Assembly: GCA_025786725.1 (NCBI GenBank)
Contig: JAHLTZ010000045.1
Coordinates: 62,001 to 126,000 of the forward strand
Reading direction: 5' to 3'
Source: Syncephalis fuscata S228
Lineage: Eukaryota; Fungi; Zoopagomycota
Length of the DNA: 64,000 nucleotides
This document shows, piece after piece, positions 1-64,000 of this stretch; position 1 is the first letter of the stretch, and every line of letters begins with the position of its first letter. The notes under the pieces were generated by a model that did no database searches, was not told the DNA's origin, and saw only the letters and a program-made list of their open reading frames with translations. The translations under genes and the position numbers were made by a program.

Positions 1-1330
1 CTAGTTGGCTGAGTGGACGTGAACGAGTGCCGCCTTGCTTGTTTATGTAAGCCATGGCTGTTGTATTGTCTGTGCGAATCAGAACGGTGCAGTGGTGTAA
101 CTTGGGGAATGCTTGTAGAGTGAGGTGGACGGCCTTTAGTTCTCTCCAATTGATTGAGTGAGCTGCTTCTTCGTGAGTCCATAGGCCTTGAACTGTCCTG
201 TTGCGATAGACGCCTCCCCATCCTTCGTCGCTGGCGTCCACGAATATTGTCTGTGTCGGTGGTGACGACATTAGAGAGCGACCATTCCATTGTGTTAGGT
301 TGTTGTTCCACCATAGTAATTCCTGCCTGCAGTCCTGTGGTAATGTTTGTGGCCTGTCCCATGATGTTGTATCGGTGACATGACTGTTTTTGAAGAACAT
401 TAGGGCCTGTGTGTATAGATTGGCTGGAAAGATCGCTAAGGTCGCTGCTTTTATTCTCATGGTTAGACTGTGTATTAAACGTGGTGTGTGGGACGTACTG
501 TTCAATACTGATTGAATGGATTTGCGCAGACTGCGTATCTTTTTGGATGGTAGACGTATGGTCATTGTATCCGTCTCTATCTGATAGCCAAGATGTTCCA
601 GCTTCTGAGTAGGTGTTAGATGTGATTTGGCTAGTTTGACTATCCAGCCTAAAGACTTGAGTAGATCCAGCACAATGTTGGTGTTGTGTTGCGCTTGTTC
701 TTTCGAGTTGGATATTATTATCCAGTCGTCCAGATATGCTGACACTCGAATTTGGCGTTGGCGTAACCATTTGAGTATTGGCTTGGTTAGTCTGGTGAAT
801 ACCCATGGAACTACTGACAGACCGAATGGAGTCGTTCTGAATTGGAATGTTTGGCCTTCCCATCGAAAACGTAGGTATTGTCGAGACATTTTGTGAACTA
901 GGATGTGCAGAAATGCATCCGAAATGTCTATTGATGTCAGATAGTCGTCTTTTCGTATTAATGATGTTACCTGCTGAATGGTTTCCATCTTGAATTTGGG
1001 TGGATCTATGAATGAGTTGAGAGCTTTCAGGTTGAACACCGGCCTGAAGTCGCCCGTTTTCTTCGGAATAACAAACATGCGGCTGCAAAAACCCGGCGTG
1101 TGAGGTGCTGGTTCTATAGCACGTTTTACAATGAGACTGTTGATTTCTTGCCTGAGTAACTGTCTCTGTTCGGCAGAGAATGGGACTGTAGGAAATTGAC
1201 GAGTGGTTAGAGGTGGATTTTTGTCGAAATGAATACGAAAACCTTCGCGTACAACCGAGTGTACCCATTTGCTGTTGGTTATGCGTTTCCAAATAGTGTA
1301 GAATTGGTGAAGGCGTCCTCCTACTGGCTG
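1..1330 (-). CDS. DIRS reverse transcriptase / RNase H (partial; frame open from 1519 to the window edge)
   Basis: Manual translation: PVGGRLHQFYTIW...SRMFVIPKKTGDFRPVFNLKALN...SIDISDAFLH...FRTTPFGL...AYLDDW (736)...IFVDASDEGWGG (238)...INWRELKAV...IRTDNTTAMAYINKQGG. All motifs lie in one frame. Missing from the ORF track because no stop occurs inside the window. Confidence 0.92.
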
Positions 1331-2070
1331 GTCTGTTGGGACTGGCTTTGGTTGTTGTTGCCGTTGTTGCCGTTTTTGTTCTGTCGTCTGTATCCATTGC
1401 CGTTGTTGTTGCGCCTGTTGTTGTTGTTGTTGTTGCTGTAATTGGATTTTTGTGACCCGCCATTTGCCGCTGACGGGCCTGAACGAAAAAACTGAGACTT
1501 GTGTGTCAGTTTGCGTGGTCTAGCATCTTCAATCGCCTTGCGCTCAGCATGCTGCGAAGTGATTGAGTCGGTGAACGCCTTTGGGTCCATGGTATATCTA
1601 GCAGTATTACCAGTAATTGATGAATACGCTGGGTTAACTGCTTTTGCTGCTAGATTATTTCTGGCGTTATTTAGCGTGCCACATACATGTAATTGTAACG
1701 TTCTGATATCATTAAGTATGGCCATGTACCTCGGGCCTTCTTGTTCGGGGAGAGTTTTCATTAATTCATGGATGAGTACATCCAGTGGTCTGAATACTGC
1801 TGATGCCGCGTATTGTGCGTTCCTGTAGTTTTGGTCCTCCGCTTTCTGTGCAGCTGAAAAGAGCTTCTGTGCTTGTGGAATTGCTAACGGTGGTTTATAA
1901 GCTATACCTTCTATTGGTGGATATCTGTCTATAATCCTCTTTTTACTATCTTCTTCCAATGTTTCTGAGAAAAGATTTGTTTGGGCTAAAGACTCTACAG
2001 CCTGGTAGGTATCAAGTGAAGGAAGCCATTCGTAGGTCTGGCGGACCGGTAGTTCGTGCAGCATGTCCAT
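1321..2070 (-). CDS. DIRS Gag-like ORF1
   Basis: 249-aa ORF immediately upstream of and overlapping the RT frame; RPLD and C-terminal FFRSGP motifs followed by an Asn/Arg-rich tail. Confidence 0.8.
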   Translation of the reverse strand: MDMLHELPVRQTYEWLPSLDTYQAVESLAQTNLFSETLEEDSKKRIIDRYPPIEGIAYKPPLAIPQAQKLFSAAQKAEDQNYRNAQYAASAVFRPLDVLIHELMKTLPEQEGPRYMAILNDIRTLQLHVCGTLNNARNNLAAKAVNPAYSSITGNTARYTMDPKAFTDSITSQHAERKAIEDARPRKLTHKSQFFRSGPSAANGGSQKSNYSNNNNNNRRNNNGNGYRRQNKNGNNGNNNQSQSQQTSQ

Positions 2071-3697
2071 GTTTTTCAGACTAAAAAAAATAAATAAATA
2101 ACTAAAATACTAATTAAGTAACTAAAATACTGAATAGGGAGCACTTATCTTTGGTTGTGACCAAAGCGAAAAGAAAATGATCAAAGAACAATAGATAAGT
2201 CCACAATAGGTGGCATATTTATACTGTAAAGGATGAAAGTTTTTATTTTTCGATATTAATAAAAGAAAATGATAACAGCAATAATAAGGTTTATATTGAG
2301 TAGTCTGAATGAACTACTAAGATTTCCTTAAATTAATTTATTAATGAAAGGAAATTAGTAACAACATACTAACTAATTATTAACTAATTAAATAAAATGA
2401 TTTTGCAGTCATTTAACAGTTTATTAATCGCTATAGTATTTGTTTGTGGTCAAATGATCAAATCTAATAATAATCACACAATTGAACTATACATTCGTCC
2501 TGTTAAACATGAAACTGAGTGGTGAATAGCATCAGTCATCAAAATGCGTTTTATTGCAAATTTAATATTCAGTACGCAGATATCCTCTATTCGCATATAT
2601 CAATATATGATATACTGTTTAAATTACATTTATTATGTACTTTAATACAACCATTCATTCCACTTATTACGCTATATGCAGTATAACATCAACATCATTG
2701 ATTGTACAAGTACCATAATATATTTATTCTAATACACCATTTTATGTTTAAATAGCCTTGTTTGTCCAAAATTGTTTTTTCTTTTTTCTAGCTTTGTTAT
2801 TAATAAAATTTGCCCAGTTTCGCTTATTGGATCATATTGGTAAACCGAAAAATACAAGTATTTGTAACATTATTGCTTTATTAAAAGTATTTATTGGTTG
2901 GAATTGATCAATACCAGTTGACTAAGACTTTGATGATATTTAAGTCAAGTAATAAAATATAGAAATATAGAAATAAAAGATACCAAAAATAAATAAAAAC
3001 GATGTAAATATTAACAGCACAATAATATGAAGATGTAATAATATAACTGTATTTAAAATAGAGTATATATATATACTGAATATATGCATACTGGATAACG
3101 AATCTATGATGATGAGTATTTGATGACTGATGTCACTCACCACCCATCATCATGTTCAATAGATTTGATGTTATCCAATTATTAAATAAATATAAATTTT
3201 AATTTAGTTTGTAATTTGTTTTAATATTTCATAAAATCATTCATATACACATATATATACATGTGCATTGTAAGCAGTAAATTTTGAATTAAATTAAAAA
3301 ATGTACAAAATAAAGTAGAATTATTGATAATTATAAACCTTTTATATAAAATGGACTAATGCGCTAAATTCAAAAATACATAGCTCAACTAGCTAGATTT
3401 CAGTAACATATCAGTAAAGCAGTACATTATAATAATACTTTGGAAGGTGAAAAAATGGACTAATAGCTTAGCAGAATAAAATACTGCTAATGTGTATTTG
3501 TATTATATATGTAGAGCAATACAGTAATTATGTGCATAATAGATTTATTTTTAGCGATTTAACATGGTTATCATACACATTAATTGTGTACATAAAACAT
3601 GTTCGTTATTAAAGTAATAAATTCCAGTAACAATAATTTATTTAATTAAACAATGAACAAAATAAAGTTACCAGTTAATAATTCGTTTGGTCAGTAA

Positions 3698-6600
3698 TTA
3701 TCCAGAGGTTTGCCATTCAGTCTTTTGACCATTGGCCGTAGTCTTGGTATAATACTTGGTCACGGTTACTTTGTCGCCATCTGTTACGGTCTCAGTACGG
3801 ACAACCAAAACAGTACCGTCAGAATCAGTGCTTTCCTCAATGACCTCCTCAACAATTGGACCATCTTCTTCCTCGCCTTCAATAAATTGAACCTCAGAGT
3901 GAGTTGTTTGTTGTTGCTGTTGAGCAGGTGCAGCCACTGTAGTAGCTACTGGAGCTGGAGCTGAAACTGAGACGGTCTCTTGCACCACTGGCTGCTCCTC
4001 AGTAGTTGACCATTCAGATACTACGCCATTCAATGTCTTGGTGAAGTATTTGGTGATACGGCAACTAGTAGCTCCAGTAATGGTCACAGTTCGAATAACA
4101 AGACGGCCACCATCAACGTCAACGGTCTCTTCGATACCTTCTTGCATTGCTTCTCCTACACCAGCTACCGGCTGAGCGGCGACGTTAGCCTGTGCCGTTT
4201 GAGTAATATCAGCAGCAATAGAAATGGTTGCAGTAGCGGCGGCAGTAGCGGCAGCAGCAGCAGCATCAGGACTTGGACCGGCAGGAACAGCAACCCAAAC
4301 ACCATCAGCGTTCAGTTGTTCAACATCACTAGTAACCCATTGGCTTATTTGACCGTTCAAGTTCTTAGTAAAGTACTTGGTAATACGACGAGTATGGCTA
4401 TCGGCAATAGTAACAGTGCGGATTGTCAAATGACCTCCATCAGTATCGGTAGTTTCTTCTGTGGATTCTTGAACAGCATCATTAGCAGCACCAGCTGCAG
4501 CACCGTCTTGAGCATTAGCCGCCGCAGTAGAAGCGGCACCAGCAGGAACGGCTTCCCAAACACCATCAGCATTTAATTGCTCGACATCGCTTGTCATCCA
4601 TTGGCTTATTTGACCGTTCAAGTTCTTAGTAAAGTACTTGGTAATACGACGAGTATGGCTATCGGCAATAGTAACAGTGCGGATTGTCAAATGACCTCCA
4701 TCAGTATCGGTAGTTTCTTCTGTGGATTCTTGAACAGCATCATTAGCAGCACCAGCTGCAGCACCGTCTTGAGCACTAGCCGCCGCAGTAGAAGCGGCAC
4801 CAGCAGGAACGGCTTCCCAAACACCATCAGCATTTAATTGCTCGACATCGCTTGTCATCCATTGGCTTATTTGACCGTTCAAGTTTTTAGTAAAGTACTT
4901 GGTAATACGACGAATATGGCTGTCGGCAACAGTAACAGTGCGGATTGTCAAATGGCCTCCATCAGTATCTGTAGTCTCTTCGGTAGTTTCTTGAGCAGCA
5001 TCATTAGCAGCACCAGTCTCAGGGCCAGGACCAGGTGGCACAACTTCCCAAACGCCTTCAGCATTAAGTCGTTCACTATCGCTAGTAACCCATTGTGTAG
5101 TTTCGCCATTAAGTACCTTGGTATAATATTTTGTAACTTGACGAATATACGTGTCGGCATTAATAACAGTGCGAATGGTTAGCTTACCACCATCAGTATC
5201 GGTCTTTTCTTCAGTAAAATCTTGAACACCAACAGCGGTGTTAGCAGCAGCACCTGCGCCTACGCCAGCAGCAGCTGTTGCGGTTTGACCAATGACACCT
5301 GACGATTGAATGGCTGGTCCGGCTGCTTGTGTAATCTCTTGATGAGCTGCATGGGCTCCAGTCTTGATACTGCCTGATGCGCCAACAACTGACGTCGATC
5401 CATCGGCATTAACAACAATGTCGCCAGCTACTGATGTCTCGCCTTCGGCCTTAGCTACAATTGGTTCAACATCGCTCGTCATCCACTGGGTAACTTGACC
5501 GTTAAGTGTTTTGGTGAAGTATTTGGTAATACGACGAACTTGAGTATCCGATATGATCACAGTGCGAATGGACAAATGGCCGCCATCAGTGTCGGTCTCT
5601 TCTGTGGTAAACTCTTGAATACCACCTGATGGTCCAACAATGGTGACATCTTGTGGAGCAGGTGCAACTGGAGCGGCTGGCTGTTCAAGTGGCTGTTCTT
5701 CAGTATTCGACCATTCAGTGACTTCACCATTCAATGTGCGAGTGTAGTACTTGGTAATGCGGCGGCAACGACGTGTACGAACAGTAACTGTGCGTGTTAC
5801 TAAACGGGCTCCTTCGGCATCAATGGTCTCATCAACTGCTTCTTCCGGCTCTCCAATCACCTCTTCATCAATTTCAGTAGCAGCTGTTGTGGTAGTGCTC
5901 GAGTCTACAACAACATTTTTAGCATCACAGGTAGCTGACTTGGTGACTGCATCAGTGACTGCGCCTACGCCAGCAGCAGCAGTTGTGGTTTGACCAATGA
6001 CACCTGACGATTGAATGGCTGGTCCGGCTGCTTGTGTAATCTCTTGATGAGCTGCATGGGCTCCAGTCTTGATACTGCCTGATGCGCCAACAACTGACGT
6101 CGATCCATCGGCATTAACAACAATGTCGCCAGCTACTGATGTCTCGCCTTCGGCCTTAGCTACAATTGGTTCAACATCGCTCGTCATCCACTGGGTAACT
6201 TGACCGTTAAGTGTTTTGGTGAAGTATTTGGTAATACGACGAACTTGAGTATCCGATATGATCACAGTGCGAATGGACAAATGGCCGCCATCAGTGTCGG
6301 TCTCTTCTGTGGTAAACTCTTGAATACCACCTGATGGTCCAACAATGGTGACATCTTGTGGAGCAGGTGCAACTGGAGCGGCTGGCTGTTCAAGTGGCTG
6401 TTCTTCAGTATTCGACCATTCAGTGACTTCACCATTCAATGTGCGAGTGTAGTACTTGGTAATGCGGCGGCAACGACGTGTACGAACAGTAACTGTGCGT
6501 GTTACTAAACGGGCTCCTTCGGCATCAATGGTCTCATCAACTGCTTCTTCCGGCTCTCCAATCACCTCTTCATCAATTTCAGTAGCAGCTGTTGTGGTAG

Positions 6601-9600
6601 TGCTCGAGTCTACAACAACATTTTTAGCATCACAGGTAGCTGACTTGGTGACTGCATCAGTGACTGCGCCTACGCCAGCAGCAGCTGTTGCGGTTTGACC
6701 AATGACACCTGACGATTGAATGGCTGGTCCGGCTGCTTGTGTAATCTCTTGATGAGCTGCATGGGCTCCAGTCTTGATACTGCCTGATGCGCCAACAACT
6801 GACGTCGATCCATCGGCATTAACAACAATGTCGCCAGCTACTGATGTCTCGCCTTCGGCCTTAGCTACAATTGGTTCAACATCGCTCGTCATCCACTGGG
6901 TAACTTGACCGTTAAGTGTTTTGGTGAAGTATTTGGTAATACGACGAACTTGAGTATCCGATATGATCACAGTGCGAATGGACAAATGGCCGCCATCAGC
7001 GTCGGTCTCTTCTGTGGTAAACTCTTGAATACCACCTGATGGTCCAACAATGGTGACATCTTGTGGAGCAGGTGCAACTGGAGCGGCTGGCTGTTCAAGT
7101 GGCTGTTCTTCAGTATTCGACCATTCAGTGACTTCACCATTCAATGTGCGAGTGTAGTACTTGGTAATGCGGCGGCAACGACGTGTACGAACAGTAACTG
7201 TGCGTGTTACTAAACGGGCTCCTTCGGCATCAATGGTCTCATCAACTGCTTCTTCCGGCTCTCCAATCACCTCTTCATCAATTTCAGTAGCAGCTGTTGT
7301 GGTAGTGCTCGAGTCTACAACAACATTTTTAGCATCACAGGTAGCTGACTTGGTGACTGCATCAGTGACTGCGCCTACGCCAGCAGCAGCAGTTGTGGTT
7401 TGACCAATGACACCTGACGATTGAATGGCTGGTCCGGCTGCTTGTGTAATCTCTTGATGAGCTGCATGGGCTCCAGTCTTGATACTGCCTGATGCGCCAA
7501 CAACTGACGTCGATCCATCGGCATTAACAACAATGTCGCCAGCTACTGATGTCTCGCCTTCGGCCTTAGCTACAATTGGTTCAACATCGCTCGTCATCCA
7601 CTGGGTAACTTGACCGTTAAGTGTTTTGGTGAAGTATTTGGTAATACGACGAACTTGAGTATCCGATATGATCACAGTGCGAATGGACAAATGGCCGCCA
7701 TCAGCGTCGGTCTCTTCTGTGGTAAACTCTTGAATACCACCTGATGGTCCAACAATGGTGACATCTTGTGGAGCAGGTGCAACTAGAGCGGCTGGTTGAC
7801 TATCAGCCTGCTTTTGTTCTTCGACAACGATGTTTTTAGTGGCAGTGGTTTCGGAGCAGCTTGAAGTATCTACATCTACATTCACAGCAGCAGCTTCAGT
7901 TGCAACATCGGAAAGCACTGTCTCCTCAGTAGTTGTGATTATGGTCTTAGACTGCAAATCTGTCTCTTGTCTCGTTGTAGAGCAATCAACTTCCTGAATA
8001 ATAGAAGTATCATGCTGTTCAATTGAAACTGTAGTTGAGTCGACGTGCTCTTCTACTGTAGTAGAAGTTTCTGCCTGGCACTCCACTATAGCACTTGTTT
8101 CTGTCGAAGTTGCAATGTCCTCTGACTCTGTTACAGTCTTCACAATCTCTACTGAGTTATTGGAAGTCTGTATAATAATTGTACAATTAATTCAATATAA
8201 TAAATATATTTACTTATTTACTTACCTCAAACGATTCTTGTTGTTGAGTGTTATTCTTAGTAGCAGAGCTCTTGGAAGAAATGATGGCAGCTCCGGCAGC
8301 AACTCCAGCGACAGCAGCAATACCGGCAACGACAGCAGCCGTTTTAGTCGCACTCGACGTCTTTTTAGTAGTCGATGAAGAACCCGTTGATCTTGTTGAT
8401 TCAATTGGCACTGGTGTAGAGTCGGCTGATTTGGTCGACTCCATCGACGCCGAAGCAGAACCCGTTGATCTAGTTGTTTCAACTGGTACTGGTGTAAGAC
8501 CGGGCTCTTTAGCCATGGCGGGGCGGTTAGAGCGATGACGTCTACGGCGTCTCTTGCCAGTACCTGTGCCACTAGCTTCAGTAGAAGCTGGCTGCTCTCC
8601 AGATTTGGCCTTGCGGTTCTTCTTGGCACGATGCTTCTTGTGACGATGCTGCTTCTTACGACGAAGTCTCTTCTCTTTACGCCGTTCCTCACGTGCAGCC
8701 ACCGCCTCTGGCGACATATCTTTAGGACCATCACCTTCCTCTTCATCGGAAGATATATCCTCACTGTCCAATGAAGCATCAGACAACAATTCCTCGTTGC
8801 TTTCATCAGCATCAGAAAGGCCAATGTCATTTTCGCTATCTTCTTCAGATTCAGGTTCCGGTTCAGGGACAGCAACTGAAGCCTCTGGTTTAGCTGTTAC
8901 AGCGGCCGCAACAGCAGCTGTAGTTGCAGCCACAGCAGTTGCAGCAGCTACAACACCCTTTTGGCCGTGGTTCTTGCGACGGTTCTTCTTCTTCTTCTTT
9001 CGTCGGCCACCAGCGCCACTAGCACCGCCATCGGCACCTTGTGGCAAGTCAGTTTCTGAATCACTTTCCTCCAACTCCTGGCTGTCTGAAGCTGTATCAG
9101 CACCAACTTCAATCTCAACTTCATGCTCCTCAGGCACATCTAAAGCAACTTCAACAACTTCGATCGACTCTTCGCTGCGCTCTACATTCCAAGTCAAAAT
9201 CAATCGATAGATAAAGCGACGTCCAAATCGAACAACAACTTGTTGCTGTTGTGTCTCTTCAGTCTTCGTCTCAGTATCAGCTTCAACCAACACACTACGC
9301 TCAACAGTTCGACCTTCTGCAGTAATCCATACATAGATTGTACGACGAATAAACAGTATACCGCCGCGAGTAATTGAATCGGCAGTGGCCACTTGACGGT
9401 CAATAGATAAATCGGACTCAACCAAATCGACTGTTCTAAAACGCTCCTCGCCAGTAAGTTCATCCCAATAAAGAATCTGCCAAATAACACAGCGACGTCC
9501 GTCGCGAGTAGCAATAATAGCATCGTCAAATTGTTGGTCCGGATATACAGCAGCAATGTGGACTACATCGCGCACAAATTGTTCAGTGGCAACATTCCAA

Positions 9601-12600
9601 CGAACAATAGCTCGGCGTACATATTCTTGTCCAGAGCGAATTAGACAAGTAGGAGCACTTCGAGTTAATTGTGCTCGATCATATGTTACATTGGCACTCT
9701 CAACCAAATACTCGATAGTACGTGTAATAATTGTCAAGGTAATAACGCACCAAATGGTAATTGTACGGCGAATAAAGCGACGACCGTCACGTACCACAAT
9801 CTCTGATGTTACATCAGCATCTGATGAATCGCTATCAGAAGCAATATCAATTTCCTCACGGCGCGTAGTTCTGGTAGTTTCATCCCAAACATAAACAACA
9901 CGACGAAGGAAGCGGCGTCCATTGTGAGTGACTGGCGTTACATGTCGTGCTACTGGATTGCCTGGTCGATTATAGGACTCGTCGGGAACCTCTATCTTAT
10001 CATTAATAAACGATTTAGTTATTACATCCCATCGAATAATGTAACGAATAACATAATAACGACCATTACGCTCTACCGTGGTGACAGTATCTGTGTTTTC
10101 AAGTACATCGTCCGTTATATGAACAAATTCTCGAACTTCACGTTGTTGCTGCACATCCCAGCGAACGACTAGACGCCGTGTAAATGTACGACCTTCAACT
10201 ACAACACCAGATGCAGCTGCCAAAGCATTTGGTTGTGCTGCAACATATGTAAGAGCATTGTAATCGTCGGCATCAATTTCAACGACTTCTTCAATCTCCG
10301 TGGCCTGAACTACACTCCAGCAGTATATAACAATACGAATGAATCGACGACCATTACGAACAACTTCTTCGACTTGCTTCATGGCCAATTGGTCGGCGCT
10401 AATAGAATCGGCAGCAACTTCGATCTCCTCATTAACTTCTTGCTGTTGTGATTCTGACCAACGAGTAATAACACGGCGAATATAGCGCTTGCTGTCATTA
10501 CGAATAATCACATCAGTAGCTCCATTGGAAAATACTTGACCAGTACAATGATAGACATCGTCAGCAGAAAGTTCAACTTCTCTTGAAACAGCTGACTGCG
10601 TGCTGTTATCCCAAAAAGTAACCATATAACGAATAAAGCGTTTTCCATCACGAACTACTATAGCGTCGTTCTCTTCTTCTACAGTAGCGGCTGATTCTAA
10701 ATCGTCCAAAGCAACTTCATATGCCTCATTTACAATTGAGCTAGAAATAATATCCCATCGTGTAAATACTCGACGAACAAATCGTCGCTGCGAACGAACA
10801 ATAATGCCAGATTCAATAGATACATTATAAGCATCTGCTGATAGTGATTGCTCAATGTCTATAGTAGGCAATAACAAGGCGGCTTCTGTAGGTCTATCAG
10901 CTTGAGCTTGGGCAGCTTCTTCAGCAGTCAAATTCATTGGCATGTTAATAGGTTTACGCAGGCTCTTCTTTTCGTCATCAGCTTGCGTAGAATGGTCATG
11001 AACGCCAAATAGCTTGCTAAAGAATCCAGACTTGCGAGACGAGTGTTTCTGTTGTGATAGTAACACACCAGCAATAACCGCACTAGCAGCGGCAGTAGAT
11101 ACTGCCGTGGCAGCCACTGCAGTCGTCAATATAGAGCCGGACTCGGCCTCGACCTTCACCACTTCGTCGGTGACTTGCTGCACTTCATCCACGGCAAGTT
11201 CGACTTCTTCGGTCGCTGTCTTGTTTTCTTCGATGCTCCAGTATGTAAATACACGACGCACGAAGCGGCGGCCATTGCGCTCAACAATCGTCTCGGACTC
11301 GGCATCAACGCTGGCTGCTTCTTTAATGTCTTCTACCGCAACTTCGACTTCTTGCTGCACTTCCTTGTTTTCTTCAACACTCCAGCGAGTAAATACGCGA
11401 CGAACAAACACACGGCCCTGTCGGACAACTACGCCAGATGTTGCAAGTGCCGATGTCGTCTCCGACTCGACCTTAATGACCTCGCCGTGCACTTGCTGCA
11501 CCTCATCGGCAGCTACCTCTACATCTTCGCTAACCATTGCGTTCTGTTCGGTGCACCAACGGCTGATGGTGCGGCGTACGAAGCGGCGGCCATTGCGAAC
11601 GACAATTGCCTCAGAGCTGGCTTCAACGCTTGCGGCTTCTTTAACGTCTTCAACCGCGACTTCAGCTTCACGCTGGACTTCTCGGTTCTCTTCAACGCTC
11701 CACCAAGTGAACACACGACGTACAAACAAGCGGCCATTGCGTACAACTACGCCAGATGTAGCAACAGTGTCGGCTGCTACCACTGTGGCAAGCGTAGAGC
11801 CAGACTCGGCTTCTACTTTAACTACTTCGTCGCTAACTTGCTGGACATCATCCACGGCAATCTCGACCTCGTCAGTGACCGTCTTGTTCTCTTCAGCACT
11901 CCAGCGTGTAAATTGGCGGCGTACAAAGCGACGACCATTGCGCTCAACAATCGATTCAGAGTCGACATCAATACTGGCTGCTTCTTTGACTTCATCGGCA
12001 GCCAACTCGACTTCAACCTGGACCTCTTCGTTCTTTTCAGCGTCCCAACGCGTGAATAGACGACGAATAAACACACGACCATCACGAACGGCTGAGCTAG
12101 CAACAATGGCGACGGCTCCGGTAGCTGCTGCAACACCAACAACGGCAGCTGTCGTGGCTGCAGCGGCACTTGTAGTGATTGCTGTCACAAGTCCACTGCC
12201 GGCTTCCGACTCGACCTTGGTGACCTCGACTGTAGCTTCTTGCACTTCATCCACGGCAAGTTCGACTTCTTCGGTCACCGTTTTGTTTTCTTCGATGCTC
12301 CAGTACGTAAATACACGACGCACAAAGCGGCGGCCATTGCGCTCAACAACCGATTCAGATGTCGACTCGACAGTAGCTGCTTCTTTAATGTCTTCTACCG
12401 CAACTTCGACTTCTTGCTGCACTTCCTTGTTCTCTTCAACACTCCAGCGAGTAAACAAACGACGAACAAATAGACGGCCTTGACGGACTGCAACTCCAGC
12501 TGAAGCTGCTGTGGCAACTGCGGCTTCGGTCAATATGCTGCCAGACTCGGCCTCTACCTTAACCACTTCTTCACTGGCCTGTTGCACCTCATCAACGGCA

Positions 12601-15600
12601 ACTTCGACTTCATCGGTCACCGTCTTGTTCTCTTCAACGTTCCAGTGCGTGAATTTACGACGTACAAATCGACGGCCATTGCGCTCGACAACGGCTTCGG
12701 CCTCGGCCTCGGCGGTGATGTTGGCTGCTTCTTTGACTTCTTCAGCGTCAACTTCGACCTCGACTTGGACCTCTTCGTTCTTTTCAGCATCCCAGCGCGT
12801 AAACAAGCGACGAACAAATAGACGGCCTTGACGGACTGCAACTCCTGCTGCTGCTGTGGCAACGACTGCTGTGGCTGCTGTGGCTGCAACTGCTGTCGTC
12901 AATATCGAGCCAGACTCAGCCTCGACCTTCACCACTTCGTCGGTGACTTGCTGCACATCGTCCACAGCTACTTCAACTTCTTCAGTCACGGCCTTGTCTT
13001 CTTCAACACTCCAGCGTGTAAAGTAGCGACGCACAAAACGACGGCCATTGCGCTCAACAATCGTCTCGGACTCGGCATCAACGCTGGCTGCTTCTTTGAC
13101 TTCATCGGCAGCTAGCTCGACCTCGTACTGGACTTCCTTGTTCTCTGCAGTATTCCACCATGTGAATACGCGACGAACAAACACGCGGCCTTGTCGGACA
13201 ACTACGCCAGATGTTGCAAGTGCCGATGTCGTCTCCGACTCGACCTTAATGACCTCGCCGTGCACTTGCTGCACCTCATCGGCAGCTACCTCTACATCTT
13301 CGCTAACCGTTGTGTTCTGTTCGGTGCACCAACGGCTGATGGTGCGGCGTACGAAGCGGCGGCCATTGCGAACAACAATTGCCTCAGAGCTGGCTTCAAC
13401 ACTTGCGGCTTCTTTAACGTCTTCAACCGCGACTTCAGCTTCACGCTGGACTTCTCGGTTTCTTCAACGCTCCACCAAGTGAACACACGACGTACAAACA
13501 AGCGGCCATTGCGTACAACTACGCCAGATGTAGCAACAGTGTCGGCTGCTACCACAGTGGCAAGCGTAGAGCCAGACTCGGCTTCTACTTTGACTATTTC
13601 GTCGTTAACTTGCTGGACATCATCCACGGCAATCTCGACCTCATCAGTGACCGTCTTGTTCTCTTCAGCACTCCAGCGTGTAAATTGGCGGCGTACAAAG
13701 CGACGACCATTGCGCTCAACAATCGATTCAGAGTCGACATCAATACTGGCTGCTTCTTTGACTTCATCGGCAGCCAACTCGACTTCAACCTGGACCTCTT
13801 CGTTCTTTTCAGCGTCCCAACGCGTAAATAGACGACGAATAAACACACGACCATCACGAACGGCTGAGCTGGCAACAATGGCGACGGCTCCGGTAGCTGC
13901 TGCAACACCAACAACGGCAGCTGTCGTGGCTGCAGCGGCACTTGTAGTGATTGCTGTCACAAGTCCACTGCCGGCTTCCGACTCGACCTTGGTGACCTCG
14001 ACTGTAGCTTCTTGCACTTCATCCACGGCAAGTTCGACTTCTTCGGTCACCGTCTTGTTTTCTTCGATGCTCCAGTACGTAAATACACGACGCACGAAGC
14101 GGCGGCCATTGCGCTCAACAACCAATTCAGATGTCGACTCGACAGTAGCTGCTTCTTTAATGTCTTCTACCGCAACTTCGACTTCTTGCTGCACTTCCTT
14201 GTTCTCTTCAACACTCCAGCGAGTAAACAAACGACGAACAAATAGACGGCCTTGACGGACTGCAACTCCAGCTGAAGCTGCTGTGGCAACTGCGGCTTCG
14301 GTCAATATGCTGCCAGACTCGGCCTCTACCTTAACCACTTCTTCACTGGCCTGTTGCACCTCATCAACGGCAACTTCGACTTCATCGGTCACCGTCTTGT
14401 TCTCTTCAACATTCCAGTGCGTGAATTTACGACGTACAAATCGACGGCCATTGCGCTCGACAACGGCTTCGGCCTCGGCCTCGGCGGTGATGTTGGCTGC
14501 TTCTTTGACTTCTTCAGCGTCAACTTCGACCTCGACTTGGACCTCTTCGTTCTTTTCAGCATCCCAGCGCGTAAACAAGCGGCGAACAAATAGACGGCCT
14601 TGACGGACTGCAACTCCTGCTGCTGCTGTGGCAACGACTGCTGTGGCTGCTGTGGCTGCAACTGCTGTCGTCAATATCGAGCCAGACTCAGCCTCGACCT
14701 TCACCACTTCGTCGGTGACTTGCTGCACATCGTCCACAGCTACTTCAACTTCTTCAGTCACGGCCTTGTCTTCTTCAGCACTCCAGCGTGTAAAGTAGCG
14801 ACGCACGAAGCGACGGCCATTGCGCTCAACAATCGTCTCGGACTCGGCATCAACGCTGGCTGCTTCTTTGACTTCATCGGCAGCTAGCTCGACCTCGTAC
14901 TGGACTTCCTTGTTCTCTGCAGTATTCCACCATGTGAATACGCGACGAACAAACACGCGGCCTTGTCGGACAACTACGCCAGATGTTGCAAGTGCCGATG
15001 TCGTCTCCGACTCGACCTTAATGACCTCGCCGTGCACTTGCTGCACCTCATCGGCAGCTACCTCTACATCTTCGCTAACCGTTGTGTTCTGTTCGGTGCA
15101 CCAACGGCTGATGGTGCGGCGTACGAAGCGGCGGCCATTGCGAACAACAATTGCCTCAGAGCTGGCTTCAACACTTGCGGCTTCTTTAACGTCTTCAACC
15201 GCGACTTCAGCTTCACGCTGGACTTCTCGGTTCTCTTCAACGCTCCACCAAGTGAACACACGACGTACAAACAAGCGGCCATTGCGTACAACTACGCCAG
15301 ATGTAGCAACAGTGTCGGCTGCTACCACAGTGGCAAGCGTAGAGCCAGACTCGGCTTCTACTTTGACTACTTCGTCGCTAACTTGCTGGACATCATCCAC
15401 GGCAATCTCGACCTCGTCAGTGACCGTCTTGTTCTCTTCAGCACTCCAGCGTGTAAATTGGCGGCGTACAAAGCGACGACCATTGCGCTCAACAATCGAT
15501 TCAGAGTCGACATCAATACTGGCTGCTTCTTTGACTTCATCGGCAGCCAACTCGACTTCAACCTGGACCTCTTCGTTCTTTTCAGCGTCCCAACGCGTAA

Positions 15601-18600
15601 ATAGACGACGAATAAACACACGACCATCACGAACGGCTGAGCTGGCAACAATGGCGACGGCTCCGGTAGCTGCTGCAACACCAACAACGGCAGCTGTCGT
15701 GGCTGCAGCGGCACTTGTAGTGATTGCTGTCACAAGTCCACTGCCGGCTTCCGACTCGACCTTGGTGACCTCGACTGTAGCTTCTTGCACTTCATCCACG
15801 GCAAGTTCGACTTCTTCGGTCACCGTCTTGTTTTCTTCGATGCTCCAGTACGTAAATACACGACGCACGAAGCGGCGGCCATTGCGCTCAACAACCAATT
15901 CAGATGTCGACTCGACAGTAGCTGCTTCTTTAATGTCTTCTACCGCAACTTCGACTTCTTGCTGCACTTCCTTGTTCTCTTCAACACTCCAGCGAGTAAA
16001 CAAACGACGAACAAATAGACGGCCTTGACGGACTGCAACTCCAGCTGAAGCTGCTGTGGCAACTGCGGCTTCGGTCAATATGCTGCCAGACTCGGCCTCT
16101 ACCTTAACCACTTCTTCACTGGCCTGTTGCACCTCATCAACGGCAACTTCGACTTCATCGGTCACCGTCTTGTTCTCTTCAACATTCCAGTGCGTGAATT
16201 TACGACGTACAAATCGACGGCCATTGCGCTCGACAACGGCTTCGGCCTCGGCCTCGGCGGTGATGTTGGCTGCTTCTTTGACTTCTTCAGCGTCAACTTC
16301 GACCTCGACTTGGACCTCTTCGTTCTTTTCAGCATCCCAGCGCGTAAACAAGCGACGAACAAATAGACGGCCTTGACGGACTGCAACTCCTGCTGCTGCT
16401 GTGGCAACGACTGCTGTGGCTGCTGTGGCTGCAACTGCTGTCGTCAATATCGAGCCAGACTCAGCCTCGACCTTCACCACTTCGTCGGTGACTTGCTGCA
16501 CATCGTCCACAGCTACTTCAACTTCTTCAGTCACGGCCTTGTCTTCTTCAACACTCCAGCGTGTAAAGTAGCGACGCACAAAACGACGGCCATTGCGCTC
16601 AACAATCGTCTCGGACTCGGCATCAACGCTGGCTGCTTCTTTGACTTCATCGGCAGCTAGCTCGACCTCGTACTGGACTTCCTTGTTCTCTGCAGTATTC
16701 CACCATGTGAATACGCGACGAACAAACACGCGGCCTTGTCGGACAACTACGCCAGATGTTGCAAGTGCCGATGTCGTCTCCGACTCGACCTTAATGACCT
16801 CGCCGTGCACTTGCTGCACCTCATCGGCAGCTACCTCTACATCTTCGCTAACCGTTGTGTTCTGTTCGGTGCACCAACGGCTGATGGTGCGGCGTACGAA
16901 GCGGCGGCCATTGCGAACAACAATTGCCTCAGAGCTGGCTTCAACACTTGCGGCTTCTTTAACGTCTTCAACCGCGACTTCAGCTTCACGCTGGACTTCT
17001 CGGTTCTCTTCAACGCTCCACCAAGTGAACACACGACGTACAAACAAGCGGCCATTGCGTACAACTACGCCAGATGTAGCAACAGTGTCGGCTGCTACCA
17101 CAGTGGCAAGCGTAGAGCCAGACTCGGCTTCTACTTTGACTACTTCGTCGCTAACTTGCTGGACATCATCCACGGCAATCTCGACCTCGTCAGTGACCGT
17201 CTTGTTCTCTTCAGCACTCCAGCGTGTAAATTGGCGGCGTACAAAGCGACGACCATTGCGCTCAACAATCGATTCAGAGTCGACATCAATACTGGCTGCT
17301 TCTTTGACTTCATCGGCAGCCAACTCGACTTCAACCTGGACCTCTTCGTTCTTTTCAGCGTCCCAACGCGTAAATAGACGACGAATAAACACACGACCAT
17401 CACGAACGGCTGAGCTGGCAACAATGGCGACGGCTCCGGTAGCTGCTGCAACACCAACAACGGCAGCTGTCGTGGCTGCAGCGGCACTTGTAGTGATTGC
17501 TGTCACAAGTCCACTGCCGGCTTCCGACTCGACCTTGGTGACCTCGACTGTAGCTTCTTGCACTTCATCCACGGCAAGTTCGACTTCTTCGGTCACCGTC
17601 TTGTTTTCTTCGATGCTCCAGTACGTAAATACACGACGCACGAAGCGGCGGCCATTGCGCTCAACAACCAATTCAGATGTCGACTCGACAGTAGCTGCTT
17701 CTTTAATGTCTTCTACCGCAACTTCGACTTCTTGCTGCACTTCCTTGTTCTCTTCAACACTCCAGCGAGTAAACAAACGACGAACAAATAGACGGCCTTG
17801 ACGGACTGCAACTCCAGCTGAAGCTGCTGTGGCAACTGCGGCTTCGGTCAATATGCTGCCAGACTCGGCCTCTACCTTAACCACTTCTTCACTGGCCTGT
17901 TGCACCTCATCAACGGCAACTTCGACTTCATCGGTCACCGTCTTGTTCTCTTCAACATTCCAGTGCGTGAATTTACGACGTACAAATCGACGGCCATTGC
18001 GCTCGACAACGGCTTCGGCCTCGGCGGTGATGTTGGCTGCTTCTTTGACTTCTTCAGCGTCAACTTCGACCTCGACTTGGACCTCTTCGTTCTTTTCAGC
18101 ATCCCAGCGCGTAAACAAGCGACGAACAAATAGACGGCCTTGACGGACTGCAACTCCTGCTGCTGCTGTGGCAACGACTGCTGTGGCTGCTGTGGCTGCA
18201 ACTGCTGTCGTCAATATCGAGCCAGACTCAGCCTCGACCTTCACCACTTCGTCGGTGACTTGCTGCACATCGTCCACAGCTACTTCAACTTCTTCAGTCA
18301 CGGCCTTGTCTTCTTCAACACTCCAGCGTGTAAAGTAGCGACGCACGAAGCGACGGCCATTGCGCTCAACAATCGTCTCGGACTCGGCATCAACGCTGGC
18401 TACTTCTTTGACTTCATCGGCAGCTAGCTCGACCTCGTACTGGACTTCCTTGTTCTCTGCAGTATTCCACCATGTGAATACGCGACGAACAAACACGCGG
18501 CCTTGTCGGACAACTACGCCAGATGTTGCAAGTGCCGATGTCGTCTCCGACTCGACCTTAATGACCTCGCCGTGCACTTGCTGCACCTCATCGGCAGCTA

Positions 18601-21600
18601 CCTCTACATCTTCGCTAACCGTTGTGTTCTGTTCGGTGCACCAACGGCTGATGGTGCGGCGTACGAAGCGGCGGCCATTGCGAACAACAATTGCCTCAGA
18701 GCTGGCTTCAACACTTGCGGCTTCTTTAACGTCTTCAACCGCGACTTCAGCTTCACGCTGGACTTCTCGGTTTTCTTCAACGCTCCACCAAGTGAACACA
18801 CGACGTACAAACAAGCGGCCATTGCGTACAACTACGCCAGATGTAGCAACAGTGTCGGCTGCTACCACAGTGGCAAGCGTAGAGCCAGACTCGGCTTCTA
18901 CTTTGACTACTTCGTCGCTAACTTGCTGGACATCATCCACGGCAATCTCGACCTCATCAGTGACCGTCTTGTTCTCTTCAGCACTCCAGCGTGTAAATTG
19001 GCGGCGTACAAAGCGACGACCATTGCGCTCAACAATCGATTCAGAGTCGACATCAATACTGGCTGCTTCTTTGACTTCATCGGCAGCCAACTCGACTTCA
19101 ACCTGGACCTCTTCGTTCTTTTCAGCGTCCCAACGCGTAAATAGACGACGAATAAACACACGACCATCACGAACGGCTGAGCTGGCAACAATGGCGACGG
19201 CTCCGGTAGCTGCTGCAACATCAACAACGGCAGCTGTCGTGGCTGCAGCGGCACTTGTAGTGATTGCTGTCACAAGTCCACTGCCGGCTTCCGACTCGAC
19301 CTTGGTGACCTCGACTGTAGCTTCTTGCACTTCATCCACGGCAAGTTCGACTTCTTCGGTCACCGTTTGTTTTCTTCGATGCTCCAGTACGTAAATACAC
19401 GACGCACGAAGCGGCGGCCATTGCGCTCAACAACCAATTCAGATGTCGACTCGACAGTAGCTGCTTCTTTAATGTCTTCTACCGCAACTTCGACTTCTTG
19501 CTGCACTTCCTTGTTCTCTTCAACACTCCAGCGAGTAAACAAACGACGAACAAATAGACGGCCTTGACGGACTGCAACTCCAGCTGAAGCTGCTGTGGCA
19601 ACTGCGGCTTCGGTCAATATGCTGCCAGACTCGGCCTCTACCTTAACCACTTCTTCACTGGCCTGTTGCACCTCATCAACGGCAACTTCGACTTCATCGG
19701 TCACCGTCTTGTTCTCTTCAACGTTCCAGTGCGTGAATTTACGACGTACAAATCGACGGCCATTGCGCTCGACAACGGCTTCGGCCTCGGCCTCGGCGGT
19801 GATGTTGGCTGCTTCTTTGACTTCTTCAGCGTCAACTTCGACCTCGACTTGGACCTCTTCGTTCTTTTCAGCATCCCAGCGCGTAAACAAGCGGACGAAC
19901 AAATAGACGGCCTTGACGGACTGCAACTCCTGCTGCTGCTGTGGCAACGACTGCTGTGGCTGCTGTGGCTGCAACTGCTGTCGTCAATATCGAGCCAGAC
20001 TCAGCCTCGACCTTCACCACTTCGTCGGTGACTTGCTGCACATCGTCCACAGCTACTTCAACTTCTTCAGTCACGGCCTTGTCTTCTTCAACACTCCAGC
20101 GTGTAAAGTAGCGACGCACAAAACGACGGCCATTGCGCTCAACAATCGTCTCGGACTCGGCATCAACGCTGGCTGCTTCTTTGACTTCATCGGCAGCTAG
20201 CTCGACCTCGTACTGGACTTCCTTGTTCTCTGCAGTATTCCACCATGTGAATACGCGACGAACAAACACGCGGCCTTGTCGGACAACTACGCCAGATGTT
20301 GCAAGTGCCGATGTCGTCTCCGACTCGACCTTAATGACCTCGCCGTGCACTTGCTGCACCTCATCGGCAGCTACCTCTACATCTTCGCTAACCGTTGTGT
20401 TCTGTTCGGTGCACCAACGGCTGATGGTGCGGCGTACGAAGCGGCGGCCATTGCGAACAACAATTGCCTCAGAGCTGGCTTCAACACTTGCGGCTTCTTT
20501 AACGTCTTCAACCGCGACTTCAGCTTCACGCTGGACTTCTCGGTTCTCTTCAACGCTCCACCAAGTGAACACACGACGTACAAACAAGCGGCCATTGCGT
20601 ACAACTACGCCAGATGTAGCAACAGTGTCGGCTGCTACCACAGTGGCAAGCGTAGAGCCAGACTCGGCTTCTACTTTGACTACTTCGTCGCTAACTTGCT
20701 GGACATCATCCACGGCAATCTCGACCTCGTCAGTGACCGTCTTGTTCTCTTCAGCACTCCAGCGTGTAAATTGGCGGCGTACAAAGCGACGACCATTGCG
20801 CTCAACAATCGATTCAGAGTCGACATCAATACTGGCTGCTTCTTTGACTTCATCGGCAGCCAACTCGACTTCAACCTGGACCTCTTCGTTCTTTTCAGCG
20901 TCCCAACGCGTAAATAGACGACGAATAAACACACGACCATCACGAACGGCTGAGCTGGCAACAATGGCGACGGCTCCGGTAGCTGCTGCAACACCAACAA
21001 CGGCAGCTGTCGTGGCTGCAGCGGCACTTGTAGTGATTGCTGTCACAAGTCCACTGCCGGCTTCCGACTCGACCTTGGTGACCTCGACTGTAGCTTCTTG
21101 CACTTCATCCACGGCAAGTTCGACTTCTTCGGTCACCGTCTTGTTTTCTTCGATGCTCCAGTACGTAAATACACGACGCACGAAGCGGCGGCCATTGCGC
21201 TCAACAACCAATTCAGATGTCGACTCGACAGTAGCTGCTTCTTTAATGTCTTCTACCGCAACTTCGACTTCTTGCTGCACTTCCTTGTTCTCTTCAACAC
21301 TCCAGCGAGTAAACAAACGACGAACAAATAGACGGCCTTGACGGACTGCAACTCCAGCTGAAGCTGCTGTGGCAACTGCGGCTTCGGTCAATATGCTGCC
21401 AGACTCGGCCTCTACCTTAACCACTTCTTCGCTGGCCTGTTGCACCTCATCGACGGCAACTTCGACTTCATCGGTCACCGTCTTGTTCTCTTCAACATTC
21501 CAGTGCGTGAATTTACGACGTACAAATCGACGGCCATTGCGCTCGACAACGGCTTCGGCCTCGGCCTCGGCGGTGATGTTGGCTGCTTCTTTGACTTCTT

Positions 21601-24600
21601 CAGCGTCAACTTCGACCTCGACTTGGACCTCTTCGTTCTTTTCAGCATCCCAGCGCGTAAACAAGCGGCGAACAAATAGGCGCCTTGACGGACTGCAACT
21701 CCTGCTGCTGCTGTGGCAACGACTGCTGTGGCTGCTGTGGCTGCAACTGCTGTCGTCAATATCGAGCCAGACTCAGCCTCGACCTTCACCACTTCGTCGG
21801 TGACTTGCTGCACATCGTCCACAGCTACTTCAACTTCTTCAGTCACGGCCTTGTCTTCTTCAACACTCCAGCGTGTAAAGTAGCGACGCACGAAGCGACG
21901 GCCATTGCGCTCAACAATCGTCTCGGACTCGCATCACACTGGCTGCTTCTTTGACTTCATCGGCAGCTAGCTCGACCTCGTACTGGACTTCCTTGTTCTC
22001 TGCAGTATTCCACCATGTGAATACGCGACGAACAAACACGCGGCCCTGTCGGACAACTACGCCAGATGTTGCAAGTGCCGATGTCGTCTCCGACTCGACC
22101 TTAATGACCTCGCCGTGCACTTGCTGCACCTCATCGGCAGCTACCTCTACATCTTCGCTAACCATTGCGTTCTGTTCGGTGCACCAACGGCTGATGGTGC
22201 GGCGTACGAAGCGGCGGCCATTGCGAACGACAATTGCCTCAGAGCTGGCTTCAACGCTTGCGGCTTCTTTAACGTCTTCAACCGCGACTTCAGCTTCACG
22301 CTGGACTTCTCGGTTCTCTTCAACGCTCCACCAAGTGAACACACGACGTACAAACAAGCGGCCATTGCGTACAACTACGCCAGATGTAGCAACAGTGTCG
22401 GCTGCTACCACTGTGGCAAGCGTAGAGCCAGACTCGGCTTCTACTTTGACTACTTCGTCGCTAACTTGCTGGACATCATCCACGGCAATCTCGACCTCGT
22501 CAGTGACCGTCTTGTTCTCTTCAGCACTCCAGCGTGTAAATTGGCGGCGTACAAAGCGACGACCATTGCGCTCAACAATCGATTCAGAGTCGACATCAAT
22601 ACTGGCTGCTTCTTTGACTTCATCGGCAGCCAACTCGACTTCAACCTGGACCTCTTCGTTCTTTTCAGCGTCCCAACGCGTGAATAGACGACGAATAAAC
22701 ACACGACCATCACGAACGGCTGAGCTGGCAACAATGGCGACGGCTCCGGTAGCTGCTGCAACACCAACAACGGCAGCTGTCGTGGCTGCAGCGGCACTTG
22801 TAGTGATTGCTGTCACAAGTCCACTGCCGGCTTCCGACTCGACCTTGGTGACCTCGACTGTAGCTTCTTGCACTTCATCCACGGCAAGTTCGACTTCTTC
22901 GGTCACCGTTTTGTTTTCTTCGATGCTCCAGTACGTAAATACACGACGCACAAAGCGGCGGCCATTGCGCTCAACAACCGATTCAGATGTCGACTCGACA
23001 GTAGCTGCTTCTTTAATGTCTTCTACCGCAACTTCGACTTCTTGCTGCACTTCCTTGTTCTCTTCAACACTCCAGCGAGTAAACAAACGACGAACAAATA
23101 GACGGCCTTGACGGACTGCAACTCCAGCTGAAGCTGCTGTGGCAACTGCGGCTTCGGTCAATATGCTGCCAGACTCGGCCTCTACCTTAACCACTTCTTC
23201 GCTGGCCTGTTGCATCTCATCGACGGCAACTTCGACTTCATCGGTCACCGTCTTGTTCTCTTCAACGTTCCAGTGCGTGAATTTACGACGTACAAATCGA
23301 CGGCCATTGCGCTCGACAACGGCTTCGGCCTCGGCCTCGGCGGTGATGTTGGCTGCTTCTTTGACTTCTTCAGCGTCAACTTCGACCTCGACTTGGACCT
23401 CTTCGTTCTTTTCAGCATCCCAGCGCGTAAACAAGCGGCGAACAAATAGGCGGCCTTGACGGACTGCAACTCCTGCTGCTGCTGTGGCAACGACTGCTGT
23501 GGCTGCTGTGGCTGCAACTGCTGTCGTCAATATCGAGCCAGACTCAGCCTCGACCTTCACCACTTCGTCGGTGACTTGCTGCACATCGTCCACAGCTACT
23601 TCAACTTCTTCAGTCACGGCCTTGTCTTCTTCAACACTCCAGCGTGTAAAGTAGCGACGCACGAAGCGACGGCCATTGCGCTCAACAATCGTCTCGGACT
23701 CTGCATCGACACTGGCTGCTTCTTTGACTTCATCGGCAGCTAGCTCGACCTCGTACTGGACTTCCTTGTTCTCTGCAGTATTCCACCATGTGAATACGCG
23801 ACGAACAAACACGCGGCCCTGTCGGACAACTACGCCAGATGTTGCAAGTGCCGATGTCGTCTCCGACTCGACCTTAATGACCTCGCCGTGCACTTGCTGC
23901 ACCTCATCGGCAGCTACCTCTACATCTTCGCTAACCATTGCGTTCTGTTCGGTGCACCAACGGCTGATGATGCGGCGTACGAAGCGGCGGCCATTGCGAA
24001 CGACAATTGCCTCAGAGCTGGCTTCAACGCTTGCGGCTTCTTTAACGTCTTCAACCGCGACTTCAGCTTCACGCTGGACTTCTCGGTTCTCTTCAACGCT
24101 CCACCAAGTGAACACACGACGTACAAACAAGCGGCCATTGCGTACAACTACGCCAGATGTAGCAACAGTGTCGGCTGCTACCACTGTGGCAAGCGTAGAG
24201 CCAGACTCGGCTTCTACTTTAACTACTTCGTCGCTAACTTGCTGGACATCATCCACGGCAATCTCGACCTCGTCAGTGACCGTCTTGTTCTCTTCAGCAC
24301 TCCAGCGTGTAAATTGGCGGCGTACAAAGCGACGACCATTGCGCTCAACAATCGATTCAGAGTCGACATCAATACTGGCTGCTTCTTTGACTTCATCGGC
24401 AGCCAACTCGACTTCAACCTGGACCTCTTCGTTCTTTTCAGCGTCCCAACGCGTGAATAGACGACGAATAAACACACGACCATCACGAACGGCTGAGCTG
24501 GCAACAATGGCGACGGCTCCGGTAGCTGCTGCAACACCAACAACGGCAGCTGTCGTGGCTGCAGCGGCACTTGTAGTGATTGCTGTCACAAGTCCACTGC

Positions 24601-27600
24601 CGGCTTCCGACTCGACCTTGGTGACCTCGACTGTAGCTTCTTGCACTTCATCCACGGCAAGTTCGACTTCTTCGGTCACCGTTTTGTTTTCTTCGATGCT
24701 CCAGTACGTAAATACACGACGCACAAAGCGGCGGCCATTGCGCTCAACAACCGATTCAGATGTCGACTCGACAGTAGCTGCTTCTTTAATGTCTTCTACC
24801 GCAACTTCGACTTCTTGCTGCACTTCCTTGTTCTCTTCAACACTCCAGCGAGTAAACAAACGACGAACAAATAGACGGCCTTGACGGACTGCAACTCCAG
24901 CTGAAGCTGCTGTGGCAACTGCGGCTTCGGTCAATATGCTGCCAGACTCGGCCTCTACCTTAACCACTTCTTCGCTGGCCTGTTGCATCTCATCGACGGC
25001 AACTTCGACTTCATCGGTCACCGTCTTGTTCTCTTCAACGTTCCAGTGCGTGAATTTACGACGTACAAATCGACGGCCATTGCGCTCGACAACGGCTTCG
25101 GCCTCGGCCTCGGCGGTGATGTTGGCTGCTTCTTTGACTTCTTCAGCGTCAACTTCGACCTCGACTTGGACCTCTTCGTTCTTTTCAGCATCCCAGCGCG
25201 TAAACAAGCGGCGAACAAATAGGCGGCCTTGACGGACTGCAACTCCTGCTGCTGCTGTGGCAACGACTGCTGTGGCTGCTGTGGCTGCAACTGCTGTCGT
25301 CAATATCGAGCCAGACTCAGCCTCGACCTTCACCACTTCGTCGGTGACTTGCTGCACATCGTCCACAGCTACTTCAACTTCTTCAGTCACGGCCTTGTCT
25401 TCTTCAACACTCCAGCGTGTAAAGTAGCGACGCACGAAGCGACGGCCATTGCGCTCAACAATCGTCTCGGACTCTGCATCGACACTGGCTGCTTCTTTGA
25501 CTTCATCGGCAGCTAGCTCGACCTCGTACTGGACTTCCTTGTTCTCTGCAGTATTCCACCATGTGAATACGCGACGAACAAACACGCGGCCCTGTCGGAC
25601 AACTACGCCAGATGTTGCAAGTGCCGATGTCGTCTCGACTCGACCTTAATGACCTCGCCGTGCACTTGCTGCACCTCATCGGCAGCTACCTCTACATCTT
25701 CGCTAACCATTGCGTTCTGTTCGGTGCACCAACGGCTGATGTGCGGCGTACGAAGCGGCGGCCATTGCGAACGACAATTGCCTCAGAGCTGGCTTCAACG
25801 CTTGCGGCTTCTTTAACGTCTTCAACCGCGACTTCAGCTTCACGCTGGACTTCTCGGTTCTCTTCAACGCTCCACCAAGTGAACACACGACGTACAAACA
25901 AGCGGCCATTGCGTACAACTACGCCAGATGTAGCAACAGTGTCGGCTGCTACCACTGTGGCAAGCGTAGAGCCAGACTCGGCTTCTACTTTAACTACTTC
26001 GTCGCTAACTTGCTGGACATCATCCACGGCAATCTCGACCTCGTCAGTGACCGTCTTGTTCTCTTCAGCACTCCAGCGTGTAAATTGGCGGCGTACAAAG
26101 CGACGACCATTGCGCTCAACAATCGATTCAGAGTCGACATCAATACTGGCTGCTTCTTTGACTTCATCGGCAGCCAACTCGACTTCAACCTGGACCTCTT
26201 CGTTCTTTTCAGCGTCCCAACGCGTGAATAGACGACGAATAAACACACGACCATCACGAACGGCTGAGCTGGCAACAATGGCGACGGCTCCGGTAGCTGC
26301 TGCAACACCAACAACGGCAGCTGTCGTGGCTGCAGCGGCACTTGTAGTGATTGCTGTCACAAGTCCACTGCCGGCTTCCGACTCGACCTTGGTGACCTCG
26401 ACTGTAGCTTCTTGCACTTCATCCACGGCAAGTTCGACTTCTTCGGTCACCGTCTTGTTTTCTTCGATGCTCCAGTACGTAAATACACGACGCACAAAGC
26501 GGCGGCCATTGCGCTCAACAACCGATTCAGATGTCGACTCGACAGTAGCTGCTTCTTTAATGTCTTCTACCGCAACTTCGACTTCTTGCTGCACTTCCTT
26601 GTTCTCTTCAACACTCCAGCGAGTAAACAAACGACGAACAAATAGACGGCCTTGACGGACTGCAACTCCAGCTGAAGCTGCTGTGGCAACTGCGGCTTCG
26701 GTCAATATGCTGCCAGACTCGGCCTCTACCTTAACCACTTCTTCGCTGGCCTGTTGCATCTCATCGACGGCAACTTCGACTTCATCGGTCACCGTCTTGT
26801 TCTCTTCAACGTTCCAGTGCGTGAATTTACGACGTACAAATCGACGGCCATTGCGCTCGACAACGGCTTCGGCCTCGGCCTTGGCGGTGATGTTGGCTGC
26901 TTCTTTGACTTCTTCAGCGTCAACTTCGACCTCGACTTGGACCTCTTCGTTCTTTTCAGCATCCCAGCGCGTAAACAAGCGGCGAACAAATAGGCGGCCT
27001 TGACGGACTGCAACTCCTGCTGCTGCTGTGGCAACGACTGCTGTGGCTGCTGTGGCTGCAACTGCTGTCGTCAATATCGAGCCAGACTCAGCCTCGACCT
27101 TCACCACTTCGTCGGTGACTTGCTGCACATCGTCCACAGCTACTTCAACTTCTTCAGTCACGGCCTTGTCTTCTTCAACACTCCAGCGTGTAAAGTAGCG
27201 ACGCACGAAGCGACGGCCATTGCGCTCAACAATCGTCTCGGACTCTGCATCGACACTGGCTGCTTCTTTGACTTCATCGGCAGCTAGCTCGACCTCGTAC
27301 TGGACTTCCTTGTTCTCTGCAGTATTCCACCATGTGAATACGCGACGAACAAACACGCGGCCCTGTCGGACAACTACGCCAGATGTTGCAAGTGCCGATG
27401 TCGTCTCCGACTCGACCTTAATGACCTCGCCGTGCACTTGCTGCACCTCATCGGCAGCTACCTCTACATCTTCGCTAACCATTGTGTTCTGTTCGGTGCA
27501 CCAACGGCTGATGGTGCGGCGTACGAAGCGGCGGCCATTGCGAACGACAATTGCCTCAGAGCTGGCTTCAACACTTGCGGCTTCTTTAACGTCTTCAACC

Positions 27601-30600
27601 GCAACTTCAGCTTCACGCTGGACTTCTCGGTTCTCTTCAACGCTCCACCAAGTGAACACACGACGTACAAACAAGCGGCCATTGCGTACAACTACGCCAG
27701 CCTTTCAGCTGCTGCCTTAGCGGTCTCAGTCAGCTTGCTGTTAGACTTGGCTTCCACTTTAACTACTTCAACATTGGCACTTTGAAGATCATCGACAGCA
27801 ACTTCAGTTGTTTCTTCAATAGACTGACTAGTTTCACTGTCCCATCGTCGGAAAGTACGACGAATAAAGCGACGACCGTTGCGCTCAATAATTTTGCTTT
27901 CAGAAATGTTGGCAACTGCAGACGAAATATCTTCAGCATCTACTTCAATTTCTTTTTGCTCTTCAGCGCCGGTAACTTCGTTCCAGTAGGTAAATGTACG
28001 AATAACGTAACGACGACGGACACGAACAATAACAACGGCAGTAATAGTGGCTACTTCAGACTTGGCCAGTTCTAAATCATTGGCATCAATACACACTTCA
28101 CGTTCAACAATGCGTTGCTTAATCTGATCCCAAATACTGAATCGACGAACAATGTAACGACGTCCTTTACGCGTAATAACCGAGCCACGTAAAACTTCAG
28201 TCTGATCAGCGGCCTTATTAATGTCGTCTTCAGCCAGCTCAATCATAAAAGAGACCGATTGCCTTGCACGAGAATCCCAGAATCTCATGAACCGACGAAT
28301 AAACCGACGGCTTTGTCGAATAATTACAGAAGCCGATAGGCTAAGTACTTCAGTGTGTGCTGTCTGAAGATCTGAAGATTCTAAATAAATTTCTTCTTGT
28401 ACTGACTCATTAGTAGCGGCATTCCAACGAGTAAATTGGCGAACCAAGAATGTACGGCCATCATGGCTAATGGTTTGGAAGGTGCCTTCTTGTGCCAAGG
28501 CAGTCTCTTCAATGTCCTGAGCAGCAATCTCAAGCTCCTTTTGTACAAGCTGGCGAGTGCTATAGTAGTAGACTGTATAGATTCGCTTAACAAAGCGACG
28601 ACCATGATGAAAAACGACTATATCAGCCGGTGAGGCGTTCAACGTCTTGAAAGATTCCTCACAGCAACGAGTAAGTTCCTCAGCGTTAAGTTCCAGCTCT
28701 TCTTCTGTCAGCTCATTTGTTTCATCATTCCAACGGGCAAATACACGACGAACAAACTTGTGGCCATGACGGAAAATAATATAAGCACGGCATGTTGCCG
28801 CATGTTCTTTGGCTGAAGTTATATCATCAAGAGCCAGCTCAACTTCAATAGGAATGGCACGGTCCTTTGAAACACTCCAGCGCATAAATGTATAGCGAAT
28901 AAAACGTTCGTTATTGCGTAGAATAACATGTTCGTTGCTGTTAGAGTATAGCTCTTGACGAGCAAGGTCAAAGGCACTATTGACATCGTCCAAATCTAGT
29001 TCAATAATTTCCTGAACAATAGAGCGAGTTCGAACATCCCAGCGACGGAATACACGGCGAATAAAGCGGCGCTCGTTACGAACCATCACAACTATAGACG
29101 ATTGGTGAGCGTGAGCTGCAAATTCCAGCTGGTCGAGCGGTATCTCAGCTTCCTCGTGAGTAATCGTCTGGCTTTCGTGGTGCCAGCGACTAAAGACACG
29201 ACGAACAAATCGGCGGCCCGAACGAATAATAACTTGTGAGGTGTAAGTGCCAGCATAATTGCTCTTCCTGCGCAAGAGATCACCAGTATCGGCTACGTAG
29301 ATCTCACGGACTTCTTGGTGCTCTTGGCCACTTTCTTCGTTCCAGCGAAGAACCATTCGACGAACGTAGCGACGGCCCTGACGTGTGGACACAACATCAT
29401 CCTTACCAGATGTCTCATTGTCGGAGTCATCGTTGGCCTTATCCATAACATGTACCATGGTTAAATCTTCACGTTGTGCTTTCTCGTCCCATAAATAGAC
29501 ATAGCGCCGAATAAAACGAATATTACCACGAACAAGTACATTAACAGCAAATATAGGATTTAAAGCAATACTGCCGGCACGTTCTACATCGTCGACCAGA
29601 AGGTCAAATTCTTCAACAACTGGCTGACATTGCTTTCGACTCCAACGAGTAAAAGTATAGTGTCCAATGCGCTTGCCATTTTGTTCGGTGATTTTGATAC
29701 TCTCATGGTTGTTAATAGTAGCTGCGGCAGCTAGACGCAGTTCTTCTTCATCGAATTCAAATTCATGTTCATTCAAACGAGCTTGCTTGGTGAACCAGCA
29801 AGTAAAGAATCGGCGTACAAATCGACGCGACTGGCGAACAATAACAGCCGTTGGAATGTTGGCAATGGCAACATAAGCCTGTTGTAAGTCATCAATGGCT
29901 ACTTCGTTGCTTTCATCAACGGTCTTTTTGGCACGAGCATCCCATTTGCTAATAACATGCTTGTAAAAACGACGTCCATTATGGACAACAATATTGGCAC
30001 ACGAATTGTCGGTACATTCGCCAATAATGTTGGCCACATCATCGACAAACATCTCGCCAACTCGGCGGTTCTCACGTCCGGCAACAGAGTCCCAGAAGGT
30101 AAATACGCGTCGTAGATAGCGCCGGCGATGGTGTACAATCGACACAGCGGCCAGTGTAGAGATTTCAGTTTGTGCCTGGCAAAGATCTTCTGACGAAATT
30201 GTCAGCTCTCCCTGACCAATACGGAAAGATGGCTGTCCCAGTAAGTAAATTGGATGCGGACATAGCGGCGACCATTGCGAACAACAATGTTAGCGCCATC
30301 ACCGCTCAAAGCAATGCCAACAGCACGCTGTACATCGTTGGCCGACAGCTCAATTTCTTCGCGAGAGCTTGCATTAGATGTTTCGTCCCATCGAATAAAT
30401 ATACGACGAATTAAGCGATGGCCACTTCGAATAACAATACTTGCTGCAAGGTTGGATGCCTCGACATCAGCCAGCTTAACATCATCTTGCAACAATTCAG
30501 TATCCAAATAGGCAACAGCATTGGTCTGAACATCCCATAGTGTGTAAACACGATGCACGTAGCGTTGGCCAGCGTGGATTTTGATTGAAGTAGCGTCTTG

Positions 30601-32932
30601 AGGCTCACTAGCAGCTTGGGCAATATCTTCGGCCGCAACCTCGACCGGTTCCTGAATAGCAGAAGATGTATCAGCGCACCAGCGGCTAATGATACGACGA
30701 ATAAAACGACGGCCATTACGGACAATGACTTGGGAAGCGAAACGGGCTGCTTCGGCAATTGCAAGATCAACATCATCAACGGCCAATTCCATAACACTGC
30801 GGTCGCTCTTGGCAAGCTTCAAATTCCATTGCGAGATAGAATATTTGATAAAACGGCGATTCTTATGCGTGGTATTGATGCCAGAAGACTTGCACCAGCA
30901 CGACTAACCGCTTCAATAAGATCGTCGGCACTTAGTTCGAGCTCTCGAGTTTCAATACGAGCTCCCGAAGAGATGTAACAAGCGAAGGACCGGCGAATAA
31001 AGCGTCGGCCCGAACGTACAATAACACGACCCGTGTCTTTGCTGTCCTTATTGCTCATTATAGTAGTGGTCGAGGCAAGACCAGAAGCCAAAGAAGAGCC
31101 GGGTTCGACATCTCGGCTCTTGGACTTTTGAGGCTTGCCAAAGAACCAGGACTCAACTCGATGAACAGCAGTAGCTACCCCTTCGACGGCATCGTGAGCA
31201 ACATGACTAATAATGTTCTCTGAAGCTTGTTCTTCAGTTACTGGCGTCTTTTCTTCTTGACGAGACGATGGCTGCGATGGCAAAGGCTTAGTGCTGCTTC
31301 TGGTTGTGACGGCGGCTGTTGTGGTAGTACTGACATGCGTTTTGATGATGATGACGCAGCAGAAGCCGGGGCCGGTTTGGCTTCTATTTCAGTAGAGCCC
31401 TTCTTGGATTTCTTCGACTTGCTGCTACTGCCCCAAAGACGGCTAAAAAACCCGGACTTTTTATCATCGTCAGAGTCGGTCGAAAGCGGATAGGCAATAA
31501 CATCTGTAGATACAACTGGGGCGTAGAGCTGCTCCTGAGCGGCGCAATTCAAATCAAGCCAGGAAAAATCAGAATCATAAGTAGTGTGAGATTTGGTGGG
31601 TACAGCACTGCTTCGACGAACGTAGCCATCATCAGACTGAGCACTAAGTGTGCGCCGGAAACGGGCGGGCTGCGAAGCTTCCCATTGACTAAACGCCGTA
31701 AGTAGACCATCCACACATTCCCTCACCTGAGGAGTGCTAGCAATATCGGAAAAGCTTTCACTCGGCGTGACGGCTCCAGAGCGACGGGTTTCGGCAACAT
31801 TACGCAAGGCAGTAGCAATATCAAATTCAGTAAGTCCACGATGGCCTGGACGATGGCGATTACGTAGAGATTGCTCTGTTTCGTACACATTAATGTCTTT
31901 GCTAGCCAATAATTCATCGGACTCGTGCAGGGTGGCGAGCGTGCCGTCACTCTGGATAGCCAGGCCAGCAGCAGATTTGGCAGTCATTTCTTGAGAGATT
32001 TCAGTCGTTGAGCGACACTGATTTTCTGACGACATTTGAACAGTGGCCGTTTCACGAATAGTAAAAAGATCACAAGACGAAGGCAGCCAGCGTAGAAGCC
32101 ACAAATAGTAAATAGCAAAGAAGAACGGTCCTGCCTGCGAGGTAATATGGGCCGAAAATGAAAGCATATTACTTGCATCATCAGTGCCGAAAAGAGCAAC
32201 TGTAATATTATGTGATGCATACCAGCCTACCACTGCGGCGTAGACCAAAGAAAATACAGATAGGCGAAGCTTGAAACGCTTAAGCACAGAATCATTGGCC
32301 TTAACGGCTGTAATTGTGCTAGCGTTTGAATAGATAGTAGTAAAATTACGTAAAGCGGGAATGGTGACCACAAGCCAGGCCGTCATGGAAAGAGCGCCAA
32401 TGACTGCGTGAATTGGACGTTCTGCCGATGGCTCTGGGCGACAAGCGACAGCACGACCTTGGCTATCCAATACAAGTGTCTGCCACCAGTCACGGGTCAT
32501 CCATAAAAATCCAGTAGAAGCCACACAACCAGCAACCCAAAGAGATGAAAGCAACGCGCCACGGCCACTTAGCATTGGACGAGCTGAAGTAGCTTGTGTA
32601 GCGTAACGCTGCGAATACGCAGCCAGAGCACCTGTATAGGCCATGCTAGCCATGCGAAGAATAAGCCGAGTTCCATGATTGTTGCGGCACGTATCCACAG
32701 TAAGATTGGATGCATTATTGCTAACTGAAGCGTAGAGAGCCCGGAGCTCATCCAGCTCACCCAGTAAAGTGGATGCGGCACATGCGAGATCAATCAATAC
32801 GGCAACAGATACAAGACGCACAATTAAATGTTCACGCTTGCGCCACAGTAAAGTTAGACTGTAGGACAAGCCAACAATGGCGCATGCTTGTAGTCCAAGC
32901 AATGCAACCGAGAAATCAGGTGAGAACCACAT
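3698..32932 (-). CDS. Giant (~9,700 aa) multi-repeat protein with an N-terminal 7-TM GPCR-like domain; exons 32932-8226 and 8167-3698; 11 apparent assembly frameshifts
   Basis: Consecutive minus-strand ORFs (564, 154, 206, 817, 660, 1224, 598, 204, 2023, 1686 and 1481 aa) join through 1-2 nt indels near 31340, 30890, 30210, 27705, 25740, 25636, 21930, 21680, 19893, 19365 and 13457. A phase-0 GTAAGT...TACAG intron at 8225-8168 joins the last exon in frame. Repaired length is 29,187 nt = 9,728 aa plus stop. An upstream exon is possible (acceptor near 32954). Confidence 0.75.
4280..5010 (-). repeat. Coding tandem repeat, 240-bp (80-aa) unit, 3 copies
   Basis: TDTDGGHLTIRTVT...RRITKYFTKNLNGQISQW(M/V)TSDVEQLNADGVW repeated at 240-bp spacing. 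Confidence 0.93.
5250..7790 (-). repeat. Coding tandem repeat, 705-bp (235-aa) unit, about 3.6 copies
   Basis: Near-identical blocks spaced 705 bp apart (shadow ORFs at 5751, 6456, 7161). Each has two ...DGG/EGAxLxxRTV...RRITKY(F/Y)TxTLNGxVTxW motifs. Confidence 0.95.
11110..27700 (-). repeat. Coding tandem super-repeat, 1,773-bp (591-aa) unit, 9 full copies plus one partial chimeric copy
   Basis: The marker GCGTACAACTACGCCAG recurs every ~1,773 bp from ~11740 to ~27685. Each unit holds ten VxRxGRxFVRRxFTxW...ExEVAxDE motifs. One copy has an in-frame 6-bp deletion near 18015. Confidence 0.97.
32090..32932 (-). other. 7-transmembrane domain resembling cAMP-receptor/Git3-type fungal GPCRs
   Basis: Seven hydrophobic segments. 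Cys before TM3 (TCRNN) and in ECL2 (AVACRP); TM3 ends ...QRY; Trp in TM4; TM6 RLSVFSLVY...W; TM7 QAGPFFFAIYY. Confidence 0.65.
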
Positions 32933-35218
32933 ATTATGTAGTACTTTGCCTGACTAAAACGATAAACCGAGAATCACACAACTTGCTACAAATGTTTGCA
33001 AGTATCAGTAATCAGCGTATAAAGTATTCACAATTAAAAAGATTGGCAAATAGTGCAAGCAAATGATAGTAATTAACAATTGTAATACTACTATCGATTT
33101 GGTTACTTTTAAGTTCAAAAGAAACGCACCTTTTTACAAAATAGAAATACCGACAAATGTCGTGATAACTATTTGTAGAAAGTAAATAGAAATTACTTCA
33201 AAATATAATTTAGCTATTTAATAAAGCTATATTATAAATTTCGGCAATAGTTGACGAATAAACACGAATAAAAACGCTTTTTTTTAAGGCGTTGGACACC
33301 AAACGACAATGGTCAGCGCCAAAAACAACCACTAATTTTTTATAACGTAAACGAACCAACGTTGTATTTACGTTGTCGAAATATAGACCCACCAATAAAA
33401 CACGAGTAAAAATGAATATATACTAACGCACCCACACACAAATCAGCACAAACCAACACAAAGATACGCGTGAACGCGTAATAATCACAATAATTGCAAA
33501 AGCTAATTAATGGCGGGGATTGAATGATTGGTCACACAATAAATATGACGTAGCAAATTTAAACCCCGACACCAATACACGAAAAGCAGCTATTTAGTAA
33601 AGAATAATTTGTAAAATAGACGAAACAAACCGGCAATTTAATAAAACGCCAGCGTCTACAGCTTATTTACAAATAAACCGATACTGAATAAACTGCAATA
33701 AACACGCAAATCCGCTATAATTATGTCGTTGAGATAGAGTGAGAGCTGACTACTTGTTCAGCAAGTAGACACAGTTTGCACTTCACCTTTCTAGGCGTGC
33801 GCCAAACTACTTGCACTCTTGCAAGAAACACGTTGATATACCAGTTATAAGGTGCACTAATATGCACACAAATTGAAAATACACGTAAGTATTGATAATG
33901 CACAATAGCAAGAAAGTGCAGTAAACGTGTAGTAAGTTGGAATAACGGGAAAGAATATGTTGCAAGCACGTAGCGTCAACAACAAGAACAAGAGCGGCGA
34001 CAAGAGAAAAAAAGGCCTACAACTGCGAGAACGTACCCACTTTGTGCGCAAGCGCGTGTGTAACATCGACTTTTGTTAGGCAGGTCGGCTATCTGTATCT
34101 GTCTGTGTGTTCGCCACTAATACCGAAGATGGTGACGAACGTGCCGAGCCTTTACTGGCTGGCCTTCAATGTCGTCAGCAGTCTATGGCGCTAAGCAGTG
34201 TGTCCATTGCAACATCCTGGCCTGCAGCAGTAGGCGCATATGCCAGCAGTGGCATTCATTTTTGCTTTTTCTTCACTTTTTGCACCGCTATTGCCGATAG
34301 ATTTCTATTTCAGGTGGCAATAGCTATTTTTACAACTTGAACTGCCAGTTTAGACATCAATGGGCCAATAGTTGCCTAATCAAAAGTTTTATTTTCACTT
34401 TTTTCTTTTAACACTGCAAGATGCCGCGACAAAAAGACACACCAGCAAAGGATGATCTTTGTCGGGTGGAGATGGACATTCTCATGATAAAAAGACGTGG
34501 CAGCCAAAAACGACACTTCTAAAACATGTGTGTACCCATATGCATTCGATAGGTGGTCTATTTTGCCATTTCTATCCTATTGGGGCTGAACAGCTATGTG
34601 ACGTGGCAAGCGCTGCGCTATTGTTTCGAAATGGTGCCATTTCAGCCTACAGCATGCAATGGGATAGGTGTTTAACTGCATGTATAGGCCTAAACTAAAC
34701 TGATGGCTAGCTGCTACTTGAAATAATGGCACGGATGCACGTGTTGGCCGATGACGTGTATAGTTGTTCCCAATTGGCATGGCAATGGCCTTTTTTGAAC
34801 AACGCAAGCTCATTTGTGTCCAGTGTGAAGTGTGCCGCTATCGACACCACTTATCAGCAATTAACGTACTAACCATCAAAAGCATTAGTAAGTGCTATTA
34901 TTGTCTGTTTGTTGCTGTTACAGATAGTATTTAATGGCATAATCTGGTAATAACGTGTACGGATAGTAGTGCAAAGTAAAACAGATGAACAAATAATTGA
35001 AAAAATTCGTATGATTATTTTCGAATGCAAGCATTGTTAAGGCAAATATCAACTACCACAAGACCAACTATTTTACTTAGTGTGATACTATTATAACGTA
35101 TTTATGCCACATTTTAGTTGAATTGTACTTTGACTCCCACATTATGAGTCCCCAAAGCAAAACTCGTTTCAATGGAAGTCAGCGCTGTTATGCATAACAA
35201 ACATAGTTACAATGTTTT

Positions 35219-35425
35219 CATTTAACTACTTGCAATTCACGAGGCCTGTTGTTGTTGTTGTTGGCCATGTGTAGAAAGATTGATTGAATGTTAATAAAAA
35301 CCATATGATTGCGATTCCACGTCGTTTCCTATTACTTCTGTCGCTTGTTTGTCATACTGCACATCAACTATTACGTGATCTGCTCCTTTTCTATCTTATC
35401 TCAGTTCAATTGCGCCACACTTGCT
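35219..35425 (-). pseudogene. Highly decayed Fanzor (TnpB-like) C-terminal remnant
   Basis: Minus strand reads ...TTWNRNHMVFINIQSIFLHMANNNNNRP...; the DNA is an inverted homolog of 45700-45770. A terminal motif GGGAGTCAAAG|TA lies downstream at 35128. Confidence 0.6.
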
Positions 35426-36465
35426 TATTGTAATCACAATATTTAATCCTAATAATTTCCGGTTCTTTTATACTTGCAGATCATTTTTGACAAAGCTATT
35501 TAACAATCCAGTATAAAAAGCCTTTTATTTTGTTTAACGTTGTTACAATTAAATTAATATTGTAACATGCATAATACTACATTTACTAATAAACAGTAGT
35601 GAGTATGTAACAAATAGCCATTCGTTACGGAGAATAAACGTATAAAATATTTATGCATTTTCCCACGATACTTTAAGCTTTGTCCGGGATTAATTCAAAG
35701 TTTATTTTAGTAAAAATGCAATTCTTTCTTTTTACTTCACGTATAATTTACACTATCACAAATTGCATCTGGTGCTATTGGACTTTGAAGTTCATAGCTC
35801 TAAAATGGGTGCAAATGACAAAGAAAAGTAATTAAATAAAAGAAAGATCAAGGTTAATATAATTATTATAAAAGTCGTTTATTAAATAGCCACTTTCCTA
35901 TAGCCAATCTGACTAAATAAATGGCATTTAAACAATTAATAGCATAATGACAATATATATATATATATTAAAGCAATAATAAATATAACTAATTAAACAA
36001 TTAATAGAATAATGAACTGACAAATAAACAAACAATTATTAACTAAGTAGTTAAATAAAATGATTTAATGAATTGGTGGAGAAATAGTGGAAAAAGGTAG
36101 AAGCACAAAGCAAAATAGCTTTATTTATTTAATATGTGTCAGGCATATTCGATTCATATACAGCACATTGGATACCACACAGCTGCATTACATGAATTAT
36201 TAAACAGTATTTGGTATAAATAGATAGCATATGGTTATTAGCGGTAATAGAAAAAACAAAATGAATATAATGGTTAAGACATTGGTAGAGGGAAAACTTG
36301 TATAGACTAAAGCAGATGCACGCGGTGGGTTTATTACTATTGCAACTGCTGAGATTTTGACACTATAAAAAGACTAGATCAAGCTAGCAATTGTTTACAA
36401 AGATGAATGGTAGTCTAAAGTGCTGCTGTACTGTTTCGTTGCACTCAATCCTATGTGTAGAGGCA

Positions 36466-36839
36466 CTACAAATGAGCAGGCATAATGGCTGATCCGGTTG
36501 CAACCCCAACGGCCGTGGAGCGCTGCCACGTGTAGCCTTGGAAAATCGGTGATCGATGAGCCGCACTAAACACTTGTTGATGATAGTGCGCCTCGATTTC
36601 TGGTGATGGATACGCGTTCTTTAATGGAACAATAGCCATACGCGAGGCAAAGAAAGCTGGATGGAACCGAGCTGGGTCGGCTTCTGTGGTATAAAGAATA
36701 ATACTCGTCATTAGCTATAACCAACTAACGCGAGACTGCGCAATGACTATACGTCATCAGCAGCTGTCCAGGTAGACAGGCACTTGCCTTGACGCAATAT
36801 AGGCGAAAGTAATTCCGAAGCATTGCTAAATAACGACAT
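36466..36839 (-). CDS. Small hypothetical protein (~111 aa), probable 38-nt intron at 36752-36715
   Basis: GC-richer island in AT-rich DNA. ATG at 36839, a phase-0 GTATAG...TATAG intron joins the 81-aa ORF in frame. No recognisable motif. Confidence 0.35.
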
Positions 36840-37204
36840 ACTGAGAATGGGAAATGGTAAAACGATTAGAGTAGAATGAAAGAAAAGAAAAAGGCTACGG
36901 TGATGTAATTGCTACATATTTCCGAGCATCATTGTAATGAAAACCACGCGGTTATGCACAACGATTATAATGGTTTTTAATAAAATTATTATAAATCAAT
37001 TGCTTTTTACGTAAAAATTCAACCCATTGTTAGCAATACGTTTGGTAATATGTATTATCCGGTTATTTTCAATTCTTTACAACAAAAAATAACACTAAAC
37101 GATTCCTAATATTTTTTAAAACACAAAGAAGCACTTATATTAACTACATGATTTACATTTAAAATAGAGAATTGCTACTGTTGATTAATTAGAAAGCTAT
37201 TATA

Positions 37205-37951
37205 CTTTGAGTCTCTAGCTTCAAACTGGGAACAAAAAGCTTCATAACTCAAATAAACCGTCAATCAACTTTTAATACTGAAAAGTGTTATTTGTTGAAG
37301 CAGTGTCACATCAACTCCGATTGAATTAGTTGAAGTTGAGCCAGTCCACACTATTTCAATACTCTATATCAGTGTTAATAAATGTTATAACATTTCGTGT
37401 TGCTTACAATAAAACATAATAAATAGATAAATTATATTAATATGCTAATCCATATTATTGTTACTTTAAAGTATTCAAAGCATTATAATTGATACTTAAT
37501 GTCATTCACCATCCAGTTCCATGTTCAATAGATTAAATGTTATTAAAAATAGGTATTTGATCACCAAATCATATTAAATATTAATAAATTCAACTCAATC
37601 GTATAATAATGCAGTTTATTTAACTCAATTAACAAGTATTAAAATTAAAAGCTAAAAATGAAATGGTACACAGCATACATGTATATATATTGGTGCAACA
37701 ATACTAACACATCAAATAGAACAATTAACTAAATAATTATTGATATCATTGCTAAAGAGTGTAAGTTGTATTGAGATGTTTAAAATAACAGTTACTGATA
37801 AAATGTTATTTTACATTTTGTTTTATGGAAATGATAATGGACAACAATATTACGTTAATGTTTATTGTGAACGATGATTTAAACACAACCCAATTTAATT
37901 AAATCATTAGATTAATTGCGTAAAAAGATTTGCTGCTCTGAAGGATCAAAG
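37205..37951 (+). mobile_element. Non-autonomous TA-flanked element (~750 bp) with CTTTGA...TCAAAG termini and no visible ORF
   Basis: TA|CTTTGAGTC at 37203 and GATCAAAG|TA ending at 37953. The left ~210 bp matches 44610-44815; the right ~180 bp matches 45826-45998 and 47050-47230. Confidence 0.7.
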
Positions 37952-38155
37952 TAGATGTTCACTTTTAATTAGTATCGTACAACACATAATAATGTGCAAT
38001 TTACTAACATTTAGTATGATCTAGTGATCAAATGACTACATTTAATACTATTCATACATTTAAATTGCGCATTTATTCTATTGAACATGGAACTGGATGA
38101 TAAATGGCATTAGTTATCAAAATATAATACCTCAAATACTCTACAGTAGCAATAT
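37455..38155. repeat. Imperfect ~90-bp inverted repeat pair (37455-37545 and 38068-38155)
   Basis: Core CATCCAGTTCCATGTTCAATAG at 37510 and its exact reverse complement at 38078-38099, with weaker similarity outward. A degenerate copy lies near 3140-3172. Confidence 0.7.
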
Positions 38156-39001
38156 TACTAAAAAAAGAGCAAATTGATATGCATCTATTACGGCATAGAC
38201 CTTTATTAAAAAATTGCAATGTCACATTGATAAGCAGATTATTACACTGTGTATAAAATAGTACAACGTTATAAATGATGCATTACATTTGTCGACAAGA
38301 AAATTAATATTTTTGAATTCAATCGTCATTGCAATAAATTATTATGCCACTAGATTTATTTACACTTCGATCTCTTATACATGTTGTATTTTCCTATTGT
38401 ATTGGACACTTAATTGTAAGCTAGAACGCAACAAGTACCCCTCTTCTTACATTATGCTTATAATTTTTGTTATTATAAATGAAATACTTTCGCCATATGG
38501 TATGATTTTTATAAGCAGTGTAGTGTCTACATATTTACACTGTATCGATCATAAATCAACATATGATCTAAAAACTTGCCAATCCTTGTCCCTATCAATG
38601 CCACAACACGCCCAGCTGTTAAATGTTATGGAATCTTACGGTATTTAATTTAAATATAACATAGTTCAATTGAAGCGTCTAACACTGTTATTTATTATAG
38701 GTACACGCACCAAAAACTGTTAAAGATCCAATACAAGCTACAGCAGGGCGGACAGTGAAATTGGAACTTGGTATTGGCATTCAAATTATATCTTCCATGT
38801 CAGTCTGGAGCGTATATTGAATCATTATTGGTTCAGTGTTTGTCACAGGTTATTGCTGATAAGCTATAGCTGGTGCTTGTGACTCCAAAGGCAGGCGCTT
38901 GACGTTGGCGTTCACATAAACCAAAACGATTCGTTGCTTCGCTTTTCTTTTTGCTATTATTTCACGCCTTGTCTACAAGATTTATATGTCACAACAACAA
39001 C

Positions 39002-39774
39002 ATGCTTGCCTATTACTATAACGCGGACACCAATGAAGACCAACGTGGTGAGCACCAATATGTGCCTTCACGTCCCGTCACCATTGAACAGCTTAAAAGC
39101 GTCGGTGTGCTTTATTGGCGACTAGATTCCAGGGACCATATGGAAAAACTGGAAACCATTACTAAAGAACGTGCCTATAGCAATCGCGACGAGGTATGCT
39201 TAAATACATCTTATAAATACCAAATACATTAACATTATTATTATTATTATTATTATTATTGATTTCTTTAAGATTGTCATCTCCCCAGATCGTTTGCCAG
39301 ATTACGAGGAAAAGATTAAAATGTTCTTTAAAGAGCAAGTATTATTTATTGATAAACACATAAAATGTTAATCAAGCTATTTCCATTTAGACATTTGCAT
39401 GAAGATGAAGAAATTCGTTTATTCTAGATGGATCAGGTTATTTCGATGTTCGTGATAAAGACGATGAATGGATTCGTATCTATATGGAACGCGGCGACCT
39501 TATTGTGCTACCAGCCGGTATCTATCATCGTTTTACCCTTGATAATACCAACTTTATTCATGCTATGCGCTTGTTTAAAGATGTATGTATTCTAATGCTA
39601 TAATTTATTGGAATACAACTAACACGTGTGTTATTAATTAATAGGAACCAAAATGGACAGCAATTAATCGGTAACTAATATCGTCTGTGCTAATATGATA
39701 CTAATAGATTTAACAGACCTGTAGCTGACGAAAACACTTTTCGTGTAGAGTATTTGCGCACAATTCACACATAG
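39002..39774 (+). CDS. ADI1: Acireductone dioxygenase (methionine salvage), 5 exons
   Basis: Spliced product contains [26 protein letters not shown]...[12 protein letters not shown]...AMRLFKDEPKW. Introns 39194-39272, 39335-39390 (GC-AG), 39583-39644, 39671-39716. Confidence 0.95.
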
Positions 39775-39832
39775 TCGTAATAAATTGTTATTTGTCCTAT
39801 TTCTTTTGCTTTTACTCTATTTGCTTTTCACA

Positions 39833-40822
39833 ATGACTGAACCACAACGTCACTGGACGCAGGAACAGCTTGTTTCCGACGCAGTATCCAAAAAGATATT
39901 GTTACTTGGTTGCATGAACAAGCATCTAACGATGTAAGCTGCTTAAAGACAACATTCTACGTGACGCTTAACTTTGTCCAAGTTTTTAGTATTGCGTAAA
40001 CTTAATGGACAAGTAAAGAACGTAGCAAAGACTCAGAGCAAAGACGCACTGATTGCTGCTTACGAAGCGCTGTTTGTAGAAAAGGCATTTCGGTAAATCA
40101 GCGTACTTTGATTGTCAAGTAAGATCTAACCAGAGATTTGTATCCGCAACAGAGCAACAGACGAAACGCCGGCCGCTAAAGCCAAAAAGGCTGAGCCCAA
40201 ACCCGATACTGCTGCCGCTAATGATGCCGCTGCATCTATCACAGCTGTTGAGGAAGAACAAGGACCTCCCAAATACACCAAAGCCATACTGAAGAAGGGC
40301 GATCGAGTTAACTTTCCTAAAAAAAATGAGCTTGTATCAGTTTGGTAGGTAACGTTATAGCAGCAATAATAATAGATTAAATATTTTATCAATCATTGTA
40401 ATATCTATCACTATTATTTGTTATTAATATAGGTATAAAGGCACATTAGAGAATGGCACAGTATTTGACACAAATACAGAAAAGAAGCGAGGAAAAAAGC
40501 CTATTCCATTGAAGTTTAAAGGTTTGTAACGCTTCTGTCTTAATATACAATTTAGAATTAACACACCACACAACCATCCAGTTGGTACAGGCCGTGTCAT
40601 TCGCGGATGGGATGAAGCATTGCTTACAATGTCCAAGGGCGAAAAGGCTCAATTAACCATCGAACCTGAATGGGCTTATGGCAAAAAGGGTGCGCCTGAT
40701 GCAGGGTAAGTTACATTTAATATAAAACGTAAAAATATCTTATATTGTTGTATACTTGTGTTTGTAGCATTGGTCCAAATCAACGGCTTATTTTTGAAGT
40801 AGAACTAGTTTCTATTGAATAA
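39833..40822 (+). CDS. FKBP3: FKBP25/FKBP3-like peptidyl-prolyl isomerase (N-terminal helical-bundle domain plus FKBP domain), 6 exons
   Basis: WTQEQL..SKKDIV..KLNGQVKNVAKT..DALIAAY; GPPKYTKAILKKGDRVNFPKK..WYKGTLENGTVFDTN..VGTGRVIRGWDEALLTMSKGEKA..PEWAYGKKG..LIFEVEL. One A is missing in the run at ~39890 (apparent frameshift). Confidence 0.88.
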
Positions 40823-40935
40823 TGCTAATAACGCTTTTATTTCAACTAATAAAAAACATTTACCATTTACTTTTTACTTTTTATTTTTTATTTCACGTCG
40901 TATCATTTTAAACTAAATACATTCTACTTAACACA

Positions 40936-42310
40936 ATGAATCAGCCACAGAAGCGTCGTCCTTTGGGATTGAAAAAGGCGTCAGAAAGTAAAAAAGCCAA
41001 GCAGGCTGAAGAGAACCAGGAAGAACAGACGGTGTGGCTGCAAGGCGGTGAAGAAGCCGACGACGAAGTGAGTGAAGCAGCGGTTCTTTTGAAAAATGCT
41101 GTTGCAATGTTAGGTAGGTTCGACTATAGTTTGTTAAATAGCTTTATAGTAACTATTTTATAATTATTCATATACGATAGCGGATGACCCAGATAGAGCA
41201 CAACTACTATTGCAAGGCACAGTCCATGAATGTGATCGTATTTTAAGAAACACAACGGATGCATCCCCACTTCCAGGTCGTTTCTATGCCACCTATGCAC
41301 TGGCGCTGTGTGAACTTGGAGAGCTGTGCGCCAGTGACTCAATCGAAGAGTCCATTGGTTTCTTACAATTGGCGGATGATTTTGCGCAACAAGGGCAAGA
41401 TATGACCGAGAACCAAGATACAGTGGATATCTATGAAACGTGTATTGCTAGTGGGCGTGTATCGCTTTCTCAAGTAAGCTAAATTGAAAATAAAACCATT
41501 GCAGATAGCTCACTAAATGTATAGGCACGTATAATTCTTTATCAAGCTGAACAGGAAAATGAACAGGGTTCAAATGATACGATTCCAGATGAACAATTGA
41601 ATAATATTGACCAACTAGTTCAAAAAGCACATCAATACTTTACACAAGCCATAGAAGTAAAGGCTAAAACAAAAGATACGAATCCAACCGACTATACTGA
41701 TGCAATACAACTAGCTGGTAGTCTACTGCAAACTCACGCAGACTTGCGAGATGATTGGAAAGGTCGCAATCAATGGAATACTTTGGCAATTACGCTATTT
41801 AAGACCATTGGTAAGCCAAGCTTATAAGTATTTATTTGATTAATATAACCATTCAATAGAAACGAGTGAGGGTACAGCCTTAATTTGTCAAAGTATAGGT
41901 GCAGCATTTATGTCACAAGCAAACTGGTGGCTAGAACGTCAAGACGACGACGATGAAGACGATGAAGACGATGAAGCCGCTAGTGATAAAGACAAGTCAG
42001 ATGTTGGTAAAATAGTTGAATTACTTCATAAAGCCGAAGCGAACTTTACACAAGCCAAACAATGGGCCGAAAAAGTCCAGAATCCATAACAACTGGCTCT
42101 ATACTTGTACAATTGGCAGAATGTAGCATTAATCTTGGCAATGTTGCGGATACTGAAAATGATGAAGCAGCATGCTACACACGTGCAGCTGAATATCTTC
42201 AACAAGCCATTGGTTCTGGATATTCTTTACCAGAACAACTATCTGCATTCCTAAAAGAATGGAATATGGATAGTGGTGATGATGATGATGATGAAAGTAT
42301 GAGTGAATAA
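40936..42310 (+). CDS. ETT1: Ett1/Nro1-family protein (enhancer of translation termination), ~4 exons
   Basis: N-terminal KRRPLGLKK and LQGTVHECDRILRN motifs typical of Ett1/Nro1; GT-AG introns near 41113, 41474 and 41811. Confidence 0.75.
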
Positions 42311-42760
42311 ACCATTTTTATCATATTAATTGACTATTTTCATTTATTTATTTCAATATACATTATGTATTGTAATTTAGCTAATTTTCTTTTTTATTTC
42401 TATATTATATTATATATTATTTTGGTATTTTTATTTAATTTACATCTTTTATTTATGTTTAAACAATAAAAAACAGTTTTTACATGGCGACTAACCTTGA
42501 TAACATAAATTTAGTTGCTGTTATCTTTATGCCACTAGATAGTTAATACTAGTGTATAATAAGGTTAACTTAGATAATAAATTCATAATAACTATAAGCA
42601 GACCTTTTCCAGATATGGATTAAGTAGACTATGGCCAATGTTCCGTGTTTATCGCTTGCCATCACACTTACACACTTCGTCATCACTCATTACTACTCTT
42701 TTACCTTACTACTTTTGCGTGGTTTATTCTTTACTAGCGTCGGTCGACTTCATCCACACG

Positions 42761-44409
42761 ATGGATGCATCTAAAACTTTAGTTGTTGATAATGGTACTG
42801 GTGTAAGTGCTAACCTACATACTTTAACGACATTGGTTAACACGTCTATACGTGCATACACGCACCACCTACTACGCCCTGCTTGTTTCGAGCTAGTTTG
42901 CCAAGGTAGGCTATGCCGGCTCTAACTTTCCCGAATTCGTCTTTCCGTCTGTCGTGGGCCGTCCTATTATTCGTGCTGAAGAGAAAATTGGCAATGTCGA
43001 GGTGAAGGATATTATGGTGGGCGATGAAGCTGCCGCCTTGCGTAGTATTCTCCAAATGTCATATCCAATGGAAAATGGCATTGTTAAGAACTGGGAAGAT
43101 ATGTGCCATGTATGGGATTATACATTTAATGAAAAACTACGTATCGACCCAAAGGATAGTAAGATTTTATTGACCGAACCACCAATGAACCCGCTAAAGA
43201 ATCGCGAGAAAATGGCCGAGGTTATGTTTGAAGAGTATGGATTCCAGGGCATTTATGTGGCAATTCAAGCTGTATTGACCCTTTATGCTCAAGGTAAGCC
43301 ATTAGATAATGGCATTAATTGTGATCTTGTTCTAATAATAACAATTAAGGTTTATTAACGGGTGTGGTAATTGACTCTGGTGATGGTGTGACGCATATTG
43401 TGCCGGTCTACGATGGATTTTCTATGCCGCATCTTACGCGGCGACTTGATGTAGCGGGAAGAAGCGTAACACGCTATTTGATTAAGCTGCTATTGTTGCG
43501 CGGATATGCCTTTAATCGAACGGCTGATTTCGAAACTGTTCGTCAAATTAAGGAGAAGTTATGCTATGTTAGGTGAGTAACATAGAAAATAAATAAACAA
43601 ATAAATAAGCTATAGCATCAACGAACTACTTTATCTAGTTACGATCTTGACCTTGATCAAAAGCTGGCCAACGAAACTACTGTACTAGTAGAGAATTACA
43701 CAGTAAGTTTATCTATGTTGTTATTTATATATAAATACTAAATATGGGTATAGCTGCCAGATGGTCGAGTTATTAAAGTTGGATCTGAGCGATTTGAAGC
43801 ACCTGAATGTTTGTTCCAACCTGAACTAGTTGATATCGAATCAGTGGGCATGGCCGGTAAGTCAATTGTAACAAATAGGGGACATAATTATAATAACTGT
43901 ATATAATATATAATACAGAGCTATTGTATAACACCATTCAAACTGCCGATATTGATATTCGATCTGAATTGTATAAGCATATTGTTCTTTCTGGGGGTTC
44001 TACAATGTATCCAGGTCTACCCAGTCGATTAGAAAAGGAAATTAAACAACTATATCTTACTCGTACACTTGATGGAGATATTGAGCGTCTTAAAGTAGGT
44101 TATTTATATATATATATATATATAGAACGAGTATATTGATTAATATGATGTCATGATCATTTTTTTACTTATTAGAAATTCAAGGTACATATTGAAGATC
44201 CACCACGTCGTAAACATATGGTATTCCTTGGTGGTGCCGTATTAGCCGATATTATGAAAGATAAAGATACTTTTTGGGTTACGCGACAGGAATGGCAGGA
44301 ACAAGGGATACGAGCACTGGTAAGCACAAAAGCAATCAATAATAATAACAACAATACAATTAACACAATGAATACAATTTTTTAGGATAAACTCAGTCAC
44401 AAAGCTTAA
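42761..44409 (+). CDS. ARP2: Actin-related protein 2 (Arp2/3 complex), multi-exon
   Basis: [32 protein letters not shown]; [40 protein letters not shown]; [21 protein letters not shown]; [23 protein letters not shown]. Confidence 0.97.
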
Positions 44410-44609
44410 TTAATATGGTTATCATTATCCTAACTGCCACTAATACTAATGGTATTAACAACAGTAACATTAGTCAAGGTAAATGTGGATCATGCCAGTT
44501 GTCCACTCATCACTCATCATTATCATCCGTAGAGCGAATAAAGTGCTTTCAAATTATTTCATATAAATTGGATTTATAAATAATCTATTAGTATTCTGGA
44601 GATACTTCC

Positions 44610-45998
44610 CTTTGAGTCCCTATCCTTAAAACGGGACAAAAAATTCATAGCTTGAACAATAAACCGTCAATCAGTTTTTACTACTGAGAAGTGGTTTGTT
44701 GTAGTGCTACATCAACTCCAATTAAATTAATTAGAAAATTAATCAACACAATTTCCAATATCCGATATCAGTGTTAATAAATGTTAAATAGTATTTCATG
44801 TTACTTACAATAGAATATTACATTTAATTATGATGTTGATGCAACAGTGTCAGTTTGATTTCTTATACTAATAGATGGTAAGAAATCAGAAGGCCTTGGT
44901 TCACCACTGGCCATTGTACTGAATATACTGTGCATGTTTCTGCTGGCATTAACATCGCACTATTTATTCATTCATATAAACTATTGGTCTATTGCTTCAT
45001 CGTCTAGAATATGACTATGTTTCATTATTTTAATAACGACGCTTTCTATGGCTACACTTGTCTTTAAGAAACATTGGCTTTGATTGTATTTCCTACTACA
45101 CTCAGTAATTTATTGGTAGTATGTTTTATAGCAACAACTTTAGTATTAAATGGCTTTAATGTTTCTATTGTACTTTGACTCCCGCATTTTATTTATCCAT
45201 TTCGTCATCTTTTCCTATCGCTATCTTGTTGTTCTATTCAGTAATATATTATGTGATAATGTTGAATATAACAATATAAATAGCATGCGTATTTGAGCAT
45301 CAATAAAAATGTTATTCAATTTCTGGTTTTTATTTCTCTTATTTCACATTAACATTTGTTCAAGTAGCATCAACGGCATGCCGTATATTCTGGTTACAAC
45401 TGCCGCCACAAGATATTCATGGTGAAGACACTCAATCTATCATTATTGCATATGGTGGAGGTAATTTGCTTGATCAATGGTCGACAAATAAACTGCGCCT
45501 ACCAAGTTGATATCAAAAATGCTCAAGAAAATGGTGAACATCAGAAATGCTAATTATTCTACCTTTTGTCACCATAGGCGAGTATCTTACAGCGTAAATG
45601 TGCCCAAAATGCAACATTAGAAGATTGTAAAATAGAACAGACCATTTAGATGCAAGAAACCACACTGTGCATAGTAACAACAATAACAGCTGCGGAACGA
45701 TATGGAATTGCAATCAATGGCTTTTATTAATATTTGATCAACCTTTCTACACATGGCCAACAACAACAATGATCAACCTCAAACATTTCAATGGAATCAA
45801 ATAGTATGTTACATTATTTATTTAAATGTTTAAAATAGCAGCTAGTGATACAATGCTCCGTTACATTTTATTTTATGAAAATGGTAATGTAATGTACTAA
45901 CATTAGTGTTTATTGTAGATGGTCATTTAAACGTAATTCAACTATTCAAATCATTACAATTGATTGAGTAAAAAGATTTGCTGCTTTGGGGATTAGAG
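44610..45998 (+). mobile_element. Decayed ~1.4-kb element of the same family, carrying a Fanzor remnant
   Basis: Left end CTTTGAGTCCC...AATAAACCGTCAATCA homologous to 37205 onward. Right end ...AAAAGATTTGCTGCTTTGGGGATTAGAG|TA homologous to 37920-37953. The Fanzor remnant lies just inside the right end. Confidence 0.65.
45436..45800 (+). pseudogene. Decayed Fanzor C-terminal region (RuvC-II, Zn finger, RuvC-III) with stops and frameshifts
   Basis: IIAYGGGN / SMVDK*TAPTKLISKMLKK / VTIGEYLTA*MCPKC / SCGTIWN / MAFINI*STFLHMANNNNDQPQTFQ. The motif order matches the fungal Fanzor1 pattern AYGD..G..APTK..IDEYLTSQ.C..C...C...WNRD.MA..NI...RP..F. Confidence 0.75.
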
Positions 45999-46504
45999 TA
46001 GATAGTCAATCAATAATAAATTTAAATTTAAATATCAAGTGAAAACGAAAAGTGTAATAAAATGAGTTCAAATGACAAATAATAATTTAAATATAAATAA
46101 ATTTAATCGACTTGTCAATTGTTCAAGTCTTTATAGTTAATCTCGTAAAATAAGCAATTTATTTGGCATTTTTGACAAACTTAATGTTCAGTTAATAAAT
46201 AAATAAATAAAGGTTACTTTGTTGTAATTTGTTACGTTTATGCAATAAAAATAGTAATTACATTAATTTAAGAATTGGTCAGGGTAGTCAGGGATTGAAA
46301 AAAGCTTAAATATTTTATTGATAATATTAGATGTCTTCTTATGTAGTGTTTTCTATGTAATGCCATATCAACACTTGGAACATTTAGTAGGTGAATTCTG
46401 CATTTTTATAATACAAAGAGCTGTATAATCATAATGATTATATTTTATGACACACTTTTTAAAAGCTGTGAAGTATGAATAATTATTTATATATAATTAA
46501 ATAG

Positions 46505-47015
46505 TGATCCACCAAGAGAGAAAGAAGGATGGTGTCCAGCAAGATTACAAACAGCTGACAAAATGCCACTTATTGTATTCAGCGATGCAGTGTTTGACAA
46601 GCAGAGCAATGTATACAAGGGCCATCGATCTGCTGTTGTCAACAGGTGCTGGCAAATGTTGAAACGACGAGAGCATCGTGGAGACCTTGTTGCCATTAAG
46701 ATTGATGAGAATCTTTCTCTCAGGTAAGTATTTAATATAATCACTATTTTATTTAACAATTTAACAATTTAATAGATTTGTCATGTCTGTAAGGAAAAAA
46801 GTCTGATAGAAAAGATTGCTGTAAATGGTCATACCCATCACACCACCTTAGTCTGCCAAAACTGCCAGGTGGTGTGGAATCGGTATGTCATGGCAAGCAA
46901 AAATGTTTTCCATATCGCCGAATCAATCTGGGATGGAAATGGCAGACCAGCTGAGTTTGCCAGACCATCTCAGGCCAGTACAATCATTGCAGAGAACGCG
47001 GGTTCGTCTCAATGA
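46505..47015 (+). pseudogene. Fanzor (eukaryotic TnpB) C-terminal fragment with a spliceosomal intron (46724-46775)
   Basis: MPLIVFSDAVF..KGHRSAVVNRCWQMLKRRE..LVAIKIDENLS(S)Q | ICHVC...LVCQNCQVVWNRYVMASKNVFHIAESIWDGNGRPAEFAR...*. Intact CxxC...CxxC. The WNRD aspartate reads Tyr (46884). One base is missing before the donor; no N-terminal part found. Confidence 0.85.
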
Positions 47016-47034
47016 GACTTTTCAGATTTTAAAC

Positions 47035-47230
47035 GTAAGTTTTATTCAAATGTTTAAAATAGCAACTACTAATACAATGTTCTGTTACGTTTAATTATAT
47101 TTTATGGAAATGATACTGTTATTACACTACATTAATGTTTATTATAAATAATGATTTGAACACAAATTAATCGAATCAAATTACTACGATCGATTGCGTA
47201 AAATGATTTGCTACCCCAGGGGGATTAACA
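47035..47230 (+). repeat. Conserved right end of the Fanzor-bearing element (candidate omegaRNA scaffold region)
   Basis: Colinear similarity to 37762-37951 and 45826-45998 (ATGTTTAAAATA...TTTTATGGAAATGATA...ATGATTT...TGCGTAAAA.GATTTGCT), directly downstream of the Fanzor stop. Confidence 0.7.
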
Positions 47231-47510
47231 TACAATTCAGTCAATATTTTATCGGCATTAATGGCATGAAATCTAACCGAATTCAGACCGGATGTTTATT
47301 AATTTTATTTCACAATATTAATAACACCTTCTTTCCTTTACTTTTTCTCCTTCTTGGCTATTCTTTCTTTCTTTCTCTTCTCATCTACCACTTTTGTTTT
47401 CAGATTTAACATCTACAATCAACTAGCATCTACAGAGTGCCGTTTTTATTGCTTTTGGTCGATAGAACGCACACCCACAAATATAAACATACAAAAAGTA
47501 TAATTATATC

Positions 47511-48256
47511 ATGCTTATCCAATATTGTCGTCCACGTCGACCTTTATTATGGCTATTTGTCATTACAGTAACTATTCTACTTATTGTGACCATTGTGTCA
47601 CTTAGTAGCCGTTCAAATAGTTCTATTGACCATTTCTCCAACTATCAGCAAGACCCGGCTGTTTCATCCGGCTGGTTTAGTGGTATCGATCTAGCTACAG
47701 GGAATGATTTCTGGTCACCAGCCATGACATCTGCTAATATAGGTGGTGGTGTTATTATGAGCGAGTTGGGTAATGCAACCATACGGTAAGTCAATAGAGT
47801 TGCATACTAAAGAGTTAATTAGTATAATCTAATACATGATTTATATTATTAATGTTATCAATATTACTATAGAGCTGAATTGGGACAATCAGCTGGCGTG
47901 TACTGCACACTATGGCATCTCGATTCCCCAAGCAGCCCACTGAAGATGAAAAGGGAGCACTACGCTCTTTTATCTATTTATTCGCTCGTCTTTATCCGTG
48001 TGGTCAATGTGCTAAGCATTTTCAACTCGTACTTAAGGAGCACCCGCCTGTAGTTGAGTCGCGATCAGAAGTGGCACAATGGGCCTGTAAAGTACATAAT
48101 GTCGTCAATAAGCGACTTGATAAACCAGTATTTGACTGCAGCACCGTTGAAACCCATTGGAAGTGTGGCTGTGCCGACGCAGATGGCGAAGACGGCAATG
48201 ATAATGAGACATCAACTGAGAAGAAGACAGTATCTGCAGTAGCAGCATTACTATAG
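47511..48256 (+). CDS. ERV2: Erv2-like FAD-linked sulfhydryl oxidase, 2 exons
   Basis: N-terminal membrane anchor; IMSELGNATIRAELG..WRVLHTMASRFP..YPCGQCAKHF..WACKVHNVVNKRLDKPVFDC..WKCGC. Intron 47786-47872; one base missing near 47890. Confidence 0.92.
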
Positions 48257-48382
48257 TATTATTTTGTATCTGCTTAGTGCACTTTTCTCTACAAGCCATT
48301 ATTTTATATTTTAATTTGTTTCTATATTACTGGAAATCTTTTAATTACTTTTATTATGTTTCTTATTATAATGGATGCATAT

Positions 48383-49209
48383 TTATTGAAATAGATTCCA
48401 ATTGATAATGTTAAACGACGATAAAAGCGTTTTAATATGCGTTTCGCCGGCCATTGCTGATGTATTAGCATCAATAGGACTGCTGTTATTGTTGTTGGAT
48501 TGTTGATTTATCGCACGACTACTACTTGTTGATCCAATGGCCACAGGTACATTGACAGTAACTAATATCTCGGTAGAGATGTGCCGTAGTCGAAGAACGG
48601 CCATAAAAATATCTACAGTATTTAAGGACGTACTTGTTTTTTCGCGGAATTTAGCCACTTGTTGCTGGCCAGCAAGTAAATAGCCGACGGTATCCGAACT
48701 ATATAGCGTTGTTACGTCATCAGTAGCGCATTGTTATTCAATAAATAGTATCGTATATGTGTCTTGGTCATTAATGACTATTTCTATTCAGTATACTTAC
48801 GGAAGATGTGGTAGATCAGCTGTTGTTAATGATACTAAATTAATAATTTGTGTTTCTGGTGATTCATTATGTTGGGCAATTTGTTCAAAATGAAATCTAT
48901 TAAATATTAAATGTTAATTAAAGTAAAATTAATATGGTTTATAATTAATTACTTGGCACACTCATTATCTGGGACATCTTCATCTAATTCAAGCAACTCA
49001 ACAATAATGCTTTCTTCTGTTTCGGTAGCTGCAAAAACCTCTTGGTTATCAGGCACTTCACGAAATTGACTAGTTAGTAAAAATTAGTATTTGTATAATA
49101 AATAATCATTATTCTATTCTATTTACTACCTAACGTCACTAAAAGTACTGGGAATGACCGCTTCGATAGCCCCACCAAATAAAGCACGTTTTATTACAGC
49201 GTCTGTCAT
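48383..49209 (-). CDS. MOG1: Ran guanine nucleotide release factor Mog1, 4 exons
   Basis: RALFGGAIEAVIP..FSDVSQFREVPDNQEVF..ESIIVELLE..FHFEQIA..GQQQVAKF..AVLRL..TEILVTVNVP..INWNLF. Confidence 0.9.
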
Positions 49210-51153
49210 TGCAATGTGTGCCAAGTTAGCCGAGTTATAAAAAGAAAAAAGAAAAGATTAATAAACACTTTGCGTGTGTGTGTACTAATCAATTTACTAT
49301 CATGCCTATCACTATGACGCTTATCATTACACTTCCGTAGTCAAGGACACGTGAAAATCGACAAGGGACATCATTTTTAACCGGCACTTGCCGTATCCGA
49401 CCTCTTGCATCATTCCAATCTTGCCAACCTATTTTATCCAACGTATTGTGTGCGTGTTTGAATACAGTTCACTTCTTCTTTAGTTTATTTCTCGGTTCAG
49501 TTAAGCTATTTGTTGTTGTCATTATTGTGAATGCCGTGAATTGAATCGCTTTTACTTTGGTCAACGACTAATCTTTTGACATGCCAAAGGGTAAGTGCCA
49601 AGGCTATAGCGCTATCGTTTAAAGGGCAGAAAGCAGTCGTGGTGATTATTTTTGGTATAATGCTTTAAAGGGTCAATGCTGGTGGCTATACTCAGTATTC
49701 GGTATTCAGTACGGTGTTGTTGACTACTAGGCGGCGGTCGTGTCTATTCATCTATATTGCATCTAAGGCGGGGCCATGTCTTGGGTAGCGTTCCTTTGTA
49801 CGCGTATCACGTGTTGAGCTACCCCACATTTTAGTTACTGTAAAGTATCAACATCCAAGTAATACATCGTCTTTGGTAAAGAACTGTCGTACAAATAGTT
49901 CAAACTTTTATTCGCTGATTAAAACAGCAATATCTACTGTGGTTATTTATAGCGTAGTTTGCTTCTATAAAGTAGTATATTTACTAGCAATAGTTTGTTT
50001 AATAATGCGTAATGGCGGCAAAGGCTTATCATGACACGGGTGGAGTTTATATTAAAGGGCCGGTGTTGATAGGCTGTTTGTTTTGTCATTGGATCTAAAA
50101 GGATCACATTGGCTTTAGATAGAAAATTTCTACTTTTTCACATCGCCGCCTTTTATCGTTTGTTTATGCAAATATGCGCATCAACCTTTTTTAATTCATG
50201 CTACTGCTTAATTCTCGTATTTTTGTTTCCTAATTGCTCTCATTAAGTATTTTATGAGTTGGTGCGTTTATTGACCACCACAGCCATTGATAAGTCTAGG
50301 TAAGTAAGATGTGACATATGTTATGCTTTACCTTTTCTTTTACTGCTTAACAACAACAACGGGGGTGTACACTTTGCAGATTGCATATGCAGTACAGTAG
50401 ATTGCGTATTGCGTTGCATACAGTTCTATTTCTTTATACGCTTTTATGAGTGTGATTAGTGGCAACAGTAACAAAGTAGCTGCAAAAGCTAAGAACGCTT
50501 TACATTGTCCTTTTATTTGCTTATTTCTACAAGATCGCCACAGTACTTGCTTGTATCCCTTTTATGCTTTGTATAGTCACTGTTATGCATAGTATAGTGT
50601 TTGTTTAAGGTAATGAGGCATAACAACATTTTTTTTGTAGTGTTTGTATTGAAGATTGGTACACTAGTTGTCAAATACACTTGCTTGGCATTATTCTACT
50701 ATTGATAATAGATAATAGCTGGCATATTATCTCTATTATTATACTATTCCTATACTGTAGTTTTCAAAGTTTTTTCTTCTTATGACTGAGCTGTGGTCAC
50801 ATCTCCTTGTTTCATTGTGTAACTACTGATGACTATATTTATGCTAACAGCACGTGTGTCTTTTATTCTTGATGATTTATCAGGTGACAGTTGAACATTT
50901 GACTTGAGACGGTGATATTGTCCTTTTTTACGAACTGGTATCGCCTACTGTAACAACAATAACAATAACAACAATACTAACAACAATAACAATAACAACA
51001 ATAACAATAACAGCGACGAATTCATTGCTTCATCTTATTTTTACTGATTTTGATCACCGAGCAATTAAATAAGCATTTATTTCATTTTATTTCCACTATT
51101 ATTAGTTCAATTACACCAAGTTATCGCTATAATCTGTGATTAGTTTATTCAAT

Positions 51154-53118
51154 ATGCCGCACATTAGTCCATCCTCTTCGGAGGAACTTACCTACAATAC
51201 AATGCTACAGGTAAAGGTAGACTATTTCTGCCATAGTTGGTGTCAAGAAGAGGCCACTCGAACACAGCGTCTACTATGGTACAGAGGCGATTTACTTGCT
51301 CGATATGGATATGGAACAGGTGTACGTACACGCTGTGAAAATTTGCTTTGGCGTTTGCAATATATGTTATTGCCAGAACGAACGATTAAAGAACACGCCA
51401 ATGGTAATTGTGCTGCTACAAAGGCTGCACGTTGTATGGTGTCGCATGTATGGCGTAATCGATTTGAGAAATACAATTCACCGTTAATTGGGCCAGTCTA
51501 CTTGACGGGACGGCGATGGGGTCCACAACACCGTCCGCAAACCATTGGTCAAAGTAGTGCTATGCCTTTAAAGCGAACAGGCTCATTTAATGCAAAAATC
51601 AACCATGCTGATAGCAGTATGCGTTCTCTAACCGGCCAGCCTAATGGCTCTTATCGCTCAACGCCATCGATGCCGCGTGTTCTAAGTGATAGTGCACTTA
51701 GCTCTTGTATCAACCCGGCCAATATACATGGGGCTATGTCGATTGTACATTCTAAAAACGCCATAGCTTCTTCGTTAAACAGCGATAATGCCGAACTTGA
51801 CTCTATTAAAGCCAGTATTATTAGCAACAACAACAACAGCAGCAACATGCCTATTATGAAAGGCAGTCTAAAGTCAATACCATCACAAACATCAATTGCT
51901 TCAAATGCATTTGCAGCACAAATAGCTAATAGCAATTATTTAGGAACAGTACCTACAGCAGATAATATGGTACCTGGTCAAATGAACCTACCTATCAAAT
52001 CAGCACTAAAACGCTCTTATGGATCATTTATTCAAATGCATTCATCTGCTTACCAGCCTCACTTATGTGCATTGGATCATTTAGATCTAGCGGGCCAATT
52101 GACACCCAATCGACTTCGTAATTTGAATGAATCTCCTTGGGATGCCATTTCACTTCCTATTAACACCATACCCAGTACTGGTGATGGTCATGAGTCGTGT
52201 GATGGATCTTGTGATGGCAACGGAACGAATGAATGTGACTCGTCAGAAAATAGTTATATGACAGTTGCACCAGTACGTTCATTGTCGCATGGACAGGCGA
52301 GTGCTGCCAGTATTGATAGTCTATGCAGTAATGTGAGCGGCAATAGCTCTAGTCCATGTCAATGTAAGCACAGAGACAGTGCACCGTCTACACCGCCCAA
52401 GCCTCGTCTTACGTTTAAAGATACAGTAGAACGTCGTATCTACGTATCTGATTGTGAATATTCAATGCACCTGGAGCCATTGGATAATGCACTTTATATT
52501 CGACGAAAATCGTTTAGAAGACGATCTCGATCAAATAATAAGGGCGCAATAGGCCATGACGATAATGCAGATCATCATAAAGATCATGTATTAGACGAGG
52601 AAGACGAGAGAATATATGATCATGATCAAAAAGCCGGGATTATTGCCACCAATGACGATAATAAGCATTTAAGCCATTCAACCGTAAATATAATACAATC
52701 TAAAGAAGGTATGAATTTATGGGAAAGTAGCAATAATTCAAAGGACAATTTAATAGATCATTCCAGTGATGCACTTTCTCATTTAAGACCAAGTAATCAT
52801 TTAGATGATGAACATGATATATCATCATTAAGTATTGGATGGTCATTTGAAGACGACGACGATGAAGAAGACGAGGAAGAGGATGACGAAGAAGAGGATG
52901 ACGAAGAAGACGACGATGATACATTAGTAGAAGCAGAATCTAATCAAAATACGCTATCTCAGTTACGTTCTCGTCGTCGTCATCGACGTTGTCGTCGTGG
53001 ACCTACAGCCGGTCAACGGGCAGCCGCAGTAGCCGGCAATATTATTGAACTAATTAACGAGGCCTGTGATCTTATTCATTGGATGGCTAGTGTATGGTTA
53101 ACCGGATATTATATTTAA
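51154..53118 (+). CDS. Reg1-like / DUF1752-like low-complexity protein, possible PP1 regulatory subunit
   Basis: Intronless ORF of ~654 aa from the first ATG. VDYFCHSW...RCENLLWR resembles the Reg1 VDYLSHxW...RLENASWR block; KSALKRS and RLTFKDTVE resemble SILK and RVxF-type motifs; acidic tract near the C-terminus. Confidence 0.6.
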   Translation: MPHISPSSSEELTYNTMLQVKVDYFCHSWCQEEATRTQRLLWYRGDLLARYGYGTGVRTRCENLLWRLQYMLLPERTIKEHANGNCAATKAARCMVSHVWRNRFEKYNSPLIGPVYLTGRRWGPQHRPQTIGQSSAMPLKRTGSFNAKINHADSSMRSLTGQPNGSYRSTPSMPRVLSDSALSSCINPANIHGAMSIVHSKNAIASSLNSDNAELDSIKASIISNNNNSSNMPIMKGSLKSIPSQTSIASNAFAAQIANSNYLGTVPTADNMVPGQMNLPIKSALKRSYGSFIQMHSSAYQPHLCALDHLDLAGQLTPNRLRNLNESPWDAISLPINTIPSTGDGHESCDGSCDGNGTNECDSSENSYMTVAPVRSLSHGQASAASIDSLCSNVSGNSSSPCQCKHRDSAPSTPPKPRLTFKDTVERRIYVSDCEYSMHLEPLDNALYIRRKSFRRRSRSNNKGAIGHDDNADHHKDHVLDEEDERIYDHDQKAGIIATNDDNKHLSHSTVNIIQSKEGMNLWESSNNSKDNLIDHSSDALSHLRPSNHLDDEHDISSLSIGWSFEDDDDEEDEEEDDEEEDDEEDDDDTLVEAESNQNTLSQLRSRRRHRRCRRGPTAGQRAAAVAGNIIELINEACDLIHWMASVWLTGYYI

Positions 53119-53236
53119 AAGAGGTCGATATCATTTATTAAGAGGAATGCGCATTGCTTATTTTCTTTGCATATTATTTATGTTGCTGTTTTATATTAAA
53201 TTTGATATTTTTAACATTTATTTAAATCTATTCATT

Positions 53237-54845
53237 TTAAGTGTGGAAAAGTTGATCCACATTATCGATGGCTTTACGTGGATCATCACGATAATAAACA
53301 AAATGGCCTTGTAATGCCGCGGCACTTAATGCTTTACCGTGTTGTTTACTTTGAAGACGACAAGCGGCTACAAATGCATCAGCCTCGGTGTTATGTGTTT
53401 CGTAAAAGCGTAGGAATAGTTCACGTATTTGGTGGTCACTAACATCACCAAGTAGCGCTTTAACATCCACTCGACCGGGTCTTATAAGTGCCGAATCTAA
53501 TCGTTCTAAATGGTTGGTGGTCATAAATATAATACGTTCTTCAGCGGCTGCCACACCATCCAATGCATTTAACAGTCCACTAAATGTTACCATTGAAGCA
53601 TATCTAGTATCTAATGGTTAATAAAATGTATATATTATTATTATTGTTATGCCTATACCCTTGCTTATCCGATTGTATACGTTGACTAAATGCTGCATCG
53701 ACATCTTCTAGTAATAGAATACTTCGTTCGGGCGTATTGCCCAATAAATGATTTAATCGATCATCTGTTAGTCCAGGTTCACTTAGATTCAATAAGCATA
53801 TATTGTAACCAAGTTCGCCGGCCAATGCTTGAATGAATGAACTTTTACCACTACCTGGTGGTCCATATAATAGGTAGCCTCGTCGATAAGGAATACCTAG
53901 GTATTTTATGCTTAGTACTACTATTATTAGTTAGATAGTATGGTGTACTACCTCTATTTGTATACCATTGGCCATTGGCAATAAATGACTTGACATCGTT
54001 GACTAGATGCTGTTTAAGATTTAGATCGAGAATGACCGAGTCTAAAGGCCGGCGTTTACGTGGCTGACCAAAAGGACGCCATTCTGGTCCATAACTACAA
54101 TAAATAACGGTTTTGCCTTCTTGACTTGCTAAGGCACGCGATCGGGCCTCCACTAGCATGTCATTGAGTACAGTACGATCACGCGATAGTGTGGTAATCA
54201 TGATAGTTTCATAAGGACTACCGGTGGATAGATCCATTAAACGGCTATCACGGCGTCGTTCTACCTAATAAATATAATATAATAAATTATAGCGTGTTTT
54301 AATATAATGTAAATATTAATGTCATCATAATGATATCGATAACAACAATATAATCGATTTACCTGCATCCAAGCACCATGCCAGCGAAACCAATGCTTGC
54401 CAGGTCCAGGCACTAGAGAGAATTCAGTTGTTACTGCACCATTTTCGTGTTGTTTAAACGCTGTTTGTACGGCAAGGTGAGGACTATGTTGTTGTGCACC
54501 CCGATCAATCATCCAGTTAAGTAGCCAGGGATAGCTTTTATCACGCGACGGAATTTCCAGCGTAACAAGTAGACGACGTTGTAGTAGCGTACCCGTTTGC
54601 ATAATACCACGTCTTAATAGCGAAAGTGCTACACCTACACCAACAAGGCCTAAACCGGCGCCAAAAAGCGGATTCGTCGACCAAGTATTTAATAAACTAT
54701 TGCTAGAGCTATTATTACCCTGTTCTAATTGAATAGCTTTATGAGAAGGTAGCGTGTCGGTTGCCGTTACTGTCGGTGTTACTGTTGTTGTTGTTGGTGG
54801 TGGTGGTGGTGCTGTTTCAGCACCTATAGAAGAAGATACGTCCAT
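53237..54845 (-). CDS. BCS1: Mitochondrial AAA chaperone Bcs1, 4 exons
   Basis: [10 protein letters not shown]; [13 protein letters not shown]; LVPGPGKH; [19 protein letters not shown]; [16 protein letters not shown]; LLEDVDAAF; [13 protein letters not shown]; [20 protein letters not shown]. Confidence 0.96.
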
Positions 54846-55127
54846 TGTTAGTGTAGTATAGCTGGAAAAAGAAGAAACAAATCTATTGTAATAATATTTA
54901 GAATTACTACTTAATATTAGTAAATGTGTTTGTAGTAATAAACAATTAAATCAATTATTAAGACTGTGATGACGATAATCATAACAATAGTAATACTAAT
55001 AGGTTAATATTAATAGCCAATTCATTTAAATCGTCTTTCCTTTATTCACCTTATACCTGCTCATCAACCGTGCACTACTATCTTTATTCTTTATTATCTG
55101 ATAAGTAAAAGAGCAACAAACGACAGT

Positions 55128-58024
55128 ATGGCGTCAATAGATAGCCTGTTCGAGTCATCTACATTTGACGTGTTTGTACCAGCTCTGCCACTTGACCAGG
55201 AAACAAGCCGTCCACTCCTAGATGACCTAGTACTGGCCCATGAGCTTGACTATGCACTATTCGGTAAGTTATTCAACAATTCATATACTTGATTGAATAA
55301 CAATGTTTAGATGAAAAGTTGACCGTTTACGTAATGGGTCGGGTTCAGTTGCCAGAATCCGCGTCTTCTACAGTACAAGACAATGAGAATGACGACAACG
55401 ATAGCAACAACAACAACAACAACAACAATAGTAACAGTAATAATAAGAGCAAGCCAGACCAGGATGCTACAGTGCCTATTGCTATACAGTCGTTGTTTAA
55501 GAATCTAACCGTACAGCTCGATGCTACTATTGTCGAACCTATGGCACCGTCATCGCCTGTATTTTCACCATCCGATTCAAATACGAGTAGTTTGGGCACA
55601 CCTACAGGCCGACCCGTATCTCCATTACCGCCTGGACAACAACCAGTGCGTATGGATCCATCTACGCCTACACCTACACTACAACCACCATCGCCACATG
55701 CTAGTGCACCTACATCGCCGGTAATAGGACCTAGTGGAACACCACAACGTACATTGCCACGCCGATCCTCGTCTATTCGTAATGTTTCGTTGTCGCCAGG
55801 CCTTGGACCGCGTCGTAATAGTGAAATGAGACAACTAAGCGATGGATGGGCTGGCACTCAAATATTCCAAGAGAAACAACTTGCTCGAGATAGTCTAACT
55901 AGTGATGGTGATATTCAACGCTATAATGAGCAATGGGGCTGTGTATTTCAATTTACCGTGCCAGTTTGTAGGTTATTAGATACATATTAGCTGTAATAAT
56001 AATGATTACTAAATTATAATGTTACAATAGCATTTATTAAAATTGGTGATCGTTCCCGTACTCTTTTGTTAACAGCAACGATAACCAAACTAAGGAGCTC
56101 GGTTATGGGCGATGAAAAGAACATAGCTAATATGGCTGAAAGTAAAATAATGATGACAACGACAGTGCCACAAATAGTTGCTAATGGTAATGGTACTGAT
56201 GCTATATCAGGTAAGTAGATTGGAATTGTATTAATATTGGCTAATGTATATTGTATTTAATAAGATGCACCAATATCTGAAAGTCCACGACGTGGCTCAA
56301 TAGCCTCAATTACCTCTATTAATGCCGATGTACCCGATGTAGTTATAGACGATTCGAACGATTCAAGTCGTGTACCCACTGCCACTCCAGTGTCTCGATC
56401 GACATCTGGTATACAGGCCAATGAAGGCATTATTAAAAAGTCGGCCACAAAAACGATGTCCGTTAGATCGGCTGTCAACACAATTGCCAAAGTGACCTGG
56501 ACTTCATTACTTGAAAATACACTTATTCTAGCCATTGATATTGATAATGAAGTTAATGCATCACACGACATTACACTAAATAGTCTCAAGGTTGATATTA
56601 CTAGTGCAGTATTAAGGCCCTGTGGACCACACTTTGATCAAGTAAGTTTTAATAATATTTATAATATGAATATAAGTAATGATTTATTTAATTAGGCGGT
56701 TAAATTGTTACCTGGTGATCAATATACACAATTATATCATTTGACCATTTTGGATGATGATCGTAAGCCGTCAATTCAGCCACCACCACCACAAATGATG
56801 GTGCCATCATTTGCTAGACCTGGACCGGATGGTGAATTTCCACAACTATTTACACCAGCACAAATCGAGAGTAAATTACGAGAAGTGCGTTTGCAGTTAT
56901 CGTGTACAGTCCATACTGCCACTGAAGAGATTATGAAACGAGAAGTCAACTCAGACTGGCGATTCTTTGTTGATTCTAGCGATGCGGCAAAACGCCGTGT
57001 ACAAGAACAATTTAGATCAGGTGGAGCACGTACTGTGCGTGTATTTCCTCCTTCAGAGCCTATGACACCGCAAGGTGGACCTCGTCCTGGACGACCTAGT
57101 GGTGGTAGTGGCACACCCAGTGGCGGTGGCACCCTAATATGTTAAGTCCATCTGCTCCTAATTCTACTCGACCTATGCTGGCCGTCACACAGGTGCTGGT
57201 GCTGGTGGTGCCGGTGGCGATATTAAAGGCCGTGGTAGACGTGCATTTACACTCGATAGAACAAATGAAGACTCGTCATTTGGTGGACCTGGATTAGTTA
57301 TTTCATTTTCAGGTAAATCGACTAATGTTACAATTACATTGATACTAATTATTGTATTAAATATAAATATGTTTAGTTAATGGACCAGTTATTTATGAAC
57401 AAGAATTTGTCGTTGAAGCATTTCTAGTGAATCGATCACATCGTACAAAGAATTTTACTGTGCTTATTCCAAGTCGACAAAGTGTTGCAGTAATACACAG
57501 CGATATCGACGGTAAATAGCTACAACAACAGTTTACTATTCGCTAATACATAGTCAATAATAGACCAACGATAGTAACAGAGACGCGTGCTGCAGGACTA
57601 CATGTAGATACACATATGAGAGGTGATAGTAAGTAGAAGTGACTAATAGTTATGTAATAGTGTAAATTAATAATAACAATAACGTATATTCAACATGACA
57701 TTATAGCCATTATTGAGAAACAACGACGTAGTCTACAAAACCATGCATCTCTAGTCTGTCTCGACAATCATATCCGTTTAAGGTAAGTATCAATACTGTT
57801 ATTGGTAATATTGAGTTATATAGATTACAAATTAATTGTTATAATATCTGTTTCTTATTACTAGTCCATTGCAACCAGGTGCATGTCTTTCGGTCTATTT
57901 ACACTTTGTTCCATTCCGTGAACATTTCAACACTATTGAATTAGTACAATTGTTTGACAAGGATACAGGCTCAATGACCAGTCTACGCGATGTTTTGGAT
58001 GTTTATGTACAGCCCAGTGCATAG
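55128..58024 (+). CDS. Probable TRAPP II-specific subunit Trs65-like protein, multi-exon
   Basis: About 8 GT-AG-bounded exons. N-terminal ..ALFDEKLTVYV; C-terminal LVCLDNHIRLSPLQPGACLSVYLHF..IELVQLFD resembles the Trs65 C-terminal block. Two apparent 1-nt deletions near 57133 and 57172. Confidence 0.55.
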
Positions 58025-58183
58025 AATGTATGCTATAATCTATCATCGGATGTAGATTGAAACCAATGCTTTATTTTGTTTTATCTGCAGTCCAATATAA
58101 CCACGTTCAATTCACGCTCACAATACAAAGACAATAACGACGATAGCAACAACAACAACAATCATAACCATATCAATATGTCT

Positions 58184-58956
58184 TTAAGATGATTTCGGCA
58201 TTACTTGTACCTCCGAGATACGTAATAGTGTGTAGTGGTGACGGTACCGAAGGCGACGATGATAATTTTTTCGTTTTTTGAATTTAATTTTAATTACCTA
58301 GTAAATGAATGCGCAGTAATAGATATTAATAAATTAAATATTATTATTAATAATAATAGGGTCAGTGTTAATATTTACCTGACTGCCTTTGGGCTCTTCA
58401 ATAACTGTGGCTCTTACACGAATAATACGTGAATCAACCAATGGCTTGCCAAATAGCGTATAATCCATAGTACCTATTTCTCGGATTCGGTCAAGTTCAA
58501 GAATATCGCCTACTTTTGCGTTTCGAAGTCGATCTACAACAACGATATCGTTTTTGGTAACGAGAAATGAACGGCCCATAATCTCAGCTACAGCATAGTG
58601 TTCCTTTTGTTCACGTAGTAATTGGGCAGCTTGTTGAATGTCTTGTGGTATATCAGCGATTGCTGTATCCGTAGTAGAAGTAGCAGTACCGGTAAGTACG
58701 GTTGGCGTATTGGAAATTGCCGTTGCTACTGGCTCAATAGGCGGTATTGCAGGCTGTGTATTTGTCGTATAGAGAGGAATAATAGAAGCCGCTACAATCA
58801 ACGACATGTTAAGCAAAGTAGGCATATAAACTGTATTGTAGGTAACTTACTTGAAATCGGACGTAGAGTCAATAGATTTGGTGACATTGATCGCGTAGCC
58901 GGCATCGCCGTCGTCCAGGCACGAGATCGCGCAACAGTAGCCAGTCGTGACCACAT
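58184..58956 (-). CDS. MRPL49: Mitochondrial ribosomal protein bL21m (yeast Mrpl49-like), 3 exons
   Basis: Arg-rich presequence; YAVAEIMGRSFLVTKND..VGDILELDRIREIGTMDYTLFGKP..VRATVIE..KFKKRKNYHRR..YTLLRISEV. Confidence 0.85.
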
Positions 58957-59153
58957 AATGGTGTAGACAAGTGATAAATAAGAATGAACGATCTACAATC
59001 TGAATAAAAGAATTAATAAGATATTACGCGCTTTTATTTTTATCTTTTTTAAATTACGGATCGTTTATTCTTTCCCAGCTGAACCACATTGAACACCCTT
59101 TTATTGGCCGTACTGGTCAGCTGTAAACTATAACTATATACGAATAAATAAAT

Positions 59154-60357
59154 ATGCGTCATTTGATTCGACTAAGTGCATCAGGTATACGGCGTCAATG
59201 TCGTTTAGGAGTAACTAGTGTTCAGGTAGGTGGGTCACCCTTAATTGATACCATAGCTAATATGTTTAATAGACGGTGGCTGGGCCTTTCCATTCACCAA
59301 TGGTCTGTGCATCATCGAGTAGACAAATGATGGTGCCGATGTTAGCCACATCAATGAACATGTTCATGCAGCCATGGCCGCAACAGCAGCGGTATTTTGC
59401 GGCAAAGAAGAAGAATAAGAAGGGTAAACGCGGTGCTGATGCCGATGAAGATATGAACGACGATATAGTAGAGGAGCTAACGAGCAAGAAGGGAGGAGGG
59501 AAGCGCCATAGTCTATCTGAAGCAGATGTTGAAGCTGCTGAAGGAGCCGCTAGTCAATTTCATATTAATACATTTGAAGATAAAATGAATGGCTGTATAA
59601 AGCGATTACAAAAGGAGTTTAGTCAATTGCGTTCAGTTCGTGCTAATCCAGGTAATTAATGATAAGTTATGATATATTTTAATAACGATATATGTATATG
59701 TATATGTATATGTATATTAGCTATACTTGATACGGTTCAAGTACAAGTAGAAGGTCAAAAAGCACCATTACAACAACTAGCTCAAGTATCAGTACGTGAT
59801 CCATTAATGCTTGTTGTAACAACTTATGATCCATCAGTAAGTCATTTATGTAATATTTATTGTAATTGATACAAATGTTAAATAGATGATATCAGCGGTT
59901 GATAAGGCAATTCGATCCGCTGGTCTGAATCTTAATCCAACGGTGGATGGTAAATTACTTCGTGTTCCGATTCCAAAGTAAATTAGCTTTTTACAGCTAC
60001 TATTACCTAGCGCTAAATCTATATATTAGAATGACCAAGCAAATACGTGATGAAGTGGCTAAACAAGCAACGCAAATTGCCGAACAAGCACGTAGTCATA
60101 TTCGTGCCGTTCGACAAGATGCACTAAAACACTTGAAGAAATTAGAATTATCAAAAGATGATACACGACATATGGAGAAACAGGTATCGTAATAATAATA
60201 ATAATAATAACAATAATAGTATATCTAATTAACTAACTAACTATCAACGACGTATTCATTGTTTATATTTATTTAGGTACAAACACTTACGGATAAATTT
60301 GTACAACAAGTGGATCAAGCAATGAAAGCTAAAGTGAATGATATTACATCTGGTTAA
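59154..60357 (+). CDS. RRF1: Mitochondrial ribosome recycling factor, ~6 exons
   Basis: Presequence; LRSVRANPAILDTVQV..PLQQLAQVSVRD..AVDKAIRSAGLNLNP..LLRVPIPK..HIRAVRQDALK..SKDD..EKQVQTLTD. Confidence 0.9.
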
Positions 60358-60444
60358 AACTGTAAACAGTTTTAAAGAGTAGTTTAGTTTTATGAACCCC
60401 TGTTTGATTTTAGCCATTCCGTAATTGTCCACAGACACTTATGC

Positions 60445-60488
60445 ACACACACACACACACACACAGACACAGACATAGACACACAGAC
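60445..60488. repeat. (CA)n microsatellite with degenerate (CAGACA)n extension
   Basis: Seen directly. Confidence 0.9.
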
Positions 60489-61006
60489 TATGGATATACG
60501 TACTTTTGACCACCATTTATAATGATGATACGGAGAGTGATAGTTGGACAAGGATCTAGCATAATAATAAACAATTATTTTATTAATTAATTATAATTAT
60601 AGTTGCTTATAATAATAATAATATAGACTATTTATCGATAATACTAATTTATGATATTTACAAACGATGACGAATAGAAGGAATGTATGAATGAAACGGA
60701 CAAATCAAAAGTCAATCAAAAATGATAGTTCCTCTTTACTATCTTTAACTATTATTATAATGCTGTAATGGCTATCACATTAGTATTATGACAATAACTA
60801 CAGCCATAGTGGATGATGTTCTATAATGACTACGGCTCCGATCTTTCCGCCTGCCTCCGTTCATCCTCACGGATATACACGCCTAGTTCCTACCCTTCCC
60901 CCTCACACTATTCCCACTCGTGCCTTCTTCTCTCCTCTTTCGCGTCGGCTTTTACGCGTTTCTTCCCTTTAAACACTTTCTTACTTTGGTACTGTTGTTG
61001 TCTACG

Positions 61007-63198
61007 ATGTTCAGGAGCGTTGCCCGCCTTTCCTCCCGGCAGTTGGCCCGTCCTTCGCGGTCGGTCATTGCTCAACTTGTACGTAGCCATGATCCAAACA
61101 ATAGTTGCACTTTTGAATAAACGTGTTGTGTCGGGATGTTGATGAGGATGGCGTCATAGCATTGCTGACTTTGATCTATGGCATATGCCGTTGAATCAAA
61201 GTCAACGACCCTATAATGGCATCGTCATCAGTGTTGTAGACCGCACGGATATGTTAAAAGGCGCATATACGGTGTTTGGATCATATTAATCCAGCGTTTT
61301 CAAATCCAGATGCTAATATAAAAATGCTTTATATATGCTGTATTTAATGGTGTATTTAGGCCTCGCGCAATGTTGCTGCTGCTTCTCAAATGGGTCGCGC
61401 TTTGTCCACAAGCGCTATGAGCCAGGCTGCTGCTAAGCCAGGTAAGCGATCGGCTGAAATGCGCTAGAATAAATAGCGCTATGGCCATGTAGTCTATACA
61501 TAAATAAATAAATAGCATTGACTGACTTTTAATACTGCTAGGTACCTCTGAGGTCAGCTCCATCATCGAGGAGCGCATTCTTGGCGTCAAGAGCGACGTC
61601 GATATCCAGGAAACTGGTCGTGTCTTGTCTGTTGGTGACGGTATTGCCCGTGTCTACGGTTTGAAGAACTGCCAGGCCGAAGAAATGGTGGAATTCTCCA
61701 GCGGTGTTCAGGTAGGCTAACTAGCATTTAGGCAGCCATTCATACCATATGTGCATCAAAAATGATGGATAATGTTATAGATTGGGTCTAATTGCATTGT
61801 TGTTGTATAATGTGTAATTAATCAATATAATAATTTAATATTATACAGGGTATGGCTCTTAACTTGGAACCAGACAATGTCGGTATTGTCGTGTTCGGTA
61901 ACGATCGTTTGATCAAGGAAGGTGACACTGTTCGTCGTACCGGTAACATTGTCGATGTACCAACTGGCGATGCTTTGCTCGGCCGTGTCGTCGATGCTCT
62001 TGGTAACCCAATTGACGGTAAAGGTCCAATTAAGGCCAGCTCCCGTCAACGTGTCCAAGTCAAGGCTCCAGGTATTATCCCACGTCAATCTGTACACGAG
62101 CCTATGCAGACCGGTCTCAAGTCTGTCGACTCTATGTTGCCAATTGGTCGTGGCCAACGTGAGTTGATTATTGGCGATCGTCAAACTGGTAAGACTGCCG
62201 TCGCTCTTGATACTATTATCAACCAGAAGAAATGGAACGATGGTGCTGACGAGTCCAAGAAGCTCTACTGTGTCTACGTTGCCATTGGTCAAAAGCGATC
62301 CACTGTCGCCCAGTTCGTAAAGACCCTAGAGGAATACGATGCGCTTAAATACACCATCATTGTAGCTGCTACCGCCTCCGATGCTGCTCCATTGCAGTTC
62401 TTGTCGCCATACTCTGGCTGTGCTATGGGTGAACACTTCCGTGACAACGGCAAACACGCCCTTATCATCTACGACGATTTGTCCAAGCAGGCCGTCGCCT
62501 ACCGTCAAATGTCGTTGTTGCTTCGTCGTCCACCTGGTCGTGAAGCCTATCCTGGTGATGTGTTCTACCTTCACTCGCGTCTTTTAGAACGTGCTGCCAA
62601 GATGAACAAGGACTTTGGTAGCGGTTCATTGACTGCCTTGCCAGTTATTGAGACTCAAGGTGGAGATGTGTCTGCATACATTCCTACCAATGTCATTTCC
62701 ATTACTGATGGCCAGATTTTCTTGGAAGCCGAGTTGTTCTTCAAGGGTATTCGTCCAGCCATTAACGTCGGTATTTCCGTATCTCGTGTCGGTTCTGCTG
62801 CCCAGACCAAGGCTATGAAGCAAGTTGCCGGTTCGCTTAAGCTTTTCCTTGCCCAGTATCGTGAAGTGGCCGCCTTTGCCCAGTTCGGTTCCGATCTTGA
62901 TGCATCCACCCAGTTCTTGCTTAACCGTGGTGCCCGTCTTACCGAGTTGTTGAAGCAGCCTCAGTACAGCCCATTGCCAGTCGAACTCCAAGTTGCCATC
63001 ATCTACGCCGGTGTCAACGGTTTCCTCGACAAGATTGAGGTCAAACGCGTTGTTGACTTCGAAGGCGCTTTCTTGCCATTCATGACCTCCCAGCACGCCG
63101 ATATTCTTTCGTCTATTCGCACGGAAGGCAAGCTTACCGAGGCCACTGAACAGAAGTTGCGTTCGGTTATTACCGAATTCAGCAAGACGTTTGTCTAA
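61007..63198 (+). CDS. ATP1: Mitochondrial F1 ATP synthase alpha subunit (nuclear-encoded), 4 exons
   Basis: Exon 1 (61007-61078) encodes the presequence [24 protein letters not shown]. Introns 61079-61359, 61442-61541, 61712-61848. Motifs [44 protein letters not shown]. Confidence 0.97.
61139..61231 (+). ncRNA. Long intronic hairpin (pre-miRNA/milRNA-like) in ATP1 intron 1
   Basis: In-register pairing of 61139-61175 with 61195-61231, including the perfect TGACTTTGAT/ATCAAAGTCA and only symmetric mismatches, capped by GGCATATGCC. Function is not shown by the sequence. Confidence 0.45.
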
Positions 63199-63514
63199 AG
63201 ACATACACTGGCTGCTATATAGCAATCACTACGCGCCCTTCTTATTAGCGTAAGGAATCTTTTTCTTTGTTTCCTACAACGCCATTCGATTATCCCCCTT
63301 GCCCCTACCTACTACTACTACTTCTTCTTCTTCTATTCGACAATCATTGGATATAATTGTCGTTTTTTTGTTGGTTGTAACCAATGGTTGTATGATTGCA
63401 ATCAGCTTTTGTCTACTTGAGCCGTTGCATATTGTCACCTTTGGCGCGATTGTGATGATAGGAAGAAAAAATTCAACATTATTCAATAGTTAGCTATAGA
63501 TGTGTATATGTAAT

Positions 63515-63538
63515 GTGTGTGTGTGTGTGTGTATGTAT
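63515..63538. repeat. (TG)n microsatellite
   Basis: Seen directly. Confidence 0.9.
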
Positions 63539-64000
63539 AGAGAAACAGTACAGAGCGATAGGTTAAATGTTTTACTAGCTATATAAGCGAATTAATGATA
63601 CAAATGCAAGTGGCACAGAACAATACTAAGTTAAAATGCATATTCACTGATGATTGGCGTTATTTAGCGATGCCATTCGTTGATGCTGATTCATAATAGA
63701 ACGTAAAAGACCCTATTAAATAACAATAGGTTAATATTAAGTAATGGAAATAATAAAGGTGACTAAATAGTATATAATTTATACTCTAGATCACTTTTAA
63801 TAACTTGCCTGTGACAATTCATCAATGCCCTGAGGTGAATCAAATCGCTTTGGATGTCTTTTATGATAATCAATGACAGTTTTTACAATTGTATTCATTA
63901 AATCAGGAGTAAGTGTTGGATAGATAGATTTGGAGACTATAATAACAATAATGTTAATAATAATAGTAACAATGTTAATTAATAGTTAATTAATAACTAA

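What the first reader, a model, noticed from the sequence alone, without database searches (positions are those of the whole stretch)
3698..32932. A ~9,700-aa (about 1 MDa) protein: 7-TM GPCR-like head fused to a giant repeat tail
Seen: the many minus-strand ORFs form one continuous coding frame once 11 small indels are repaired and a canonical 58-nt intron (8225-8168) is spliced. The repaired length, 29,187 nt, divides exactly by three. The first ~280 aa have seven hydrophobic helices with GPCR-type landmarks (Cys before TM3 and in ECL2, TM3 ..RY, TM4 Trp, TM6 RL..F.LVY, TM7 G.FF.AI.Y). No intergenic or AT-rich gap separates them from the repeats. Knowledge: a 7-TM receptor has its C-terminus in the cytoplasm. 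Known giant fungal proteins include the Woronin-body tether Leashin and the wound-gelling Gellins of Mucoromycota; I do not recognise a GPCR with a tail like this. Inference: a membrane-anchored tether, spring or cytoplasmic scaffold coupled to a receptor, for example in mechanosensing, wound plugging or host contact.
Basis: partly seen in the sequence, partly recalled or inferred. Interest (0 to 1): 0.92.

Follow-up and report, generated by a model that had tools for sequence, protein, structure and literature searches.

The report
Megadalton receptor-like protein in mycoparasitic fungi
Fungus-parasitising moulds of the genus Syncephalis carry an overlooked gene for a roughly 9,700-residue protein in which a seven-helix, GPCR-like membrane head is joined to a cytoplasmic chain of about 140 small repeats that match no known family; it would be larger than any described GPCR and may be a membrane-anchored tether or spring.

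Summary
Observation confirmed. The window is Syncephalis fuscata (Zoopagales). With 11 small indels bridged and one 58-nt intron removed, 32932-3698 is one 9,728-codon frame with a single stop. The four breaks between head and array are restored by independent short-read contigs, one on a heterozygous site. The S. pseudoplumigaleata orthologue carries head, linker and repeats in one unbroken frame, with conserved synteny. S. plumigaleata and a soil contig keep the same 590-aa, 10-unit super-repeat and the C-terminal repeats under purifying selection; copies are homogenised within each species. The tail has 128 beta-beta-beta-alpha units (confident AlphaFold model, no fold match) and 13 units of a second repeat; both were found only in Syncephalis-like sequences. 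The head has seven helices with N-out/C-in charge bias and GPCR-clan neighbours in the ESM Atlas, but no Pfam or structural confirmation. Best reading (45%): a membrane-anchored, titin/Leashin-like tether or spring. Not shown: a full-length mRNA or protein, G-protein coupling, any function; the exact length depends on the assembled repeat number. Earlier notes of this scan cover only this same DNA.

The parts
32078..32932 (-). 7-TM GPCR-like head, aa 1-285, N-out/C-in, Cys82 before TM3 and Cys164 in ECL2
   Evidence: hydropathy and loop charges; ESM Atlas neighbours; 76% identical orthologue; pN/pS 0.19
31032..32077 (-). Ser-rich linker aa 286-634 with three short conserved blocks (31837-31778, 31729-31676, 31540-31517); assembly frameshift at 31295
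31430..31462 (-). First basic-aromatic motif (KKSGFFSRLWG), resembling a MinD-type membrane-targeting helix (resemblance from memory, untested)
   Evidence: conserved in three sequences
27701..31031 (-). 22 divergent type-A repeats (about 49 aa each, beta-beta-beta-alpha); assembly frameshifts at 30891, 30225, 27701
11102..27700 (-). Tandem array of about 9.4 super-repeats of 1,773 nt (591 aa), each 10 type-A units as 5 doublets with Ala-rich linkers; 94 units; copies 97-99.8% identical; net charge about -408; seven assembly frameshifts
11007..11045 (-). Second basic-aromatic motif (RKSGFFSKLFG) directly after the array
   Evidence: conserved in L037 and L052
9108..10811 (-). 12 further divergent type-A repeats
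8226..9107 (-). Low-complexity segment of alternating acidic and polybasic blocks
   Evidence: conserved in L037 and L052
8168..8225 (-). 58-nt AT-rich GT..AG intron; retention would stop the frame at 8214
   Evidence: introns at a similar place in two other species; splicing not observed directly
3698..8167 (-). Last exon: Thr/Glu-rich spacer and 13 type-B repeats (about 62 aa, 7744-3701), partly in 705-nt and 261-nt tandem units; stop at 3698

Best explanation
One real gene encodes a membrane protein of about 1 MDa. SHOWN: one reading frame in S. fuscata; head-to-repeat fusion in a second species; purifying selection on every part; a folded beta-beta-beta-alpha repeat arranged in doublets. 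INFERRED: the 7-TM head, derived from a cAMP-receptor/Git3/secretin-clan GPCR, anchors the chain in a membrane with the tail in the cytoplasm. The roughly 64 two-unit domains joined by Ala-rich linkers form an acidic beads-on-a-string filament, very roughly 0.3 micrometre long if each doublet spans about 4 nm. Two basic-aromatic helices flanking the array give extra membrane contacts, and the type-B end binds a partner (organelle, cytoskeleton or copies of itself). It would work like Leashin or titin: a tether, spacer or spring whose length is set by repeat number, possibly passing tension to or from the receptor head during host attachment or haustorium formation.
For: Single frame; fused orthologue with synteny; super-repeat register conserved between species (590 vs 591 aa, 74.5% identity, pN/pS 0.20) while copies within a species are 99-100% identical; repeat number varies between haplotypes in whole units; strongly acidic array with no catalytic domain; confident repeat model, pLDDT 88, pTM 0.75; positive-inside topology puts the tail in the cytoplasm. 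Precedent for giant acidic repeat tethers in fungi: PMC2690989; for a membrane-anchored one: PMC5345055.
Against: No functional, localisation or expression data. No sequence or fold link to titin, Leashin or any known tether. Known fungal tethers are unstructured P/E/L/S-rich chains, whereas this array is folded and lacks proline. No partner is known. The length estimate is a guess because model coordinates could not be read.
Confidence: 0.45

Rival explanations
1. Signalling receptor with a giant multivalent scaffold (a GPCR-bigram-like design): the head senses a host or self cue, and the tail presents dozens of copies of a binding surface, perhaps for single-stranded nucleic acid as PUR/PC4/Whirly-like domains do.
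For: GPCR landmarks and both ECL2 and TM3 cysteines are conserved at 76% identity, more than a bare anchor might need. The best though weak structural rows for the repeat are SsgB/SsgA, PUR-alpha and related two-fold beta/alpha folds (Z 2.5-3.9). The central strand is rich in Arg and aromatic residues.
Against: Z below 4 is noise level for that tool; no PC4, PurA, Whirly or SsgA Pfam row among the 25 families shown for 72 repeat windows; the array is strongly acidic; G-protein coupling untested; no catalytic domain as in described bigrams (PMC6033456).
Confidence: 0.2
2. Gellin-like wound plug: shear unfolds the small beta-rich domains, and their Arg-rich and Glu-rich strands re-pair between molecules into a gel anchored at the membrane in these mostly aseptate hyphae.
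For: Zoopagomycotina thalli are generally coenocytic (PMC6899921); Gellins gel by shear-induced unfolding and aggregation (PMC10873517); the repeat has charge-segregated strands.
Against: No sequence match to Mucoromycota proteins in 1.84 billion representatives; the fold is not a beta-trefoil and the array has 10 Cys in 5,525 aa (Gellin domain features recalled from memory); a strict super-repeat register is not needed for gelation.
Confidence: 0.15
3. One frame, several products: as with Neurospora leashin, internal promoters, intron retention or proteolysis give a shorter receptor and separate repeat proteins, so the 1-MDa species is rare or absent.
For: Neurospora lah was predicted as 10,821 aa but makes two proteins (PMC2690989). 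Retention of the 58-nt intron stops the frame at 8214; two other species have one more stop-containing intron just after the array. A soil homologue keeps its repeats behind a decayed head (L038).
Against: No AT-rich promoter-like gap between head and array; X1 contigs run through head, linker and repeats with no joint, and depth rises steadily towards the 3' end as one long oligo-dT-primed transcript would give (that X1 is RNA is only a guess).
Confidence: 0.15
4. Artefact: two neighbouring genes or a decaying repeat expansion joined by optimistic frameshift repair.
For: Eleven breaks in the assembly; five or six array breaks rest only on sister units; the array length is uncertain.
Against: Short reads restore the four decisive breaks; an independently assembled species reads through them; pN/pS 0.03-0.35 throughout; S. 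plumigaleata has 1,984 unbroken codons of the array.
Confidence: 0.03

Closest known systems
Leashin / Lah (Pezizomycotina Woronin-body tether)
   Same: Giant (5,900-10,800 aa predicted), acidic, repeat-rich fungal protein with distinct end domains; A. fumigatus Lah has a membrane anchor (PMC2690989, PMC5345055).
   Different: No sequence similarity found; Lah repeats are short unstructured P/E/L/S motifs and it has one C-terminal TM segment. Here there is an N-terminal 7-TM bundle and folded, proline-free domains, in a lineage outside the Woronin-body fungi.
GPCR-bigrams (oomycete and amoebozoan GPCR-PIPK, -AC, -PDE, -TKL; 7TM-RGS)
   Same: N-terminal 7-TM domain fused to a cytoplasmic C-terminal accessory part (PMC6033456).
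   Different: No catalytic or RGS domain; the tail is about 9,400 aa of unrecognised repeats.
Adhesion GPCR ADGRV1/VLGR1
   Same: A GPCR with a very long repeat region and a role in mechanosensing; called by far the largest GPCR (PMC8024656).
   Different: Its repeats are extracellular and N-terminal, with a GAIN/GPS cleavage site; here the repeats follow TM7 on the cytoplasmic side, and the chain is longer (ADGRV1 is about 6,300 aa, from memory).
Titin and nebulin super-repeats (from general knowledge)
   Same: Hierarchical unit, doublet and super-repeat architecture with a conserved register and recent homogenised duplications.
   Different: No Ig, Fn3 or nebulin fold; membrane-anchored; fungal.
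Gellins (Mucoromycota)
   Same: Large multidomain beta-rich proteins of coenocytic early-diverging fungi.
   Different: No homology; different fold; no conserved per-domain cysteine; a 7-TM head.
PUR / PC4 / Whirly / SsgA-like folds
   Same: Beta-meander plus helix units that pair into two-fold domains; the best weak rows in the structure comparison.
   Different: Z 3.9 or less, rmsd 3.6 A or more over about 73 residues; no profile match.

Membership tests
GPCR clan (CAR/Git3/7tm_2-like) | Seven TM helices, N-out/C-in | tested here: met
   Seven segments in both species; basic loops after TM1, TM3, TM5; TM3 and TM7 weakly hydrophobic; no dedicated TM predictor was available
GPCR clan (CAR/Git3/7tm_2-like) | Cys at the top of TM3 and in ECL2 | tested here: met
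   C82 and C164 invariant in two species; the disulfide itself is inferred
GPCR clan (CAR/Git3/7tm_2-like) | Profile match to a GPCR family | tested here: inconclusive
   No Pfam or PDB hit; hhalign to the genome's own CAR-like receptor 2.5% probability; global alignment z 3.5 for one orthologue and -0.6 for the other; ESM Atlas scores 0.93-0.95 with all ten best named hits in one GPCR clan
GPCR clan (CAR/Git3/7tm_2-like) | GPCR fold | tested here: inconclusive
   Single-sequence model pLDDT 42, pTM 0.29; fold searches uninformative
GPCR clan (CAR/Git3/7tm_2-like) | Couples to a heterotrimeric G protein | not testable with these tools
   needs an assay
GPCR-bigrams | Catalytic C-terminal accessory domain | tested here: not met
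   No Pfam family over its cut-off with a passing stretch in the tail pieces scanned
Adhesion GPCRs | Long extracellular N-terminus with GAIN/GPS | tested here: not met
   TM1 starts at aa 11 in both species
Leashin/Lah | Sequence homology; P/E/L/S-rich unstructured repeats; single C-terminal TM | tested here: not met
   No Pezizomycotina hits; array has 0% Pro; repeats fold
Leashin/Lah | Tethers an organelle to the cortex | not testable with these tools
   needs localisation
Gellins | Beta-trefoil domains each with a conserved Cys (recalled from memory; the primary paper was not held) | tested here: not met
   beta-beta-beta-alpha fold; 10 Cys in 5,525 aa; no Mucoromycota hit
Gellins | Shear-induced gelation | not testable with these tools
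   needs an experiment
PUR/PC4/Whirly/SsgA fold | Structural superposition | tested here: inconclusive
   Best Z 3.9, rmsd 3.6, 73 residues, SsgB; Atlas TM 0.34 or less

The most novel reading that the evidence does not exclude
A working G-protein-coupled receptor that is itself a megadalton cytoplasmic filament: a receptor-tether in which a titin-like spring of a new fold couples host contact or mechanical load to signalling from inside the cell, the topological inverse of adhesion GPCRs.
Probability: 0.25. Interest if true: 0.9.

Novelty: categorically new. Interest (0 to 1): 0.78.

Why it matters
If made full-length it would be among the largest fungal proteins and longer than the largest described GPCR, with the bulk on the cytoplasmic side, an architecture I found no report of in the library searched. 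It adds two unclassified repeat domains, one with a confident model and no fold match. It is a clean case of a conserved super-repeat register under concerted evolution in a fungus. Three public genomes annotate only fragments of it (KAI9591729.1, RKP27335.1 with an antisense tail, KAI8055168.1), so genes of this kind are probably missed in other early-diverging fungi. It gives a concrete candidate for host attachment or cortex mechanics in a widespread mycoparasite about which almost nothing molecular is known.

Tried and rejected
Pfam on head and tail pieces: only noise. Word-index searches with the head found no relative; these see only proteins of 0.55-1.75 times the query length and so missed the 1,766-aa orthologue. 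Two metagenome scans were blank. ESM Atlas blank for the repeats. PDB sequence profiles blank; a weak Rhs hit for type B (E 0.02) is taken as beta-hairpin noise. WD40 hits P0006-P0008 are false (matches to a 15-26 position fragment). Types A and B are not detectably related. Fold searches of the repeat in PDB, BFVD and the Atlas gave no match. No close paralogue of the head in its own genome, although CAR-like and orphan 7-TM genes exist there. The idea that the C46 copy is a paralogue was dropped: C46 carries the downstream SLA1 neighbour seen in S. plumigaleata and the window's contig carries the upstream ARD/Arp2 neighbours, so it is read as the other haplotype. No Rfam hit in the window. 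The Gellin primary paper was not held. Walking upstream in S. plumigaleata to its head was not possible: no called gene lay in the fetched array.
Full report
Organism. The genome is 29.36 Mb in 371 contigs. A fragment of this gene is in NCBI as KAI9591729.1, Syncephalis fuscata, on a contig of the same 151,723 bp as the window's contig. Syncephalis belongs to the Zoopagales, Zoopagomycota; the family parasitises other fungi, and the subphylum is mostly coenocytic, attaches with sticky substances and forms haustoria (PMC6899921).

Is it one frame? The minus strand from 32932 to 3698 is tiled by long overlapping ORFs. Independent short-read contigs laid on 27500-33400 insert one base behind 27701, 30224/30226, 30891 and 31295 and show no other indel or joint. 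At 30224/30226 two alleles appear at equal depth (5.4 and 5.5), so the long-read consensus dropped a base at a heterozygous site. One contig spans 30227-33176, that is the whole head, linker and first repeats. Aligning the 1,773-nt units to each other defines seven more frameshifts and one in-frame 6-nt deletion. No other intron-like or promoter-like AT-rich gap lies inside. The joined model existed only inside scripts, with N at each break, for frame arithmetic and local alignment to fetched loci.

Second haplotype and length. Contig C46 ends inside the same array and matches window 2353-20087 at 98.7-99.3%. It restores the break at 13458-13460 and has one 705-nt unit fewer in the last exon. 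C46 carries the single SLA1 gene about 30 kb downstream, the neighbour found in S. plumigaleata, whereas the window's contig has the upstream neighbours. I read them as two alleles of one locus. Short-read depth climbs from about 10 upstream of the ATG to 13.7 (head), 24.5 (first repeats) and 564-685 on array sequence present about 9-10 times in the assembly. If the run is RNA, as the tool guesses, this fits 3' bias on one long transcript; if it is DNA, the array has more than 20 copies and the protein is longer still. I could not tell which.

Conservation. A profile of 39 type-A units against 1.84 billion proteins gave four true hits. S. pseudoplumigaleata RKP27335.1 starts with the same head (76% identical) and runs unbroken for 1,038 codons through linker and repeats at 68% identity; the next contig, scaffolded the wrong way round, covers aa 1069-1783 at 66%. 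These frames cross the four decisive breaks, and the ARD and actin-family genes upstream are syntenic. S. plumigaleata (found with the type-B piece) has the same 10-unit super-repeat with a period of 1,770 nt, then the same post-array repeats, acidic/basic blocks, introns and type-B exon. A soil contig (L037) shows the same for aa 6649-9728. Uncorrected pN/pS is 0.14-0.35 between species for head, repeats and last exon, with synonymous sites near saturation, and 0.03-0.13 among array copies. Copies are 99-100% identical within a species but 74.5% between species: a conserved register under concerted evolution. No single contig outside S. fuscata spans the whole gene; fusion is shown piecewise. 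Another soil contig (L038) has a homologue whose head carries three in-frame stops and an internal deletion while the linker and 12 repeats stay open, so the repeats may persist without the head.

The head. Seven hydrophobic segments start at aa 11; loops after TM1, TM3 and TM5 are basic and the others acidic or neutral, giving N-out/C-in and a cytoplasmic tail. C82 and C164 are conserved. The ESM Atlas places it beside unnamed eukaryotic clusters (0.95; the first with Zoopagomycota members) and cAMP-receptor, Git3, 7tm_1 and 7tm_2 clusters (0.93-0.94, 174-185 shared features; all ten best named hits in one clan). Pfam, PDB profiles and comparison with the genome's own CAR-like receptor are negative or weak, and the single-sequence model is unusable. 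It is probably a diverged GPCR-clan domain; this is not proven, and coupling is untested.

The tail. There are 128 type-A units: 22 divergent, 94 in the array, 12 divergent. In the array the spacing alternates 48-50 and 58-85 aa, so the building block is a doublet followed by an Ala-rich linker, five doublets per super-repeat. AlphaFold with a 72-row internal alignment gives a confident four-unit model (pLDDT 88, pTM 0.75): three strands and a helix per unit, with an Arg/aromatic second strand and an acidic third strand. No library gave a fold match; the best rows are SsgA/B and PUR-alpha at Z 2.5-3.9, a lead only. The array has a net charge near -408, no proline and almost no cysteine. A basic-aromatic motif of the type KxGFFSxLxG lies in the linker and again just after the array, conserved in the homologues; it recalls the MinD membrane-targeting helix (from memory, untested; its computed hydrophobic moment was not outstanding). 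The last exon has 13 copies of a second 62-aa repeat, unrelated to type A and likewise without a match.

Mechanism. Shown: one frame, fusion, selection, topology by charge bias, a folded repeat. Inferred: a membrane-anchored acidic filament of about 64 small domains acting as a tether, spacer or spring, with length set by repeat number (45%). Rivals: a signalling receptor with a multivalent binding scaffold (20%), a Gellin-like wound gel (15%; PMC10873517), several shorter products from one frame as in Neurospora leashin (15%; PMC2690989), artefact (3%).

Comparison. It is not a Leashin, a Gellin, an adhesion GPCR or a described GPCR-bigram (PMC6033456): a defining feature of each was tested and not met. 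It may still work like Leashin or titin. Searches of the held literature for Syncephalis with GPCR or with this species found no description; that library lacks most subscription journals. I rate the architecture as categorically new, with the caveats that it is known from one genus, that function is untested and that the head's fold is unconfirmed. Interest 0.78.

Noticed in passing
window 1-2317 and L021:8127-10000 (G000:C312:60127-64317): A 4.2-kb DIRS-like retrotransposon (reverse transcriptase, RNase H, tyrosine recombinase; about 144-bp inverted ends) just downstream of the gene; the part searched is 100% identical on C314 and C90, so it is recent. It is absent at this place on C46, and the contig beyond it does not match C46, so the window's contig may be mis-joined or rearranged here.
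   Followed up: partly
L038:198-3234 (JGI soil contig Ga0503146_0040160): Homologue with a decayed 7-TM head (three in-frame stops, internal deletion) but an open linker and 12 type-A repeats ending in a stop; a near-identical piece occurs in SRR5690606.
   Followed up: partly
L036:11503-14606 (S. pseudoplumigaleata KZ989225.1): The scaffold has a contig inverted across a gap, so the C-terminal 700 aa of RKP27335.1 are an antisense artefact.
   Followed up: yes
L052:5919-5975 and L037:2176-2226 (approximate), versus window about 11000: S. plumigaleata and the soil species have an intron right after the second basic-aromatic motif; S. fuscata has none there. Retention would end the protein at this motif.
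   Followed up: partly
G000:C212:164000-181000 and G000:C306:343000-347000: Clusters of ordinary-length CAR-like and orphan 7-TM receptor genes; none is close to this head.
   Followed up: partly
window 36457-36850 (-): Small gene conserved with S. pseudoplumigaleata (about 85% aa over 75 codons) between the giant gene and ARD; not identified.
   Followed up: no
   Followed up: no
window 38951-63198: Ordinary neighbours: ARD, Arp2-like actin, Erv1/Alr, BCS1, mitochondrial ribosomal L21-like, ribosome recycling factor-like, ATP synthase F1 subunit (L21, RRF and Arp2 read from the sequence by eye).
   Followed up: no

Follow-up and report, generated by a model that had tools for sequence, protein, structure and literature searches.

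A predicted Syncephalis fuscata gene encoding about 128 tandem copies of a 48-residue unit behind a GPCR-like membrane domain

Organization of the locus

Analysis of the window, a stretch of 64,000 nucleotides from the Syncephalis fuscata S228 assembly (contig JAHLTZ010000045.1), located 128 copies of a repeat unit of ~48 residues, all within one predicted gene that extends from 32932 to 3698 on the minus strand and comprises ~9,700 codons and one 58-nt intron. An initial annotation of this DNA had counted about 128 copies in three blocks. The same number (22 + 94 + 12) was recovered at the same positions with an HMM derived from the divergent copies and applied to the three minus-strand frames, matches split by frame breaks being joined into single units before counting; the copy numbers of 94 and 128 are valid for this assembly only. 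The matches are not due to chance, since per-unit E values were mostly between 1e-10 and 1e-21. The gene is organized as follows.

32050..32932, minus strand: N-terminal membrane domain, ~294 residues, GPCR-like (hydropathy scan and sequence reading)
31029..32049, minus strand: Ser-rich tail without repeats, linking the membrane domain to the first unit (translation)
27752..31028, minus strand: 22 divergent units of 47 to 54 residues, back to back, without linker (HMM)
11148..27700, minus strand: homogeneous array of 94 units (HMM)
10809..11147, minus strand: non-repeat spacer (translation)
9093..10808, minus strand: 12 divergent C-terminal units of 43 to 53 residues (HMM)
8226..9092, minus strand: low-complexity stretch at the end of exon 1 (translation; conserved in P0001)
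8168..8225, minus strand: AT-rich intron of 58 nt, GTAAGT...ACAG (read from the sequence, with frame arithmetic by hand)
3698..8167, minus strand: exon 2, encoding a second repeat in 13 copies (translation; stop codon at 3698-3700)

The membrane domain and the units are encoded by one open frame in Syncephalis pseudoplumigaleata (P0003) and in an environmental orthologue (P0008), the interruptions of the window frame that could be checked are gaps relative to contigs of run X1 or to C46, another contig of this assembly (see below), and the intron connects two long reading frames in phase. Together, these observations indicate that the features belong to one gene. In L019, an environmental orthologue, an intron-like GTAAGT...ACAG sequence is found at the corresponding position. 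Comparison of C46 with the window revealed no indel anywhere below 13458 and, thus, none at the junction of the two exons. The public annotation of S. fuscata contains only one 441-residue fragment of this locus, and the public gene model of S. pseudoplumigaleata has its C-terminal half translated from the antisense strand.

In the Ser-rich tail, the motif KKSGFFSRLWG, conserved in P0003 and P0008, precedes a Lys/Ser run. The spacer combines a hydrophobic segment (AVIAGVLL) with basic residues and a further motif of this kind, SGFFSKLFG; in L019, the conserved equivalent of the spacer reads IIAGVIASQKK...VGFFRRLFG. Acidic blocks alternate with strongly basic ones in the low-complexity stretch, which also contains Ala/Val/Gly-rich hydrophobic runs. 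The second repeat, of ~51 residues (DxDGGxLxIRTVT...RRITKYFTKxLNGxxxxW), had no detectable relation to the 48-residue unit in a profile-profile comparison; L019 has five copies of it and the same C terminus.

The membrane domain is present as a single copy in the assembly, and its start Met agrees with that of P0003, which has the same initial residues. It contains seven hydrophobic segments, five above the hydropathy threshold and two weaker, and our own reading of its sequence located a basic loop after TM1, N-x-S/T sites, and Cys residues in loops that would lie outside. No Pfam family, including the 7tm families, matched this domain, and a word search for which only proteins of 160 to 515 residues were eligible returned no homologue. 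The nearest feature clusters in the ESM Atlas were Dicty_CAR, 7tm_2, Git3, and 7tm_1 (scores of 0.94 to 0.96); these language-model neighbors provide a lead to, rather than a test of, GPCR identity. Given a GPCR-like seven-helix N terminus, a cytoplasmic location is expected for the entire repeat region.

The repeat unit, its predicted fold, and its relatives

The consensus obtained from 43 distinct units is xVVVRnGRRFVRRxFTRW-x7-VxEEVEVAADDV. The nearly invariant Trp, the Arg-rich strand, and the Glu-rich strand described in the initial annotation were all retrieved, as Trp is present in 41 of the 43 units, Arg occupies five positions (each in 32 to 36 units), and one Glu is found in 34. Conservation is highest at the five Arg positions and the Trp position, which surpass most of the core hydrophobic positions in this respect. 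Hydrophobic and charged columns alternate along the strands, an Asp-Asp pair stands at the start of the helix, and the units of the array are net acidic. With five or six of them nearly invariant in each unit, the Arg residues may exceed the need of the fold, which hints at ligand binding over a purely structural role.

AlphaFold2 predicted a strand-strand-strand-helix topology for every unit modeled, in agreement with the small β-sheet plus helix module that had been proposed. The model comprises β1 (4 residues), β2 (12 residues; the Arg-rich GRRFVRRxFTxW), β3 (10 residues; the Glu-rich ExEVAxD), and a helix of 12 to 17 residues. With shallow alignments (20 rows, mostly paralogous units), divergent units 13 to 15 were modeled with a pLDDT of 93.4 and a pTM of 0.70, and two array dyads (A-B-linker-A-B) were modeled with values of 83.9 and 0.48, respectively. 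Complete disorder, the outcome named beforehand as incompatible with a folded module, was not predicted for the units (pLDDT of 88 to 96 within the array units); the linker was at ~40. The basic β2 and acidic β3 strands are neighbors in one hairpin of the models, an adjacency consistent with the charge pairing initially suggested. A basic residue at position 17 and an acidic residue at position 28 co-occur with an odds ratio of 17.8 among 99 distinct units, a value inflated by the kinship of the units, and Arg-Glu salt bridges may connect the two strands.

The central array had been described as 94 homogeneous copies. The count was confirmed, but the copies are not equivalent, since the array is really a super-repeat of ~1772 bp, or 10 units forming five A+B dyads, present ~9.4 times. 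The super-repeat copies, of which two subtypes can be distinguished, share 98.6 to 99.9% identity. An Ala/Thr/Val-rich linker of 7 to 37 residues, SALATSG being the shortest, comes after each dyad, and a hand calculation gave a Kyte-Doolittle mean of ~2 over 20 to 24 linker residues. The linkers are probably flexible, low pLDDT values and a hydropathy near 2 being compatible with states other than a soluble and flexible one. The initial annotation mentioned neither these dyads and linkers nor a giant GPCR-like membrane protein as the common carrier of the units.

As stated in the initial annotation, the unit cannot be assigned to a known family, none being matched by sequence or by fold. Pfam-A returned no match above the gathering threshold for all large pieces, for 20 three-unit segments, or for the whole tail. 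The most recurrent match below the cutoff, TetR_C_16, concerned only 3 of the 20 three-unit segments, the others being scattered across families. The unit profile retrieved nothing from the PDB sequences, and an ESM Atlas feature search with four units gave no usable match. Models of the unit and of the dyad had nothing significant in Foldseek (PDB and BFVD), in VIA-align (48,161 chains, two models), or in the ESM Atlas searched by shape. Their weak, nonsignificant structural neighbors were Pur-alpha, PC4, the COMM domain, and SsgA-like proteins, which are nucleic acid-binding or oligomerizing β-β-β-α modules. WD40-NACHT proteins P0005 and P0006 were rejected since they match only profile positions 13 to 31, through the common word IRVWD, and since the WD40 repeat is a four-stranded blade of ~40 residues without helix, in contrast to the three strands plus helix predicted for the unit by AlphaFold2. 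The sole match of a metagenome scan with a narrow alignment was a chance TIVERNGRRF in a bacterial contig of 71% GC. An 82-residue open reading frame on Logan contigs (P0007) contains one unit-like stretch scoring 35 bits. No paper on this gene was found in the literature. In the genome of S. fuscata itself, 196 candidates were detected, about the number expected from the locus and its C46 duplicate, indicating that the repeat domain is confined to one gene. The 48-residue unit is best read as a new family so far known only from the genus Syncephalis.

Among the structural neighbors, the COMM domain also consists of three strands followed by a helix within ~50 to 70 residues, but the unit has no Pfam match to PF07258, and the COMM domain occurs as a single copy behind a helical N-terminal domain, whereas 128 tandem copies without such a domain are found here. 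PUR repeats have four strands. The unit, with three predicted strands, differs in this respect from PUR/PC4-like folds (Whirly-type, SsgA/SsgB), its matches to them being nonsignificant and without sequence relation, and the net acidic units of the array are ill suited to nucleic acid binding.

Purifying selection and integrity of the reading frame

The units of the 22-unit block have one-for-one orthologues in P0003, L017, and P0008, and the 12 C-terminal units have one-for-one orthologues, with 57% identity, in P0001, the correspondence holding unit by unit across four taxa. The array of L019, at ~30% protein divergence, has the same 10-unit super-repeat period and the same A/B order, one of its linkers being enlarged by a Thr/Glu-rich insert. 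The dN/dS ratios were 0.22 for the C-terminal units (versus P0001) and 0.09 for the array (versus L019), with dS saturated. The repeat regions are thus conserved under purifying selection.

The reading frame of the window is broken about 11 times, at the following positions.

Near 31295, minus strand: frame break in the Ser-rich tail
Near 30891 and 30224, minus strand: frame breaks in the 22-unit block
Near 27701, 25740, 25640, 21930, 21690, 19895, 19370, and 13460, minus strand: frame breaks in the array

In contigs of run X1, an extra G after 31295 restores the frame that links the membrane domain to the repeats, and 1-base insertions are present at 30891 and at 30224/30226. The break at 27701 is likewise absent from X1, and that at 13458 is absent from C46. 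Thus, the five breaks that could be checked against independent sequence (four with X1 and one with C46) are all 1-base gaps in the window and look like assembly errors.

Possible roles of the protein

We favor, with modest confidence, the view that a new Syncephalis mini-domain present 128 times in one gene builds a tether, spacer, or polyvalent scaffold of great length that is anchored in the membrane. Each unit would be an independently folding mini-domain, in which a three-stranded antiparallel sheet with a Trp-centered core packs on one helix. The divergent blocks of 22 and 12 units, which are devoid of linkers, would form continuous bodies, as modeled, and the central array would be a string of two-unit beads (the A+B dyads) separated by flexible Ala/Thr/Val linkers. 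The seven-helix domain would anchor one end, and a partner may be engaged either by the second repeat at the C terminus or by the units. A bolder version, which we consider unlikely, is that an autonomous mini-fold was born within Syncephalis and that a GPCR-like receptor carries its own cytoplasmic spring or scaffold of sub-micrometer to micrometer length. If true, this would define a new class of receptor fusions, in which a giant mechanical or polyvalent element is directly coupled to membrane sensing, perhaps of host-fungus contact.

The conservation of the five Arg columns and of the Trp column above all others is also what would be expected if the Arg cluster and the Trp of each unit gripped a ligand of anionic or aromatic character, for instance the head group of a phosphoinositide, a nucleic acid, polyphosphate, or an acidic protein. 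In that case, the 128 copies would bind with high avidity and serve as a sponge or condensate scaffold at the membrane instead of a passive tether. The nucleic acid-binding or oligomerizing nature of the weak structural neighbors (Pur-alpha, PC4, COMM, and SsgA-like proteins) points the same way, and we regard such a polyvalent binding array as a tentative, rather unlikely, alternative. The near identity of the super-repeat copies (98.6 to 99.9%) and the ~11 frame breaks could instead betray a runaway coding minisatellite or a decaying gene, with a recent, near-neutral expansion of the 1772-bp sequence, real frame breaks, and function limited to the divergent flanking units, or absent altogether. 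The copy number indeed seems unstable or badly assembled, since C46 ends within the array and since, in run X1, the word depth at the edge of the array exceeds that of the unique flank by a factor of 10 to 40. However, the five frame breaks that could be checked, of ~11, are all absent from independent sequence, L019 retains the super-repeat and the A/B order with a dN/dS of ~0.09 despite its ~30% protein divergence, and AlphaFold2 modeled the array units as confidently as the old ones. Decay or neutral expansion is therefore improbable.

Still less probable is a multipass protein in which the linkers, AVIAGVLL, and AAVVAGIAAVAGVAAGAAII are membrane helices and part of the chain is exposed outside the cell as an adhesin directed toward the host fungus. 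The hydropathy of the linkers, with a mean of ~2 over a length of 20 to 24 residues, would fit this topology, as would the two hydrophobic segments, which precede basic residues and whose conservation extends to L019 and P0001. Against it, the length (7 to 37 residues) and the polarity of the linkers vary freely, as illustrated by the Thr/Glu-rich insert of L019, SALATSG is too short to span a membrane, the units are poor in Cys residues and glycosylation sites in our own reading, and the linker was modeled with low confidence by AlphaFold2.

The preferred tether or scaffold has partial counterparts among known proteins. Like titin- and nebulin-type giants and AHNAK, it would be a very long, presumably intracellular protein made from a small module with several levels of order (here unit, dyad, and 10-unit super-repeat, with divergent ends around a homogeneous centre). 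Unlike them, its module is not an Ig, Fn3, nebulin, or AHNAK repeat (no Pfam match), and it is anchored by its own seven-helix domain, with no known link to the cytoskeleton. In the GPCR-bigrams described from oomycetes and amoebae, the accessory domain is catalytic (a phospholipid kinase or cyclase, for example). The S. fuscata protein shares with them a putative N-terminal seven-helix receptor-like domain and a large, probably cytoplasmic C-terminal part in one reading frame, but this part consists of ~9,400 residues of noncatalytic repeats with no Pfam domain, and the seven-helix domain matches no Pfam GPCR family. To our knowledge, a protein of ~9,700 residues would rank among the largest of fungi, and no other seven-helix protein known to us has a repeat tail this large.

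S. fuscata is a haustorial mycoparasite of other molds, and the biology of this gene in such an organism is unexplored because public annotation misses it. A 48-residue module that is confidently modeled and unmatched in the libraries would make a clean addition to domain databases. Its restriction to one genus makes it a good case for the origin of a folded domain and of a three-level repeat hierarchy, and the small, putatively charge-paired unit and its natural dyads are suited to folding and force spectroscopy work.

Count, consensus, and predicted fold of the repeat unit

An HMM built from the divergent copies and run on the three minus-strand frames of the window revealed the unit motif at a regular spacing of 141 to 258 bp, with per-unit E values mostly between 1e-10 and 1e-21. 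After the merging of four units split by frame breaks, the total was 128 copies, in agreement with the initial annotation, which had proposed approximately 22, 94, and 12.

Blocks of repeat units counted with the HMM
31028-27752, minus strand: divergent block 1, 22 units
27700-11148, minus strand: homogeneous array, 94 units
10808-9093, minus strand: divergent block 2, 12 units

Forty-three distinct units gave the consensus xVVVRnGRRFVRRxFTRW-x7-VxEEVEVAADDV, in which polar and hydrophobic residues alternate, the pattern expected of strands. The Trp was present in 41 of the 43 units, Arg occurred at five positions (each in 32 to 36 units), and one Glu position was filled in 34. The claim that the unit cannot be assigned to a known family was upheld, since nothing significant was found for the unit in Pfam, for its profile among PDB sequences, for its model in the PDB by Foldseek (best E value, 0.045) or in BFVD, in the ESM Atlas by shape (TM of at most 0.43) or by features, or by VIA-align of the unit models against 48,161 chains.

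AlphaFold2 modeling of units 13 to 15, based on a shallow in-register alignment (20 rows of paralogous and orthologous triplets), gave a mean pLDDT of 93.4 and a pTM of 0.70. Each unit was modeled as strands of 4, 12, and 10 residues followed by a helix of 12 to 17 residues, as expected from the proposed β-sheet-plus-helix module and not from complete disorder. In a second model, of two array dyads (A unit plus B unit) with their linkers, also based on a shallow alignment, the unit fold was the same (pLDDT, 88 to 96), the helix of the B unit was longer, and the linker pLDDT was ~40; the pTM of this model was 0.48. The high values for the units and the low values for the linkers suggest that the dyads would be rigid and joined by flexible or undefined linkers. 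A basic residue 17 and an acidic residue 28 co-occurred with an odds ratio of 17.8 over 99 units, a value inflated by kinship. We infer contacts between units and, from strand adjacency and this co-occurrence, Arg-Glu bridges. Neither a known family nor complete disorder was found. A new, folded repeat domain restricted to the genus is the best description of the unit.

Gene model and organization of the array

From 32932 to 3698, the minus strand was nearly all open reading frame, interrupted by frame changes. A 441-aa segment encoded here was identical to NCBI KAI9591729.1 of the mycoparasitic fungus Syncephalis fuscata. Contigs from X1, an independent public sequencing run compared over positions 27650 to 33200, contained one extra base after 27701, 30224/30226, 30891, and 31295, coinciding exactly with four frame shifts, the direction of each fitting a 1-base gap in the window. 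Introns were ruled out as the origin of these frame changes, since X1 carried 1-base insertions at the shift sites and no joints were seen in its contigs over 27650-33200. Two variant words of equal depth at 30224/30226 in X1 suggest a heterozygous A/G site. A fifth frame break was abolished by an additional T, after 13458, in C46, another contig of the assembly. Independent sequence thus covered five breaks, the other six all being located within the near-identical array. Past the units, a predicted intron, read from the sequence, links two frames in phase, one ending at 8226 and the other starting at 8167, and an intron-like sequence was present at the equivalent position in the environmental orthologue L019.

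8225-8168, minus strand: predicted intron, 58 nt, AT-rich, GTAAGT...ACAG

The 1-base gaps and the in-phase intron support the prediction of a single gene, 32932-3698, of about 9,725 codons.

Unit spacing in the array cycled as 141/177/144/219/147/201/141/258/141/204 bp, thus defining five dyads per super-repeat. Each dyad comprised an A unit (VRQGRxFVRR...EVKEAAS), a B unit (ERNGRRFVRR...DDVQQ...EVVKVEAESGS), and an Ala/Thr/Val-rich linker of 10 to 37 aa. The super-repeat of ~1772 bp (591 aa) was present in 9.4 copies, 98.6 to 99.9% identical and of two subtypes. Word depth in X1 was 260 to 564 at the array edge (27650-27835) versus 14 to 25 in the unique part (27836-33200), a ratio of 10 to 40, compared to an assembled 9.4 super-repeats. 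The X1 sample may contain a longer array, or X1 may be RNA with uneven cover. C46:604120-621138 copied window positions 2353 to 20087 at ~99% identity and stopped within the array. Both this end point and the raised X1 depth at the array edge make the array copy number uncertain. Scattered 1-base indels between the two copies point to consensus errors in the repeat. The start of the 7TM region is single-copy in the assembly, so C46 is probably a haplotig or an uncollapsed duplicate. Beside the duplicated gene end, a 2.6-kb stretch (window 44600-47212), probably a mobile element, recurred at C46:600113-602724 with 97% identity.

Domain order and putative role

Predicted domains from the N to the C terminus
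1. Membrane domain (7TM) at the N terminus, ~294 aa, seven hydrophobic segments
2. Ser-rich tail with the conserved motif SGFFSRLWG
3. 22 divergent units, without linkers
4. Homogeneous array
5. Spacer containing a hydrophobic segment plus a second motif copy, SGFFSKLFG
6. 12 divergent units
7. Low-complexity block of alternating acidic and basic sequence
8. 3698-8167, minus strand: exon 2, past the intron, 13 copies of a second repeat of ~51 aa

The membrane domain, single-copy in the assembly, had no match in Pfam; its nearest language-model neighbors were cAMP-receptor-like, class-2, Git3, and class-1 7TM clusters (scores of 0.94 to 0.96). A basic loop past the first helix and glycosylation sites and Cys residues in putative outer loops, read by eye, suggest an outside N terminus and an inside tail. 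The sequence SGFF(S/R)(R/K)L(W/F)G, flanked on its C-terminal side by basic and Ser residues, occurred twice on the minus strand (~31390-31420, after the 7TM tail, and ~11030-11060, after the array), and both copies were kept in orthologues P0003, P0008, and L019; it may serve as an amphipathic motif for docking or membrane binding. The second repeat (DxDGGxLxIRTVT...RRITKYFTKxLNGxxxxW), part of whose 13 copies lie in a 705-bp higher-order unit, numbered only 5 copies in L019. It gave nothing above the cutoff in Pfam except a marginal HAO_bd match lacking an aligned stretch, and profile-profile comparison revealed no relation to the 48-aa unit.

We lean, by a modest degree, toward a putative role as a long cytoplasmic tether or scaffold anchored in the membrane. 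A polyvalent binding array is a less probable reading of the same repeats. Near-neutral expansion or decay of the gene appears unlikely; in comparison with L019, the array had a dN/dS of 0.09 and the C-terminal units had one of 0.22, with saturated dS. Least probable is a partly extracellular or multi-pass protein. The closest concepts are super-repeat giants, such as titin, nebulin, and AHNAK, and the GPCR-bigrams. The Syncephalis protein differs from both groups in its new module and its noncatalytic tail, and it has a 7TM anchor of its own, which the super-repeat giants are not known to have.

Distribution and orthologues

HMMER search of 1.84 billion representative proteins with the unit profile gave seven matches. 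Two WD40 proteins were rejected, having only the word IRVWD in common with the unit.

Other matches to the unit profile
P0002: the window's own fragment
P0003: S. pseudoplumigaleata RKP27335.1
P0001: environmental JGI sequence
P0004: environmental JGI sequence, representing a cluster that includes the 822-aa P0008
P0007: 82-aa ORF with one unit-like stretch

The single stretch of P0007 (R..R.YIRY.Y.RW...E.IEL..AD; 35 bits; E value of 8.6e-4 over the whole library), located on Logan contigs L020:4069-4317 (ERR13948520) and L021:4127-4375 (SRR26941962), may represent either a remote relative with a single unit or a match by chance. Within the S. fuscata genome, the unit domain seems confined to this one gene, because the 196 candidate matches are about the number expected from the 128 units here and the duplicate on C46.

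Conservation in the orthologues extended to the 7TM domain and the tail motifs, and their units corresponded one to one. In L019, the super-repeat likewise comprised 10 units, and the spacer was present, as were the second repeat and the 12 units of the C-terminal block. In the S. pseudoplumigaleata contig KZ989225.1, orthologue units 1 to 8 were located on the plus strand (10298-11467), and units 10 to 22 and the array start were located on the other strand (reverse-complement coordinates 40-3076), which looks like a chimeric inversion in a single-cell assembly. Because of this strand switch, the C-terminal half of RKP27335.1 (past ~residue 1037) is an antisense translation of the repeats.
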